The notes under the pieces were generated by a model. That model saw only the letters and a list, made by a program, of their open reading frames with translations. It did no database searches and had not been told where the DNA came from. Position numbers and translations under genes: made by a program. Of a stretch of DNA of 64,000 bases, positions 1 to 64,000 are shown piece after piece (positions within the stretch are counted from its first letter, which is position 1; each line of letters opens with the position of its first letter). Origin of the DNA: Podarcis liolepis (Eukaryota); the NCBI GenBank assembly GCA_965112155.1, contig OZ218115.1. One strand, written 5' to 3'.

Positions 1-1091
1 TATTGTGACCTCCAACAGATTCCTAACAGAAGCCTTATGACCTGGAACAAAGGCTAATGAGAAACCCAGGACTGTGTGAACACAGATTTAGGACCTTCCT
101 TGGTTATAAAAGGAAAAGAGGTGTTCAACATCAGCTCCTGTGATACATTCACAGTATGAGTCACCTGGATTGGGGAAGCTTGAGATAAATGATGGTCCAT
201 TGCCTGGTCAGTCTCCTGTTGTATCGCTTGCCCTCTTAGGTTCCATCAGTACTAGACCTCCATGGACATTAAGCTGGAGAAACCTTTCCAATCTAGACTT
301 TGGTATAGCAGCCAGTGGCAAGCAAACATAGCATAGTGTTGTTTTCTTCCTGGGACAAATCCATAAATATTTTCCAAACAGTGGCATAAATTTTAGGGGG
401 GAAAGGTGTATGCCTCACCCTGTAGTAAATCCCCAGTCGCTATTCAATATAATTTTATGTAGTGATAATAACGTTGAGACAAGAGAGAGGTTCAACTCTG
501 TACGAAATAGTGTTCCCGAATGCTTATGGCTTTATGGGGTAAGCACATGCTGCTCTTAAAATAAATTGGTTTTATGTCTGGCAATACACTGTTTCAATAT
601 TTGGGTCATCATTTGTAGTAATGAGAAAGGACAAGCGCTAATAAAATGTGGTGTACATCATAAATACTGATTAGCTTTTCAACACATTAATAATAATGAC
701 ATTGCAATGTTACCTCTAGTACCATCACAAGCTTGCTCATGGTTTTTTTTCTTCTCCATCATCATACTGTAGGAGATCAGGGGTGGGATCTCCCAAATTC
801 ATTGGTGGCTGCTGCCTACTGGAATCGATGGGGTGAAAGTCAGGGAGCTTGATGGTTGGAGGAGCCAGAATCAATGATACAGCAAATGAGAGGTGCAGCC
901 AACCAATTCTAGTTTGGCTCCATCCTCTGCCCTTGTCCTTCATTGCTGATGCCATGAAGCTGTTATAACATTTTAGGGGGCACACACATAGCAGACACAC
1001 ACTCCACAGAAAACCAATCCTTCACCCTTTTTTTGTTGTTGTAGACCACCTCCTTATGTATGATGTTTTTAGGGTGGTCTTTGGCTAGGGG

Positions 1092-1444
1092 AGATGAGAC
1101 GTGGGTGGCGCTGTGGGTTAAACCACAGAGCCTAGGATTTGCCAATCAGAAGGTTGGCAGTTCGAATCCCCACGATGGGGTGAGCTCCCACTGCTCGGTC
1201 CCTGCTCCTGCCAACCTAGCAGTTCAAAAGCACGTCAAAGTGCAAGTAGATAAATAGGTACTGCTCCAGCAGGAAGTAAACGGCATTTCCGTGCGCTGCT
1301 CTGGTTCACCAGAAGCGGCTTAGTCATGCTGGCCACATGACCCGGAAGCTGTACGCCAGCTCCCTCGGCCAATAAAGCGAGATGAGTGCCACAACCCCAG
1401 AGTCAGCCACGACTGGACCTAATGGTCAGGGGTCCCTTTACCTT
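1092..1444 (+). mobile_element. Sauria SINE, full length
   Basis: tRNA-like head (GGTGGCGCTGTGGGTTAAA...GTTCGAATCCC B-box), CCTAGCAGTTC core and ...CCCTTTACCTTT tail. Flanked by a 12-bp TSD TTTGGCTAGGGG (1080-1091 / 1445-1456). Confidence 0.93.
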
Positions 1445-2259
1445 TTTGGCTAGGGGTAGGGCAATGTCTAAAGTATTTAAAGGGTCTTGCACACCTTTGT
1501 TCTGGGTTTCTCTTACCCCCTTTCAAGTGGGGAGGGACAGAACTCTGTTGCAACAGAAAAATAAAGATCTGCCTTGCTTTCACTGGATCCGGCCTCCATC
1601 CATCCTTCTCTGACCAATCATGGACTTATGGGACTCAGAGTCCCTTGGGGAGTTGGGCATCAAAAGCCAACCCCCAATTTTTCTACAACAAAATCAAATG
1701 TGTTTGGTGGTATTGACTCACATACTTTTATTTACTGGTGTCCAGTGATGACAACCTACCAGATAAGGTGTTCTGGCATCATTCTTTTCACTATGGGTCC
1801 TTTCAGACTGGTGCTTATTGTGAGATTGATGCTCCTCGTTCAAGCATTAATTTTTGCAGCCCCCCCCCCCACCAACAGCCCATTTACAGCCCAACCTTTC
1901 TGATCCAAACAAGGTGGGATCACCTATGATACTTATTCAGGCAGGAGGAAGATTGAGGGGACACACTGGCACAGAGGAAGAAGAAACAGCATCCACTGGG
2001 AAATCACTTGCAAAAGTGAATATTCACACCACCTTAAGTGTTGCCCGGAAGGGGCGGGGAGAAGTTGCTCTGTGGAAATCGCTAACTTCTGTCTGAGGTT
2101 TATGAAACCTGGTATAGCCCTACAACACTCATTATTCAGTCTTTCCCCCCCCCCCCCACACACACACACTTCAACCCATGTTTTCTGAAATTGAAAAACA
2201 AGTGTCTAATATTAAGACAATCTCATCCTAGCAAACATGCTGTATTTGAGCATATTTAT

Positions 2260-2670
2260 AGCTGGACCATAAAGAAGGCTGATCGCCGAAGAATGGATGC
2301 TTTTGAATTATGGTGCTGGAGGAGACTCTTGAGAGTCCCATGGACTGCAAGAAGATCAAACCTCTCCATTCTGAAGGAAATCAGCCCTGAGTGCTCACTG
2401 GAAGGACAGATCCTGAAGCTGAGGCTCCAATACTTTGGCCACCTCATGAGAAGAGAAGACTCCCTGGAAAAGACCCTGATATTGGGAAAGATGGAGAGCA
2501 CAAGGAGAAGGGGACGACAGAGGACGAGATGGTTGGATAATGTTCTCCGAAGCTACCAGCATGAGTTTGACCAAACTGCGGGAGGCAGTGGAAGACAGGA
2601 GTGCCTGGCGTGCTCTGGTCCAGGGGGTCACGAAGAGTTGGACACGACTAAACAACTAAACAACAACAAC
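2260..2670 (+). mobile_element. Bov-B (RTE clade) LINE, 5'-truncated 3' fragment
   Basis: Translates SWTIKKADRRRMDAFELWCWRRLLRVPWTARRSN...LQYFGHLMRREDSLEKTLILGK, the Bov-B ORF C-terminus. Frameshift near 2550; (CAA)n tail. Confidence 0.95.
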
Positions 2671-2759
2671 ATTCTGAATGTGATTTGGTTTATTTCTGGC
2701 CATTTTACCAAGGCAGGCTTTTCTAGCCTTGTTAAGTGCTTGCTTGCATCTAATTTCAC

Positions 2760-2761
<2 letters not shown>

Positions 2762-2803
<42 letters not shown>

Positions 2804-2806
2804 CGT
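2762..2806. repeat. (TG)n(CG)n microsatellite
   Basis: Direct inspection. Confidence 0.95.
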
Positions 2807-3506
2807 TAGTTATCTCTTTTTTCCAGTATGATGGCTTTCCCCCCTTTCTTTCACATCCCTCTCCGTTGGTTCCCTTCCTACCTGTTTGACAAATCATTCG
2901 GTGTATCTGCTATAGAATGATTCCCCCCCCCCATCCCCTCACCTGCTCTTTCCCATTGGGTAACCCACTTGGTGGGACTGTCACTCATGCACAAGAATAC
3001 TGCATCATTTATAAACTGATGAAACCCATTTCTTTTTCTCTTTCACTTTCTCTGCACCTTTCTATCTGCATGCCTCATCTCCATTTGAATTGTTAATTTT
3101 GGTACCTTAACAACAAGGGAAATGTTGGGGTTATCACAATCACCTTTTTCTCATTGTATGTGAGTTCTTTTTCACATCATGGGGGATGTTTTGATCACTG
3201 CCATTGTCGCGAGACACCTGATGCTATTTTAGATCAGAAGCTTTGTCTCTCGCCGCTGCAACAGCCCATAACTTACCATTCCAACCCTGTATCTAGTTGC
3301 CCAAAGGCAGGTAAAAGTGAGGCTCCCTTTGATCAGCGAGCCACTGGTCCATGGCTGGTGGAATTCCCCGGGGGTCACTAATCTCAGGGACACTTGGAGG
3401 GTCTGCTAAGGGCCCCCTAAAAAAAACAATATCACCTATAAAAACTCTTTAGAATAGAGTTTTACACATATCCATAAATGTGAGCTTATCTGGACAGTGC
3501 TACATA

Positions 3507-3911
3507 CAGTGGTGCCTCGCAAGACGAAAAGAATCCGTTCCGCGAGTCTCTTCGTCTTGCGGTTTTTTCGTCTTGCGAAGCAAGCCCATTAGCGGCTTAG
3601 CAGATTAGCGCTATTAGCGGCTTAGCGGGCTTAGCGGATCAGCTGATACGCGGTTTAGCGGCTTAGCGGATCAGCTGATAAGCGGCTTAGCGGATCAGCT
3701 GTTAGGCGGCTTAGGATCAGCTGATAAGCGGCTTAGCGGCTTGGGAAAAGGGGGGGGGAGGAAAAAAACCCCGCAGGAACTCGCAAGACATTTTCATATT
3801 GAGAAGCAAGCCCATAGGAAATTCGTTTTGCGAAGCACCTCCAAAACGGAAAACCCTTTCGTCTAGCGGGTTTTCCGTCTTGCGAGGCATTCGTCTTGCG
3901 GGGCACCACTG
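3507..3911. mobile_element. Tc1/mariner (pogo/Tigger-like) MITE with internal TTAGCGG minisatellite
   Basis: TIRs CAGTGGTGCCTCGCAAGACGAA / TTCGTCTTGCGGGGCACCACTG with TA on both sides. Same termini as 50330-50685. Confidence 0.9.
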
Positions 3912-4104
3912 TAATTGTGGCTTTGTTAAATAGACTTGCTTTTACTACCCATTAATAATTTCGCTAAGCTTTCATGGTACATCAGCTTTCCCCAGCCTGG
4001 TGTCATCTGGTTGTTTTGGAGTACAACTCTCAGCTCCTGATGGATATGATGGTTTATAGAGCAACTTAAGTAAAAGGGAACAGATCCAGGTCCATGGAGC
4101 TTCC

Positions 4105-4265
4105 AGCCTAAATTTTAGCACTGAGGTCCAGATTCAAATCTAGATCCACTTGGCCATGAAGCTCTCTGGGTGACCTTGGGCCAGCCACTAATATCTCTCA
4201 GTCTATATTACCCCCAGGATTGTTGTGTGGATTAAATGGTGGGGGAAGAATCCTGTACACCAAGG
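4105..4265 (+). mobile_element. Decayed MIR-like/CORE SINE
   Basis: GGCCATGAAGCT...GGGTGACCTTGGGCCAG...GGATTGTTGTG core-like sequence. Confidence 0.55.
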
Positions 4266-4574
4266 AAGGGGAACCCTGTGGCCTTCCAGATGCTTTTGGA
4301 CTACAAATCACATCATCCCTGGCCACTGGTCATGATGGCGAACCACACCTGGAGGGCCACAGTTTCCCCATTTCAATGTATGCCATCCATAGCTCCAAGG
4401 GTGAAAGGTGAGATAGCTTATCATGCAAAAGTCCAAAGTTGTCTCCAGGTACAGCTGGGAACGATTCCTGCCTGAAAACCAGAAAAACCAATGCCAGTCA
4501 GCAAAGACAACACTGAACTAGAGTCAGACCAATGCTCAGATCCTGTATAATGCAGTTTCTTAGGTTCCTAAATA

Positions 4575-4826
4575 CAGTGGTACCTCTGGATATAAACGGG
4601 ATCCATTCCGGAGCCCCGTTTGCATCCTGAAGTAAACGTAAGACGCAAATGCGCGTCTGCGGGTCACATTTTGCCGCTTCTGCGCATGCGCATGACGTCA
4701 TTTTTAGTGTCTGCGCATGCACGAGCAGTGAAATCCAGAAGTAACACGCTTCATTACTTCCGGGTCGCCGTGGAACGCAACCCAAAAATATTCATCCCGA
4801 AGCTACTTCAACCCGAGGTTTGACTG
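4575..4826. mobile_element. Tc1/mariner-type MITE
   Basis: TA|CAGTGGTACCTC ... GAGGTTTGACTG|TA termini. Confidence 0.82.
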
Positions 4827-5182
4827 TAGCTCTGTGTCAGGGACTGGACTGAGGAGGAATGGTGGGGACCGCCCGCCCCCCCCCCCACTTCTCAGAGAAG
4901 AAGGAGACAGTGGTTTGCAGAGGCAGTTCAGAGGCTGTAGAGGGGAGAAGCTGGGAAATATTGGAAGAGCAGCAGTAATAAGAGGAAGCGCCAGGGGAGA
5001 GACAGCTGACAGGCGCAGTGTCTTTAGAAAGCATTCCAGACACTCCCCCCCTGCCCCCGAACTCGGCGGGCATTGAAAGTAGGAGAATAGAAAGCTCAGA
5101 GGGAGGAAGCACAGATCAGCCAACATAGGGATGACGTATAATAGGAGAGACAGAGGGGGTAGGACTTTACTCGAAGCAACAC

Positions 5183-5446
5183 TGTTATGTACTGAAGTTC
5201 TCACCCTGGGCCAGCAGGGGGATACTGTAGATAGTTTTCACTCAGGTCCACATATGCAAATAAGGGATTGAAATTGACGTTCAGTGATTGGATAGTTACA
5301 GAAAATGGTTACTGTTGCGCTATAGTGGAGCTCTATATAAGCAGGCTGGCTGAACCCTTCAGCTTAGTTCTGTTCTTGCCTGTGAATAAACAAGAGCTGT
5401 TTGAAGAATCGCTGTGTCGTCTGATATGTTCACCCACAACTTAACA
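5183..5446 (+). mobile_element. Solo LTR (264 bp) of an LTR retrotransposon
   Basis: TGTTA...TAACA termini; perfect 5-bp TSD AACAC (5178-5182 / 5447-5451); TATATAA at ~5334 and AATAAA at ~5385. Confidence 0.9.
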
Positions 5447-7575
5447 AACACCATTATCCGAGAGACGGCATTTCTACGTCTCTCTCTGAATATTGAATAA
5501 AAAAACATTGTCTTTCCATTACTGGCAGCCTGCCATGAAGGAGGGGGATCGAATTCCCGGAAGCCTGACACTCTGGTTTATTGCTGTGCATAGGTGTCAG
5601 GTGGCCCCCAAGATGGGGGACCCTGGTGCATGTCATGCACTGTGTGCATGTGACAACGCCCACGCAACGGAGGAGGCCGAGCGCTCTGAAGGAGCTGGCT
5701 ACTGGACTTGCGACATGCATTGAGCATCGTGCACATACATGTGTCATGCATGTGTGATGCACGCAGGGCCATCTCAAGATTGAGGGGGCGGCCCCGCCTG
5801 CTTAAAACAAATATGGAGGGGGCAAGGTACCTTTGGCCCCCTAGAGTTGGCACGCCTATTGCTGTGTAATGTGTGAAACGGCCTGCAGGTATCGCAGCAC
5901 CTGATCCAGATGTGGAGAGGCGGCACCTCTGCCTCGTTGATGAAATACATAGGCACATATAAAGTGACTTGCTAATGGGCGATCCAGCAAGTAATCAAAT
6001 TTGATGAGGAATTTCAAGAGCACACACACACATCACCTTGGGGATAAATGAGACCCTATTTATGTGAACAGCAATAGGTTGTTAAAGACAACGGAAAGTA
6101 CACAAAACACAAAAGAGTTTTAAATATTACAAGAGCAGCTGGTGAATGCCACGGGGAGAGGATTACAAAGGAGCAAGAGAAGAGAAGGATTCAAGAACAA
6201 GAGGGAAAAGGTTGAGGTCACTGCGCTGATATTTAAATCACAGAAACTAGAAACGAAGGGCGGAAAAGAAATGGGGTTATTTGTTCTGGAGAAGGGATGG
6301 AAGGGTCTGTCTGTTTTGGTTCTCTCGGTTTCTTCTTTTTCCCATCTTAAATTTGGTTCTCTGCGTTGCTGCAGCAATTTGCTCTTTTAAAAAAATCTGG
6401 GGGGAAATCTCTTCAGCATTAAATTTCTTCCAATACACATTTTTCTTATGCAATTTTGACTAATACACACATTTTTGCAAGCAATTTCTCTCAGTATGAT
6501 TCAATTTGTTACACTGTGTTCACTAATACATTCATTCTTATGCACACTTTCCCCTAACACACACATTTTTGTAAAAAAATGTTTGATTGGAGAACTGCCT
6601 TGCAAAAATTGGCAAAGCACAAATTTTAAAAGATAGCTGTGTTTTAGTTCCCATTTTGTTTCATAAAGTGCAAAGTTGATAAGAGTCAGCTTTAAATGAT
6701 AACTGAACAGAATTTATCCTCCATCCTTCATCTTGAGTGAATACTATTAATTGCTCTTGAAAACACCATTAAGAGGCATCACTGATCACATAACAAAATT
6801 AACTAGCAGTTATGAATTATAAAAATATACTTAGAGAACTTTATCAGGGCATTGGGAGGGCAGCTGTGGAAAAAGAAGGATTGCAAAAGCTATTTTAAGG
6901 TGAGGATCACTGTAGAGCTGCTGTATTAAAGTGGCAAAACCAGGAAGTCGTGGGTTCAAATCTTCTCTTAACCATGTGTTTAGTAGCTTTAGATAAGCTG
7001 CTATTCTCTCATCCCTCCATTAGCAATGTGGAAGACATAATACTGACATCTTTTACATAGTGGCTGTAAAGATGTTTGATATAAAGTACAGTTATGGATT
7101 TGTGGGGTGGGACCCCACTAAACCCTAGAAATTAATAAATGGTATAGTTTTGATTATTTGTAGTACTGAAAGATTATTTGTAGTACTGGGAAGATTTCAG
7201 GCCAGTGGAAAAATACAAGCTAAGCTTTCTTTCCAAACAAGGACTTCACCTAGGTCCTAGGTTAGTGCCATTTACATGGCCAAAGGTGTTGATGGCACAT
7301 CTGAGAGGAATTCTTGGGCCTGGGCAGACAGAAGGTTGCCAGGGTGACTGGGTGTGAAGTGACAGGAAAAGAGAGTCTTGTGCAAGGTGTGCCCGGAAGA
7401 AGAAAAGGGAGGTGTCCATCTTGGGCAGGCTGGCTGAAGTCTTTGACTCCATGGCTGCACTGCTGTCAGGAACAAGCTCTCTTTGAGATGACCATGCTGT
7501 GACAGCTGGACTCCTTCCATGCAGACTGAGGGTGTGGATAATTCAAATTTCTTAAAGCTATGACAGTCTCCACCG

Positions 7576-7866
7576 CATCTCTTTCAGCTTCTGCCTTCTG
7601 GAAGAAGGTACAGGGTTATAAAGACTAGGACTAGTCGCCTGAGAAACAGTTTCTATCCAAATGTGATTTTGGTTTTAAACGCAGTGTAAGGTAGTCTCTA
7701 TGGGAGTACATTGTATTTAATTATGGGGTATCAGAGTTTTTAGGGGGCTAACCAGGCTGGGATAGCTGGGATAGCAGGCTTGTTGGTTTTTGAAAGTCTG
7801 ATGTAGATTTTTCCAATTTTGTTGTTCTGTATGGGACAATGACAATAAAGATTATCGTATCGTATC
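7576..7866 (+). mobile_element. Rex1/Babar-type LINE 3' end
   Basis: Encodes HLFQLLPSGRRYRVIKTRTSRLRNSFYPNVILVLNAV*, a Rex1/Babar-like C-terminus. AATAAA is followed by a (TATCG)n tail. Confidence 0.8.
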
Positions 7867-8698
7867 TCAATTCTCCAAAGGAACATAGACTGTGGGTGAG
7901 TGCCTGGAACCCCCTGGAATCTTCCTGACACTCGGGAGAGAGTGGGGACAGCAGCCAACTTTTGTGACACCAGGTAGAGGGTTTTGTGTGCTCAGAGTGC
8001 TATATAAAAGCTAAGTGGTGTTAAATAATGTGTAGGCTGCGTTTTACTTAACGAAAGCTGGGCTTCATAGAATCACAGAATAGTAGGGCTGAGAGGGCCT
8101 GGGATTCGGACTCAGAGGCTGAACCTGAGGAATCCCAGCCTGCACAGGAGTCCCCGCCTTCAGAACCAGCTGAGCCGGGGCCGGGGCTGGGGCTGGGGCC
8201 TGAGCCTGAAGGGTCCTCACCTGTGCTGGATCCTCAGGTGCAGGCACCAGTTGAGTCGGCTCTGGCCCCTGAGGCGATGGAGGACCCATTGCCTGCAGGT
8301 GCTCCACTCTCGGCCCCATTAGGGGAAGCTGAGGTTGCCTCTGGGTCCGGTAACCCTCCAGCCTCTCCTGAGCTGCAGAGGCTCAGGGCAGAGAGGCGGA
8401 GGGAACTAAGTTCCCGCAGGAGGAGTGCTCGCCTCCAGGCCAGAAGAGGCGAGTCACCTGTGGACCGGGGCCGCCCTATGCCTCGGGGCAGATAAAAGCC
8501 AGCCAGCCCCAGTCCCAGGTTGCGGGAGCAATGTTGTTGCTAGCCTGTTCCTGCCTTCACCCTGTCCTGCTCTTCTGCCAGAGTTCCTGACCCCACCCGA
8601 CTCCCTGCCTTGGACCAGGGACGTGGACTTAGAAAAAATATTGGGGGGGCCCGGGAAAGCTCATGAATAATAAATAAGCTCATGAATATGCAAATAAA

Positions 8699-10765
8699 GA
8701 CCAAGCAGGTTTTCTCCCTAAAAGACACCTGGCAGACAATGTAAGGAATGTAATAGACATTCTGGAAAAGCTAGAGGTGAATATAAACACTAAAGCAGTA
8801 TTGATTTTTGTGGACGCGGAGAAAGCCTTTGACAATATTTCTTGGAGTTTTATGAGGAAGAATCTTCATGGGATGGGGGTAGGCCAGGGTTTTGAGAATG
8901 GTATGGCTGCAATATATTCTGAACAAAAAGCTAAACTGATTGTAAACAATGTTGTGACTGAGGAACTTAAGATAGAAAAAGGAACACGACAGGGGTGCCC
9001 AATTTCCCCATTACTTTTTATTTCAGTTCTGGAGGTGTTGCTGAACATGATAAGAAATGACCAGCAGGTCAAGGGTGTGCAGGTCGGAGCTAAACATTAT
9101 AAGTTAAGAGCGTTTGCAGATGACCTAGTATTGACTTTGCAAGAGCCAAACACTAGTACGAAAAAGGTTTTAGAAATAATACAACAGTTTGGCCAGGTAG
9201 CTGGATTTAAGTTGAACAAGCAAAAAACCAAAGTTTTAGGGAAAAACTTAACAGATATGGAAAAGGAGAAATTTCAAGAGGAAACAGGTTTGACTGTGGT
9301 AAAGAAGGTGAAATATCTAGGGGTTTACTTAACATCTAAGAATGTGAATTTGTATAAGGACAACTATGAAAAATGTTGGTCAGAAATTAAAAAAGATCTA
9401 GAAATATGGTCAAATTTGAAATTGTCAATGTTAGGCCGAATTGCAGTAATCAAAATGAATGTATTGCCTAGAATGTTATTTTTGTTTCAGACCTTGCAGA
9501 TTCTTGACAAGATGGAATGTTTTAAGAGGTGGCACAAAGACATTTCGAAATTTGTCTGGCAGGGCAAAAAGCCCCGAATTAAATTTAAGATATTGACAGA
9601 TGCTAAAGAAAGAGGGGGTTTCGCCCTGCCGGACCTAAAATTGTACTATGAGGCAGCAGCTTTTTGCTGGCTGAAAGAATGGATGCTCCTCGAGAACACG
9701 GACATCTTGGATCTGGAAGGTTTTAATAATGCTTTTGGTTGGCATGCATATCTTTGGTATGATAAAGTTAACAGTGCCTTTAAAAATCACATTGTTAGAA
9801 AAGCATTGTTTAATGTTTGGATAAGATATAAAGATCTATTGGAAAACAAAACCCCTAGATGGGTCTCACCAGTGGAGGCTAAAGCAGTGAAGAAACTCAA
9901 TATGGAGGTCGGATGGCCGAAGTATTGGGAAATTTTAGAACAGGATGGAGATAAGTTCAAACTACAAAGTCAGGAGAAATTGAAGCACAAAGTAGAAAAT
10001 TGGTTCCAATATCGTCAAATAATGGAATTTTTTAAACAGGACAGGAAAATCGGTTTCCAGGTGGAAAAATCAAAATTAGAAACCGAGCTGTTAGAACCCA
10101 ATACTAAGAATTTATCTAGAATGTACAACTTGCTGTTGAGATGGAACACACAGGATGAAACAGTTAAATCGGCTATGATTAAGTGGGCTCAGGATGTTGG
10201 ACACAACATTATGTCAGCTGACTGGGAATGGTTATGGAACACCGGTATTAAATTTACGGCATGTAATGCCTTAAAGGAAAACATTATGAAAATGGTATAC
10301 AGGTGGTACATGACCCCAGTCAAGCTGGCAAAAATCTATCATTTGCCCGACAATAAATGTTGGAAGTGTAAAGAGACTGAAGGTACCTTTTATCACCTTT
10401 GGTGGACATGCCCGAAGATTAAGGCCTTCTGGGAAATGATCTACAATGAAATGAAAAAGGTACTTAAATGTACCTTCCCTAAAAAACCAGAGGCCTTTCT
10501 CTTGGGCATTGTCGGCCAATTGGTGACAAAGAAAGATAGAACTTTTTTTATGTATGCCACAACAGCAGCAAGAATACTCATCGCAAAGTATTGGAAGACA
10601 CAAGATTTACCCACTGTGGAAGAATGGCAGATGAAAGTGATGGACTATATGACATTGGCCGAGATGACAGGCAGAATCCGTGACCAACGAAAAGAGACGG
10701 TGGAAGAGGAGTGGAAAAAATTTAAAAGCTACCTTAAGGACTACTATAAACTTAATGAATGCTAA
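8699..10765 (+). CDS. L1 ORF2 fragment (reverse transcriptase plus C-terminal CCHC zinc knuckle); no true start codon
   Basis: Open frame from DQAGFLPKR. RT motifs DAEKAFD, GTRQGCPISP, FADD and KYLG; CWKC...HLWWTC knuckle. The endonuclease domain is absent. Confidence 0.9.
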   Translation, partial: DQAGFLPKRHLADNVRNVIDILEKLEVNINTKAVLIFVDAEKAFDNISWSFMRKNLHGMGVGQGFENGMAAIYSEQKAKLIVNNVVTEELKIEKGTRQGCPISPLLFISVLEVLLNMIRNDQQVKGVQVGAKHYKLRAFADDLVLTLQEPNTSTKKVLEIIQQFGQVAGFKLNKQKTKVLGKNLTDMEKEKFQEETGLTVVKKVKYLGVYLTSKNVNLYKDNYEKCWSEIKKDLEIWSNLKLSMLGRIAVIKMNVLPRMLFLFQTLQILDKMECFKRWHKDISKFVWQGKKPRIKFKILTDAKERGGFALPDLKLYYEAAAFCWLKEWMLLENTDILDLEGFNNAFGWHAYLWYDKVNSAFKNHIVRKALFNVWIRYKDLLENKTPRWVSPVEAKAVKKLNMEVGWPKYWEILEQDGDKFKLQSQEKLKHKVENWFQYRQIMEFFKQDRKIGFQVEKSKLETELLEPNTKNLSRMYNLLLRWNTQDETVKSAMIKWAQDVGHNIMSADWEWLWNTGIKFTACNALKENIMKMVYRWYMTPVKLAKIYHLPDNKCWKCKETEGTFYHLWWTCPKIKAFWEMIYNEMKKVLKCTFPKKPEAFLLGIVGQLVTKKDRTFFMYATTAARILIAKYWKTQDLPTVEEWQMKVMDYMTLAEMTGRIRDQRKETVEEEWKKFKSYLKDYYKLNEC

Positions 10766-11037
10766 AATGTTGTGGTTTCCAGAAGCAAAAGGGTACAGGG
10801 ATATAAGGTTAGACTATAAAAGAGGACTAAGATGATAGAGATTGGAAAGTAACAATTGGGAGTTGCTAGTTGAATTATGGACATTGGGATGCAGAGAGGG
10901 GGGGTATGGGGAAGTCCAAGAAAAGAGGTTTATGAAAATATGTTTGAAATTATACGTGTATGTTTGTCTTTTTTAGTGTTTGTTTGTTTTTCTTAAAAAT
11001 GTTGTAAAACCAATAAAAATTTTATAAAAAAAAAAAA
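8700..11037 (+). mobile_element. Young 5'-truncated L1-clade LINE with poly(A) tail
   Basis: Uninterrupted ORF2 fragment, AATAAA 11012-11017, poly(A) from 11026, TT/AGAAAA endonuclease-like site, and a 69-bp flanking duplication. Confidence 0.95.
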
Positions 11038-11824
11038 AGAAAAAATATTGGGGGGGCCCGGGAAAGCTCATGAATAATAAATAAGCTCATCAATATGCAA
11101 ATAAAGTGGCTCCGGCCCTAAATAGGGCAAGCCACGCCCCCCAGCCAGCCGATTGGCTGGCTGGGAGGTGTGGCCAGTCGGGATTCCCCTGTTCTCGCGG
11201 GATTTCCGGCAGTGCCTCCGATTAGGGCGCGCGGCTGGCTGGCTGGCTAAGGAGCAGGTGGGGAGGAGGCGGGGGACGGCGGCGGCGCTCTGCTGGAAGG
11301 GTGCCCGCCCGAGATTATTGGGGGGGCTGAGCCCCCCCAAAAAATTTTTTGAGGGGGCTCGAGCCCCCTCAAGCCCCATGGAGTCGGCGCCTATGCCTTG
11401 GACCCCACTTCAGCTTTGACGAACAGCCTCCATACCGCACCATCAACCTCGGACTGGACTTGCTTAAAAACCTCCAAGGAAGGAGAATCCACCACATTCC
11501 CAAGGAGCACTGACACCTTCCCACCCCCCCCAATGTTAAAAGTGCAGCACTCACTGTAACAACTTCATCATAAGACCCAGTTCCTAGAAGCCAAGGTCCC
11601 TTTGCCCCCCTCAATAAAATATTTGAGTGCTAGCCCCGCAAGTTGATGGGCATTGCCATTCAAATGGTGTGCGGGTGCCATGTCTTGTGATCGATTATGT
11701 GGGGTGGGGTTCACCTGGGGCCCCCATTTTTTATTTGGGTTGGTACCCCTGAAACGCATGGCAAGTACTGAAACCTTTTCTTCTTAAAAAACAAAACAAA
11801 ACACTGGAGTTATTCCAGCCACTA

Positions 11825-12066
11825 CAGTGGTCCCTCGGGTTACAGACGCTTCAGGTTACATACGCTTCAGGTTGCAGACTCCACTAACCCAGAAATAGTA
11901 CCTCGGGTTAAGAACTTTGCTTCAGGGTGAGAACAGAAATTGTGTTCCGGTGGCGCGGCAGCAGCAGGAGGCCCCATTAGCTAAAGTGGTACCTCAGGTT
12001 AAGAACAGTTTCAGGTTAAGAACGGACCTCCGGAACGAATTAAGTTCTTAACCCGAGGTACCACTG
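11825..12066. mobile_element. Tc1/mariner (Tigger-like) MITE
   Basis: TA|CAGTGGTCCCTCGGGTTA ... TAACCCGAGGTACCACTG|TA. Confidence 0.9.
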
Positions 12067-13174
12067 TATAAAATGGAAGCAGACATCTCAGACACCAAGA
12101 AAACAAGGAGAAATGGGTCGTTCATTCAGTATATGATTCAGTGGGTGGGTGGAGCGGGAATAGAGGGAAAACTAGAAGCTGGAAGAACATGCCTGCAAAC
12201 AAAGCAAGGGTTTGTTCACATGTTAATTGCAAGAAGGAAAATGTAGTTACGCAGAGAGAAATTGTGGCAGCAAGGAGGAATGCATAAAATAGTTCAAACG
12301 AATGGCCTGGGGAGGGGGGGTGCTTAGGAAGTTGATAATGAGATAAGAAGCCTTTCACCTCTGGGTCTCTGCCTTGAGCACAGTCCTGATTGGTAGAATT
12401 GCTCCTGAGCAGATGCTCAGTGACCTGTACATCATTAACTTCTGGCCTTGAGGCCATGACCTTGCATTGCTGAAGTCGATAGATCTGCTGTTGACCTCTG
12501 TGACCAAAATAAGATACCCCAGTGGAGCTGACCCCCACCTCATGAACCTGACCATCCTCCTTTGCAGATGCCTACTTTAGATCCGGCCAGCCCGCCTGCA
12601 TCGCGTTAAGCCGTTGCCATCTCTCAAAAGTTGACTCTGTAGTCAAGGAAGCCATGTACAGGTGAATCTGAGTCTTGGAAAATCTCATCTGTTCAGTGCT
12701 CAAAACCGTGTGCTTTAACATCCTCTGTATTAATAATTAAGTTGCAGTAATGTTCAACCATAAAAAATATTGTATCAATTCATCCACAGATGGTTTCTGG
12801 TATTAAATATATTTCTTTTTCCAGCTAAAAGGTAAGAGGGGCGAAAGTGTTTCTGTGTTTCACCAAGTCAGACCATTGCTTAGTTTAGCCTAGTACTGTC
12901 TCCTCTGGTTAGCAGCTGCTGCTGCTGCTGTCCAAAATCTCCGGCAGAGAGGCCTTTCTCAGCTCTGTTCCCCAAGATCCTTTGTTCCACTGGGATGCCA
13001 AGGATTCAGCTGAACTGTGGACCTTTTGCATACAAACCCTGATTGACCTCAGTTCTCCCTTGCTCTCTCTCTCTTACACACACACGAAGTGCTTTTACTG
13101 GCCTTGCACTCCTGTGTCTTTCCACAGCAGAACCACATGCAAAATCTGAGGCAGGCAGTAATTATTAGCAGAGC

Positions 13175-13353
13175 TAAAACTGTAGCTCAGGGGCAAAGCA
13201 TCAGCCTTGCTTGCAGAAGGGTTCCTGGTGCAATCCTTGGTGTCTGAAGATAGGGCTGGTCGATGTCCTTGTCTGAAACCCTGGAGAGCCATTGCCAGTC
13301 AGTGCAGTGATGACTGGCCTAGATGGACCAGTGATGTGATGCAGCCTCCTATG
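13175..13353 (+). mobile_element. Decayed tRNA-derived squamate SINE (same family as 44740-44921)
   Basis: TGTAGCTCAG head; CTGAAACCCTGGAGAGCC..TGCCAGTCAGTG..CTAGATGGACCA body. Confidence 0.7.
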
Positions 13354-13847
13354 CTGGCTTGATAAGCGGCCAAGCTCCCCATCTATTTATTAAGGCATAA
13401 GCAAAAGCTCATGTTATCTGTGGTGCAGAGAGTTGCCCTGACACTGCATCACAAATAGCCTTAAAAGTACAAGTGTCAATCCCTATTTCAAAGATTATCT
13501 CCTTTGTTTAGCCTGAGCTAGTGAAGCTTTTCTTGACGTAGAGATAAAGAAATGGGAAGAAATGCAAGGCCGGTCGCTGATGCGCACAAAGACCTCCATC
13601 TCCTGTGATATCTTAAATACGTACTTCAGCGGAGGGGGAAATTCATGAATGCATCCCCATTGCAGAGGCTTAAGAGATAACTCTCTAAATCAGGAGTTCC
13701 CAAACTTTGACCTGTGAGCTTCGTTCAGGGGTCTGTGGTGTGTCTGTGGATTTGTGCCTGAAGACAGGACGTGACCACATCCAAGTCGTTAAATAGTCAC
13801 AATGATTTTTAACTGTATTTTTATTGCATCTTTTATTTTGTATAATA

Positions 13848-14098
13848 CAGTCATACCTTGGATCCCGAATGCTTTGGTACTCAGACGTTTTGGCTCCCAA
13901 ACACTGCAAACCCGCAAGTGAGTGTTCCAGTTAGCAAACGTTCTTTGGAAGCAGAAACGTCCGACGGGGCTTCCACGGCTTCCAGTTGGCTGAAGGAACT
14001 TCCTGCCGCCAATCAGAAGCCACGCTTTGGTTTCCGAACATTTTGGAAGTCGAACGGACTTCCGGAACAGATTCTGTTTGACTTCCAAGGTACGACTG
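13848..14098. mobile_element. Tc1/mariner-type MITE nested in a hAT-like fragment that starts at 13691
   Basis: TA|CAGTCATACCTTGGA ... TCCAAGGTACGACTG|CA. The host begins CAGGAGTTCCCAAAC. Confidence 0.8.
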
Positions 14099-14161
14099 CA
14101 TGGCATTCAAATCGTAAGGCAATAAAATACAAGAGGTGGGGGGAGGATTGTTAAGTGGTCC

Positions 14162-14322
14162 NNNNNNNNNNNNNNNNNNNNNNNNNNNNNNNNNNNNNNN
14201 NNNNNNNNNNNNNNNNNNNNNNNNNNNNNNNNNNNNNNNNNNNNNNNNNNNNNNNNNNNNNNNNNNNNNNNNNNNNNNNNNNNNNNNNNNNNNNNNNNNN
14301 NNNNNNNNNNNNNNNNNNNNNN
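14162..14322. other. Assembly gap (161 N)
   Basis: Run of N. Confidence 1.
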
Positions 14323-15820
14323 CATATACAATCAAAACACAATTTCGTCTTTTCTCTTATTTTTGTTGTCTCCCTACCCCGTTTTTCATGTTTCTCCCCT
14401 TCTGTTGCACCCTATCTTCTATTAAATCATAACCTCAACAGCACTGTTATCTAACTCTAGGATCAGGGACTTGAGAACCTCAGCTCTGAAGACTGAATGT
14501 GGTCCTCAGGCTCTTCCCAGGCCACACACCTTCCCAGTCCAGAAAGGTAAGAACCACACCTGTTGCTTCACCCACCTTTGCCTCTGTCCCTATCCAGGAC
14601 TGCCATGATAAAGTGTGACCCCCCCCCCCCAGGCTGAAAAAGCTTCTCCATCCTGCTCAAGACTGTGGGGTTTGGGTCGTCTTCCAAGTGATAAGCCTCC
14701 ATGCTCAGTCATAGTAACCCAAAGTGTATCCATAAGGGATACCTCTAACCAAAATACGGTATATTGGAACGAGAGAGACAGATGGATTCCTGAAGCACCT
14801 CATTATATCACTGCAATAGACACTTTTTTCTTTTGGCAGAATACATAGGAACCTGCATTTTGACATAGCTCACTGAACTGTGTTCACTACCTCTTGTCAT
14901 TACAATGAGGCTTCTTGCGTAATGTTTCTGTTGAAAAAGAAGCGCTAAATATGAAAAGTCATTTCACGATCTGACTGGCAATGGTAACTTTGGCCTGTAG
15001 CTGCAGAAGCTGTATCTGCACAATTCAGAGCTCATTAACCACGGCACTAAAACACCAAGGCATTAAAATAACATTAATGAGTGCAATAACAGACTCTTGC
15101 ATTTTTCTCACTGACTGACCATTCCATTAAGGTATGCCTATATTACTTAACATGAACAGAAACACTGTGTTGAATGCTGTTACTTACAGCTAGAAATGAG
15201 CTGGCATTCCATAACAAACTTTATGCAGGTAATGGTTCATTCGTTCGTTCGTTATATTTCTACGCCACTTTTCACTCATACGAGCCACAAAGGAGCTTAC
15301 AAACCATTGTTGGTTTAGTGCTACGGACAGGGCCAGCCCAAGACATTTTGGAACCTGAGGCAAATCACAAAAATGGCGGTCCCCTTCCCGCCAGGGAAGA
15401 AGGGGTGAGTGAAGATCTACGTCAGAGACAAGGCGGGAATAAAGATCTGCATTGGGATCCGCTGGCCCTATAAATCTTGCCACCTGAGACGGTTGCCTCA
15501 ACTTGCCTCATGTATGGGCCAGCCTTGGCTAACTGTAGGACTTATTGTGGAGTTAGAATGCTCCATTACGCCTTCCCAGGATTGGTGGACTTACCTAAAA
15601 TAGACACATGGATGTAGGCAATGTCTGAGGCAATTGCCTCACCTTGCCTCTGGGTAGGCTGGCCCTGCTGGGCACTGTAGTTGCTGGAAATCGTAACTAT
15701 GTGCGGGGTAAACCATAGTGCCCAGAAGTCTATGAGGGAAATAACGTGCTTCAAATGGACTTTAAGGCAATGGTTCCTGACCTTTTCGGTATGACATCCC
15801 ACAAGTCCAAATTTACTTGG

Positions 15821-15822
<2 letters not shown>

Positions 15823-15869
<47 letters not shown>

Positions 15870-16696
15870 TATTATTATTTATACCCCGCCCATCTGGCTG
15901 GGTTTCCCCAGCCACTCTGGGCGGCTTCCAAAAGAATATTAAAATACTGTGATACATCAAACATTAAAAGCTTCCCTAAACAGGGCTGCCTTCAGATGTC
16001 TTCTAAAAGTCTGGTAGTTGTTGTTCTCTTTGACATCTGGTGGGAGGGCGTTCCACAGGGAGGGTGCCACTACCGAGAAGGCCCTCTGCCTGGTTCCCTG
16101 TAACTTGGCTTCTCGCAGTGAGGGAACCACCAGAAGGCCCTCGGTGCTGGACCTCAGTGTCCGGGTAGAACGATGGAGGTGGAGACGCTCCTTCAGGTAT
16201 ACTGGACCGAGGCCGTTTAGGGCTTTAAAGGTCAGCACCAACACTTTGAATTGTGCTCGGAAACGTACTGGGAGCCAATGTAGGTCTTTCAAGACCGGTG
16301 TTATATGGTCTCGGCGGCCGCTCCCAGTCACCAGTCTGGCTGTTGCATTCTGGATTAGTTGTAGTTTCCGGGTCACCTTCAAAGGTAGCCCCACGTAGAG
16401 TGCATTGCAGTAGTCCAAGCGGGAGATAACAAGAGCATGCACCACTCTGGCGAGACAGTCTGCAGGCAGGTAGGGTCTCAGCCTGCGTACCAGGTGGAGC
16501 TGGTACACAGCTGCCCTGGACACGGATTTAACCTGTGCCTCCATGGACAGCTGTGAGTCCAAAATGACTCCCAGGCTGCACACCTGGTCCTTCAGGGGCA
16601 CAGTTACCCCATTCAGGACCAGGGAATCCTCCACACCTGCCCGCCTCCTGTCCCCCAGAAACAGTACTTCTGTCTTGTCAGGATTCAATCTCAACG
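15823..16696 (-). mobile_element. L2-clade LINE 3' fragment with (TAT)n tail
   Basis: ORF 15957-16694 contains LNPDKTE, LGVILD, SRLDYCN, LQLIQN.TARL and HITPVLKDLHWLPV. (AAT)n tract at 15823-15868. Confidence 0.92.
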
Positions 16697-16849
16697 GGTA
16701 TGGTGACCCGTTGATTTATTGTCAACTGAATTTTGGACCTTAGGCCTCCTCTGCTGCCAGTTGCAAGACAGCAGTTCCCAAGTGTTAAAATAAAATGCAT
16801 GAGCCTTTCTAAGATTCATTTACAAGTGTTAACAAAGCATTATAGCATA

Positions 16850-17682
16850 CCGTATTTTTCGCACCATAGGACGCACCGGACAATAGGATGCACCTTGTTT
16901 TAGAGGAGGGAGAACAAGGGAAAAAAATTCTTCCGCTCTTTGCCCAGCACCCCTTCAGTGAAGCGGCAGGAGGTGCTGCGCAGAGAGTGGGAGAACTTTC
17001 CCCCTCTTGTTTTCCCGCTCTAAAACAAGGTGCCGTTTAAGGTGCATTCAGGCGGCTACCTTGGAAGCCTGGAGAGCGAGAGGGGTCGGTGCGCACCGAC
17101 CCCTCTCACTCTCCAGGCTTCAGGTTCCTTTCGACCTGCTCTTTGGGGCTAGCGGGGGGAAGCCCACCACCAGCCCCAAAGAGCAAGTCAGGGAGCAGCG
17201 GAAAGGCGCAGCTGAGAGGCTGTTGCCATAGCCGCGCGTCACCTCTCCAGCTGGGAGAGGGGCGCGGGGCTATGGCTGCTTTAGCCCCGTGCTCGCTCTC
17301 CCGGCTGGAGAGGTAATGCTCAGCTATGGAGGCTCCTGCCATAGGCGCGCGTCACCTGGGAGAGGGTCGCGGGGGGCTTCTTTCGCCCCGCACGCGCTCT
17401 CCCGGCTGGAGAGGTGACGCGCGCCTATGGAGGCTCCTGCCATAGGCGCGCGTCACCTCTCCAGCCGGGAGAGGGTCGCGGGGGGTCTGCTTTAGCCCCG
17501 CGCCCGCTCTCCCAGCTGGAGAGGTGACGCGCGGCTATAGAGGCTCCTGCCATAGCCCCGCGTTACCTCTCCAGCCGGGAGAGGGTCGCAGGGCTATGGC
17601 GTCTTCGCTCCATAGGACGCACACACATTTCCCCTTCATTTTTGAAGGGGAAAAAGTGCGTCCTATAGAGCGAAAAATACGG
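16850..17682. mobile_element. Tc1/mariner (pogo-like) non-autonomous element with internal GC-rich hairpin repeats
   Basis: TA|CCGTATTTTTCGCACCATAGGACGCAC ... GTGCGTCCTATAGAGCGAAAAATACGG|TA. Confidence 0.9.
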
Positions 17683-17732
17683 TACCAAGAAAGCAAGAAG
17701 CTGTAAGAGGAATTCATCACATCAGTTAAGGA

Positions 17733-18479
17733 TGTAGCAGGAACCCCCCCACCCCAATCATTCTGTTTGTACAAACTTCACACACACTCACACTCACACA
17801 CTACATACGCCACATTTCTGTTATAAATTCATAGAAAATCAACCATACATCGGATTTGCACTGTTCCATTTTATTTTACTCCATATGACAAGGACTATCA
17901 AAGGGGGGTGGCTTGGTTCTGGTCAGCCATAATCCCTTCACCATCCCAGCACATCCACAGGAGCCCTGCCCAGTTGCTATGCCAACCCTGATGATCCCAG
18001 ACAGAAGACAATCAAGATCACAAAGAACTTGCATATGGGAGTGGATTCAGCATGGACTGAAACAAAGGACAATGATCAGATCTTCCCTCTGGGGGCAGGA
18101 AACTGCCAACTCCCCTTTGTCTCCTGGAAGTGACTCATGGGCAGGGGGAAAGGAGGAACCAGCCAGGTGACAGGACACTCAGGTTACCACCTCAACCCCT
18201 CCTTTCTGTAATGTATGCATGATGCCAACCCCTCCTTTCTGTAATGTATGCATGATGTTTCTGGGGATGGGCTTGAGCTAGAGGATGGGAATTTCAAAAG
18301 TTTTTATAAGGTCTTGCACACAATCTTTCTGGGTCTTTCCTCTCTCCTGCAAGTGAGGGGAACACCCTATTGCAACAGTTCAATAAAGGCCAAGCCTACA
18401 GGCTGCTGTTTTGCTCCAAGTTATCCTGGTTGTTGTCTTTGTTTTTGTCCAAGGGAGCCCTCGGATTTTTCCGGTAACA
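17733..18479 (+). mobile_element. Probable ERV-like solo LTR
   Basis: TGTAGC...GTAACA ends; TTTTATAAGG at ~18301; AATAAA 18382-18387; 33-bp tandem duplication 18193-18257. An AGGA TSD works only if one A was lost, so the left boundary is uncertain. Confidence 0.6.
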
Positions 18480-20249
18480 GGATTACAAGCAATAATTTTT
18501 CTGGGACTACTTAGAGAGCCTGCAACCCACTTGCACAGACTTTGTGACCTACTCACAAGTAGGTTCAAAAATGCTGCTTTAAGGTATAGTGTGTGCACAG
18601 ACATTTTGTCTAGTTCAGGCCTAAGACACTTGATGGGGAGATTGTTGAGATCAATATCAAGATGTATCTTAAACCTGGGTCTTTCACAACACTAGTGCCC
18701 CTCATGCACTCAATGTTGTGTGCTTTGCCGCAAAATGGGGTTGTTGTAGAGGCCACACCCCTGGAATCAGGCATTGGTGTGGATGCGTCAAGTGACAAAG
18801 CCCATGTACAATCACACATGGGCTTGCACACAGATGGGGCACCCACACAATTGGGCAGAGGCTTTGTCAGTTCAAATGGCTTCCAATGTGCTCGATGAAC
18901 AGGGATAGGACCAACAGGGCAGCCTCGCTCTGTAATAATTGTGCAATTTCCCCTCTTGGTGTGATTCACAAGTGCAGGGCAATACTGAAAGCCCTGATCT
19001 TGTTAAGTTCAAAGTTATTTTGGCATTGGGGAGTTCTATTATAACTGGAAATATTTCACATTATCAAATTTGACAGGAAAGTAAGAAAGGTTGTCTATCT
19101 TATAGAGGATGGCAATTTTTACTTATTACCTCTTAAAGCTATATCATGCTTAATAGACACGCTATATTCTTCCTTCAAAATCCTGCAGAAGACTCCTTTA
19201 TGGAGACTGGTTAAACTGATATTCTGGTTAAAAGCTTGAAAGTTATTTGATTCCTGTCTAGGTAGATCTCATTAAAAATTCATTCAGTTAATGAATTCGT
19301 AAGTTTCACTAAATATCCACCACCGAATAAAAGCAAGCTGTAATGTTAGGGTATGCTACTAACTCTAGTATTAAGGCAATATTTTGGCAACAGATCAGGG
19401 TAATTTAGTACACTGTCACAGCCTAGCCAAACATTTCAGTTTTGTGTTCTTAAGCAAAATTAACTGTTTATTTTTCAAGACACCTTTTCTGATTGATTTT
19501 GACAGCGGAACAGGGCATTGCTGAACTAATTAAACATCTGGGATTATCAACTGAAAATTAATCTTCATGTTCAGACTCTGCATTGGTTATGCAACCTCCG
19601 GAGACACCACAGAAATCCCAATGGCCATTCCAAGCCTTAGAAATTCCAGGCTCTGAAGGCAACTAATTTGCCTGACAATCGCAACAGTGTCTGAAAACTA
19701 GTATTAACTAACCAATTAAACAAGCCTAATTTATTTGGAAAATAAAAATAGATCAATTTTCTAGCTCTCCCCCAATACACACCACCATCTCTATGAAGCA
19801 ACCAATCTATTTCTAATCCCTTTTATAAAATTGTATTTATTAATCATTTTGCTTTGTGTTAAATCTCAGTTTGCACGACTGTTCTGCAATATAGGGGGAA
19901 GACTGAGAGGAACTTCCAAGTAAATGTGTTTGGGATTCAGGCATAAAGTTCAATGATTTGAATGCGTTGTATAGCTGCAGAGGAATTTGAGTGTGACATA
20001 GGATATTCCCCAAACACAGGTATATACAGCTGAATCCTGTCCATGTTTATCCAGAAACAACTCCCACCAAGTTCAGTAGGGCTTACTGCCAGGTGCAAAT
20101 GTCTGCAGCCTGCCTTAGCAGGAAGTCCCATAATTTCAGTCCTATGCACTCCCAGTTATGTGCCTGGATGCCCCAGATTTATGCTTCCAGACAGCAGCAT
20201 TTGAGCAATGAAGGCCACATAATTAGCACTGGTTTTTAATCGGGGCTTT

Positions 20250-21200
20250 TGGGGGGCGACGGGGCTACTCAGGAAGTATTCACGCTCCTCTCCAGCGCTT
20301 GTTGTCGGCGGCAGGTTCTTGCGAGTCTGCAAGCATGGTTGCCAGATGTTCCACCCATGAAAGGGCAGTCCAAAAACCATGACAGCCTCGCGCAACGCAC
20401 TTGATTCGTCCTCTTGCGAGGCGCAACCCTCCCCCTTCTCTCCCTTACAGGCCTCCGGAGCGTCCCTTCCTTTATTTTTACATTAAACCCGCCGCCAAGG
20501 TAGAATTTAGCAGCGCTGGACGGAAAACACACTGCGCACTAAAGGTTTCCTTTAAAAATACACACAAACAGCTGGGTCGTGCGCCCAAGCGGGCGCAAGC
20601 AAGCGGGCCAGCCAGCGAGCAAGCAATCGGAATCGTAAAAGCTCCTTGTTCGCGTTAGGCAGAGTTGCTGCACTCATTATTATTATTATTATTGCTATTC
20701 TTGTTGTGAAGTTGCGGGGAGCCCAGATCAAGATCGTTGATTGACAACCGCAGAGGCAAGCTGTGGCCACGCAGCCTGCAGTCCCTGGAGCTGCTCTGTG
20801 CTAGTAAATAATAGATCCCTCGATTTCTCTCCTCCTCCAACGTCCGTCCCCCCCCCCCCGCCCCAATTCCTCCTCCTCCTCCTCCTCCATCAGTCAGATC
20901 CCCAGCTTTGTCCGGGCAGCTCTTTCATCGCCTGCTTCCCACACTGCCTCCCCTCCTCCCTCCCTCGCTGTCCTCAATGCATGATGGATGGAGAGCCAGC
21001 CCGGGGAGCTGGAGCGATCAAGCCTCGTGCAATCGCCCGGCCGTCCAATCGATTGCACCACCAAAAAAATAAATAAAATAAAAATGCTATTTGTTTCACT
21101 TCCTAGCACCGGGGAGGACGGCTTCCCGAAAGAAAGCGTGTCTTAAATTTAAAAGGAGGCGGTGGGGGAGGGCGAGAAACAGGATCCATTTCCTCGCCAA
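20250..21200. promoter_or_regulatory. Upstream CpG-rich, repeat-free segment (possible alternative promoter or enhancer)
   Basis: Abrupt rise in CpG density with no recognisable transposable element. Confidence 0.6.
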
Positions 21201-22379
21201 GTGCGCACCAGGAAGGAAATTCGTTGCTATTAATTAAGGAATTGCAACGAAACCAAGCACCCCCAGTCCTGTCTTTCCTTGCTTGCAATGACACTTTGCG
21301 CTTCCTTCCACGAAAGGAGAGCCCTTTCCTTGCTGAAGAAGTGCCAGAAGGCCAGCAATGGGGCAGATAAAGATTTATTATTTTCCAAGGCCCCCTGGTT
21401 GCTTGCCTTCCCCTTCCCGCCCACTCCTCCCCCTAGATCGCCAGGAACAAAGAAGGGGGAAAGCGTCTGGGAGCTGGGGGGGGGGTGTTGTGTTTGAGGA
21501 TGATTCCGGGTTTGGCTCGTCGGGTCTGCCTGAGGCAGAGCTCTCCAGCGCTATTGATCTCTGCACATTTCACCCCGTGGTCGCCAAGAGAGGTTTCCTG
21601 TCTCTGTGGAAACTCTGTCTCCGGATCCCATGTGTCAGAGCTCATCTGGGAGAGCATTTCTTCCTCGAAAACGGCATCAGCTGGAGAGATGCGAGGCCGC
21701 TGTTCCCCAGCCTCTGACAGTTAACTCATTTCATGCAGCCGTGCAATCAGTCACATGCACGGGTGCAATATAAGACCACCCCCCTTTATTATGCAATGTG
21801 CGGATAAACACACACCTACTATAATAATATTAAATAAATGTTCTGTATTCCTGTCCATTATAGCCACGGAGAAAACACAGCGACCCTCGTTCCATTTTAT
21901 TTTTAAAAAGCAACTCTTAACACATGCAAGGAGGGAGTAGAGAGGCGCTCGGTTTGTTCCCCTTCTCCGCCTTACAGACTTTCGGCACAAGCTCGGGGTT
22001 TTATAATCCGAATTAATTAATCCGGAACAAGTACCGCCGCTTGGTTCCGTTTACACACTCGCAAACGTGACTGTCTTCACTCCTCCCATACTTCTCCGTT
22101 GAGGGTGAGAAATATCCGCTCTTGCAGCAACCCTGATGATACACCGGGATGAGTAAAAGGGCGTTAAGGGCCATCACAGACCCGGTCGGGGCAGGTGATG
22201 CGGAGTGTGCGCCCTTAGTGGTTATTGGCAGAGTTACAGGGCTGAGTAAGTCACCCTTGCCCAGTCCTCACACAGCACCTGGAGGTAGGAAAAGAGACTG
22301 CACTGCAGGGTTAGCTTTGTGGATGTAGGAAGCCCCTATGAGAGGTAGATCCAGCCTCTTTTGCCACCTAGAACCCTTT

Positions 22380-24560
22380 AATGTCTGGAGCTGCTAGTAC
22401 GATTGGATGCAGTTGCGACGAAGAAGAGGTGCGGAAGAAAGGAAAATCGGGAGGAGGTCGAAAAGGCGGCTATTTCCATAGGAAGGGGAACTGCACGCTG
22501 GCGCAATCGATCGCCGTCTCTGCATGAGTCCCTGTTCTGATACAGTTCTGCAAACACGCCGTTTCCTGTTTCTGGCCGATCCAAGCGGACGGGGCTGGTC
22601 CCGAAGTGAGAAAGGAAAAAAATAAGAAAAGCTTGTTGACAACACCCCCCCTCCATTGCATAGTTTACGCGGCGCTTTAGAGGCCGGCGTCAGCGGAGCT
22701 GGGAGGGAGGGAGTTTCTCATTCGGGGTCTGCAGTAGCAGAGGCGAGAAACTTCTTTTTCCCAGGGACCTGGGATACAAAAAAAGAGACGGCGGCACAAA
22801 GGCAGATCCCGATATTATTTCTTGCAAACGGGCGCGCACGCTCTCTGCTCTCCGCCGTCTCCCAGCGCCACACCGGATGCGAATCGGGAGTGGATTTCGC
22901 CGCTGTCCCGCCAGTATTTTGGAGAGGAGGGCCCAAGGGTGTGCGTGTGCGTGTTTAGAAATCCGCTGCGTGGATGCCCTTCGCTTTCCCTCCCCCCTGA
23001 CGGCGTGCTGCTGCTGCTTTTGCAAAGAGGCGGTGCTGCTGCGAGCAGCAGCTGCTGCTGCGTTTCCTGGGGAGATCGGCTACCTTTGTTTTTCTCTTGC
23101 ACCGAATTCCACCCCCACGAGGAACACCCCGCACACGCTCGTGGGCCGGGCGTGGAGGAGGCAGGCGGGGGGGGGGCGGCAAGCGAGGGGCAGCTGCCGC
23201 TTCTCTCTCCCTTTTTCTCCTCCCCTCCTCCCTCCCCTTCGCTTCCCTTCCACCCCCCCCCCCCCGTGTACTTTGCTCGGCTGCTCCTCCTCCTCTTAAG
23301 GAAGTTTCCTCCCCCTCTTCTTCTCTTCTTCTTCTACGAGCGCCGCCGCTGCACTTCCCCATATTTCCCAGCCTTGCCTAACCGCCCGCCCCAACTACTC
23401 CCGGGTTGGGGGGGGGGGAGAGAGAGAGAGGAAGGGCTTTGGCCGGCGGACCCCCCTTTCCTCCAGCGCGGTGGGGCTGAGCCGGGCACCGGCGCCCCCC
23501 GGCCCCTAAGCGAGGCCGAATGCCGGTGGCAGCGGCGGCGGCCAACTCGCACCCCCGCGCGGTGCAGCAGCCCGACGCCCGCCCCTTCGCCGCCTCCGTC
23601 CGCCTCCGGGACCGGGACCCCGCCAAGCAGCACCAAGGCGCCGAGGAGCGCCCCGAGCCCCACCACCGCCACGGCGGCCAGGCCGCCGGGGAGGCGGCGG
23701 CGAGGGCAGCCGGCGGCAGAACGGCGGCTCCTTCCGGCGCCGCTTCGCCGCCCGCCCTGCTGGCTTTCTCGCCGTCTTCTCCGCCGGGCCCGCCGCCGCC
23801 GGAGCCCCCACGGACTCGCTCGCGCTCCCGCTCCGGATTCTTCAGCCTCCTCGCCATGAACGGCGGCGGCGCCACAGCCACGGCAGCTGCCGCCGCCGCC
23901 GCGCACTTCCAGCCGCCGCCGCCTCCGCCTGCCCCGCCGCATCTCCATGGGCCGAGCCTGCCCGAGTTGGGCGCCCGCAGCCAAGGCAGAGGGAGCCCCG
24001 CTGGACACGGGCACCCCAGGGCCCCGCCGGGAGCCAGGGCGCCCGCGCCAGGTAATGGGGGGGGGTTTGGGCGAGGGAGTGTGGGGCGCTGGGGGGCGGC
24101 CATGTGGGAATGGGGGGGGCGGCTGTGGGGAGTAAACATGGGGGGGTCTCGGGGGGGGGGGAAGAGGCCGGCGGCGAAGCGAGGAGGAGGCAGCCTCTGA
24201 GGGAACGGGAGGTGACAGGATGTTTGTGAGGTGACTAATAAGTGGGTGCTGAGGTGAATTCCGCGTGAGGCGCCGAGCAAATATTCCAGAAGGCGGGGGC
24301 TGGGAACAAAAAAACGGGGGGGGGACACCCCACAAAACGGGAGGAAGGATAAAAATAAAAAAAACTTGGGAATGCCTTGGCCCAGCCTTCAACTTAATCC
24401 TGTTTACTTGGGAGTTGGAAGTCCCACCGAGTTCAATAGGGCGCAACTTCCTCGTGAAGTGCGTTGAGGATGCCCGCCTCGTCGAAAGAGCGCTGGCTCC
24501 TCAAAGCCTCCTGGCTTTTAAAATGATGCCTTAATTTGCCAGGTGCGGGGTCTAAAGAGA
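22380..24560 (+). promoter_or_regulatory. Main CpG island: promoter, 5'UTR and exon 1
   Basis: Very high GC and CpG content, GCC/CCG runs, C-rich 5'UTR-like tract, and G-runs after the donor. Downstream sequence appears T/G-skewed on the + strand. Confidence 0.92.
23856..24051 (+). CDS. First coding exon of an unidentified gene (MNGGGATATAAAAAAAHFQPPPPPP...RAPAP; phase-1 donor), with a possible in-frame extension from ATG 23520
   Basis: Good Kozak context CTCGCC-ATG; Ala/Pro low-complexity N-terminus; donor CAG|GTAATG at 24051/24052 followed by G-rich intronic sequence. Confidence 0.7.
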
Positions 24561-25402
24561 AGCCATAATAAACCGAGGAAATAATTAAAACCCAGAGACA
24601 AAGAGTACAAAAAAAACAACACCCCCCCAACCACCAGAAGCACACCCCCCCCCTCAACAACATGTGTTAGGCAGGATGGAAATGGAAGTTGCTTTTCCTC
24701 AGAGGGGTGGGGTGGGGGGGCTGAAGGTCCACAAAAAAAATCAGCATTTTGATTTCCCACAAAAGTCCCATTCAGCGCTACATCACCCCTTCCGCTTCTC
24801 AGTGGTGCTTTGCTCTTCCTCTGTGTGTTTGTGGGTCGGTGTTAAGTGTGTTAGTGTGTGTATTCTCTTTTAATATGAAGGGCATTAAACATGCTGGCTT
24901 TTTTTGTGTGGAGGGGCAGAGAGAGAGGGGAGAAGGCCTTGGACATTGGGAGGACTTTTCCTGTGCTTTGGCGACACATGTGCATCTTCCACTTCTCCTG
25001 ATTCTTTAGTAATAAACTTGGTGTAGTAGCCTGTGATTCTGTGTGGACGATTGTAGATTGTGTTGTCACCTGGAATTGGAAGCTGGAAGACTGTCTTTGG
25101 AGTGAAATGGCAATAGTGTACATATGGAGATGAAAAAAACACACAAGCTGGCTTTGTGGGGGGGGGAGAAAGCTCACAACTAAATAACTTGAACAATTTT
25201 GCAGCTGGTGATTTTCAGAACAGCTAAAACTTTTAAGTGCATTGAAGCTAGAAATAATGTGACGAAGTTCAGTGTGGCGTTGAACCTAACAAGATGCTGC
25301 GGTGGGAGGAGAGAGAGAGGGGAAAAAACTTTTCACCTTTCACAGATATCAGAATTTGTGACTCTGGAAGACCTGAAATGCCTGCCAAAGAAAACTCTAG
25401 AC

Positions 25403-25630
25403 CCATGGTTCCCAATTTAGGGCACACACCTCACAGAGGGGCAATTTGATTTTTAAGGGGGGCAATTTGGAAGCTTGTTTAGACCAAGTTAGTGACCTTT
25501 TAGGCTTCCTCCATGTGAATAGGAGTTCACTTTTTGAATAATAAGAATTATATGTCACCAGGGGTTGGGGGCATCAGGATTTTAGAGATGCTTAGGTGGG
25601 GCATGGCCAAAAAAAGGTTGGGAACCACTG
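25403..25630. mobile_element. hAT-Charlie-type MITE
   Basis: Perfect 8-bp TSD CTCTAGAC (25395-25402 / 25631-25638); TIR TGGTTCCCAA / TTGGGAACCACTG. Confidence 0.9.
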
Positions 25631-26738
25631 CTCTAGACCCTAGAACAACCACTGTCACATAACGTGCACTATATCATACAATAATACCCATAACCGAGTA
25701 GACATCTTTACAGCAAGTATACATGGTATATAATTTTTTTTTAAGGGAGTATTCTGGGTTTTCTTGGTTCCATAGAAAGAATCATGTCATTGACAGGGGA
25801 ACTTATAGTTGAGAGTGCCCATCTATTTGTAAATTAATTAAAAAAATTTTTTTTCCTTTGAGCCTGTGATTGTAATTGCTTTCTTGACTGTTCAAAATCT
25901 TATTGGTTCTGCTTTTGACATGAGGTGTTCAAACTATCCCATGGCTTTACGAATAATAACTGATACAGTAAGGCAATATTTCCAGGTGTTTCATGACTAA
26001 TACCATTTTATGAATTAATAGTTTGGAATAAATTAGAAGTGCCAGAGCTTTTAAGTCTTCTTGGAAGTCACTCCCTCTGCCCTCGATGATCTTCCTCCTA
26101 ATTCCACATGTACGTGGGCTGGTTGTGGTTACTCACTAGTGAAGGAAAGGCACTCTACAAGTTGTATTGCTCATATGAGCACTTCTTTAAAAATCAGGTG
26201 TCAGGTATCCATGAGTTCAGTAACAGATCAGGCTCTTGAACTACATTGTGATAGGTTCAAGTTTTGTCTAAATGAAGCAACTTTTTCTGGGTGCTGGAGA
26301 TAATAATTTTCTGCACTGCACCCACTAAGTAATGTAAAAATGATCAATGTATTTTATTAAATGTCAACTTTCACCTCAGTAAGATAATCTTAGATATGAT
26401 TTGCATTTAAAATAAGATTTGCTTGTTAATACTTGAGGACATGAATTCTATTGCTCTCCTGAAAGTTCACATGTAATAAACCCCCATGAATTTGCATTTG
26501 TGGGGCTGGTCCTGATTTCTTCAGAAACCTGTAAACCTAGTATGCTGATGAAACAGCAGAGAAAACAGTACTTGTGGGTTGGATGTGTATTTCTTTCAGC
26601 TGGGCAAAATCTTTTTTTTTTTAAATTGTGGTAGCTGAATTTCCGTTAACCGAAAAAAGTTAAATACATCTTTTATTGAATTGGCTTTGTGCTGAGCAGC
26701 TGATATCTGATTTTGAATGTTAGGCCTATGTCCTAATG

Positions 26739-26875
26739 CAGGCATAGGCAAACTCGGTCCTCCAGATGTTTTGGGACTACAACTCCCATCATCCCTAGCT
26801 AACAGGACCACTGGTCAGGGATGATGGGAGTTGTAGTCCCAAAAATATCCGGAGGGCCGAGTTTGCCTATGCCTG
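26739..26875. mobile_element. Palindromic URR1-like hAT MITE
   Basis: Near-perfect inverted arms CAGGCATAGGCAAACTCGG...GGGACTACAACTCCCATCATCCCT. Confidence 0.88.
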
Positions 26876-27814
26876 TCTTAAGTGTAAGGGATTATTTACA
26901 ATAGTATTCATTGAGAGATACATCTTTTTCTGTTCAACTTTAAGAACTGCAAATATTTTTAAGAATCTCAATTCTAAACATTCTGGCAGATGCTTTTTTA
27001 TTTCATTTTTATTTAATTTGAATACTTTTGAAGTCATTAAATGGAGTAATGTGGAATAAAGAGCAAAATATGTGACATAATTTGTAATGTATAGAGAGCA
27101 TGCTTCAGTACTAGGTTATTTTTAATGTTTAGCTAAAGTGACTGATGTAGTCCTGGGGCAGAGCCAGTAATGATGGTACATGTAATACTTTAAAATAAAG
27201 TGTTAGTTTTACATGGGGCTGTAGTAAGTAATTCAAAATGGTTTCAGTTCTTCTTTTCATTAGAGTTATTTCTTAGACCTGAAAAATTCAGATTTGCATA
27301 TTTACACCTGCACATGATTACTTGAGAAAACCCACTGAGATGATGGGACTAGTTTCAAGTAAATGTGCATAGGAATTGTCATAGGAAAACATAAAGCACT
27401 CCCATTACATCTTGGAGACAAGTATTAGACTTTATTGCATTTTATTTTTAAAAATAAATGGAATAGACTTCCAATTAATGATGTCACTCTAAACCAAGAA
27501 GAGGTTAGTTGTAGATGATCAATCCCTCCTTTTTCACACAACAACAGTGGCTTATCCTCGCATAGTTTCTGGTTGAACTATTGCTTCAATGGAGAGTAAA
27601 GCAATTGGGAGTTCATACTTTGGCTGACCTTTGTAGCAAGCCATTGCCATCACTGATACAACCCTTTACCTTCCCCTGTCCTCTTCCTATGTGTGCTCTG
27701 CACAATCTTCAAATCTGCTCTGAGGGGTTGAGGGAACCCCCAAGACAGATTTAGGAGGCACATTATTCAGTTTATTTAGTCATTGAATAAACTCGTTATA
27801 TAAATTTTAAAACC

Positions 27815-28385
27815 TGTGGTAAGCTTTCAAGTTATCCAGAACTCTTCTTCAGGCAAGATGGTATACAAAGCAGGGGTTGAGGGTGGGTGGGTGGGAGACA
27901 AAGGAAAACAAGGTTCAAACATTAGGATGATGTTGTAGCTGTGAGGTTAGCTTGTTCTAAGATTGCAGGCTGGATAAGTCCCTCTCAGATGCTATAGGAA
28001 CCAGGTTACACATGTAGAATTCTAGGATAAAAAAGCAATGACTGCTACTCATTTCTGAGAAATTAAGGTCTAATTTGTAACCCAGATCAATCCCAAACCT
28101 TAAATGGAACACACAGGTTGCTGGGTAGGCAGAGACCAGAAGTAAAGGGAAAGATGGCAGCCTTTAATTTAGCAAAGTCACTGATTAATTTTGATGTACT
28201 AAGTAAAAAAGCCAAATGAAGCCAAATTGTATAGTATTACCAAGTGCTTTGAGGGGATGTCCTTGGCTGTGCTAAATTAAAGAGACCTTGTGTAACACCT
28301 TCCCTGATGAAGAGTTCTAGAGAACTCAAAAGCTCGCCACACTTTGGTGACATTTTGGTTGGCCCTACTAAAGGCATTGCCCAAC
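27815..28385. mobile_element. Old Penelope-like element remnant with inverted pLTR hammerhead motifs
   Basis: Minus strand CTGAAGA-agagttctggataactt-GAAAGCTT (27821-27852); plus strand CTGATGA-agagttctagagaactc-AAAAGCTC (28304-28335). Confidence 0.65.
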
Positions 28386-30263
28386 TGTGACTGTTGGGTA
28401 AGTGAGGTGTCTTGTATCATGCTGGGCTTGGAGAATGTGGGAGAGGAACAAGAGTCTGCAGCTGCATACATCTTACCATTTATTCTGGCTCCAGTGCACT
28501 CCCGCTGCTGAGTATAAATCTGTATACAAATGTTGTTACTAACAACCCTGTACTGTAGTTCAAAGCTTTCCAAACTGTGTCATAACACATTAGTGTGTTG
28601 GCAGCAGTGTGTAGGGTAGGTGTGCCACGCACACACTCGCCATGTGTCACCAACATGAAAAGTTTAGAAAGCTCTGCTGTAGTTTCTTTAGAAATACTGC
28701 TGTCTGATGCTTTTTCTCTCAAACCAGCTTCAACCTGGAAGGAAAACCTAAGCCACATTCACTTTGCAGTTAAGCTGAGGTGTGCACATTGGAGACAGCC
28801 ATTGTGCATGCGTGGATGACAGCTTATGCACAGATGAGATCTTCATGTTCGGGGGGAGGGGCAAGGAAACCAAACAGGTAACATGCATCGGTGAAGACAT
28901 CCCCACATCTTCTGTAGTGTGCATATAAATGTGCTCATGCAACTTGAAATGCAGCAGGGGAAAACTTATTTCACTGTGTTTTAAGCTGCTAATGTGCACA
29001 TAGCCTGACTGTCTTGTCCAGCACAAGCTGAGAGACTCCTCCCTTCTCAGATTTCTGTGATAAGGGGGAAAGGGGCTCTTGCTTTGGGCTGGGCTGCTAG
29101 CAGAAGATGATCGTCAGTAAGAGACTTATGGTCATTGCTGTTGACCACACAAATAGACCTCTGTAACCATTGCTGTTCCTCCCTACTTTGTTTCTATGCT
29201 GATAAGATGACATAGTGGAGGTTCCATACTCGCTTGTATTGTGAATGAGGGTGTAAGTGCTTTTGAAAAGGGTGTTTCAGTGTAGAAGAACTAATTTTTG
29301 TAGTTTCAGCTTCTCATGCTGCTGGAATTCCCTCTTCTACACAACAGTTAATAATAAAAAGCGTGTTGTCCTCTACTGCATCTGATGGTATTCCTCCCCC
29401 CCCTCCTTAAATAAACAGGTGGGAATACTACTTGTGGATTCTCCTGATCAATACTCTATCAAACTATTTCTGCCTAGAAGGACAGACAGACTTACACTCT
29501 CCTTTCAAATCACACTGTCTAGCTATTTTAAGCAGCCCAGAGGACACAGTAGTAAACTACTGCTGGTCAAGTACAAACTGTACAGTGATGTAAGCATGCA
29601 GTAAACCGGTAGTATAGTTGTAGGTTGAGCATATCTATATGCAGCTGGAAACTGGTATCTTTTGTGGGGGTTATTTTTAAAAATAAAAGATTGAATTATT
29701 AGCATTTCAGTTGTGCATCTTTTTAAAAAATCTGGTTTATGAAATTTAAAAATCTAACATATTTTAAAGCCTATATTCTTCTAATCTTAATCTGTAATCA
29801 TGATCCTTTATCACTCAAATTGAGTTGAAGTCTGCTTTTTCTGTAAAAAAAGAAAAAGAAAACCAGGTTTAAAAAAAGGCATCTGAGTCAAACATAAAAA
29901 TATGACCTAGTTATATGACTGTTATTACTGTGGGCTTTTTCTTGAACCAAAGAACAAGCAAACCATCAAACCTGCTAGGATATAGGATCCAGGAGATGTA
30001 ATTCTGTATTTCCCTAGGATCATCCACTGGACCCCACCTGGGTGAACTTGTTTTTTCGTTTATGCCTTGTAACTCCCTGAGATCTGCAGTGTGTTCAGTT
30101 CTGAATATTTTATTACTTTACTAACCAAACAAGGAGGATATTTACTTTTGATTTCATGAAGAAACACTGTTTTGCTCACTAACAACCAACAGTTTTTGGA
30201 AAGTGATAGGCACTCAGTGACCTTGCTTTGTGTCCTGCATGTGGACAGAGACAACCAAACAGA

Positions 30264-30267
<4 letters not shown>

Positions 30268-30324
<57 letters not shown>
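30268..30324. repeat. (CT)n(CA)n microsatellite
   Basis: Direct inspection. Confidence 0.95.
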
Positions 30325-30326
<2 letters not shown>

Positions 30327-30479
30327 CGCCAGGGGTAGCCAATGTACTATCTAAGCTTAAAATAATTATAGGAATATCCTCTTATGATGCTTAAGGATGT
30401 CTTTATTTACAAATCAGTGTTTTACTATTTTATAGTAGCCAGTTAGTATGCAAGTGTATTCAGGAAATGTATGAACTAC

Positions 30480-31135
30480 AGTTTTACCTGCTACTGGTGC
30501 ATCAGGTACAGCTATTCCTAGTCAGGGATAGCCTGGTCATGGTGATCCATGCTTTCATAACCTCAAGACTTAATTGTTCCAATGCACTGTATGTGGTGCT
30601 ACACGTGAGCCTAGTCTGGAAGCTCCAGCTAATGCATAATGCTGTGGGCAGATTTTTTTTTATGGGGACAGGCTACTGCCAGCACATAACTGAGGTGCTT
30701 AAAAGCTTGCACTGGCTGCTCATATGTTACCAGGACAGGTTCCAGGTTCTTGTATTTTTACAAGGTTTTTAACAACTCTGGTCCAAGATATCTTAAGGGC
30801 CACCTGATCTCCTACATTCCTGCTTGAGCACAAAGAAATTTGGGGGAGTCTCTTGTTTGTGGTTCCCCACGTCTCAGATTCACAGCTTGCAACTACTTTG
30901 GAAGCTGAGCATTCAGTGTTGTGCTGGCCTAGTCCTGTGAAAGTCCCCCCCCCCCGAGATTAGAAAGACACCCTCCTTGCTGAACGTCAGGCACACGACC
31001 AAAGACTTTCTTCTTCCACCAGGCATATTAATGTAGTGTTTTTGGCTTAGTGATGCCTTTTTATTCTCTGTGTGGTTTATTTTTACTCTCACTGCTTAGA
31101 ATTGATAATGATCAAGCGGTATATAAATGCCTTAT
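30480..31135 (+). mobile_element. Decayed L2-clade LINE fragment
   Basis: IHAFITSRLNCSNALY..KLQLMHNA..HITEVLKSLHWL, interrupted by stops. Confidence 0.82.
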
Positions 31136-31199
31136 ATAAATGATACAATATGGAGTAATGTCAGAAGGATAACAATATTACAGTAAAGGCAAAATAATT

Positions 31200-31272
31200 T
31201 TGTGGCACGTTAAAAGACAAATTTATTGTGGCATAAGCTTTTGTGGGCATGAACCACTTCATCAGAAACATG
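31200..31272 (-). mobile_element. Penelope-like pLTR fragment with decayed hammerhead
   Basis: Minus strand CTGATGA-agtggttcatgcccac-AAAAGCTTATGCCACAATAAATTTGTCTTTTAACGTGCCACA, with the same layout as the younger PLE copies. Confidence 0.7.
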
Positions 31273-31394
31273 GGAAGTGTGATTTAAATTGGTCCACTAT
31301 GCCTCCATATTTGGAATGTCGCTCTGTAGAGAATAAAAATAACATTGAAAGTAGCCTCAAAATATGCACCTGTCCATATCAAAATGACAAAGTT

Positions 31395-32149
31395 TAACTC
31401 TTGATGGGGTTACACTCCCTCTGAGGTGGACATGTAGCTTGTGGGTTTATCTGGATCCTTTACTGTTGCTCGAGGCTCAGGAGGCCTCAGTGGTGTACAG
31501 TACCTTCCATCAGCTTTTGCTTGAGGCCCAGCTGTACCCATATCATATCTGGACAGGGATAGCATAACTTAGGTCATCTGGCAACCTCTAGGTTTGATTA
31601 CTGCAACACGTTATATGTGGGGCTGCCTCTGAAGATGATTCAGAAACTTCAGCTGGTGCAGATTTGGTGGCCAGGTTGCTCACTGGGGCAAGACAGTTTG
31701 AGCATATTACACTAATCCTGGCCCAATGGTACTGGGTGCCATTTAAGTTAGACCAATAAAAAGTGCTGGTTTTGCACTATAAAGTCCTAAATAGCTCAGG
31801 AACGCAATACCTCAAGGACCGCCTTTCACCATATGAACCTATCCTGTGATCATTATCGGAGGCCCTTTTTCTCCACAAGAGGTCTGAATGGTGGTGACAC
31901 CAGAACAGGCCTTTTCTGCGGTGGTTCCCTTTTTGGAATGCTCTCCCCAGGGAGATGCCATATCTTTAGATGCCAGGTGTTTCTCTTCAATCAAGTGTTC
32001 AGCTAATTAACATTTTATGTGGAAGGGAGTTTGGTTTTTAAAAAATGTATTTTGTATTCTCATTTTGTATTTTTCTGTTATGAACTGTCCAGGGATCTTT
32101 GTTGGAAGTGCAGTATGCAAATTAATAATGATAATAATAATAATAATAA
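31395..32149 (+). mobile_element. Decayed L2-clade LINE fragment with (AAT)n tail
   Basis: TSRFDYCNTLYVGLPLKMIQKLQLVQ, similar to the ORF at 15957-16694. Confidence 0.82.
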
Positions 32150-35100
32150 ACTTGACTCATTGTATGTTACATAAACCTTGGAGGGATAGGTGGGCCAAAG
32201 GAGTGTCAACATGGTATTTTAAACTGTTGCTCTTTATAATCCCAAATAATTCATTTAGGCTGAAATCCTATGAACAGTTCCCTGGGAACAAGTGCCTTCC
32301 TCCTGAATTTTGAGAACCTATATCTAAGACTAAACACACATAGGATTGTGATACTTGCAGGGGAACTATAAATATCTGGGGTGTTAGAAAAGTATAATTA
32401 TGGAGTTTGTGCATTTAGAATTGTTTGGGCCACATCTTCAGAGTGCTCTTTATTTATTGAAATTGGCTATCACAAAAGTACTGGCAAATAGTAAGATGGG
32501 ACAGTGAATTTCTGTGCTTTTTTTGTTTGTTTGTTTTATCAGCAGTCTTGGCAAACTAGAGTTAAAGTGTTTTGTGAAATTTATTAGTCAAACCTTTTCC
32601 CTATTTCCTCACTTTTAAAAATATGATCTGAGATCACTACACTTAATACATGATTGAAGTGTCATTGTGGTTCAGTGTTAGAAACTGAGTTGAAAGCTAG
32701 TAGCTAAATGGCACCTTAAACCTAGGTTATGGTGCAACAATTGAATGTCCAGGCTCCCTTTTTTATAACAAGAATACAAAGCTGAAAATGAATGAACTGC
32801 AGCTAAAATATTAAGTTCATTTTTTACATGGTGTAGTCCTTCCCCTGCCCACACCCCTAATATTGTTAAAAGGGTCTCTTCTCCAGTCTTCAGAGAGTAG
32901 CTGGAAGTGGAGAGGCAGAAAAAGGTCCTCCTTTCCTTCCACTCTGCAGTTTTAATCTGAAATCTTAGGCGCAGTACGGCACCCAGAGCTCAGAAACTGC
33001 TCATGCTAATGAAATTCCCTGTCACAAGATGTGCCTAGAACAATGGGAGTTTCGAGCACTGCTGTGGTTTTAGAAATTAGTGTCCCCAGTACTGACTAGG
33101 CAAATCTGGATTCAACTCCTCTTCATGAATCTTCTGGATTGCCTTGAGCAAGTCATTCTGTCATCCTTGGTATATCTATGGAAATGGTATTGCTAAATAC
33201 CAACTTTACAGGACTGATGTGCAGTTTAATAAAGTGAAAACACTTTCCCCAGATGAAATCAGGAAGTAGAAATAATTGTGTTTGTATGTCAAATGTTATG
33301 AAAATCATTGAGGGGGTATATACATTTTGTTAAATAATTAAAATAAATGTTTGATATGCATAATTCAGGTTTTCATCAGTATATTCATAATTAATGCCAA
33401 AGATATGTACCACAGTTTCATATGTGTGCTTATTTGATGGCGAATGTGCATAGGATTGTAGCCATAGGTTGTGTACATACTGACTCTGAAGCACATTCTT
33501 CTCAAAGTAATCCTGGGCACTGTACGTTACTCCTCACAGACTTACAATTCCCAGCAATCTGTAGCAAACTACTGAGCCCAGAAAAAAATGTTTTTAGAAT
33601 GCTTTAAAGATAGTGCGCGTATCTGGCCTTGGTTATTGAATTGGCAAAGCAATATTGGGATGGGGCATTTTGCTGAGCAACTTAACTTCTCTTTCATATA
33701 AGAACTAGATCCTATAGACACAGAGGCAAAACGAAGAGGGAAGCAATCTTTAGCCATATCTCTGTCTTGTAGGAGATAGAGAGAGAAGCAGCGTGGGCAG
33801 GTTTGCACAGTATGTGAGCCAGCCCATTTATTGTGGCCTGCCAGTAGCTTGCAGTCACCGTTCGCTTCATGTTTTGCTGTCCTAGACAGGCAGAAAAAAC
33901 CCAGGAGGTTTACCATACATAACTGCTGGTTGCATTTGGCTTGGTGAGTCAGAATTTGTACAGGCCTTGGCTAGAGACAGGTTTCTCGGTTGGGAGGTGA
34001 GATCTTCCTTGTAATGGAACATTTTAGTTGGCTAGTTCATTTATAAGTAGATGTTTTTGGCTTTATTAAGGGAAACTTTCTAAAAATAAGTTTTGAATAT
34101 GTCAAGGTAGTTTTTGGGGTACCCTTGCATGCTTGCTAATACCTCAAAACTCTCATGGTATTTAGGATTGTTTTATTAACTGTACTAAGATCTTTAGGGT
34201 TAGTCTTCAACATGCTTCAGTTTCATTTTTTTTTAAGGCAGTAAAGGTGTTCATAATCAAAAGGCACATATTCACCAGTTTTACCATCAAATACTGTGAT
34301 GAGAGGTTATGAAAAGCTGTATTCTAAACTGCTTTAGTTTGAAAGAATTCAGTCTGAGGGATCTACGCCTTTTTTTGAATATGCAGAATTCATCATGTGA
34401 AGGTTATAAACCATATAAAAAGCAGTGAATGAAAAACCGCTAGTTCACAGCAATCTTGACAGATGTTGTACATTTTCAATAGTGTGAATCTTGAATTGGC
34501 ACAATATATTTTTAATTGTTTTAAAGCAGTATGTTTTGCCTTGTAATTGAAAAGCATGTACTGTAGCTTTATAGCAAGTTGTATCCTTAAAATTGACATT
34601 TCATGATACCCTTAAATAAAAAATAAAGAGTTTTCATAATTTATTATGAGCAAGTTCAATAGTTTATTGGCAATTTAAAAAATTGTGATTGATTTTTGGT
34701 AGATGAAAACTGGACTTCCATATTTAGTGTGTGCCTCGTTTTAATACCTTAAATTAGGTTAGTCTGTAACACATCCTTAATGAAAACTTGGACAGCAGAG
34801 GTTTACAGTATTTAATGGAGTGCAAACATGCAGAAATAACTCAGTACCTCTGCTAAGTGACATTTCTCTTGAAGATTCTGAATTAATTACTAAAGTCTTG
34901 GAAAGTACCGTTAATAAAGGAATTAAGTCTCAATAAATAAGTAAATATATAAATGGCAATATTTAATAGCCAGAAGCACATAACTTAAACATTTCCCCAT
35001 TTCATGTAGCTGTTGAGAGCTAGTATTGGACTGGGAAGAACTTGGTCAGTGAAGTTTACTGGGTGGCATGGAGTTGGTCAGTATCAGCACCAAACCTTCC

Positions 35101-35279
35101 TCTTAATGGCTGTTGTTTGAAATAATTTCTAGACCACCCTTTTTTTAAAAAATCCCAAACAAAACACATCTGAAAAATGGTTCCAGTAGTAGATAGGTAG
35201 CCGTGTTGGTCTGCCATAGTCAAAATAAAAAAAAAAAATTTCTTCCAGTAGCACCTTAAAGACCAACTAAGTTAGTTCT

Positions 35280-35320
35280 TGGTATGAGCTTTCGTGTGCA
35301 TGCACACTTCTTCAGATACC
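35280..35320 (-). ncRNA. Minimal type-I hammerhead ribozyme motif
   Basis: GGUAU-CUGAAGA-A-GUGUGCAUGCACAC-GAAA-GCUC-AUACC: stem I GGUAU/AUACC, palindromic stem II, AGCU helix III, CUC cleavage triplet. Confidence 0.82.
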
Positions 35321-35360
35321 TGGTATCTGAAGAAGTGCATGCACACGAAAGCTCATACCA
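35321..35360 (+). ncRNA. Minimal type-I hammerhead ribozyme motif (2-nt deletion in stem II)
   Basis: UGGUAU-CUGAAGA-A-GUGcaugcaCAC-GAAA-GCUC-AUACCA; 6-bp stem I; predicted cleavage after C35354. Confidence 0.78.
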
Positions 35361-37862
35361 AGAACTAACTTAGTTGGTCTTTAAGGTGCTACTGGAAGAA
35401 ATTTTTTTTTATTTTGACATCTGAAAAAGACCGTGTGAAAAAATGAACCCATAACCTAAGTTTAAGGTGCCATTTAGCTTCTAGCTTTCAAGGTGGTAGG
35501 ATGCTGGAGTAGATAGTTCTCATTTAGCAAGTCTAGCAAGGTTCTTCCTATAACTTGTGTGAGTCAATGAGTCCTGAGATAGAACTTTCATATGTTCTCA
35601 TGTCACCTCAAGAGAGACAAAAAGGAAATACAGTACAATATCCAAACTCAAAAGTAAGCTGAGGTGCAGAAATAGGTATGCATATAAATGTGTATATTAT
35701 ACACTCTCCCCCCAAATATGCATGTGTGCACACATGCAGCCCGCCTTTATGCGTGTTCAATATATTCACAACCATGCATACATGTCTTGTGCTGAACCTG
35801 GAAGTGACCTGGAAACGTCATAAAGATGTCACTAAAACATCACTAAAAAAGCGGAAGCCTGTTTCAAGGCTTTTTCAATGGGCTTCAGTTATACATGATT
35901 TCACTGACGCATGCAGTGCCTTGGAACATAACCCCCATGTAAACGAAAGCCTGCCTGTATAAATATTCATAATAAATATTTCTGACAAAACTGAAAACCT
36001 TGGTCTGAGGGGAAAAATATTTACAGGAAACTTACCTATCTTATCTGTAGAAAATCGGAGTACATATGATAAGTCTTGAAATATGTAGGTTGATATGAAG
36101 GTGGTGTTTTTCCTAGTGCCCAATCTGTAAATATAGATAATGCCAAATTCACCTCATGTCACTTTAAACATGATGCATCTCAATTGAGTTGTTTCACTCA
36201 TTTTGTTATTTGTCAGGTGCTGAATAATCAGATGATGTCTGAGAATATGTGAACTACATCAGTTATCTTTACTGGGAACTTATCTATCCACCCTTGCCCC
36301 CCATTTGAATAAATTATTGTAGCATGAAGAGCCTGGGTGAATTTAGTTGCATTAACTAAACTTTGTAAAGGATTATTAAGGCTTGGAATAATATTAGGCC
36401 AGAGGTTTGCAATGCTGCATTTTTAAATATGAGCAAAACACTCATGGATGAAAGATGGCAAATGGTTGAAATAATTTATAAGTTCATCTCATGTATTGCT
36501 AATCATGTTACCAGTTTTGAGAGCATACTTCTGCTAATGAAAGCCTGCATCTGAGACTTTAGGCATTTGACAGATGTAACATAAATTGCACTGTTAAACT
36601 AGCTGTGTCTATGAATAATAAAATCTGCAGACAGAAAAGTATTTCATAATTGAGGGGAAGATCTATTTCTGTATGGTATATTAATATGAAATATTGAAGT
36701 GAGTGAGAATTGTTCATTTTCACTCTGTATATATTGGGATATTCTCTCGCCCACTCCCCCCAAATACCAGCTGAAAAAATGTGAAGGGGTTCTTCAAGCA
36801 AGGGCATTTTGAGTCTGCAGCTCCTATTGATTTAAATGGGAGTTTAGTATCCATTAGCTTTCTGAATCAGCCCTAAGGCAGTTGAAGTACCAATGTCCTA
36901 TGTTATAAGGTACGGGAGCTGACATCTGCATAGCCAGAGTCCATCTGGATATGGCATAAAGTCAGCAATAGCTTAGCTAGAAATGAGGCAGAGATGATTT
37001 GGAGATGTTACTCTCTAGCATAACCTTTATGAAGCTGACAGCAGACTAAAAGATTTAATTCCATCTTTTCAGAAACAGACATAGAAATACACATGCCAGC
37101 TGATTATTTATTAGTCTTAGCAAGATATATATGCATAAAGTGTCCAAAATGCAGTCCAAGGCACATCTGTAAATAGATTTAATGAAATATATTGGACTTA
37201 ATTACAAATTAGCCAAGCATTTTGGCATTCGGTTAACCCAGGTTTTTTAAGCAGCTACTTGCCTACAGTGAGCAAGAACAGGTGCTCAAGAAGGAAAGCT
37301 TTTTAATATGGGATTGAATGTTTGTTTCAGGTTTCCTGTGCCATACAAATAACTAAAGCAGATATTTGATAAAGTAAGCTAGTTACAGTTTTGGTGGGTT
37401 GTTGATTTGCAGGAGTGAGTTGTCAGCTGCCCCTTTATTGCCTCCAGGTGTACAGCAGAGTAGCAACCATTGTAACTGGAAGAAGAATACTGTACACTGC
37501 TGACTGGATATGCTGTTGCAGTATTTTTGCATTACTCTCCTTATTTTGTAAGCACTGGGAAGCAAAACACGGCCACACTGCTTATGACTCATTTGTAACT
37601 GTCCTGTGATATGCTGTAGTACTCTGGAGTAGTTTGAGGTGGGAGAGTGACACTTGGTGGGGCAAGACAGGCCCCTTGATTAAAAGCGTGTTTAAACAAT
37701 TGTGTGAAAGAGGCAATGTAAAAGAAGTTTGGTAATGGTGAAGGAAGTGGCAGTAGTGTGAATACTTAAGAGTTATATTTTCCATATATAGAATGGCTGA
37801 GTATGGAACTGGCCATAGGTGATGTAGCTAATTTATATTAAGATGATAGAAGTATGATTATC

Positions 37863-38064
37863 AGTTCAGGGCTGCTGTGGACTATGCAGTGTCCACACTA
37901 CGTTCAGCATCAGTATGGCAAGCCGAGGTATGCCAGATTGCCCAAGGAGAGGCGAACTGGTCCCGGTTGGATACGGAGCAGGTAAAAACTCCCGTGCCAA
38001 TCAGTAGTGGGACTGCGCTTGTGAATAGCTGCTGTAACATTACCTGGGCAAGGCAGTGAAACCC
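37863..38064 (+). pseudogene. RN7SL: 7SL (SRP) RNA retro-pseudogene lacking the 5' Alu domain
   Basis: Colinear with the vertebrate 7SL S-domain and 3' end (GTGTCCACACTACGTTCAGCATCAGTATGG; CGGAGCAGGTAAAAACTCCCGTGC; TCAGTAGTGGGA; TGTGAATAGC; CCTGGGCAA). Helix-8 GAAA loop changed to GATA. Confidence 0.92.
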
Positions 38065-40911
38065 AGAATTGTGATTACTTTCAAAGGGGAAAAAGTGAAT
38101 AAAGGGAAATGGTGGCAGTAGTTGTGGAGAAGGCAGTACATGTTTGGTCTTCAAAACCATACCCACCCTTTTTTCTTCCCTTGCTCACATTTTGATTAAG
38201 ATCCTCCATAAAGAACAGTAGTTGAAAACTCAGAAGTTTGTTCATTACGCTGTGAGATTTTAGCAGTATTAATAAAGTTGTTATCCTACTGTGACTTTCA
38301 GATTTTTCTAATGGACCACTGTGGGTTACCTATGCTTTTTGTGCACTCTGGTGAATATCAAATTTTGTTATCCAAAAGAGAGGTCTTAGAACTATAAATA
38401 AATTTATCTACTACCACCTGAAGATGGAAGTTTACTTTGAAGGGGTTGCATGCTCGCAACCACTAAACAATATTCTGCTTGGCTGCTTTGGACTATTTTT
38501 ACCTGGTGCTTCAAAATTAATCTCCAGCTTGGCTGATATAAAAAATACAATGTTTTTCTTTACTTAATTTACTTCTGCTTTCTGTCTCACAAGAGAAAAG
38601 AAACCCTTGTGCTCTACTTGGTGCTGGTGAAAGGTCTGAGTGACTGCTGGCTTTAATAGTTTCAATTTAAAGACTACAGCCATTATTTTTCTTGGTTCCA
38701 GCAACACTTAGGTCCCATCTACATCATACATTTAAAGCACATCTTCTGCAAGAATCCTGGAAACTGTGGTTTATTTAAGGGTGCTGGGAATTGTAGCTCT
38801 CTCTGGGGTAAACTACTTTCCCCAGGATTCCTTTCTTTAGGGATGGGGCTTTGGTGTATGGTGTGTATGCACCTTGGCATGACCTTGAAGCTGTTTTGCT
38901 CCAAAGGGAGACTTGTTTAATTAAGGCTGTCAAACACCTGCATTATTTGTACAGTCCATCTTAATGCACTGCAGACTTTGGGCCTTAAATGTCATACCAC
39001 TTCCCCCCTCTATATCCCATCCTCATTTTTCTTAACATCCAGTCTGATAAAGTGTTGTGGAGAACTTGAAAGATGGTTCACTATTTGTAACATTTTTGCC
39101 GCTCCTAATAGAACCTGTATTAGCCTGTTTTTGAATCAGAATTAGTGTCTTAACAGGTTTGTGTTACAATGCCTCTGCCCCAAAACAATAAACCTAGCAA
39201 AGAGATGCCCTTATGCCTGCAGGTCTTGTTCTCAGTCTACTTTTAAAGTTCACTTTATTGCATGCACAACACAAGTTATTTTTAAAAACACATGCCATTT
39301 CTACTTCAATACAAACTTATCAAAGGAGCTAAAATGTGAAGAATTAACTACAGCTCCCTCTTAGATTGGGAACAAAACATCAAGCTGTCACAAGCTGAAT
39401 GACATCCAAAACTCTTTAAAGGGATATTGTCAGGGAAGAGAGAAGACACAATATTAGAACTAGTCGTTTTTTGAGGGGGGCAGGGAGAGTGAACTTTATG
39501 TACAAACAAAACATCAGTGATGGAGCCACTCTGGAAATACATTTCCTGCATTAATGTTTGAATTACTCTCTAGTGGAGCTTGGGGGGGGGGGGGAAACAT
39601 TTCTTCAAATTTGTCTTGGAAAACAGCTGTGTCCAGTGTTGTTTGGCTGCTGACCTTTGATGTCATGAACCAACCTCCCCCTTTTTCAAAGAAAAAGAGA
39701 TTGCTTTATAAAAACACATGAATGAAAATTTAATTGAATAAATGCACATGTAAAGCTTCAGAAAAAAAGAAAGCACACAACCTGTCTAAAAAGGGGGGGG
39801 GGAGGAGAGAGGCTGAACTACTAACTGAATTAGCATTTATATTGCTGGTAGGTCTGTCTGTCACATACCTTATGAAGGTGGGAGGATGCCAGGCTCACTA
39901 CAGGAGAAAAATCCTGCTGAGACCCCTCCTTTAACATTTCATTTGTACACAGCTTTCAAAAGCATCATTTTAATTACAAATTAACTGCTTCCATTTTTGC
40001 ACCTCTCTCCTCATCCTGTGTTTACAGAAAGAGCTGAAATTTCACTTGCAGGATGCATTGTTTTCTCTTGTATGTTTTTTTTTAAAAAAAATCTTTTGAT
40101 TATTGATAAAGCAGCGATTTTGTAGCTGTGCTTCATTCTGTCACACATCCAGGTATGGGTTTTCTCAGTGTCCTTTAGTGACTGAAGAGGCAAGCAAGTA
40201 TGTAGCTGGAATAAAAGGGGCAATAGGGATGTAGGCAGCAAAGGGAGAGGAAAAGATAACAGCTGGTGATGTTCATTAAAGCAACAAGGTTATCCCTGTA
40301 CAACAGGTTTCTCAGACTGAGGGTCAAATAAGACAATACTTGAAATTGGCTAGTGCATTTAGTGTTTCTGATTTTTCATATGTGGGAAGGGTTGGTTACT
40401 ACAATATGCATACGGGTTTGTGTTTCTTTAATGCTTTTTCTTTGCATTGTTGTCTTGTCAAAAACTAACCTCTCCTGAAGCTGTTTATTGCCTGCAAGGG
40501 GACCTTGGAGCTATATAGCAGGTTGTATCTCAGAATTAACTTTCTGAGATAAACTGTTTTCCAGGACCCTGGAAGTTTCTGGTGTGTGGTGTTAGTTTCC
40601 CAGCTTGAAATAGCTGTAGCTCCCTCTTTCAACTAGTAGCAATGGTATTTCAGGGAGTAGGAAATTGCTTGTGATGTAGGTTCCCTTTCTGTGGTGCTCT
40701 AATCAGGGTACAGAAGTAGCAGCTACACTTTTCATCCCTGAACCACCTTTGCCTCCAGATATCTTTCTGTAGTTGTCTTCATTCATCATTGGGCTCTGTT
40801 GCATTCGCCTCTTTACTATATTGTGAGTGTATACATAAACTTCTGTGGAAAATTCAAGGCAAAAACTTACGTAGAAAGTGTAGACAGAAATCTTCTATTC
40901 CAACTGCACAC

Positions 40912-41433
40912 TAGGGGTGGGCAATAACAGATTTTCAACATTGTGATATATTACCAGCCAAACATTGCAGTCTGGCGGTATACCACGATGTTGAAAAAAC
41001 AAGCTGCATTGGTCTCAGCCTGCAAGGCACCAGGTGAAATTGCCATACTTCTCACTGCAGGAGCTGAGGCAGTTTCACCCCAGCACCTAGCAGGCTGGGA
41101 CAACACAGCTTGTTTGTATGGCTCAGCCGGGCTGCAGGAGGGCTCCTGATCCCCAGCTGAGACATCCCAGTACGAGCGGGGAGAGCACCGGGGCTCCTTT
41201 GCGTGTCTCTGCTGGGGATCAGGAGGGCTCAACACCACAGAGCCATCCCTGGTGTGTCCCCCCCCCCCGTGTCAGTGCTGGATCGGGGGGTCCTTTAACT
41301 GCTTGGAAGTCGCTAGCAGAGGGACTCAGGAATGTGGGGGTTTCACCAGCGATATACCGCTGAGTGAAGCCAGCATCATGGTCTGCTCCTCATACCGGTC
41401 CTGGGTGAAATATTGATATATTGCCCAGGCATA
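40912..41433. mobile_element. Non-autonomous hAT element (same family as 59994-60858)
   Basis: TAGGGGTGGGCAATA / TATTGCCCAGGCATA ends. 8-bp TSD CTGCACAC / CTGTGCAC, both explicable as CpG decay of CTGCGCAC. Confidence 0.8.
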
Positions 41434-43365
41434 CTGTGCACCAATTTAATTGTTTAATTGCGAGCCTGTTTGAATCTAAACCAAGTTGGGCTTCATTTGT
41501 AGCTAGCTGGAAAGCAAGTAAAAGGGCTTGATTTTGAGTCAGTCTATGTAAGTGTCAGCTCCGTGACACAAGGTTTATTACTTTACATCTGTTCTGCCTG
41601 CCTGCATGCAGACAAGGGAGAGAAGTTATATTGTTGTCTTGCCCTGGGCTGTTTTTCATTGCATTCCTGTGACTAAAGCCTGTAGTGTGGGAATGTCTTT
41701 CTGCCCATGAGTTAGACATGGGATTTTTAACCTAAGTCAGTTTCAGAATATCTCTGCCTGACCAGTAGATTTAGAACAGTTTTGCCCTGCCTTTTCGTAG
41801 AGGCTCAAAGTAGCTTTCTAGTGTGCTATTGTAATCCTTTCCCTGTAATGATTTCTAGCCCCTAGTGGAATAGAGTGTTTCTGGAAAGGAAAATCTTAAA
41901 TTAGCCTTCAGTGTTGTGAATAGCATAGATATTTGTAAGTAAATTGTGGCTTCTAGCAACATGATGGAATGCATTTTGGGGAGGGAACTCCATGACATGT
42001 AGCATATTGCCATAATTTTAGACATTCTTTTGTGAAGTGCCATGCTTTAATGCACACATATTGCTCTATTGCATTACAAATACATCCCCTTAAATGTGCA
42101 AATTTACACCCTTAAACATGAAAGCTGAAATGGCAGGTGGCTATTTCCTGATTTATCATTCAGATATACAGGGGGCATTAAATACCTTTATGTGGCTTCA
42201 ACTGGTATTTCTTGTTGGAAAGATTAAAATGTAAGAGGAGGGGTTGGTGGACTGGCATTGCACTATGATGAGTATGACTGAAGGAAGAAGTGAACTGGAA
42301 GTTCTCATTTGTTCTGAAAGTGGATGGAAGATGTGCAGGTAGATTAAATGAATGTAGCAGAAGTAGTCTCATTAAATGAGAGTTCATCAATCTATTGTTT
42401 CAACAGTAGGTCACAATAGAAAACAAAAAGTAAATAATTACAGAAATAAAACATTTCCTTGAACTGACATTTGTGCAGGAAAAATAAAAAGATGATGTTC
42501 ACAAAATGCAGGAAAGAGCAGCGTGCTGGGGGAAAAAATGGCCAAATTTTGATAATTGTGTATGGATGATTTTTTTTAGGATAGTTTGTATATACAAATC
42601 TCAAAAGAATGTAGTTTTTTAGCCTAAGATCAAAGAACATATTCTATCATAAATTGTACCAATTTGTATCTCAAATGTGTTTTGAAAACAGTTGCTGGAG
42701 ATGGGCAGAGCAATCCTATACAGTATACCAATTATGTGGTGGTGGGAATATTGTGGTGGAACAGCATGCTGTATGTGTTCAGCCTGGGAGGAGAAAATAG
42801 TCGCAGAATACAAAAAGGCTTAAAAATAGCAGGCATCCCTGGAACGCCCATCAATAGGGGTGTTGGCTATAACATACATCCCTTTGCTGCCCACATTTGG
42901 AGCGAACCAGTTAGCTTATGATGACTGAGACACATGTCTTTGCATCATCATGCAACACACATGGTGATGCCAGAGCACCCCCAATCCATCAGCTTCAGTA
43001 GCCTGATCAGCAAGGAAATGTTACTGGTGCCCTCTATAACTACTGGTTTGGAGCAAAATGTGCTCTGCCTGAGGAGGGGACTGTAGTGACTTGTGAGTAT
43101 CCATATCCCTTCCCCTTTGGAGTTGCATTTGAGGTGTATGTGCAGTGGTAGTGATAGTTTGTTCTGTTCCATGCATCCTAGCTTTGATCCTGCAGGGAAA
43201 AAGCATGAGCATTTGGCTAGCAATGACAGTGAGTGGAGTGGAGTGTGCGGCTTGTACCAACAGAGAACTTGCTCTGTTGGGGTGGGGCAGGAAGTCTGTC
43301 TCCTTTGTGTGGGAGAAATACTTCTCCCACTGTTGGGGGTGGGAGGAAAAAGCAATGCTTCAGAC

Positions 43366-43530
43366 AAGAACATAAGAATAGCCAACCTATGGGAAGTTCA
43401 CAAGAAAGACCTGAGCATAACAGCACTCTCCCCACTTGTGATGCCCAGCACATTGACATTGAGAGGCATACTGCCTTCAACAGTGGTGGTAGAACACAGC
43501 CCTCATGACTAGTGGCCATTGATGACAAAA
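43366..43530 (-). mobile_element. CR1 LINE 3' fragment
   Basis: AAGAACATAAGAA tail and AGAGGCATACTGCC..CTAGTGGCCATTGAT. Confidence 0.65.
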
Positions 43531-44739
43531 TACATACGATGAAGGGGATGGGCCAAGACATAGAAAATAACTGCAGCAGTTATACTTGGTGGCATGATTG
43601 CCCACTTTATGGGATGTTCTGTCCCGACACCCCCAGTTGCAGGAGTAGGGGTGGTTGTTGGGCATTTGGGTCTGGTTTAGTAAAATAGGGGTGTTTTCAT
43701 GGCAGTGACATATCTGGTGGTGTGGTGGGGGGAAATCTACCATATCTTATAGCCTCTCGGCCATGGCTGCCATATTCCAAACAGTAAAAATCTCGACAGA
43801 AAAGTTGTTGGGCTTTCTTTTTTTGAGCTTTTGCAAAATCACATAAAAACTTGCTGTTTGGGGACTATTTTTATGGATTATGGGCAAAAATGACTTCCGA
43901 CATGGGCTGCCATACGTCCAGATTTTCCTGGACATTTTACCAACTTCCGCCCAGACACTGCTGCTGACTGCAGTATTCTGGGATATTCCAGACGTATGGC
44001 AACCCGAGAAGGATTGCTATGTTCAGAAAGAAGAAAGAAATGTCTGTGTTCTTACAAGAAAGTACTTTGGAGATTTTTAATCTGAAGGTGCCTACATTGC
44101 CTTTCTGGGCTGTGATATTATTTTGATTCTAGATGTTTACCTGCCCTTGCATTTATTTATATATATATTTATTTATTTAGATTTTATTTCTTTCAGACTG
44201 AGGGCTATACAACAGCATAGCTGTCTGCCCAGGCTGTTTTCTCTTTCGCCTCTTCTGAATACCATTCTCCCCCTGCTGCTCTGCACAACAATATTTGTTG
44301 TGTGAATGGGTTATTTGTTGTGTGGATGGGTTACTGTTGCTGAAAAGGGAAGCACAAAGGCTAAAATGTGGTTCCGGCGTTTGGGAGTGTATGTGGACAT
44401 GACAATATGGAACAATTATCTATAAACACTGGTGTCTTCATTGAGTTTTGTCTGTATTGCTGCAATTTGTATGATCACAACAAAAGGGGCTTCTGTAGTT
44501 AAATTAGAGTGACCACCTATACATTGTAGAGGGACCAGTTCCCATATCTTTGTGTGGGAGCAATCATGAGTGTGAGCAGAGTTAGAGAGAGAGATTGTAG
44601 TCTAACTCTCTTCCTGATGTGTTAAATTTTCTATTCACAGGTGTTTTATGTATGAGGGAGCATTAAAACATGCAGTTTGAAATGTGTAGTCCCTAGAGGG
44701 GTGACTATTCTGTATCTGGAGATCATCTCTAACGGAACA

Positions 44740-44921
44740 GGGGAAGGGGCTGCAACTCAGTTGTAGAACATCTGTTTTGCATGCAAAAGGTTCCATGTTC
44801 AATCTCCAGGTAGGGATGGGAATGTCCCCTGCCTGAAACATCGGAAAGCTGCTGCCAGTCAGTCTAGACAGTACTGATCTAGATGGACCAATGGTCTGAC
44901 TCAGTATAAGGCAGCTTCCTA
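44740..44921 (+). mobile_element. tRNA(Ala-like)-derived squamate SINE
   Basis: CTCAGTTGTAGAACATCTG..TTGCATGC..GTTCAATC head; CTAGATGGACCAATGGTCTGACTCAGTATAAGGCAGCTTCCTA tail. Related fragments at ~4440-4570, 61070-61180 and 63410-63478. Confidence 0.8.
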
Positions 44922-47900
44922 GCTGTGGATTATACATGTCATCTTCCTTTGCAAATATGAAAATTGGCTAACTGCACGTGTCCCATCCAGTCTTGTGTAA
45001 TTGTGGATAGGAATTAAAACATAGGGTGGGTACAATAAATGATTAACATGCCGTCATCAAGTCAAGAAAGAACATAGCTGCTGGATTGCTGATGACGTTG
45101 AGGGTGGATCCTTGAACAATGAAATGCTTACGGCCAGGGGCATTGAAACTGGCTATTGCCAGATGGATTCAGTAACTAGGAGTAAGAATTCGAACTGCAT
45201 AAACTGCTAAGATTCTCCTGTTCAAATTGGTACATCTACCAAATTATGTTCCTTCTGTTTGGTAGTCCTATCTAAATAGTTCTGAACTTGTCCATATAAT
45301 TTGGTACTAAAGGAGGCGGCGGCACAAGGAGAGTGAATCTCATGTGTTTATAAAATATGCACCAGACTATTGATTCTATATTGTAACTTCACAAAAAGGA
45401 CTTCCTGCTGTCAAATGGAAATTTGATGTTGCAGTGTTTTGCCTCAGATGACAGATTTGGCAGTCTACAGCTATTTGATGAAATAATTTCCCGGTCTGTA
45501 TTTTTTCTCTTGCACTCTTATATAAGGGGTTTATTTTGCCATCAGCAGTCTTCCTACTTGTGCTAACTTTAGGGTGCACCAAGTCAAATGTAAGTGAAGG
45601 TATGAGGTGGGGAGCATGTGAACGGCTTAAATTGAGGGGATGGAAGTCCCCAGCTATTCCTTTTTGATTATCAATATGATGAGCTGCTACCTAGTGAATA
45701 ATTTAAAATCTGTCTGTGGGCATGTTTATATTTCTGTATAAATGTATGCTGTTTACATTACTGACAGTTCACTTGGGTTTGCACCAACTCATGTAGGAAA
45801 TAGGAGGGGATGGAACTGAACTGTCAATGTAAGAAAAAAAGGGATTTTACAAGTGTTTAGAATCCCAAGATAACAGTAGGTGTAGTTTGGGTGTGCTTTT
45901 ATCTTGCTTAAAAAGTGTAATCCTTAAAATTGCTGAGCTAGATGCACTTGACACTCATTTTTTGAACCCCCCCCCCCCATGTTCTTGATTTGGTCAAATC
46001 AGGTTCCAGTTTTTTTGTCCAGGTCTTCATGGTTGAAGCATTTTCTGCTGGGAAATAAGTGTCAGTGATTACCCTTAAACTAGAACATAGATTTCTTCAT
46101 GTGTCTCTCTTTATATGCTGTCTTCCACTTCTGTAAATTCAGATGTAAATGTAAATGTAAATTCAGATGTAGTGGCAATATGAAGATGGGATTGAACAAA
46201 GCTTTTGTTGCATCAAAGAAGGGTTAATAGGATTCTAGAACACATCAAAAGCAGTATTATCAGAAAGACATTGGAAAATACTACAGTATTTTACAGAACT
46301 CTGGGGAGACTTCTGCCTTGGGCTATAGCATCTAACCTGAGGATGTTCATCTCCTATAGGGATAGACAAAATTAGAATTGTGCGACTTACTTAATTGGTG
46401 GGTTATTCAGTGCCTTGACTGTAGTCCTCAGAAAATCTGAAATCCCTACAGTTGGGAGTTTTATTCCATTGTGTTGTGTTCTTACAGTGAATGTATGATT
46501 AGTGATGTGTTTTAACATTAACAGTATAAGCTACATGTTCGCATTCTTGGTCACTCTTCTTCAGCCAACTTTTCCACCTATGTAGTGCTTTTGCCTTATA
46601 ATCAAGAGTGAATAATGATAGATTTCCTGCTACAGCAGCATGTTTGTTCCCGCTTTGTGTCTCTTCATTTGTCCACCATCCGTTGCCTATCTTTTCTTGT
46701 GAATTACCGATTACCTGTCTTGGTGGGGGATGTGCTAATGGACTGTGCTGGTGCAATTCAGCTTTATGTGCATCATTTGCATTGAAGAAGAATATTGCTT
46801 GACTTGTCAGTGACCAAGTCCTAAATATTGTCAGCGACATGCTGAGCTTCCAACACACTGGATCCAGCATAGATTATGATACTGACATTAGCTAGTGGTG
46901 GATGTCTGGAAAGGCAGAATAAGAAGAATGGATATATCATCAATGGTATTGTACAACCCAAACTTTAAAAGCCTCAGAAATAGGACTTGGATCAAGGGCT
47001 TAACATATATGGCAGCAGTGAGGTAGCTATCCTGACTTCAACAGGAAGGAGGTTCTAAAGCTTAGGGACAGTCATCGTAAAATTCTAATTCTGAGCTGCT
47101 TGCTGCAAATGGGTTCATAATGTCAGTTGCATAGCCAGTATAGAGGGGGTGGTGTACTTTTAAAGGTTTTTAAAACAGTGAGCAAAAGCAGTATGTGTTG
47201 TGGTTCACAACCTCCTCTTTTTCCGCCTCTTCATTTTAAATGAAAATGCATTAAAAGGAAGGAATCAAGGCCACCCATATGCAGAAAGATTCCTTCGCTT
47301 CAGTAAAATTGTGTCAAATGGACAATACCCAGGATTTTGACATTTTCCAACTAATAAAGTAGTTGAAATAATTTAATGTGGGTATCTAATACATGTCTGC
47401 CTTTTAATCCAATAAATCTCAGGTCTGTGTGTCTGAGAACAGTTATTCTTGGCCCCCCCTTTTAAGGGTCATCTAAGCCGATAGACTCTTAAATTATCAA
47501 ATACAATACTGCTTGAGGTTCTTTGTGTTGAAATAGGATGACTGGGTCAGTCTTAATCGGAAATAACCATGACCCGTATTACTTTATTGTGACTTCCTCC
47601 TAACCCCCAACCCCAAAATCTCTTAAAAGGATTTCCAGAAATAAGAGCCCAAAGCGTAATAGCTTGTAAGAGCCAATACAGCACACAACTTCATGGATGA
47701 TATGGACTGGAAATTGAGAAACCTATGGGCTGTGAAGTCTTACTGATATGTTACATACATGGTTTTTCTGTAATTCAGAAGCTGTCCTGGTCTTTAATGT
47801 TTGAAAGTTTTATGTGATGTAGGTTGCTGTTTTGAGTCCTGTAAAAACTAGTGTGACACTGGAACACACTGGATACTGAAGTTGATTTAGACAGGCTACT

Positions 47901-49831
47901 CTTCTCCATCATGTGCACATAGTTTATCAAATAGATGCCTCTGGTCAAAAGGATTTTGGAACCTATATAAAAACTTTCAATACATATTATCAAAGGTTGA
48001 AGTTGGATGAGTATACACATGAGCAGAGATCCTTCCTTAAAATTGCCTTTGAGTTCCTGAAAAGGTGACTGTACTTAAGCTGTAGTGGGGGAGAGAAACT
48101 GATGGCGGAGCACATGGGTGTGGGCAGGGGGGCAGCTGCCCCCCTAGATCAAGTAAAACAATAGAAATATTTAACTAGCTGACCAATCATGTCAGTTCTG
48201 CCCCCCCAGTCCTGCCCCCCCCCCCCACGGAGGAAATGGGTATGTGGTATTTCAAGAAAGGCATTTCTATCTCAGCTTTGCAGCATCATATAAAATACCA
48301 AAACACAGTGGTATTTTGATCTCTGGTGCTTTTTAGAGTTAAGCAAACAGTTTTCATATGAGAAAGGAGGCAAAAAGATTATTCTTTACACAACTCTCTC
48401 CTACAGTCTCACTGTAGAATTCACTTAGCATAGCTCTCCTCTGGTCTTGAGACATGACCCTTGGGTTTAGCAAACAGAAACTACCACAGGGAAAGAAAAG
48501 CAAAGGGTAGTGTGCTGAATGAAAGATTGATATCAATAGGTCATAGGGCCATTGTTTTGCTCAAAGGCTGCTTTAAGTATGCATTTACATTTCTGTTGAA
48601 TATTCAGTAAGCATTTTTCCCTGCTATTATGTGTGTGCTGCTAGCATCCTGGTGCTCTGAAAGAAGGGTTAAGAGTTCAGAACATAAGCAATTGATGATA
48701 AATTCCAGCCTCTTAGGGGTCTGGGTCTCCTTTCCTTGCATCTGTTTCCATTGATGCATTTGCCGCTAGAAATGAATGTATCGCGGCACACAGAAGCATC
48801 TGCATATATTTGGTTTCCCCCTACGTTGCAACCACCTCTGAATCTTTCTGAGTGTATATTTTAGTTTAATGATAGTCATGTCTCTTGACTTCTAGTCACG
48901 TGAACACATTATTTGAGGACAAAGTAGATGTAATACAGAAGATTGGTGAGTAGTAGCTCCCCAAGTGCTGAATTCCTAATATACTCTCTCCCTGCTGTTG
49001 CTCTTGACACTTATTCAAAAAACGGAGATCTAATTGAAGAATTTCTTGCATCATGTCTAGTAGGTCCATAACAGAAAGGGTGTGTGTGTGTGTGTTGCTG
49101 TAGAAAAGTGAAAGGTCTGTGGAACTTTCATCTTCGCTTGCATATGCGTTTCTTAAAGTTGTAAGCTTAAATCTGAAATTCTTTGTGGCCTTTAGGTGTT
49201 CTTGCTGCTGATTATTATTGTTGTCAAAGAAGCCTCACTTGTTTCTGACCTCGCTGAAAACACCTACATGTTGAACTGGGGTTTGCATTTGAAGCAAAAT
49301 ATTCTCCTTGATTTGTACATCCACTTTCATTCATGTCTCAGCATTTTTTATGTCTCGGTGTAAATTGAACTGTGTTCTGTACAGTATTTTCCTTCCCTGC
49401 TTAACTGGGTACAGTAGCCAAGCTGACATTCAGACAGAACTCTGCCAAAATAAACAAAAAAGGAAAAACCAACCATCCATGGAATTGCGCCCTGGATGTT
49501 TGTACCAGGTTTCATTCTAATATTGTAGCCATGAGGTGTGAAAAAGAACAACATAAATATTCAGGGAAGAAGGAACATTCTTCCTCAGGATCTTTTCAGA
49601 ATCCACTCCTCTCCCCTTCCAGGAAACTCCCATGAAATACTTTTATCTTTTGAAGTGAGTTAAATGCTTTTTGAGACAAGTTTTTATCTATATAAAAATG
49701 TTTGTACCTCATATTTTGGGAAAGGCAATCTACCGCATTTGAGAATGATAATGTGCTATTGAAAAGTGTTGTTATCCAGATTAAATTTGACATGCTGCTG
49801 GGCTCTTAGTAAAAGAACAAGTGCAATGTTC

Positions 49832-49833
<2 letters not shown>

Positions 49834-49870
<37 letters not shown>
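49834..49870. repeat. (CA)n microsatellite
   Basis: Direct inspection. Confidence 0.95.
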
Positions 49871-49871
<1 letters not shown>

Positions 49872-50329
49872 TTTAGTATGACTGTATAAGACTGCTTCTG
49901 TTGCCAGATAAAACACTTTCTTCCAATGCATGGCTTTGTTTCTATTTCCAATTCAACCCTCCTCCCCTCAACAAAGCCATTCTCAGATGGCAAAAGCTAA
50001 GATACATTTGCTTAGGTAGCATAGATACAGCCACGTGTGTGTGTGTGTTTGTGTTTGTATCTCGCTTGTATTGAATATATTCACAAGTTTGCTTAGACAA
50101 AACTAAGACATTTGTTCTTTGGAGACTGCAAGCCTATAGCGTTCTTGCTTGGGAGTAAGCACCACTAAACAGATTAGGTATGTTTTCTGAGTAAACATGC
50201 ATAGCATTGCTCTGTAAATTTAATAAATTTGCCAAGTAGGTATAATTATAGTATGCTAACTACCTTATAAATTATGCAATTTATATTAAAACAGTAAGAC
50301 AAATTTAGGTTTTATAAGAAAGGAGTGTA

Positions 50330-50685
50330 CAGTGGTGCCTCGCAAGACGAAATTAATTCGTTCCGCGAGTTTTGTCGTCTTGCGATTTTTTTCGTCTTGC
50401 GAAGCACGGTGTCGGGAAAGTTTTGGAAAAGCTTCAAAAATCACCAAAGTCTTTAAAAACCTCAAAAAAGGCTTACCACACCGCGTTCTATGAGTTGCTC
50501 CTCGAAGTCAAGTCGCAACTGTATTAACGGTGTTAAGAAAAAGGAAACAAACTTGCAAGATGTTTCCGTCTTGCGAAGCAAGCCCACAGGGAAAATCGTC
50601 TTGCGAAGCAGCTCAAAAAACAAAAAACCCTTTCGTCTAGCGAGTTTTTTGTCTTGCGAGGCATTCATCTTGTGAGGTACCACTG
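50330..50685. mobile_element. Tc1/mariner MITE (same TIR family as 3507-3911)
   Basis: TA|CAGTGGTGCCTCGCAAGACGAA ... TTCATCTTGTGAGGTACCACTG|TA. Confidence 0.9.
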
Positions 50686-51112
50686 TATTTCAATTTCCCT
50701 ATTTCTGTTTTCCCTGTGGCTGCAACAGTGTTACATCTTTAGTTGTAACGCTAACCTTTATTAACAAAGTGTCAAAATGGTGAGTTAAACCAAAGGCCTT
50801 ATGTCACTAGGCCAATAAACTGTTTCAGCCTTAACAAACTGCCTTTTCCTGCTTGCCCCCTTTCCCTTCTTAGAATCTTCTGACATTGCAGCTTTGCAAG
50901 GTCCCTTCTCCACTTACCATGTAGCACCTGCATTTCCTCTTGTCGGACGCATGTACAAGCACATACACAAATACAGTCATTTGATCAGCTGAGGCACTGG
51001 GGCCATACATATCTGCTGCCCACACAACTCCTGCTCCTGCTCTCTCCCCCCAGCTTGTTTTGATCTTCTGCAGAGGTGCAATGTGATTGTTGATGCTGTT
51101 GCTGTTTGTTTG

Positions 51113-51302
51113 TTTATCACATTTACATACCACCTTTATCTTCCAAGACTTTCAGGGTGGTGTGCATGGTTCTCCTCCTCATTTCATCCTCACAACAACC
51201 TTGTGACTGGCTCAAGGTTACCTAATGAGCTTCGTGGCTGAGTGGGGATTCAAATCTTACTCTCCCAGGTCCTAGTACAACATTCTAGTACTCTACACTG
51301 GT
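51113..51302 (-). mobile_element. MIR-like/CORE SINE
   Basis: ATCCTCACAACAACC..GCTCAAGGTTACC..GAGCTTCGTGGCTGAGTGGGGATTCAAA. Confidence 0.7.
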
Positions 51303-52346
51303 TCTTCAGAGTGCTTGGGACAGTGTAAATGGTCTCATATTATCATTGGAACAGCCCCATGAACTAGGCTAGAGAGGAGAGATGGGGATTTGCCCAAGGC
51401 CCACCCTGCTTCAGAACTGGTAGAGAAGAGTGGGGTTTGGGTCATCACTCTCCCTTTTAAAAGTCTGATCCACATAATCTGTGACACATTGACAGACATG
51501 GGTTGAAGATGGGGTTGCATTCACTCTGTGAAGATAAGCCATGACCACCCAAATCTTTCTGCAGCATCATAGCTTCCTTGTCTCTGTGTATATTAATAAC
51601 TTCAAGTATGCTAAGATAACAGTTTGATTTAGATTGGAATCATTTGTGGTGGGGGAAAAATATGTAGTATGGAAAGTGTCTGCACTTCTGAAAAGCACGC
51701 CGCCAAGAATGATCTGTTAGTAGGGAAGGGGAGAAAAACAAGAATTCACTTTCAGTTGAGCCAACTAGGATTGTTTTGTTGTTACTGGTGTAATTTATGC
51801 TCTTTGTAAATTTTGAAGTGCACCTAAACTGGGAGGCTGTGTTGTTGTTTATATACATATATACTAGGAGTACAGATTCCAGGATTCTTGTACTTCCTTT
51901 CAAACCCAGCCATTGTATCTGTTAAAATCTGGCTTGAGTCAGACTGAGCCTCTTTGCCAAAATTCCTATCCAAAGGAGCCAAGTTCCTACTTTTTTTTTT
52001 GTAAAACTTCTTGGTAATATAATTTTACAGTCACAGCAGTTTACAGTTTCATTCCTACTGTGATATGTCTTATAGCTCTATTGGCAGGATTGGGAACCAA
52101 CAGGAGAGTTACCCACAATGAGAGTTGATAATATAAAAATAAATTAGGGGGGGTTACAGCTTTGTCTATTTGTCAATCTGTTTATGTCAAAATACTCCTG
52201 CCACTGTTTCATAAGCAGCAGTATACTAGTTGCTGATAAAATTCCTTTGGGATCCACTGTCCTTCCCTCTCATAGTGACTCAGAAAGAATTACAGTGCCA
52301 AAGGCAAGTCAGTGGGGCTGGTAGCTAAGTGGTAGAGCCACTAGGA

Positions 52347-52478
52347 TCATAGAATTGTAGAGTTGAAGGGTACCCTGAGGGTCATCTAGTCCAGCCCCCG
52401 CCATGCAAGTATCCTGTCCACAGTCGTCCCTGGGTGAACTCGAACCACCAGCCTTCTGGTTAACACCCATTGTACCAC
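52347..52478 (-). mobile_element. Short tRNA-derived SINE with CR1-type tail
   Basis: ATCATAGAATTGTAGAGTTG tail; B-box GGTTCGAG on the minus strand. Confidence 0.7.
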
Positions 52479-52732
52479 AGCATACTTTGCATGAAAGTCT
52501 TTGGATCATTCTGCTGTACATTTTATGATGAACTCAAGTACAGGGCATTGGACATTAGAAAGCCATTGCTGGGGTGTACTTTGCTGCAAGGGGCCAATGA
52601 TCTTCATAAGGTAATTCCACATGCTTAGCTATTCCTCTTTTTTTTTAATGGCAGTTCAAGGATCAATCAACATTATATCTGCACTAGCCTTACGTGTAGA
52701 ACAGTAGGAAGCGATACCCTAGTAGGATAAAG

Positions 52733-53109
52733 GGACTGATTCAGACATTGTGTTAAAACCATAGTTAAGGTTAAAAATCCCTGCTGCACTCCTTCTTTCT
52801 TTGCTTGGGTAACAAACCAAACAGAAGCTGGCTTTGTGTGTGTTTCTCTCCAAACAAACCATGAGTGGAAGCCAAGGCTTGCACTTTGCTTATTACTTAA
52901 GGTTTGTTTTGGAGAAACAAACCAGGAGAGCCGGTTCACACATAACTCAAAGACATCCTGTGGTCTCTTTCTTCCCCAATGTGCCAATGGAAGCAACAAT
53001 GGAAGAATGCATCATGGACTTTTGAGCAGTGTACCCCAACATACCGCTTGTTCACATTAAACCCCAGTATAACCTTAACTATGCTTTAAAGTGATGTCTG
53101 AACCTGGCC
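52733..53109. mobile_element. MITE, possibly PIF/Harbinger-like
   Basis: Inverted ends TTCAGACAT..ATAGTTAAGGTTA / TAACCTTAACTAT..ATGTCTGAA. Confidence 0.6.
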
Positions 53110-53229
53110 ATTAATCATGCTCCTAATAGGTCAGGCATCTGATTATTCTATTTTCTAGAAGAGAGGAAATAATGAATTGTAACTATGTAAGATGTGCCAA
53201 AATGATTCATTGTCAAACTGAAACATGTT

Positions 53230-53456
53230 TCCAGTAGTAGATAGGTAGCCGTGTTGGTCTGCCATAGTCAAAATAAAAAATTCCTTCCAGTAGCACCTTA
53301 AAGACCAACTAAGTTAGTTCTTGGTATGAGCTTTCGTGTGCATGCACACATGCACACACATCTGTGTATCTGAAGAAGTGTGCATGCACACGAAAGCTCA
53401 TACCAAGAACTAACTTAGTTGGTCTTTAAGGTGCTACTGGAAGGAATTTTTTATTT
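53230..53456 (-). mobile_element. Short palindromic Penelope-like insertion
   Basis: Perfect 15-bp TSD AAACTGAAACATGTT (53215-53229 / 53457-53471); inverted arms. Confidence 0.9.
53366..53403 (+). ncRNA. Minimal type-I hammerhead ribozyme motif
   Basis: GUAU-CUGAAGA(53370-53376)-A-GUGUGCAUGCACAC-GAAA(53392-53395)-GCUC-AUAC; predicted cleavage after C53399. Confidence 0.8.
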
Positions 53457-53788
53457 AAACTGAAACATGTTAGGTACAAACATACAGTCCTTCTGGGAGA
53501 AAAGAGCTAAACAGTTTAACTAAAATAAAAGAGCATTCTACTCATATTTAGTGTTCAGCTTGATATTAGCTTTGCATTAAATTATTTCTATGTGCAGTGG
53601 CTCTTTCCTTCCACAATTTATAAACTGGACAGTTTATTAAGTATTTTTTTAAACTTCATAACATTGTGGCAAATAATTGATACTGTTTGAGCAATAGTAG
53701 GATAATCCTGTGTATGGAAATGAGTTTCAGGGTGTTGGGGATTTCTTGGGTTGAGTACAAACTACCCAGATGAATACATCAGAAGACT

Positions 53789-54207
53789 GGCTTAGTTTGC
53801 ATGTAACATTAAGCTAAACCATGGCTTAGCACAAACCAATTAATGTGTGGGTTTCCATAGCAAAGATTCCAGTCATTTTGCTCCTTCTCTGGTTGTCCTG
53901 CTACTATTTTGCTGTAAGTCAAGCCGGATTTTGTCTTTGCATTATGTCCAAACCTGGGCTCACGGTTTATCTCCTGTAGACAAGCCATGTTCAGTAAGCC
54001 ATAGAACAAACTTTGGCTACAGCTTGTGGTTTGGCAAGAGCAAGAGATATCACAAGTCCAGGTTTCGACGTAACACTAAGCAGAATCATGGGTTTACTCA
54101 CAGAAATTTGGGAACAGCATGATCTGAAGCGACCATTATTTTATGTCCAGGAAATTTCTCATTTAGGCTATGCCATGGTTTAGCTTAGTGTTACATGTGG
54201 CCCAGGT
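53789..54207. mobile_element. MITE or composite MITE with 26-bp inverted repeats
   Basis: CATGTAACATTAAGCTAAACCATGGC (53800-53825) versus GCCATGGTTTAGCTTAGTGTTACATG (54172-54197). Confidence 0.65.
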
Positions 54208-55660
54208 CTGTGTGCCACAGTGCTACACTTTAAAAGTCCTCATGTTTTTGAAACACCCCTCCTCACTAAATGACATCGCTGTTAGGACTGGGAAAGCTAA
54301 TCTTTAAGTAGAGTGGAAGCCTCCAGAATGCTGGTTCTCTCAGACTTCCTTGTGTTAGGTCATTTGAGTAGAAAACATTCAACATTTTCTGCTAAAAACT
54401 TCTGTAATTCATTGATTTGTGTGTGTATGTATATTAAAATCTGAATTAGGATCTCTATTAAAATAAAAGATACTTATGGGTTTCTGATTTATTTATTTTT
54501 TGCCTGCATATTTTTTGAAAGTTTGTGATAGTACATATTTAAGTTTTTGGCAGCAGCTGCATTGTCCATGTTTGAAGTGAAAACTATTAATCTAAGCAGC
54601 TAGAAATGCTAAGGGCTAAAAATGCTAGTGGAAGCTAGGATTCTCAGGATTTTAAGAGCATCTAGGCTGCAGAAACCAGTTTTTTGGTGATATAAATTGT
54701 TGCCCGCCCCCAATTAGTAGAATTAACTTTCAGTATAGTGTTATGTGAATACTGTTGCCCTGAGTCCCTTTCAGTGTACTTGTTTTTGGAAAGAAGATGT
54801 CTTTGCAGGTCTTGCTTTATTCTTAGCCTCTCACATTCCAAGTATTACCTTGGTGCTTAGTTAAAATAGTGAGGTCTGTTATGGATAATTTCTTTGCAAC
54901 TGACGATTTTGGCTTCCTGGATTTGAAATGACGAGGCACCTTTGAACTTGCAAGAACTTAATTTTTGCAGCATTTTGACTACAAATATTTATTACAACTG
55001 CCATTCCTTCCCCTAAAGGAGACTGGAAATAGTATTTCAGGGCACTGGGAATTCAGTGTGCCCCATAATCCCTTCTCACAGAACTACAATTCCCAGGGTT
55101 TCTTGTGGGAGGAGAAATGATTCGAGTGTTAAACCAGCCTGTGCAGTGTTTCTATTTTCCAGTTCATTGCTCCCATTTCCCCATTGCTTAGGCCTCATAT
55201 GATATCTTAAGGTGGTTTGTCTAAGATGCTACATACCACAGTTACTCAGATATAGTTTTCTTGGCCCTTTCCCTTACTCCCTTGTGATAATAATTGCACA
55301 AGTCCACTAATTACATGAGCTCAGTATGTTGACTATTAGAGATGAAACAGGATACCCCTTGTTGGCTATTAGAAGAAACGGGATACCCCATCTTTTAATG
55401 AAAATGCAAACTATATTGTGTTAGATCTATTATTTTAATAGATACTCGTACCTTTTTTGCCTCTATTTTGAATTCTGTACCAGTACACTGCAAGTTTAGA
55501 TGTGGCTTTGAGGTACATTTCTGCATAAAGCCTAAGGTATACTTGGACAACCAAACTACCAACACCAAAGCTTATGGAATCCTTACCATTTGGTTACTAT
55601 ATTGATTGCTTTTTTTTTTAAGTTTTGTTTGTAAGTAGTCCAGGGAATATTTTTTGGTAT

Positions 55661-55803
55661 TAGAATCATAGAATTGTAGAGTTGGAAGGGACTATGAAAG
55701 TCATCTAGTTCAACCCCCTGCAATGCAGGAATCTTTTGCCCAGTATGGTGCTTGAACCCACAGCCCTGAGATTAAGTCTCATGCTCTACCGACTGAACTA
55801 TCC
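55661..55803 (-). mobile_element. tRNA-Lys(CUU)-derived SINE with CR1-type tail
   Basis: Minus-strand head TCAGTCGGTAGAGCATGAGACTTAATCTCAGGG..GTGGGTTCAAG resembles tRNA-Lys-CTT; tail TTCCAACTCTACAATTCTATGATTCTA. Confidence 0.85.
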
Positions 55804-55804
55804 A

Positions 55805-56490
55805 ACATTATTTTTTTCTGGCATCAGTCTGTCTTGAGAGACAATGGAGTGTGCATCCAGGGGTGAAAACAAAGCACTGGAGAATCGAAGTGCCTGATGT
55901 GGCTGCAGAAACTGGTAACTCACAACTACATTGATTTGCTGCGTTAGCAGCCCTGAAGTGACCTCTCTGGGGCGCAAGCCTGAGCAGTGCGTATGGAGGT
56001 CCTGGGTTGCCCAGAAAACAAGACGTCTTGGCCTCACCAGTGTGGTGCAAAGGAAAGCAGAGCAATACACTTGGCACCCGCTTGGCTGTGGGAGTTGCCA
56101 GAAGGAGGCATACAAGGTGCCAGCAAACTGCCTAAGGGACTCCACCGGATTTGTGTAGGGTTTACTTGTTAGCTTTTTCTTCTCCCAAAGATCTCCTGCA
56201 AGGCAGCAGGTATGGATTTTTTCTTGGGGATTATTCATAAAGCCTTTCTCATGAATGAGTATAGCCGCAAGGCAGCAGAGGTTTCAAATCAGGGTTATCC
56301 TTCTCCTAGATGGGCTACTGGTAAAGCCCGAGACTCTTAATCTCAGGTTCGTGGGTTTGAGCACCACACTGGGTGAAAGATTCCAACATTGCAGAGGCTT
56401 GGTCTACATGACCCTCATGGTCCCTTCCAGCTCTGATTCTAGTTTCCCTGGTTGATGAGCCCCATATGCCCCTCATTTCCCTCTACAGCA
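55805..56490 (-). mobile_element. Non-autonomous RTE-like element, interrupted by a SINE
   Basis: 3' end CCATTGTCTCTCAAGACAGACTGATGCC and 5' region CCCATCTAGGAGAAGG resemble RTE-clade ends; no ORF. Confidence 0.55.
56319..56443 (+). mobile_element. tRNA-Lys-derived SINE, second copy
   Basis: GAGACTCTTAATCTCAGGTTCGTGGGTTTGAG head; GGTCCCTTCCAGCTCTGATTCT tail. Confidence 0.8.
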
Positions 56491-57947
56491 CATGAATCCA
56501 ACATTAAATGACTAATAAATAAATACAGTACTACAACTTAATGGAGCTACTGGACATCTGCCCTTCAGATATTCACATTAACATTAGATGATTTTTTAAT
56601 TATAAGTTGAAGCCTAATAGCGCATTCTAGAATGTATTGCCACTTATACTATCTTTGCTTAGGTAACAGATAAAATTAACTGTCTAAAAAATTATTGCCA
56701 TGAAATTCACATCTGTATAATTGATTTTAAAATAGTTGACTCTTGTGAGCCAATGGAGCAATAATAGATTTTTTTAAAAACACACACACAAAAAACACAC
56801 ATTGGGCTTTGTTCTACACGGAGGGAGGGCAGCCAGATGGCACAAGTTTAAGGCCTTAGTGAGATTTGACCCAGGGATAGGGTGGGGGGTTGATTATGTA
56901 TTATTTCCAGTGTCTTGGGTTGCACTTCATTTGCATATTTTGAAATGGAGCTAGAGAGTCACTTTGTGAACAGTTTATTCAGCAGAATACTGGGATTGGA
57001 GTCCTAAAATCAGAACCCTGAATAATGAAATCATAACTACAGCATACAGCTGTAGTTGTACCTTGTAGAAGAGGAATAATTCTGCAGATTTGAGAAAAGA
57101 AGCTGTACAGTGACTTGAAAGATGCAAGCAAATTATTGGGTTGTTGTTTTTTAATACAGTGAGTGAATTTGAGCTGTTCATTGATTCATTCATTTGTTAC
57201 ATGAATAATCCCACCTTTCCTTCATAAGAACTGAAAGTGGTGTTCATGGTGTTCCCGGGCAGTGTGCAGTATGGGTACAGACAAGAACCAAACCGGTTTA
57301 AATTTAGCAAGGTGGCTATATCACATGTCTTCAGACCAGCAGGACTTTTTATATAGAAATAGATATCTAGAACTAATCTGTAATATTAAATAATTAAGAT
57401 GTTTTGGGATGGGGTAATAGAAAGTTGAACAAGTTAGAAAATATTACCAGGGTATTTTGTAAACATGCTGTCAAAAGTTTCTAGTGGCATTCGTAATACT
57501 TTGAAAACGTGTAAGTGTATATAATATCTATATAATATAGAGAAAAGTAAATGCTGAGCTTGAATATTGCCCTTCATGAAAACAAGACTGGGACAGATGC
57601 TCACTAATTGGAGCGAGACCAAGACAGACAGGGAGAGTGAAAGTTAATTTATGTTTGACGGGCCATGAAATAACTTTTTCATTTTGGCCCTAGCATGTCA
57701 TTCTGTCTGACTATTAATGTGAATTGCTGTACTAAGCACTTCCATCTACTATAAGATCCTCAAGGCGAGGCAACAGAATCCTGCTTGATTTTGTACATAT
57801 ATACTTCTGTTTTAAGGTGCAAGTCACCTTGTGAGTTTCACCTACTTGAAGTCTGTTGTGAAGAATTCTGCCATCTGTATTTAAATATTCTGCAATTGTC
57901 GTGAACAAGCACTTGGAAAATTGATAGGTGTTCAGTAATGGTGTTGT

Positions 57948-58292
57948 ATACCTGAAGGAACGTCTCCACCCCCATTGTTCAGCCTGAACACTGTGGTCCC
58001 ATTCTGGGGGTGTTCTGGCAGTTCCCTCACTGTGAAAAGTGCAGTTATAGGGAACCAGGCAAAGGACCTTCTCGGTCGTGGTGCAATCCCTGTGGAACAC
58101 CCTCCCATCAGATGTCAAGGAAATAAACATCTATCTGACTTTTAGAAGGTATTATAAGACAGCCCTGTACAGGTAGGTTTTTAATGTTTGATGCCTCAGT
58201 GTATTTTATATTCTGCTTGAAACTGCCCAGAGTGGCTGTGATATAAGTAATAAATTAATAATTAACAAGATGATGATGATGATGATGATGAT
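57948..58292 (+). mobile_element. L2-clade LINE 3' fragment with (GAT)n tract
   Basis: Reverse-complement similarity to 15870-16205 (YLKERLH...GTRQRTFSVV). Confidence 0.85.
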
Positions 58293-58620
58293 AGAATCTT
58301 CAGGTTGGCCACAAGTCATTGAGGATGGCAAACTATTTTTTGTTGTAGGCTACCACATTTCTGTGCTAAAAGCAAAAAAGAAGAAGCAAAAACCCATCAA
58401 GAATGTACAAAAATAAGGGGTCTTGCCGGGGGGGGGGGTTCTTTTGTGCTGCTGAATATATAATTTACACTTACATGACTAATACTTAAACACTGATTTG
58501 TGAGAATACTTGTCATAACCTAAGGTTTTAGTCAAAATATTGTGGGCAAAATGAATAAAACATTTTGGGGAATCAGAAGTGCAGGATTGAGGGAGAAAAT
58601 TCATCTAACATATATATTCA

Positions 58621-58876
58621 CAGTAGTAGATAGGTAGCCGTGTTGGTCTGCCATAGTCAAAATAAAAAAAATTCCTTCCAGTAGCACCTTAAAGACCAAC
58701 TAAGTTAAGGTGCTACTGGAAGGAATTTTTTTTATTTTGACTATGGCAGACCAACACGGCTACCTATCTACTACTGGAACCATGGAAGGCACCACATTGA
58801 GCCGCATGAAATGGAAGTCCATCAACCTCACCTAACTTAGTTGGTCTTTAAGGTGCTACTGGAAGGAATTTTTTTT
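58621..58876 (-). mobile_element. Rearranged three-segment Penelope-like insertion including the ORF start
   Basis: TSD ATATATATTCAC (58610-58621 / 58877-58888); ~70-bp inverted arms; ATG 58782 opens MEGTTLSRMKWKSINLT. Confidence 0.88.
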
Positions 58877-59993
58877 ATATATATTCACGTTATGAGAAGT
58901 AAAGATGCATTCAGCTACATGGGCTGCTGTGCAGACTGACATGAGCTAGTATGTTACAACTAATGGGCTTCTTATATTCATGCATTGTTAATGTCACGCT
59001 CAGACATGTGCAGCTTATACTGCAGTCTAGCATGTAAAGTTACCAGATATACTCAGTTCTGCATATAGTAACTGATTATATTGGAGGTGGGTTTCCAGGT
59101 CTCACAACCTGTCAAGGAAAAATGGTACATGATTTTGGAAACCCATGTCTTATTCTTAAACAATATCCTTTATTATAAGCTTTAAAATGTACACTCCTTC
59201 ATTGTGGGACTTCAAATATGGCATAGAATGGTCTTGATATTGTGGAACATCTAGAGAATTGTATTAACTTTAAGGTGAAACCACACATTCTTTAAGATCT
59301 CAGGTGATCTTCCAGAAAAATTATTATGGACAACAGGAACAGCTGGTTGCCTGGTATTTTTATTCTCTGGGGCCAATATGGCAATAATGATGCCAACTGT
59401 CTTATAATGAAAACAGCATTCAAGTAGTTGGCAGTTTCCAATTAGTTGCTCCGTTTACTGGAAAGAACAACTTTCAACAGCCTTATAGGTTTTATTTCAC
59501 TTGGCAGTAATTGGAGTAGGTGAACAACAACCGGCTGGAGTTTACAATGCAGGGCTGGCAGAGAGGCAACTGATATGTGAACTGGAGAAGCAGCAAAAGG
59601 AGTGTGATCAACTCTGAGAACAGCACCAGAGGAAAGATTGCACATTCTATTTTCAGAAGTGGTATATATCCATATTCAGACAGACTATTTAATAAGATTT
59701 CTTTCCCATCCTCAACAGAAGATGCCGGGGTGGATTACAGCAATAAAATACACAATTTTAAAAAGTTGAAACTATTGCACTTAAAATCATTCCAAATGGA
59801 ACAAAACTGTATAAATTCAGCGGAAGAGGTGTCCCACAAAACAAAGGTGCGAAATCCGTACAACAAAAATGCTAGATGCACCTTTGTAGACAGGGTTCCA
59901 CAATGTAGGGGCTGCCATAGAGAAAGTCCTCACCTGGGCTGCCATTTCCTGCACTTTTGAGGGTGGTGGCACTACCAAAAGAGTCCACTCTGC

Positions 59994-60858
59994 TAGGCCT
60001 GGGTGACATATCAATATATTGCCCAGGACCGGTATGAGAGGCAGACTGTGGTGGTGGTTTCACTCAGTGGTATATCACTAATGAAACCGCCATCACTCAT
60101 GAGTCTCTCCAGTGCCCTGCGAGGCGAGGCAGAAACAAGCTTCAGCTGGCCGCTGGAGCCAGAGGGACTCAGAGCCTTGGCTGTTTCAACAACAATATAC
60201 CGCTGGCTGAAACCGCCATCACGGTTTGCCCCTCATGCCAGCACAGAGTGAGAATCAAGATGCATCAGCCAGGCACCAATACAGCTTGTTCCTCCCTCCT
60301 TTATTTAAAACTTCTTGACTGAGGAATGCACGGCTGCTCTCACCTCAGCCAAGCAGATTTATGGAGCCCCTAACCCACCACTGGTTCGCACGAGCCAGGG
60401 ATGGGGGTTCTGTTAAACTGTAACTGCTCCGGGCTGAAGAAGCCCCGATCCTTCTCCTGCTTGCACATGAGCAGGAGGAGGATCTGGGCTCCCTCAGCTG
60501 GGGAGCAGGAGGCTTTGCGCTCCCCGGCTGAGGTGCGCAAATAAGCCCCTGTCCCTCTGGCATGCGCACACACCAGTTGGGGACCTTGCTTGGCTAGGGG
60601 GCGAGAGCCTTCATGCTTCCTGGCTGAGAAAGCCCTGCCAGTAAAGGCGAAGGGAGCCCTGGCGACAGAACCTGTAGCAGCACTCTCTCCATCTTTGGGC
60701 AAGGGAGGGGGTGAACAAGCAGCCTCTTTCTCCCAGGAGGAGGAGAACTACCCCCTGGGAAGCTGTTAAGTGTCCACTTCTTTTTCACCTGTATATTTTC
60801 TTGTTGAAACACCTACCACGATGTCAATAAAGGTATGGCAATTTATCGCACAGCCCTA
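59994..60858. mobile_element. Non-autonomous hAT-like element inserted in a decayed minus-strand L2 fragment
   Basis: The left ~95 bp resembles the reverse complement of 41340-41433; right end TATCGCACAGCCCTA; no clear TSD. Confidence 0.7.
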
Positions 60859-63800
60859 GAAGGAATCGAAGCCCCCTATCTGATAGTGACCAACCTGATT
60901 TCTGAAGGCAGGGACAACTAGAGAAAGATTGGTTGGCTTAGTCAATGGGCTTGTATGGGAGAAGGCAGTTCTTCAGTACCCTGTCCTAGACCTTTTGAGT
61001 CTTTGTAAACTAAAACTAGCACTCTGAAGCTTTGCCAGAAGTTAATGAATATCTAAAATGAATCTCTAGATAGGCAGGGAAAGGTTGCTGTTTAAAGTCC
61101 TGGAGAGCCACTGCCAGTGCATGTGTAGACAATATAGCTAGATAGACCAATGGTTTGTATAAGACACTTCCCTATGTCCCTAGAGACCCTCAGTGTTTCT
61201 GCAGCTGGAGTAACGTCCACATCAGTTCTAGCCTTCAGTCAGTTCTTTTTACCTTACACCAGTACTTTCCTGATTATTTCCTTGCATCATAGCAATGTTC
61301 ACCCATTCCTCTATTTTTACATTGTCTTCCCAGAGTCCTCTGGCCTATTTAGAGTACTTCTCCCTCCCCCATATCACGACTATGTCTACAGTCAAAGTAA
61401 ATTTTGCCTATGAAGCCAATTCTAGCTGTCCACATTTGGGGAGGTTTGTAGCTTGTTTTCTGAACAGGGTTGAATTGCTGTTATATGGCAAGTTACTTAG
61501 AGGTCCCCTGAGCTAATGTTATAACTGCTAGAAGGAAAGTCTGTATGCACTGATAAAAATAATTGTCAGTTTCCTGTTTTGAACTGTGCATTCTATTGCT
61601 ATGGCATATTTTGTCTGGGCCACTTGACCAGGACATTCCTTTAACAGAAGAGGCTCCTCTGTAGAGTTTATTATGACAATGTTCAAGGTGGTGAGATGAT
61701 TCGTGGGAGCACAGAGCATAGTTTTCTGGATTATTATTTTTTTGCCATTATTAAAAGAGGCAGCTGGTTAAAATGTAAAATATGAGGCGTTTTCAGATAT
61801 ACTATATGAACTCCATATATAGATACTTGCATGAATGAATGCTGGTCTGGTTCACCAGCTGCATCCCCCCTCTCCCGTTCAACATAAATGTACATATAAG
61901 AAGGTGCTATTTTGTATTATTATGTTTGACTGTATTCACCTTTTCATTGTTAATTTCTTTAAAAATTAAAACTATAAATATAAAAATTGAAAAGATCAAG
62001 TGGAGACAAAATTCTAAATAGTATAAACTTTTTTCTGCTCACCTAAATACAGAATGGTTGTACTGCAACTTAGATGTGGCTTTCACAGATGGTGCATGAC
62101 AGCTGAGTTGTGCACATGGGCAACAACACAAATCTGTTTCCTCACCCTGTGTGAATGCTTGAAAGTCAGAGCATTAAAAATACATTTTGATTGGTATAAG
62201 TGTACTGCAGGGGAGTTCTGTTTGTTAAATAGGAATCACCCATCGGAAGGTAGTTTCCCAAGTATTTCGTGGTATGAAATTGGGGTGGAGGGTCCTGCTG
62301 TTGACAAGATAATGTCAAAAATTCCACTGAGGATATGTAAGCTTTGATCATGTCTAATTTAGCTTTCTCTAGTTCAGCCTTCGGTTTTTCCTCTTCCCCC
62401 CACCCCTGGCAGCCACGCACACACATACACCTACATGCATAACTTTGCTTATGCTGTTCTAAAATTCCCATTCTCCTGTAGGGGAGAAATGTGATCCTGT
62501 GTGGGTTGTCACCGCCCATCTCACCACTGGTTAGAAAGTATTTCTGTACCGTCATCATAACATATCAGTGTTGTGTACAACATAAAGACATAAAATACCA
62601 TTAAAACCAAGACAAATAATAATTTAAGTGATTAAACTACTGGGTAATCAAAAATTTATACAACTACTGTTATAAGAACAGCCTTCAAGAGACAACTGAA
62701 AGTCAAAAGTAAGAGTGCCTGCTGAATCTCTTTTGGAAGAATGTTCCGCAGCAAATTTTATCCATATTGGATATAACTGGGGGGAAGCTGCTCATTTTGC
62801 TACACCCAAATCCCTCCCTCCTTTCTGCAAAATGCCTGCAACAGGGTGCTTTGAAGTAGCAAAGGGGGACTACTGCAGGCACTTTCTCCCTCAAACTTAA
62901 TTGCCTCTCCCCTCCTTTATCTCTGCCAGAATTCTGACATAATTTCAAGCCACTAATGTGAATATATCACTAATGTGAATATATGTGAACAGACAATAAA
63001 ATAAATAAGACTTTTGGAGTGCATTGAAATAAAAGCAACTGTTTTGTAGCACCTCACAGGTTTATGTGTCATAAGCTTTTGTATACCCAAAGTCCATTTC
63101 ATCGCAGACCTAAATTGGTAAAACTTCTGATGTAATTTGTCAACATGAGACAACTCTCTTCCTCTTTTCACCTGACTTGTTCATAAATATTTGTCCTGTT
63201 TGGCTTTGTTTCATGAACCAAATTCAAAGGAGGAGGAGCGATCGGACAAATCAGAGCATTTTTTGAGTTTTCCCATTTTTGTTGGTTTTTTTTGCTTGGG
63301 GGGGGGTCAAAATTCCATGGTTAGGAATCAATTAGAAATAGGAAATTGTCAACTTGTTATGTGAACGCTTGCCTAACAGATTATTTCCAGGGAAAGCATT
63401 GTTTTGGTGAGCCAGACCTGCATATACTGACCTAGATGGTCCATTGGTCAGACTCACTATAAAACAGCTTTCTATGTAAGTCTTCAGAGCAGAGCTAACA
63501 AAGAGAATCTGGCTACAAAATAAGTATCAAACGTGACTAGGAACTTGCTTAATCATAAGGGGAAAGTGGAAGGCACCACCCCAAACTGTGGAATGCCCTC
63601 CAGGAACCACTGGGGAACTAGTTTCCTGTAGCCTGAATGTGAAAAATGTTAAGTATTCTGAATGGAAAGCTGTAACATTAACTTATAAATAAGGTGGAAC
63701 CACACTCCTTGAAAGACAGCAGTCAGGATCTAGAGAAGATTGAAAGTGGCTTTCTGCATTCAAGGGGGCATTGGACATTTGTTTCTCAAACTGCAGCCCT

Positions 63801-64000
63801 CCTTGTTGCACATCAAGCTTTGTTCCTAATATTGAGGGGACTTGCAAAAGCAGCTTGTGATACGGCATGATGGGAATAAGCTGTTTGAAGAAAAACAAGG
63901 CCAAAATCCCACTGGGCATGTGCAAGCTCTTGGGCTTGCCAGAAGCAGCTTGTTGTGTCCCCGTATATTTTGTGCAGCCATGACGAGAACTGTGCTCCAG

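Follow-up and report, generated by a model that had tools for sequence, protein, structure and literature searches.

The window analysed here, 64,000 nt of Podarcis liolepis contig OZ218115.1 (assembly GCA_965112155.1), carries the first coding exon of RNF38 and three short insertions of a Penelope-like element (PLE), copies 1 to 3 (Table 1). RNF38 is a + strand gene. Its intron 1 (~43 kb) opens with a GT donor at 24052, and exon 2 lies 3 kb past the window end. All three insertions are between these exons; an earlier, sequence-only reading of the window had placed them in one intron of a host transcribed from the + strand, and in this it was right. No RNF38 protein match was found at 24100-67000 with any of the nine homologues compared (9/9), and a Pfam scan of 91 window ORFs gave no host exon in the stretch from 24 to 64 kb. 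The scan also gave weak matches at 49405 and 60038, both below the Pfam cut-off, which were set aside.

The three inserts are ORF-less stumps, 227-255 bp long, of the element's front end. We numbered the element from the first C of its CUGAAGA core (+1). The tail arms of the copies are 0-1 substitutions apart, apart from the length of the U-run, and each copy has its own TSD (12, 15 and 12 bp), in agreement with the earlier proposal of near-identical, independent and young PLE insertions. The common start point claimed for them was also confirmed: their left ends are ~7 nt apart at most, just 5′ of the ORF's ATG. This point is the family-wide end of the element (the "tail") and is not peculiar to RNF38 intron 1.

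Table 1. Host exon and parts of the three insertions, with positions in the window.
Feature	Position	Strand	Element span or remark
RNF38 first coding exon	23520..24051	+	sits in CpG island
Copy 1 TSD, 12 bp	left 35166..35177, right 35417-35428		
Copy 1 tailed arm	35178..35319	-	-3 to about +133
Copy 1 tail-less arm	35323..35416	+	-3 to about +90
Copy 2 TSD, 15 bp	left 53215..53229, right 53457-53471		
Copy 2 tailed arm	53230..53349	-	+9 to about +130
Copy 2 tail-less arm	53361..53456	+	-8 to +88
Copy 3 TSD, 11-12 bp	left 58610..58621, right 58877-58888		first base ambiguous
Copy 3 tailed arm, coreless	58622..58707	-	+42 to about +127
Copy 3 middle arm, coreless	58705..58832	+	+57 to +183
Copy 3 third piece, partial tandem, coreless	58832..58876	+	+41 to about +85

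The copies differ in their hammerhead cores. In copy 1, the - strand of the tailed arm carries an intact core, 35319-35282 (35315), and the tail-less arm has a + strand core from 35327, with a predicted cut after 35354, in which stem II is short by 2 nt (3 bp left). Folding predicted the tail-less arm to be fully paired to the left arm and the - strand core to be masked likewise by its partner arm. In copy 2, the + strand core (53366-53403, start also given as 53370; predicted cut after 53399) is the family's commonest core, and the tailed arm lacks CUGAAGA, leaving the - strand without a core. The left arm is predicted to bury the 3′ half of the copy 2 core, with the CUGAAGA strand unpaired in the loop. 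Copy 3 has a core on neither strand. Its middle arm, which spans the ORF's ATG (58782) and the first 17 codons, pairs with the left arm in a perfect 72-bp stem; its third piece stops at the tail-less end point. All three copies are predicted to form near-perfect + strand stems of 72-105 bp, at -150 to -169 kcal/mol. The sense-strand hammerheads of the sequence-only reading are thus present in copies 1 and 2 and absent from copy 3, copy 1 having a - strand core as well, and for copies 1 and 2 folding supports the claim that a complementary arm precedes and would sequester the + strand core.

The three stumps belong to a young, abundant Neptune-type PLE. The genome contained 9,879 exact hammerhead cores and 8,666 exact tail 26-mers; for head-to-head pairs with a short loop there were 3,596 matches, a number in which some loci count on both strands. 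[quoted passage not shown] Copy 3 carries the first codons of this RT ORF. The linker CX4CXXC in L159, L128 and L160 fits the CX2-5CXXC motif between RT and GIY-YIG, a feature of the Neptune clade that is common to Nematis too (PMC8557442). Placement in this clade is putative, coming from motif and domains. Traits of EN+ PLEs were also found: pLTRs arranged inverted or as partial tandems, and a tail of 30-40 nt on one end only. A TATA/Inr-like pair precedes the probable RNA 5′ end at about -3 to -8. The locus is an ordinary one, holding three among ~ten thousand stumps. A reading of the inserts as MITEs was rejected, since the arms vary in 5′ extent, run into the RT ORF and have no fixed terminal repeats. 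A reading as miRNA genes was also rejected, as Rfam miRNA models at these places scored below gathering thresholds.

The presence of three copies of the same polarity in one intron had been singled out as notable, but it is no more than expected by chance. One tail polarity in three copies has p = 0.25. We examined 99 loci at 0-8 Mb of contig C1, which give 97 consecutive triplets. Of these, 7 spanned <=23.7 kb; they made up 5 separate clusters, and a single polarity was seen in 1 of the 7. Under a uniform model, about 68 bins of 43 kb with >=3 copies are expected genome-wide. The insertions are nonetheless dense locally, with three copies in RNF38 intron 1 versus one in the next 200 kb.

From contig C1 we took the first 100 cores listed, and a census of the 73 ten-kb regions surrounding them gave 95 insertions with 146 arms (arms grouped with a 92% identity filter; L090, L139 and L149 had no arm group and are outside the 95). 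Head-to-head pairs were the commonest layout (46/95), and tail-to-tail pairs were absent (0/95). One tailed and one tail-less end were found in 44 of the 46 pairs, as in all three window copies. A TSD was detected in 43 of 46 sampled pairs and was 12-13 bp long in 29 of 46. Arms started at -10..0 in 53 of 146 cases and at +29..+33, the expected start of a cleaved RNA, in none (0/146); the element's own RNA therefore shows no trace of cleavage.

We consider it highly probable (roughly 0.85) that the three copies are independent ORF-less insertions whose head-to-head hairpin is the family's usual product and likely neutral for RNF38. From the genomic anatomy we infer the following route. The endonuclease would make staggered cuts, offset by 12-13 nt, in AT-rich DNA, and both cut ends would prime reverse transcription on the element RNA, starting at about +120 to +135 (the tail end) and at about +85 to +95 (the U-run). 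Each cDNA would extend to the RNA 5′ end, about -3 to -8 behind the TATA/Inr-like pair, or halt earlier, and the two cDNAs would be joined head to head. Any core would then be buried, as predicted, whichever strand is transcribed, as a by-product. In vitro, in work on a Poseidon element and not a Neptune one, both strands were cut and extended, with two internal RT starts that match the tail (PMC11167929). For PLEs, inverted pLTRs in head-to-head order, a tail on one side, a TSD and TATA/Inr have already been published (PMC3846280, PMC8557442).

The hairpins could also be made by fold-back self-priming on one template, as suggested in PMC3846280, and would still be neutral by-products. Many arm junctions are short palindromes; the two arms agreed in U-run length in 11 of 13 pairs versus 8.6 when shuffled (>=11 in 191 of 10,000 shuffles); and a private G-to-A change is common to both arms of copy 1. 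In 14 of 44 pairs, copy 1 being of this kind, the arms are nested and fold-back fits equally. However, a fold-back copy must lie within its template arm, and in 30 of 44 pairs each arm has sequence of its own, with the tail-less arm extending further upstream; copy 2 is also of this kind. We therefore favour two-ended target priming and regard fold-back as unlikely. Across 48 pairs, 2 variants were in both arms and 29 in one arm only; since most changes arose after insertion, these counts say nothing about origin.

The cores raise the question of cleavage. Minimal type I traits are intact in copy 2 (+) and copy 1 (-), and the copy 1 + strand core has a 3-bp stem II. As in the minimal type I PLE hammerheads of PMC4209133, the cores have CUGAnGA and GAAA boxes, a 4-bp stem I, an extra base between A9 and 10.1, a G10.1-C11.1 pair and a palindromic AGCU where stem III would be. 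Unlike those, the copy 1 + strand core has its stem II shortened, and copy 3 is coreless. No hammerhead family was found at E <= 1 in an Rfam scan of the window, and the window copies are predicted to be unable to form the hammerhead fold. As a minimal type I hammerhead without a stem III of its own, the ribozyme is likely near-inert in pre-mRNA, masked or not. In a Poseidon element, not a Neptune one, the ribozyme was dispensable, and inactive without the element's protein (PMC11167929).

The sequence-only reading had also raised cutting of intron 1 by copies 1 and 2 dimerising through their AGCU half-helices 18 kb apart. In both + strand cores CUGAAGA, GAAA and the palindromic AGCU are retained, together with 4-6 bp of stem I. 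Dimer cleavage is the accepted mode for such ribozymes (PMC6765202), and one study cited there reportedly shows it, to judge by its title. Against this, opening both hairpins would cost ~94 kcal/mol summed versus about -4 for the AGCU duplex, by secondary structure alone without Mg or tertiary terms; stem II of copy 1 is down to 3 bp; none of the 146 arms starts at the cut site; and cleavage is low even for close dimers (PMC4209133). The folding makes cutting across 18 kb, at a cost of about 90 kcal/mol, energetically implausible, and we give this idea almost no weight.

Selection for masking is another possibility: unmasked sense hammerheads would cut pre-mRNA and be purged, and hairpin copies would survive in introns. 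Burial of the two + strand cores is predicted to be favoured by 53.9 and 40.5 kcal/mol over a hammerhead-compatible fold, 68 of 115 cores in the census sample were masked, and RNF38 intron 1 showed no unmasked sense core. However, because a head-to-head repeat is symmetric, the antisense arm is read first from either strand and a core is hidden whichever way it points. The hairpin is also present in copy 3, which has no core, and minimal hammerheads on their own did not show cleavage (PMC4209133). In addition, unmasked sense cores were found in introns of RTRAF-like (L132), PRPF39-like (L091), CDKN3-like (L149) and NID2-like (L131) genes. The L132 core is flanked by two matched RTRAF-like exons, and the L131 core has one mismatch.

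Of the 115 cores, 45 were unmasked (no antisense arm within 1.5 kb), and their orientation relative to a strand-skew proxy of transcription was 23 to 22. The mean of the proxy, -0.003 +/- 0.006 (n=45), comes from clustered loci in one 5.8-Mb region, where only a near-total purge would be detectable; inside RNF38 the proxy worked, all 8 ten-kb bins between 20 and 100 kb having values of +0.05 to +0.16. An exon search near unmasked cores covered 50 loci, with 178 plus 26 candidate exons, and gave Pfam matches at 11 loci. At 8 of these the core was placed in an intron, 4 sense and 4 antisense, a number at which a moderate orientation bias would escape, in an assembly that records presence, not population frequency. 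Two more were uncertain (L109 and L156, both of which would be sense), one (L133) was upstream of a promoter, and 39 of 50 loci stayed unplaced. A literature search on PLE orientation in introns found no paper testing it.

In this small sample, then, the unmasked cores gave no sign of the orientation bias that the test proposed earlier would look for. The equal numbers of sense and antisense unmasked intronic cores suggest that masking is unnecessary, and, the layout being the family default, the idea that the hairpin makes an insertion tolerable was not supported. The hairpins are likely not a protective device against the element's ribozyme, and selection for masking seems very improbable. 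We judge equally improbable its extended form, in which the hammerheads would cut host pre-mRNA given two unmasked sense cores per transcript, the head-to-head mode would lower this cost, and selection would favour self-masked copies, aiding copy number.

The stems might also act as dsRNA. In general, long inverted repeats in introns serve as substrates for ADAR, and ADAR or Dicer action on the predicted 72-105 bp stems is plausible. That editing or small RNAs alter RNF38 processing is a further step, to which the near-perfect predicted stems of all three copies would lend themselves. However, hairpins in introns are commonly edited, mostly with no consequence, and the copies are young, each one of thousands; such an effect on RNF38 is a slender prospect. 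In a related species' run, + strand RNA reads were found at RNF38 exon 1 at low depth. A look-up of recorded RNA sets holding the exon 1 stretch gave none, which does not bear on expression. Mapping of reads and contigs to 22801-42800 was dominated by family-wide repeat reads, and none of the contigs mapped there spanned the copy 1 site. In the RNA run, A>G and T>C numbered 48 and 52, similar to the 57 and 58, and 100 and 103, of two DNA-type runs; these counts pool all repeats of 22801-42800 in other animals and are not informative on editing at these loci.

The usual hairpin product of this family resembles those of known systems. Like Pen2a_Av and other EN+ PLEs (PMC3846280), it has head-to-head pLTRs, a 30-40 nt tail at one end, a TSD around the unit, a TATA plus Inr-like motif and partial tandems. 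The TSD is 8-10 bp in the Pen2a_Av type and mostly 12-13 bp here, and, unlike that type, the copies here are 227-255 bp ORF-less lizard stumps in a family with about 10,000 near-identical cores. PAc, the Poseidon of Anolis carolinensis, belongs to another clade. It likewise has two internal RT starts bounding the tail, AT-rich targets and no sign of cleaved RNA as template (PMC11167929). The starts of PAc are about 110 nt inside the ORF, which begins within the ribozyme, whereas both end points here lie ~100 nt downstream of the ribozyme and precede the ATG.

Although the locus itself matters little, the family offers good natural material: two RT start points and a probable 5′ end of the RNA can be read from its near-identical copies, and the arms that are not nested bear on the way in which PLEs produce inverted repeats. 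Given an annotated genome of a lacertid, the orientation test is feasible on thousands of loci; a positive result would be rare in vivo evidence of cutting by a PLE ribozyme.

The three Penelope-like element (PLE) stumps in RNF38 intron 1 lie where the sequence-only reading had placed them, and its anatomy (positions, target-site duplications or TSDs, and arms, i.e. element pieces in one orientation) was mostly right. Each copy has its own TSD; they are therefore separate insertions. The tail arms, which carry the family-wide end, differ by 0-1 substitutions plus U-run length, and the TSDs are perfect, suggesting young insertions. That all three bear sense-strand hammerheads did not hold: such cores (38 nt, with CUGAAGA) were found only in copies 1 and 2, and copy 3 has no hammerhead core. 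Each antisense arm places an AATAAA hexamer on the host sense strand (intron background, 1.3 per kb).

Features of the three copies, the window and related loci (element numbering: +1 = first C of CUGAAGA)
Feature	Position	Strand	Details
Copy 1	35178-35416		TSD 35166/35417, 12 bp
Copy 1 arm		-	-3 to about +133
Copy 1 arm		+	-3 to about +90
Copy 1 core	35327	+	stem II short by 2 nt
Copy 1 second core	35315	-	intact
Copy 2	53230-53456		TSD 53215/53457, 15 bp
Copy 2 arm		-	+9 to +130
Copy 2 arm		+	-8 to +88
Copy 2 core	53370	+	intact
Copy 3	58622-58876		TSD 58610/58877, 12 bp; first base common to TSD and element
Copy 3 arm		-	+42 to +127
Copy 3 arm		+	+57 to +183; crosses ORF's ATG at 58782
Copy 3 third piece		+	+41 to +85
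AATAAA, copies 1, 2, 3	35224, 53272, 58661	+	
Young LINE-like candidate	8631-11106	+	695-codon open frame; RVT_1 8678-10765
Direct repeat bracketing it	8631-8699, 11038-11106		69 bp, 99% identical
G+C-rich array	17216-17700		~110-bp units, direct and inverted order
Partial Metazoa_SRP match	37863-38050	+	81 bits, model 65-277 of 299
Long family frame	L159:5074-7566	+	831 codons
RTRAF-like sense cores	L132:6961, L132:3304, L133:3038	-	G000:C1, about 4.77-4.78 Mb

The claim that the copies share one intron transcribed on the + strand was confirmed. A CpG-island exon (23520-24051), followed by GT at 24052, codes for 177 residues that match the beginning of a lacertid lizard's RNF38 at 87% identity. 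When that protein was mapped on the window and the next 200 kb, exon 2, preceded by a pyrimidine-rich AG, fell ~3 kb beyond the window end, with the later exons downstream, all on +. None of 9 RNF38 homologues matched 24100-67000 at the protein level, where non-coding or unannotated exons could remain. In a related species' RNA run, the first mate was on - in 8/8 and 3/3 reads at two exon positions (low depth); in most stranded libraries this indicates + strand RNA. The intron also holds an SRP RNA match above the gathering score, probably a retrocopy. Upstream of RNF38 are a G+C-rich array and an RVT_1 frame that may be a young LINE-like insertion, either with a duplication of unusual length or nested in another repeat.

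The family is abundant. In the 1.57-Gb genome, the tail 26-mer has 8,666 exact copies, the core 9,879, and short-loop head-to-head matches number 3,596; reversed-pattern controls gave 0. In longer copies the element continues into an ORF whose RVT_1 and GIY-YIG domains are joined by a CX4CXXC linker. By the linker criterion of PMC8557442 this would be a Neptune-type EN+ PLE. TATA-like and Inr-like motifs ~31 nt apart, directly upstream of the core, may act as a promoter pair. At L159, one of the ~10-kb regions sampled around cores, a frame open from ATG into the endonuclease domain lies behind a partial-tandem pLTR and fits a recently active family. Partial tandems at L017, L030, L011 and L010 restart at -3 to -11 and stop at various points over the first 220 nt of the ORF, a pattern that template jumps at the RNA 5′ end would give.

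Masking, the presence of a complementary antisense arm near a core, is not special to this intron. The sample was 73 ten-kb stretches flanking the first 100 cores listed for contig C1 (from one region, conditional on an intact core); its 95 arm groups comprised 46 head-to-head pairs, 1 three-arm variant, 45 single arms (some being halves of wider pairs) and 3 tandems; none was tail-to-tail. One end was tailed and the other tail-less, ending at a U-run, in 44/46 pairs. PMC3846280 describes the same head-to-head layout, as the most frequent arrangement, along with a one-sided tail, TSD and TATA/Inr in PLEs. In such a pair the antisense arm is met first whichever strand is read.

TSDs of 12-13 bp in 29/46 pairs correspond to a staggered cut. 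Arms are joined head to head, their 3′ ends fall in two fixed zones, and their 5′ ends pile up at -3 to -8. Both target ends would prime cDNA at two start zones, and the two cDNAs would then be joined. By analogy, the anole protein, which cuts and extends both strands (PMC11167929), lends support to two-ended priming. Hairpins might instead arise by fold-back, as nested or equal arms in 14/44 pairs (including copy 1, whose arms have a private change in common) and matching U-runs in 11/13 pairs would allow. However, in 30/44 pairs, copy 2 among them, the tail-less arm extends further upstream and neither arm is contained in the other; because each holds sequence absent from its partner, fold-back copying cannot give such pairs. 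We found no open-access paper stating two-ended priming for PLEs.

Folding predicts that the hairpins sequester the + strand cores, as proposed: forcing the hammerhead stems would cost 53.9 kcal/mol in copy 1 and 40.5 kcal/mol in copy 2, where pairing is limited to the core's 3′ half. The - strand core of copy 1 is predicted to be buried exactly like its + core. As a minimal type I hammerhead, the ribozyme has AGCU where stem III would be, and its native stem I is 4 bp long. Single motifs showed no cleavage and dimers low cleavage in PMC4209133; rates were very low, dimers included, in PMC6765202, which also refers to a paper whose title claims dimer cleavage. PMC11167929 reports that the anole PLE ribozyme cleaved solely with the element's protein, that insertion does not require the ribozyme, and that reads did not end where it cuts. 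Among 146 arm starts in the C1 sample, 53 were at -10..0 and none at +29..+33, indicating uncleaved RNAs as the insertion templates. Dimerization of copies 1 and 2 across 18 kb, suggested earlier as a way to cut the intron, is energetically very unlikely, with a predicted ~94 kcal/mol to open versus ~4 gained, and dimer cleavage was low in PMC4209133.

Clustering is not special either. On C1 0-8 Mb (99 loci), 7/97 consecutive triplets span <=23.7 kb, forming 5 clusters; in one of these triplets all copies share a polarity. Under uniform placement, a 43-kb bin holds three or more copies with p = 0.002, and ~68 such bins are expected genome-wide; p = 0.25 for one polarity in all three copies. 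The start point that they share is the tail end common to the family. Only a single copy lies in the next 200 kb past the window, which speaks against ordinary clustering.

The idea that the hairpin makes insertion tolerable was unsupported. Of 115 cores (<=1 mismatch), 68 had an antisense arm <=1.5 kb upstream, 2 downstream only, and 45 on neither side. Strand skew, which served as a proxy for the direction of transcription and is positive all along RNF38, split these 45 as 23 / 22 (mean -0.003 +/- 0.006); on this sample it could detect a near-total purge only. An exon search near unmasked cores at 50 loci found Pfam-matched exons in 11 and placed eight unmasked cores in introns, under gene labels that we assign by Pfam family and gene order. 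Four were sense: L132 (RTRAF-like, between two matched exons), L091 (PRPF39-like, after the CpG island and ahead of the first exon matched) and L149 (CDKN3-like), all exact, and L131 (NID2-like, with a single mismatch, at 11.1, and lying ahead of an internal EGF exon). Four were antisense: L121 (glycogen phosphorylase), L098 (Ig-domain gene), L125 (proteasome ATPase) and L157 (RAI16-like, between two exons). Two others, sense if correctly placed, are uncertain; one lay upstream of a promoter, and 39 loci were unplaced. No open-access paper testing intronic orientation of PLEs was found. The comparison could be blurred, as lone antisense copies expose AATAAA and lone sense copies the ribozyme. 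The placed cases show that unmasked sense cores persist in introns, with n=8 leaving room for moderate bias.

The three-copy locus is real, ordinary and of a known kind, and a protective role of its hairpins is unsupported. The RTRAF-like gene, whose introns hold three sense cores in a span of ~7-10 kb (one unmasked, two masked), is a better cleavage test case than RNF38.
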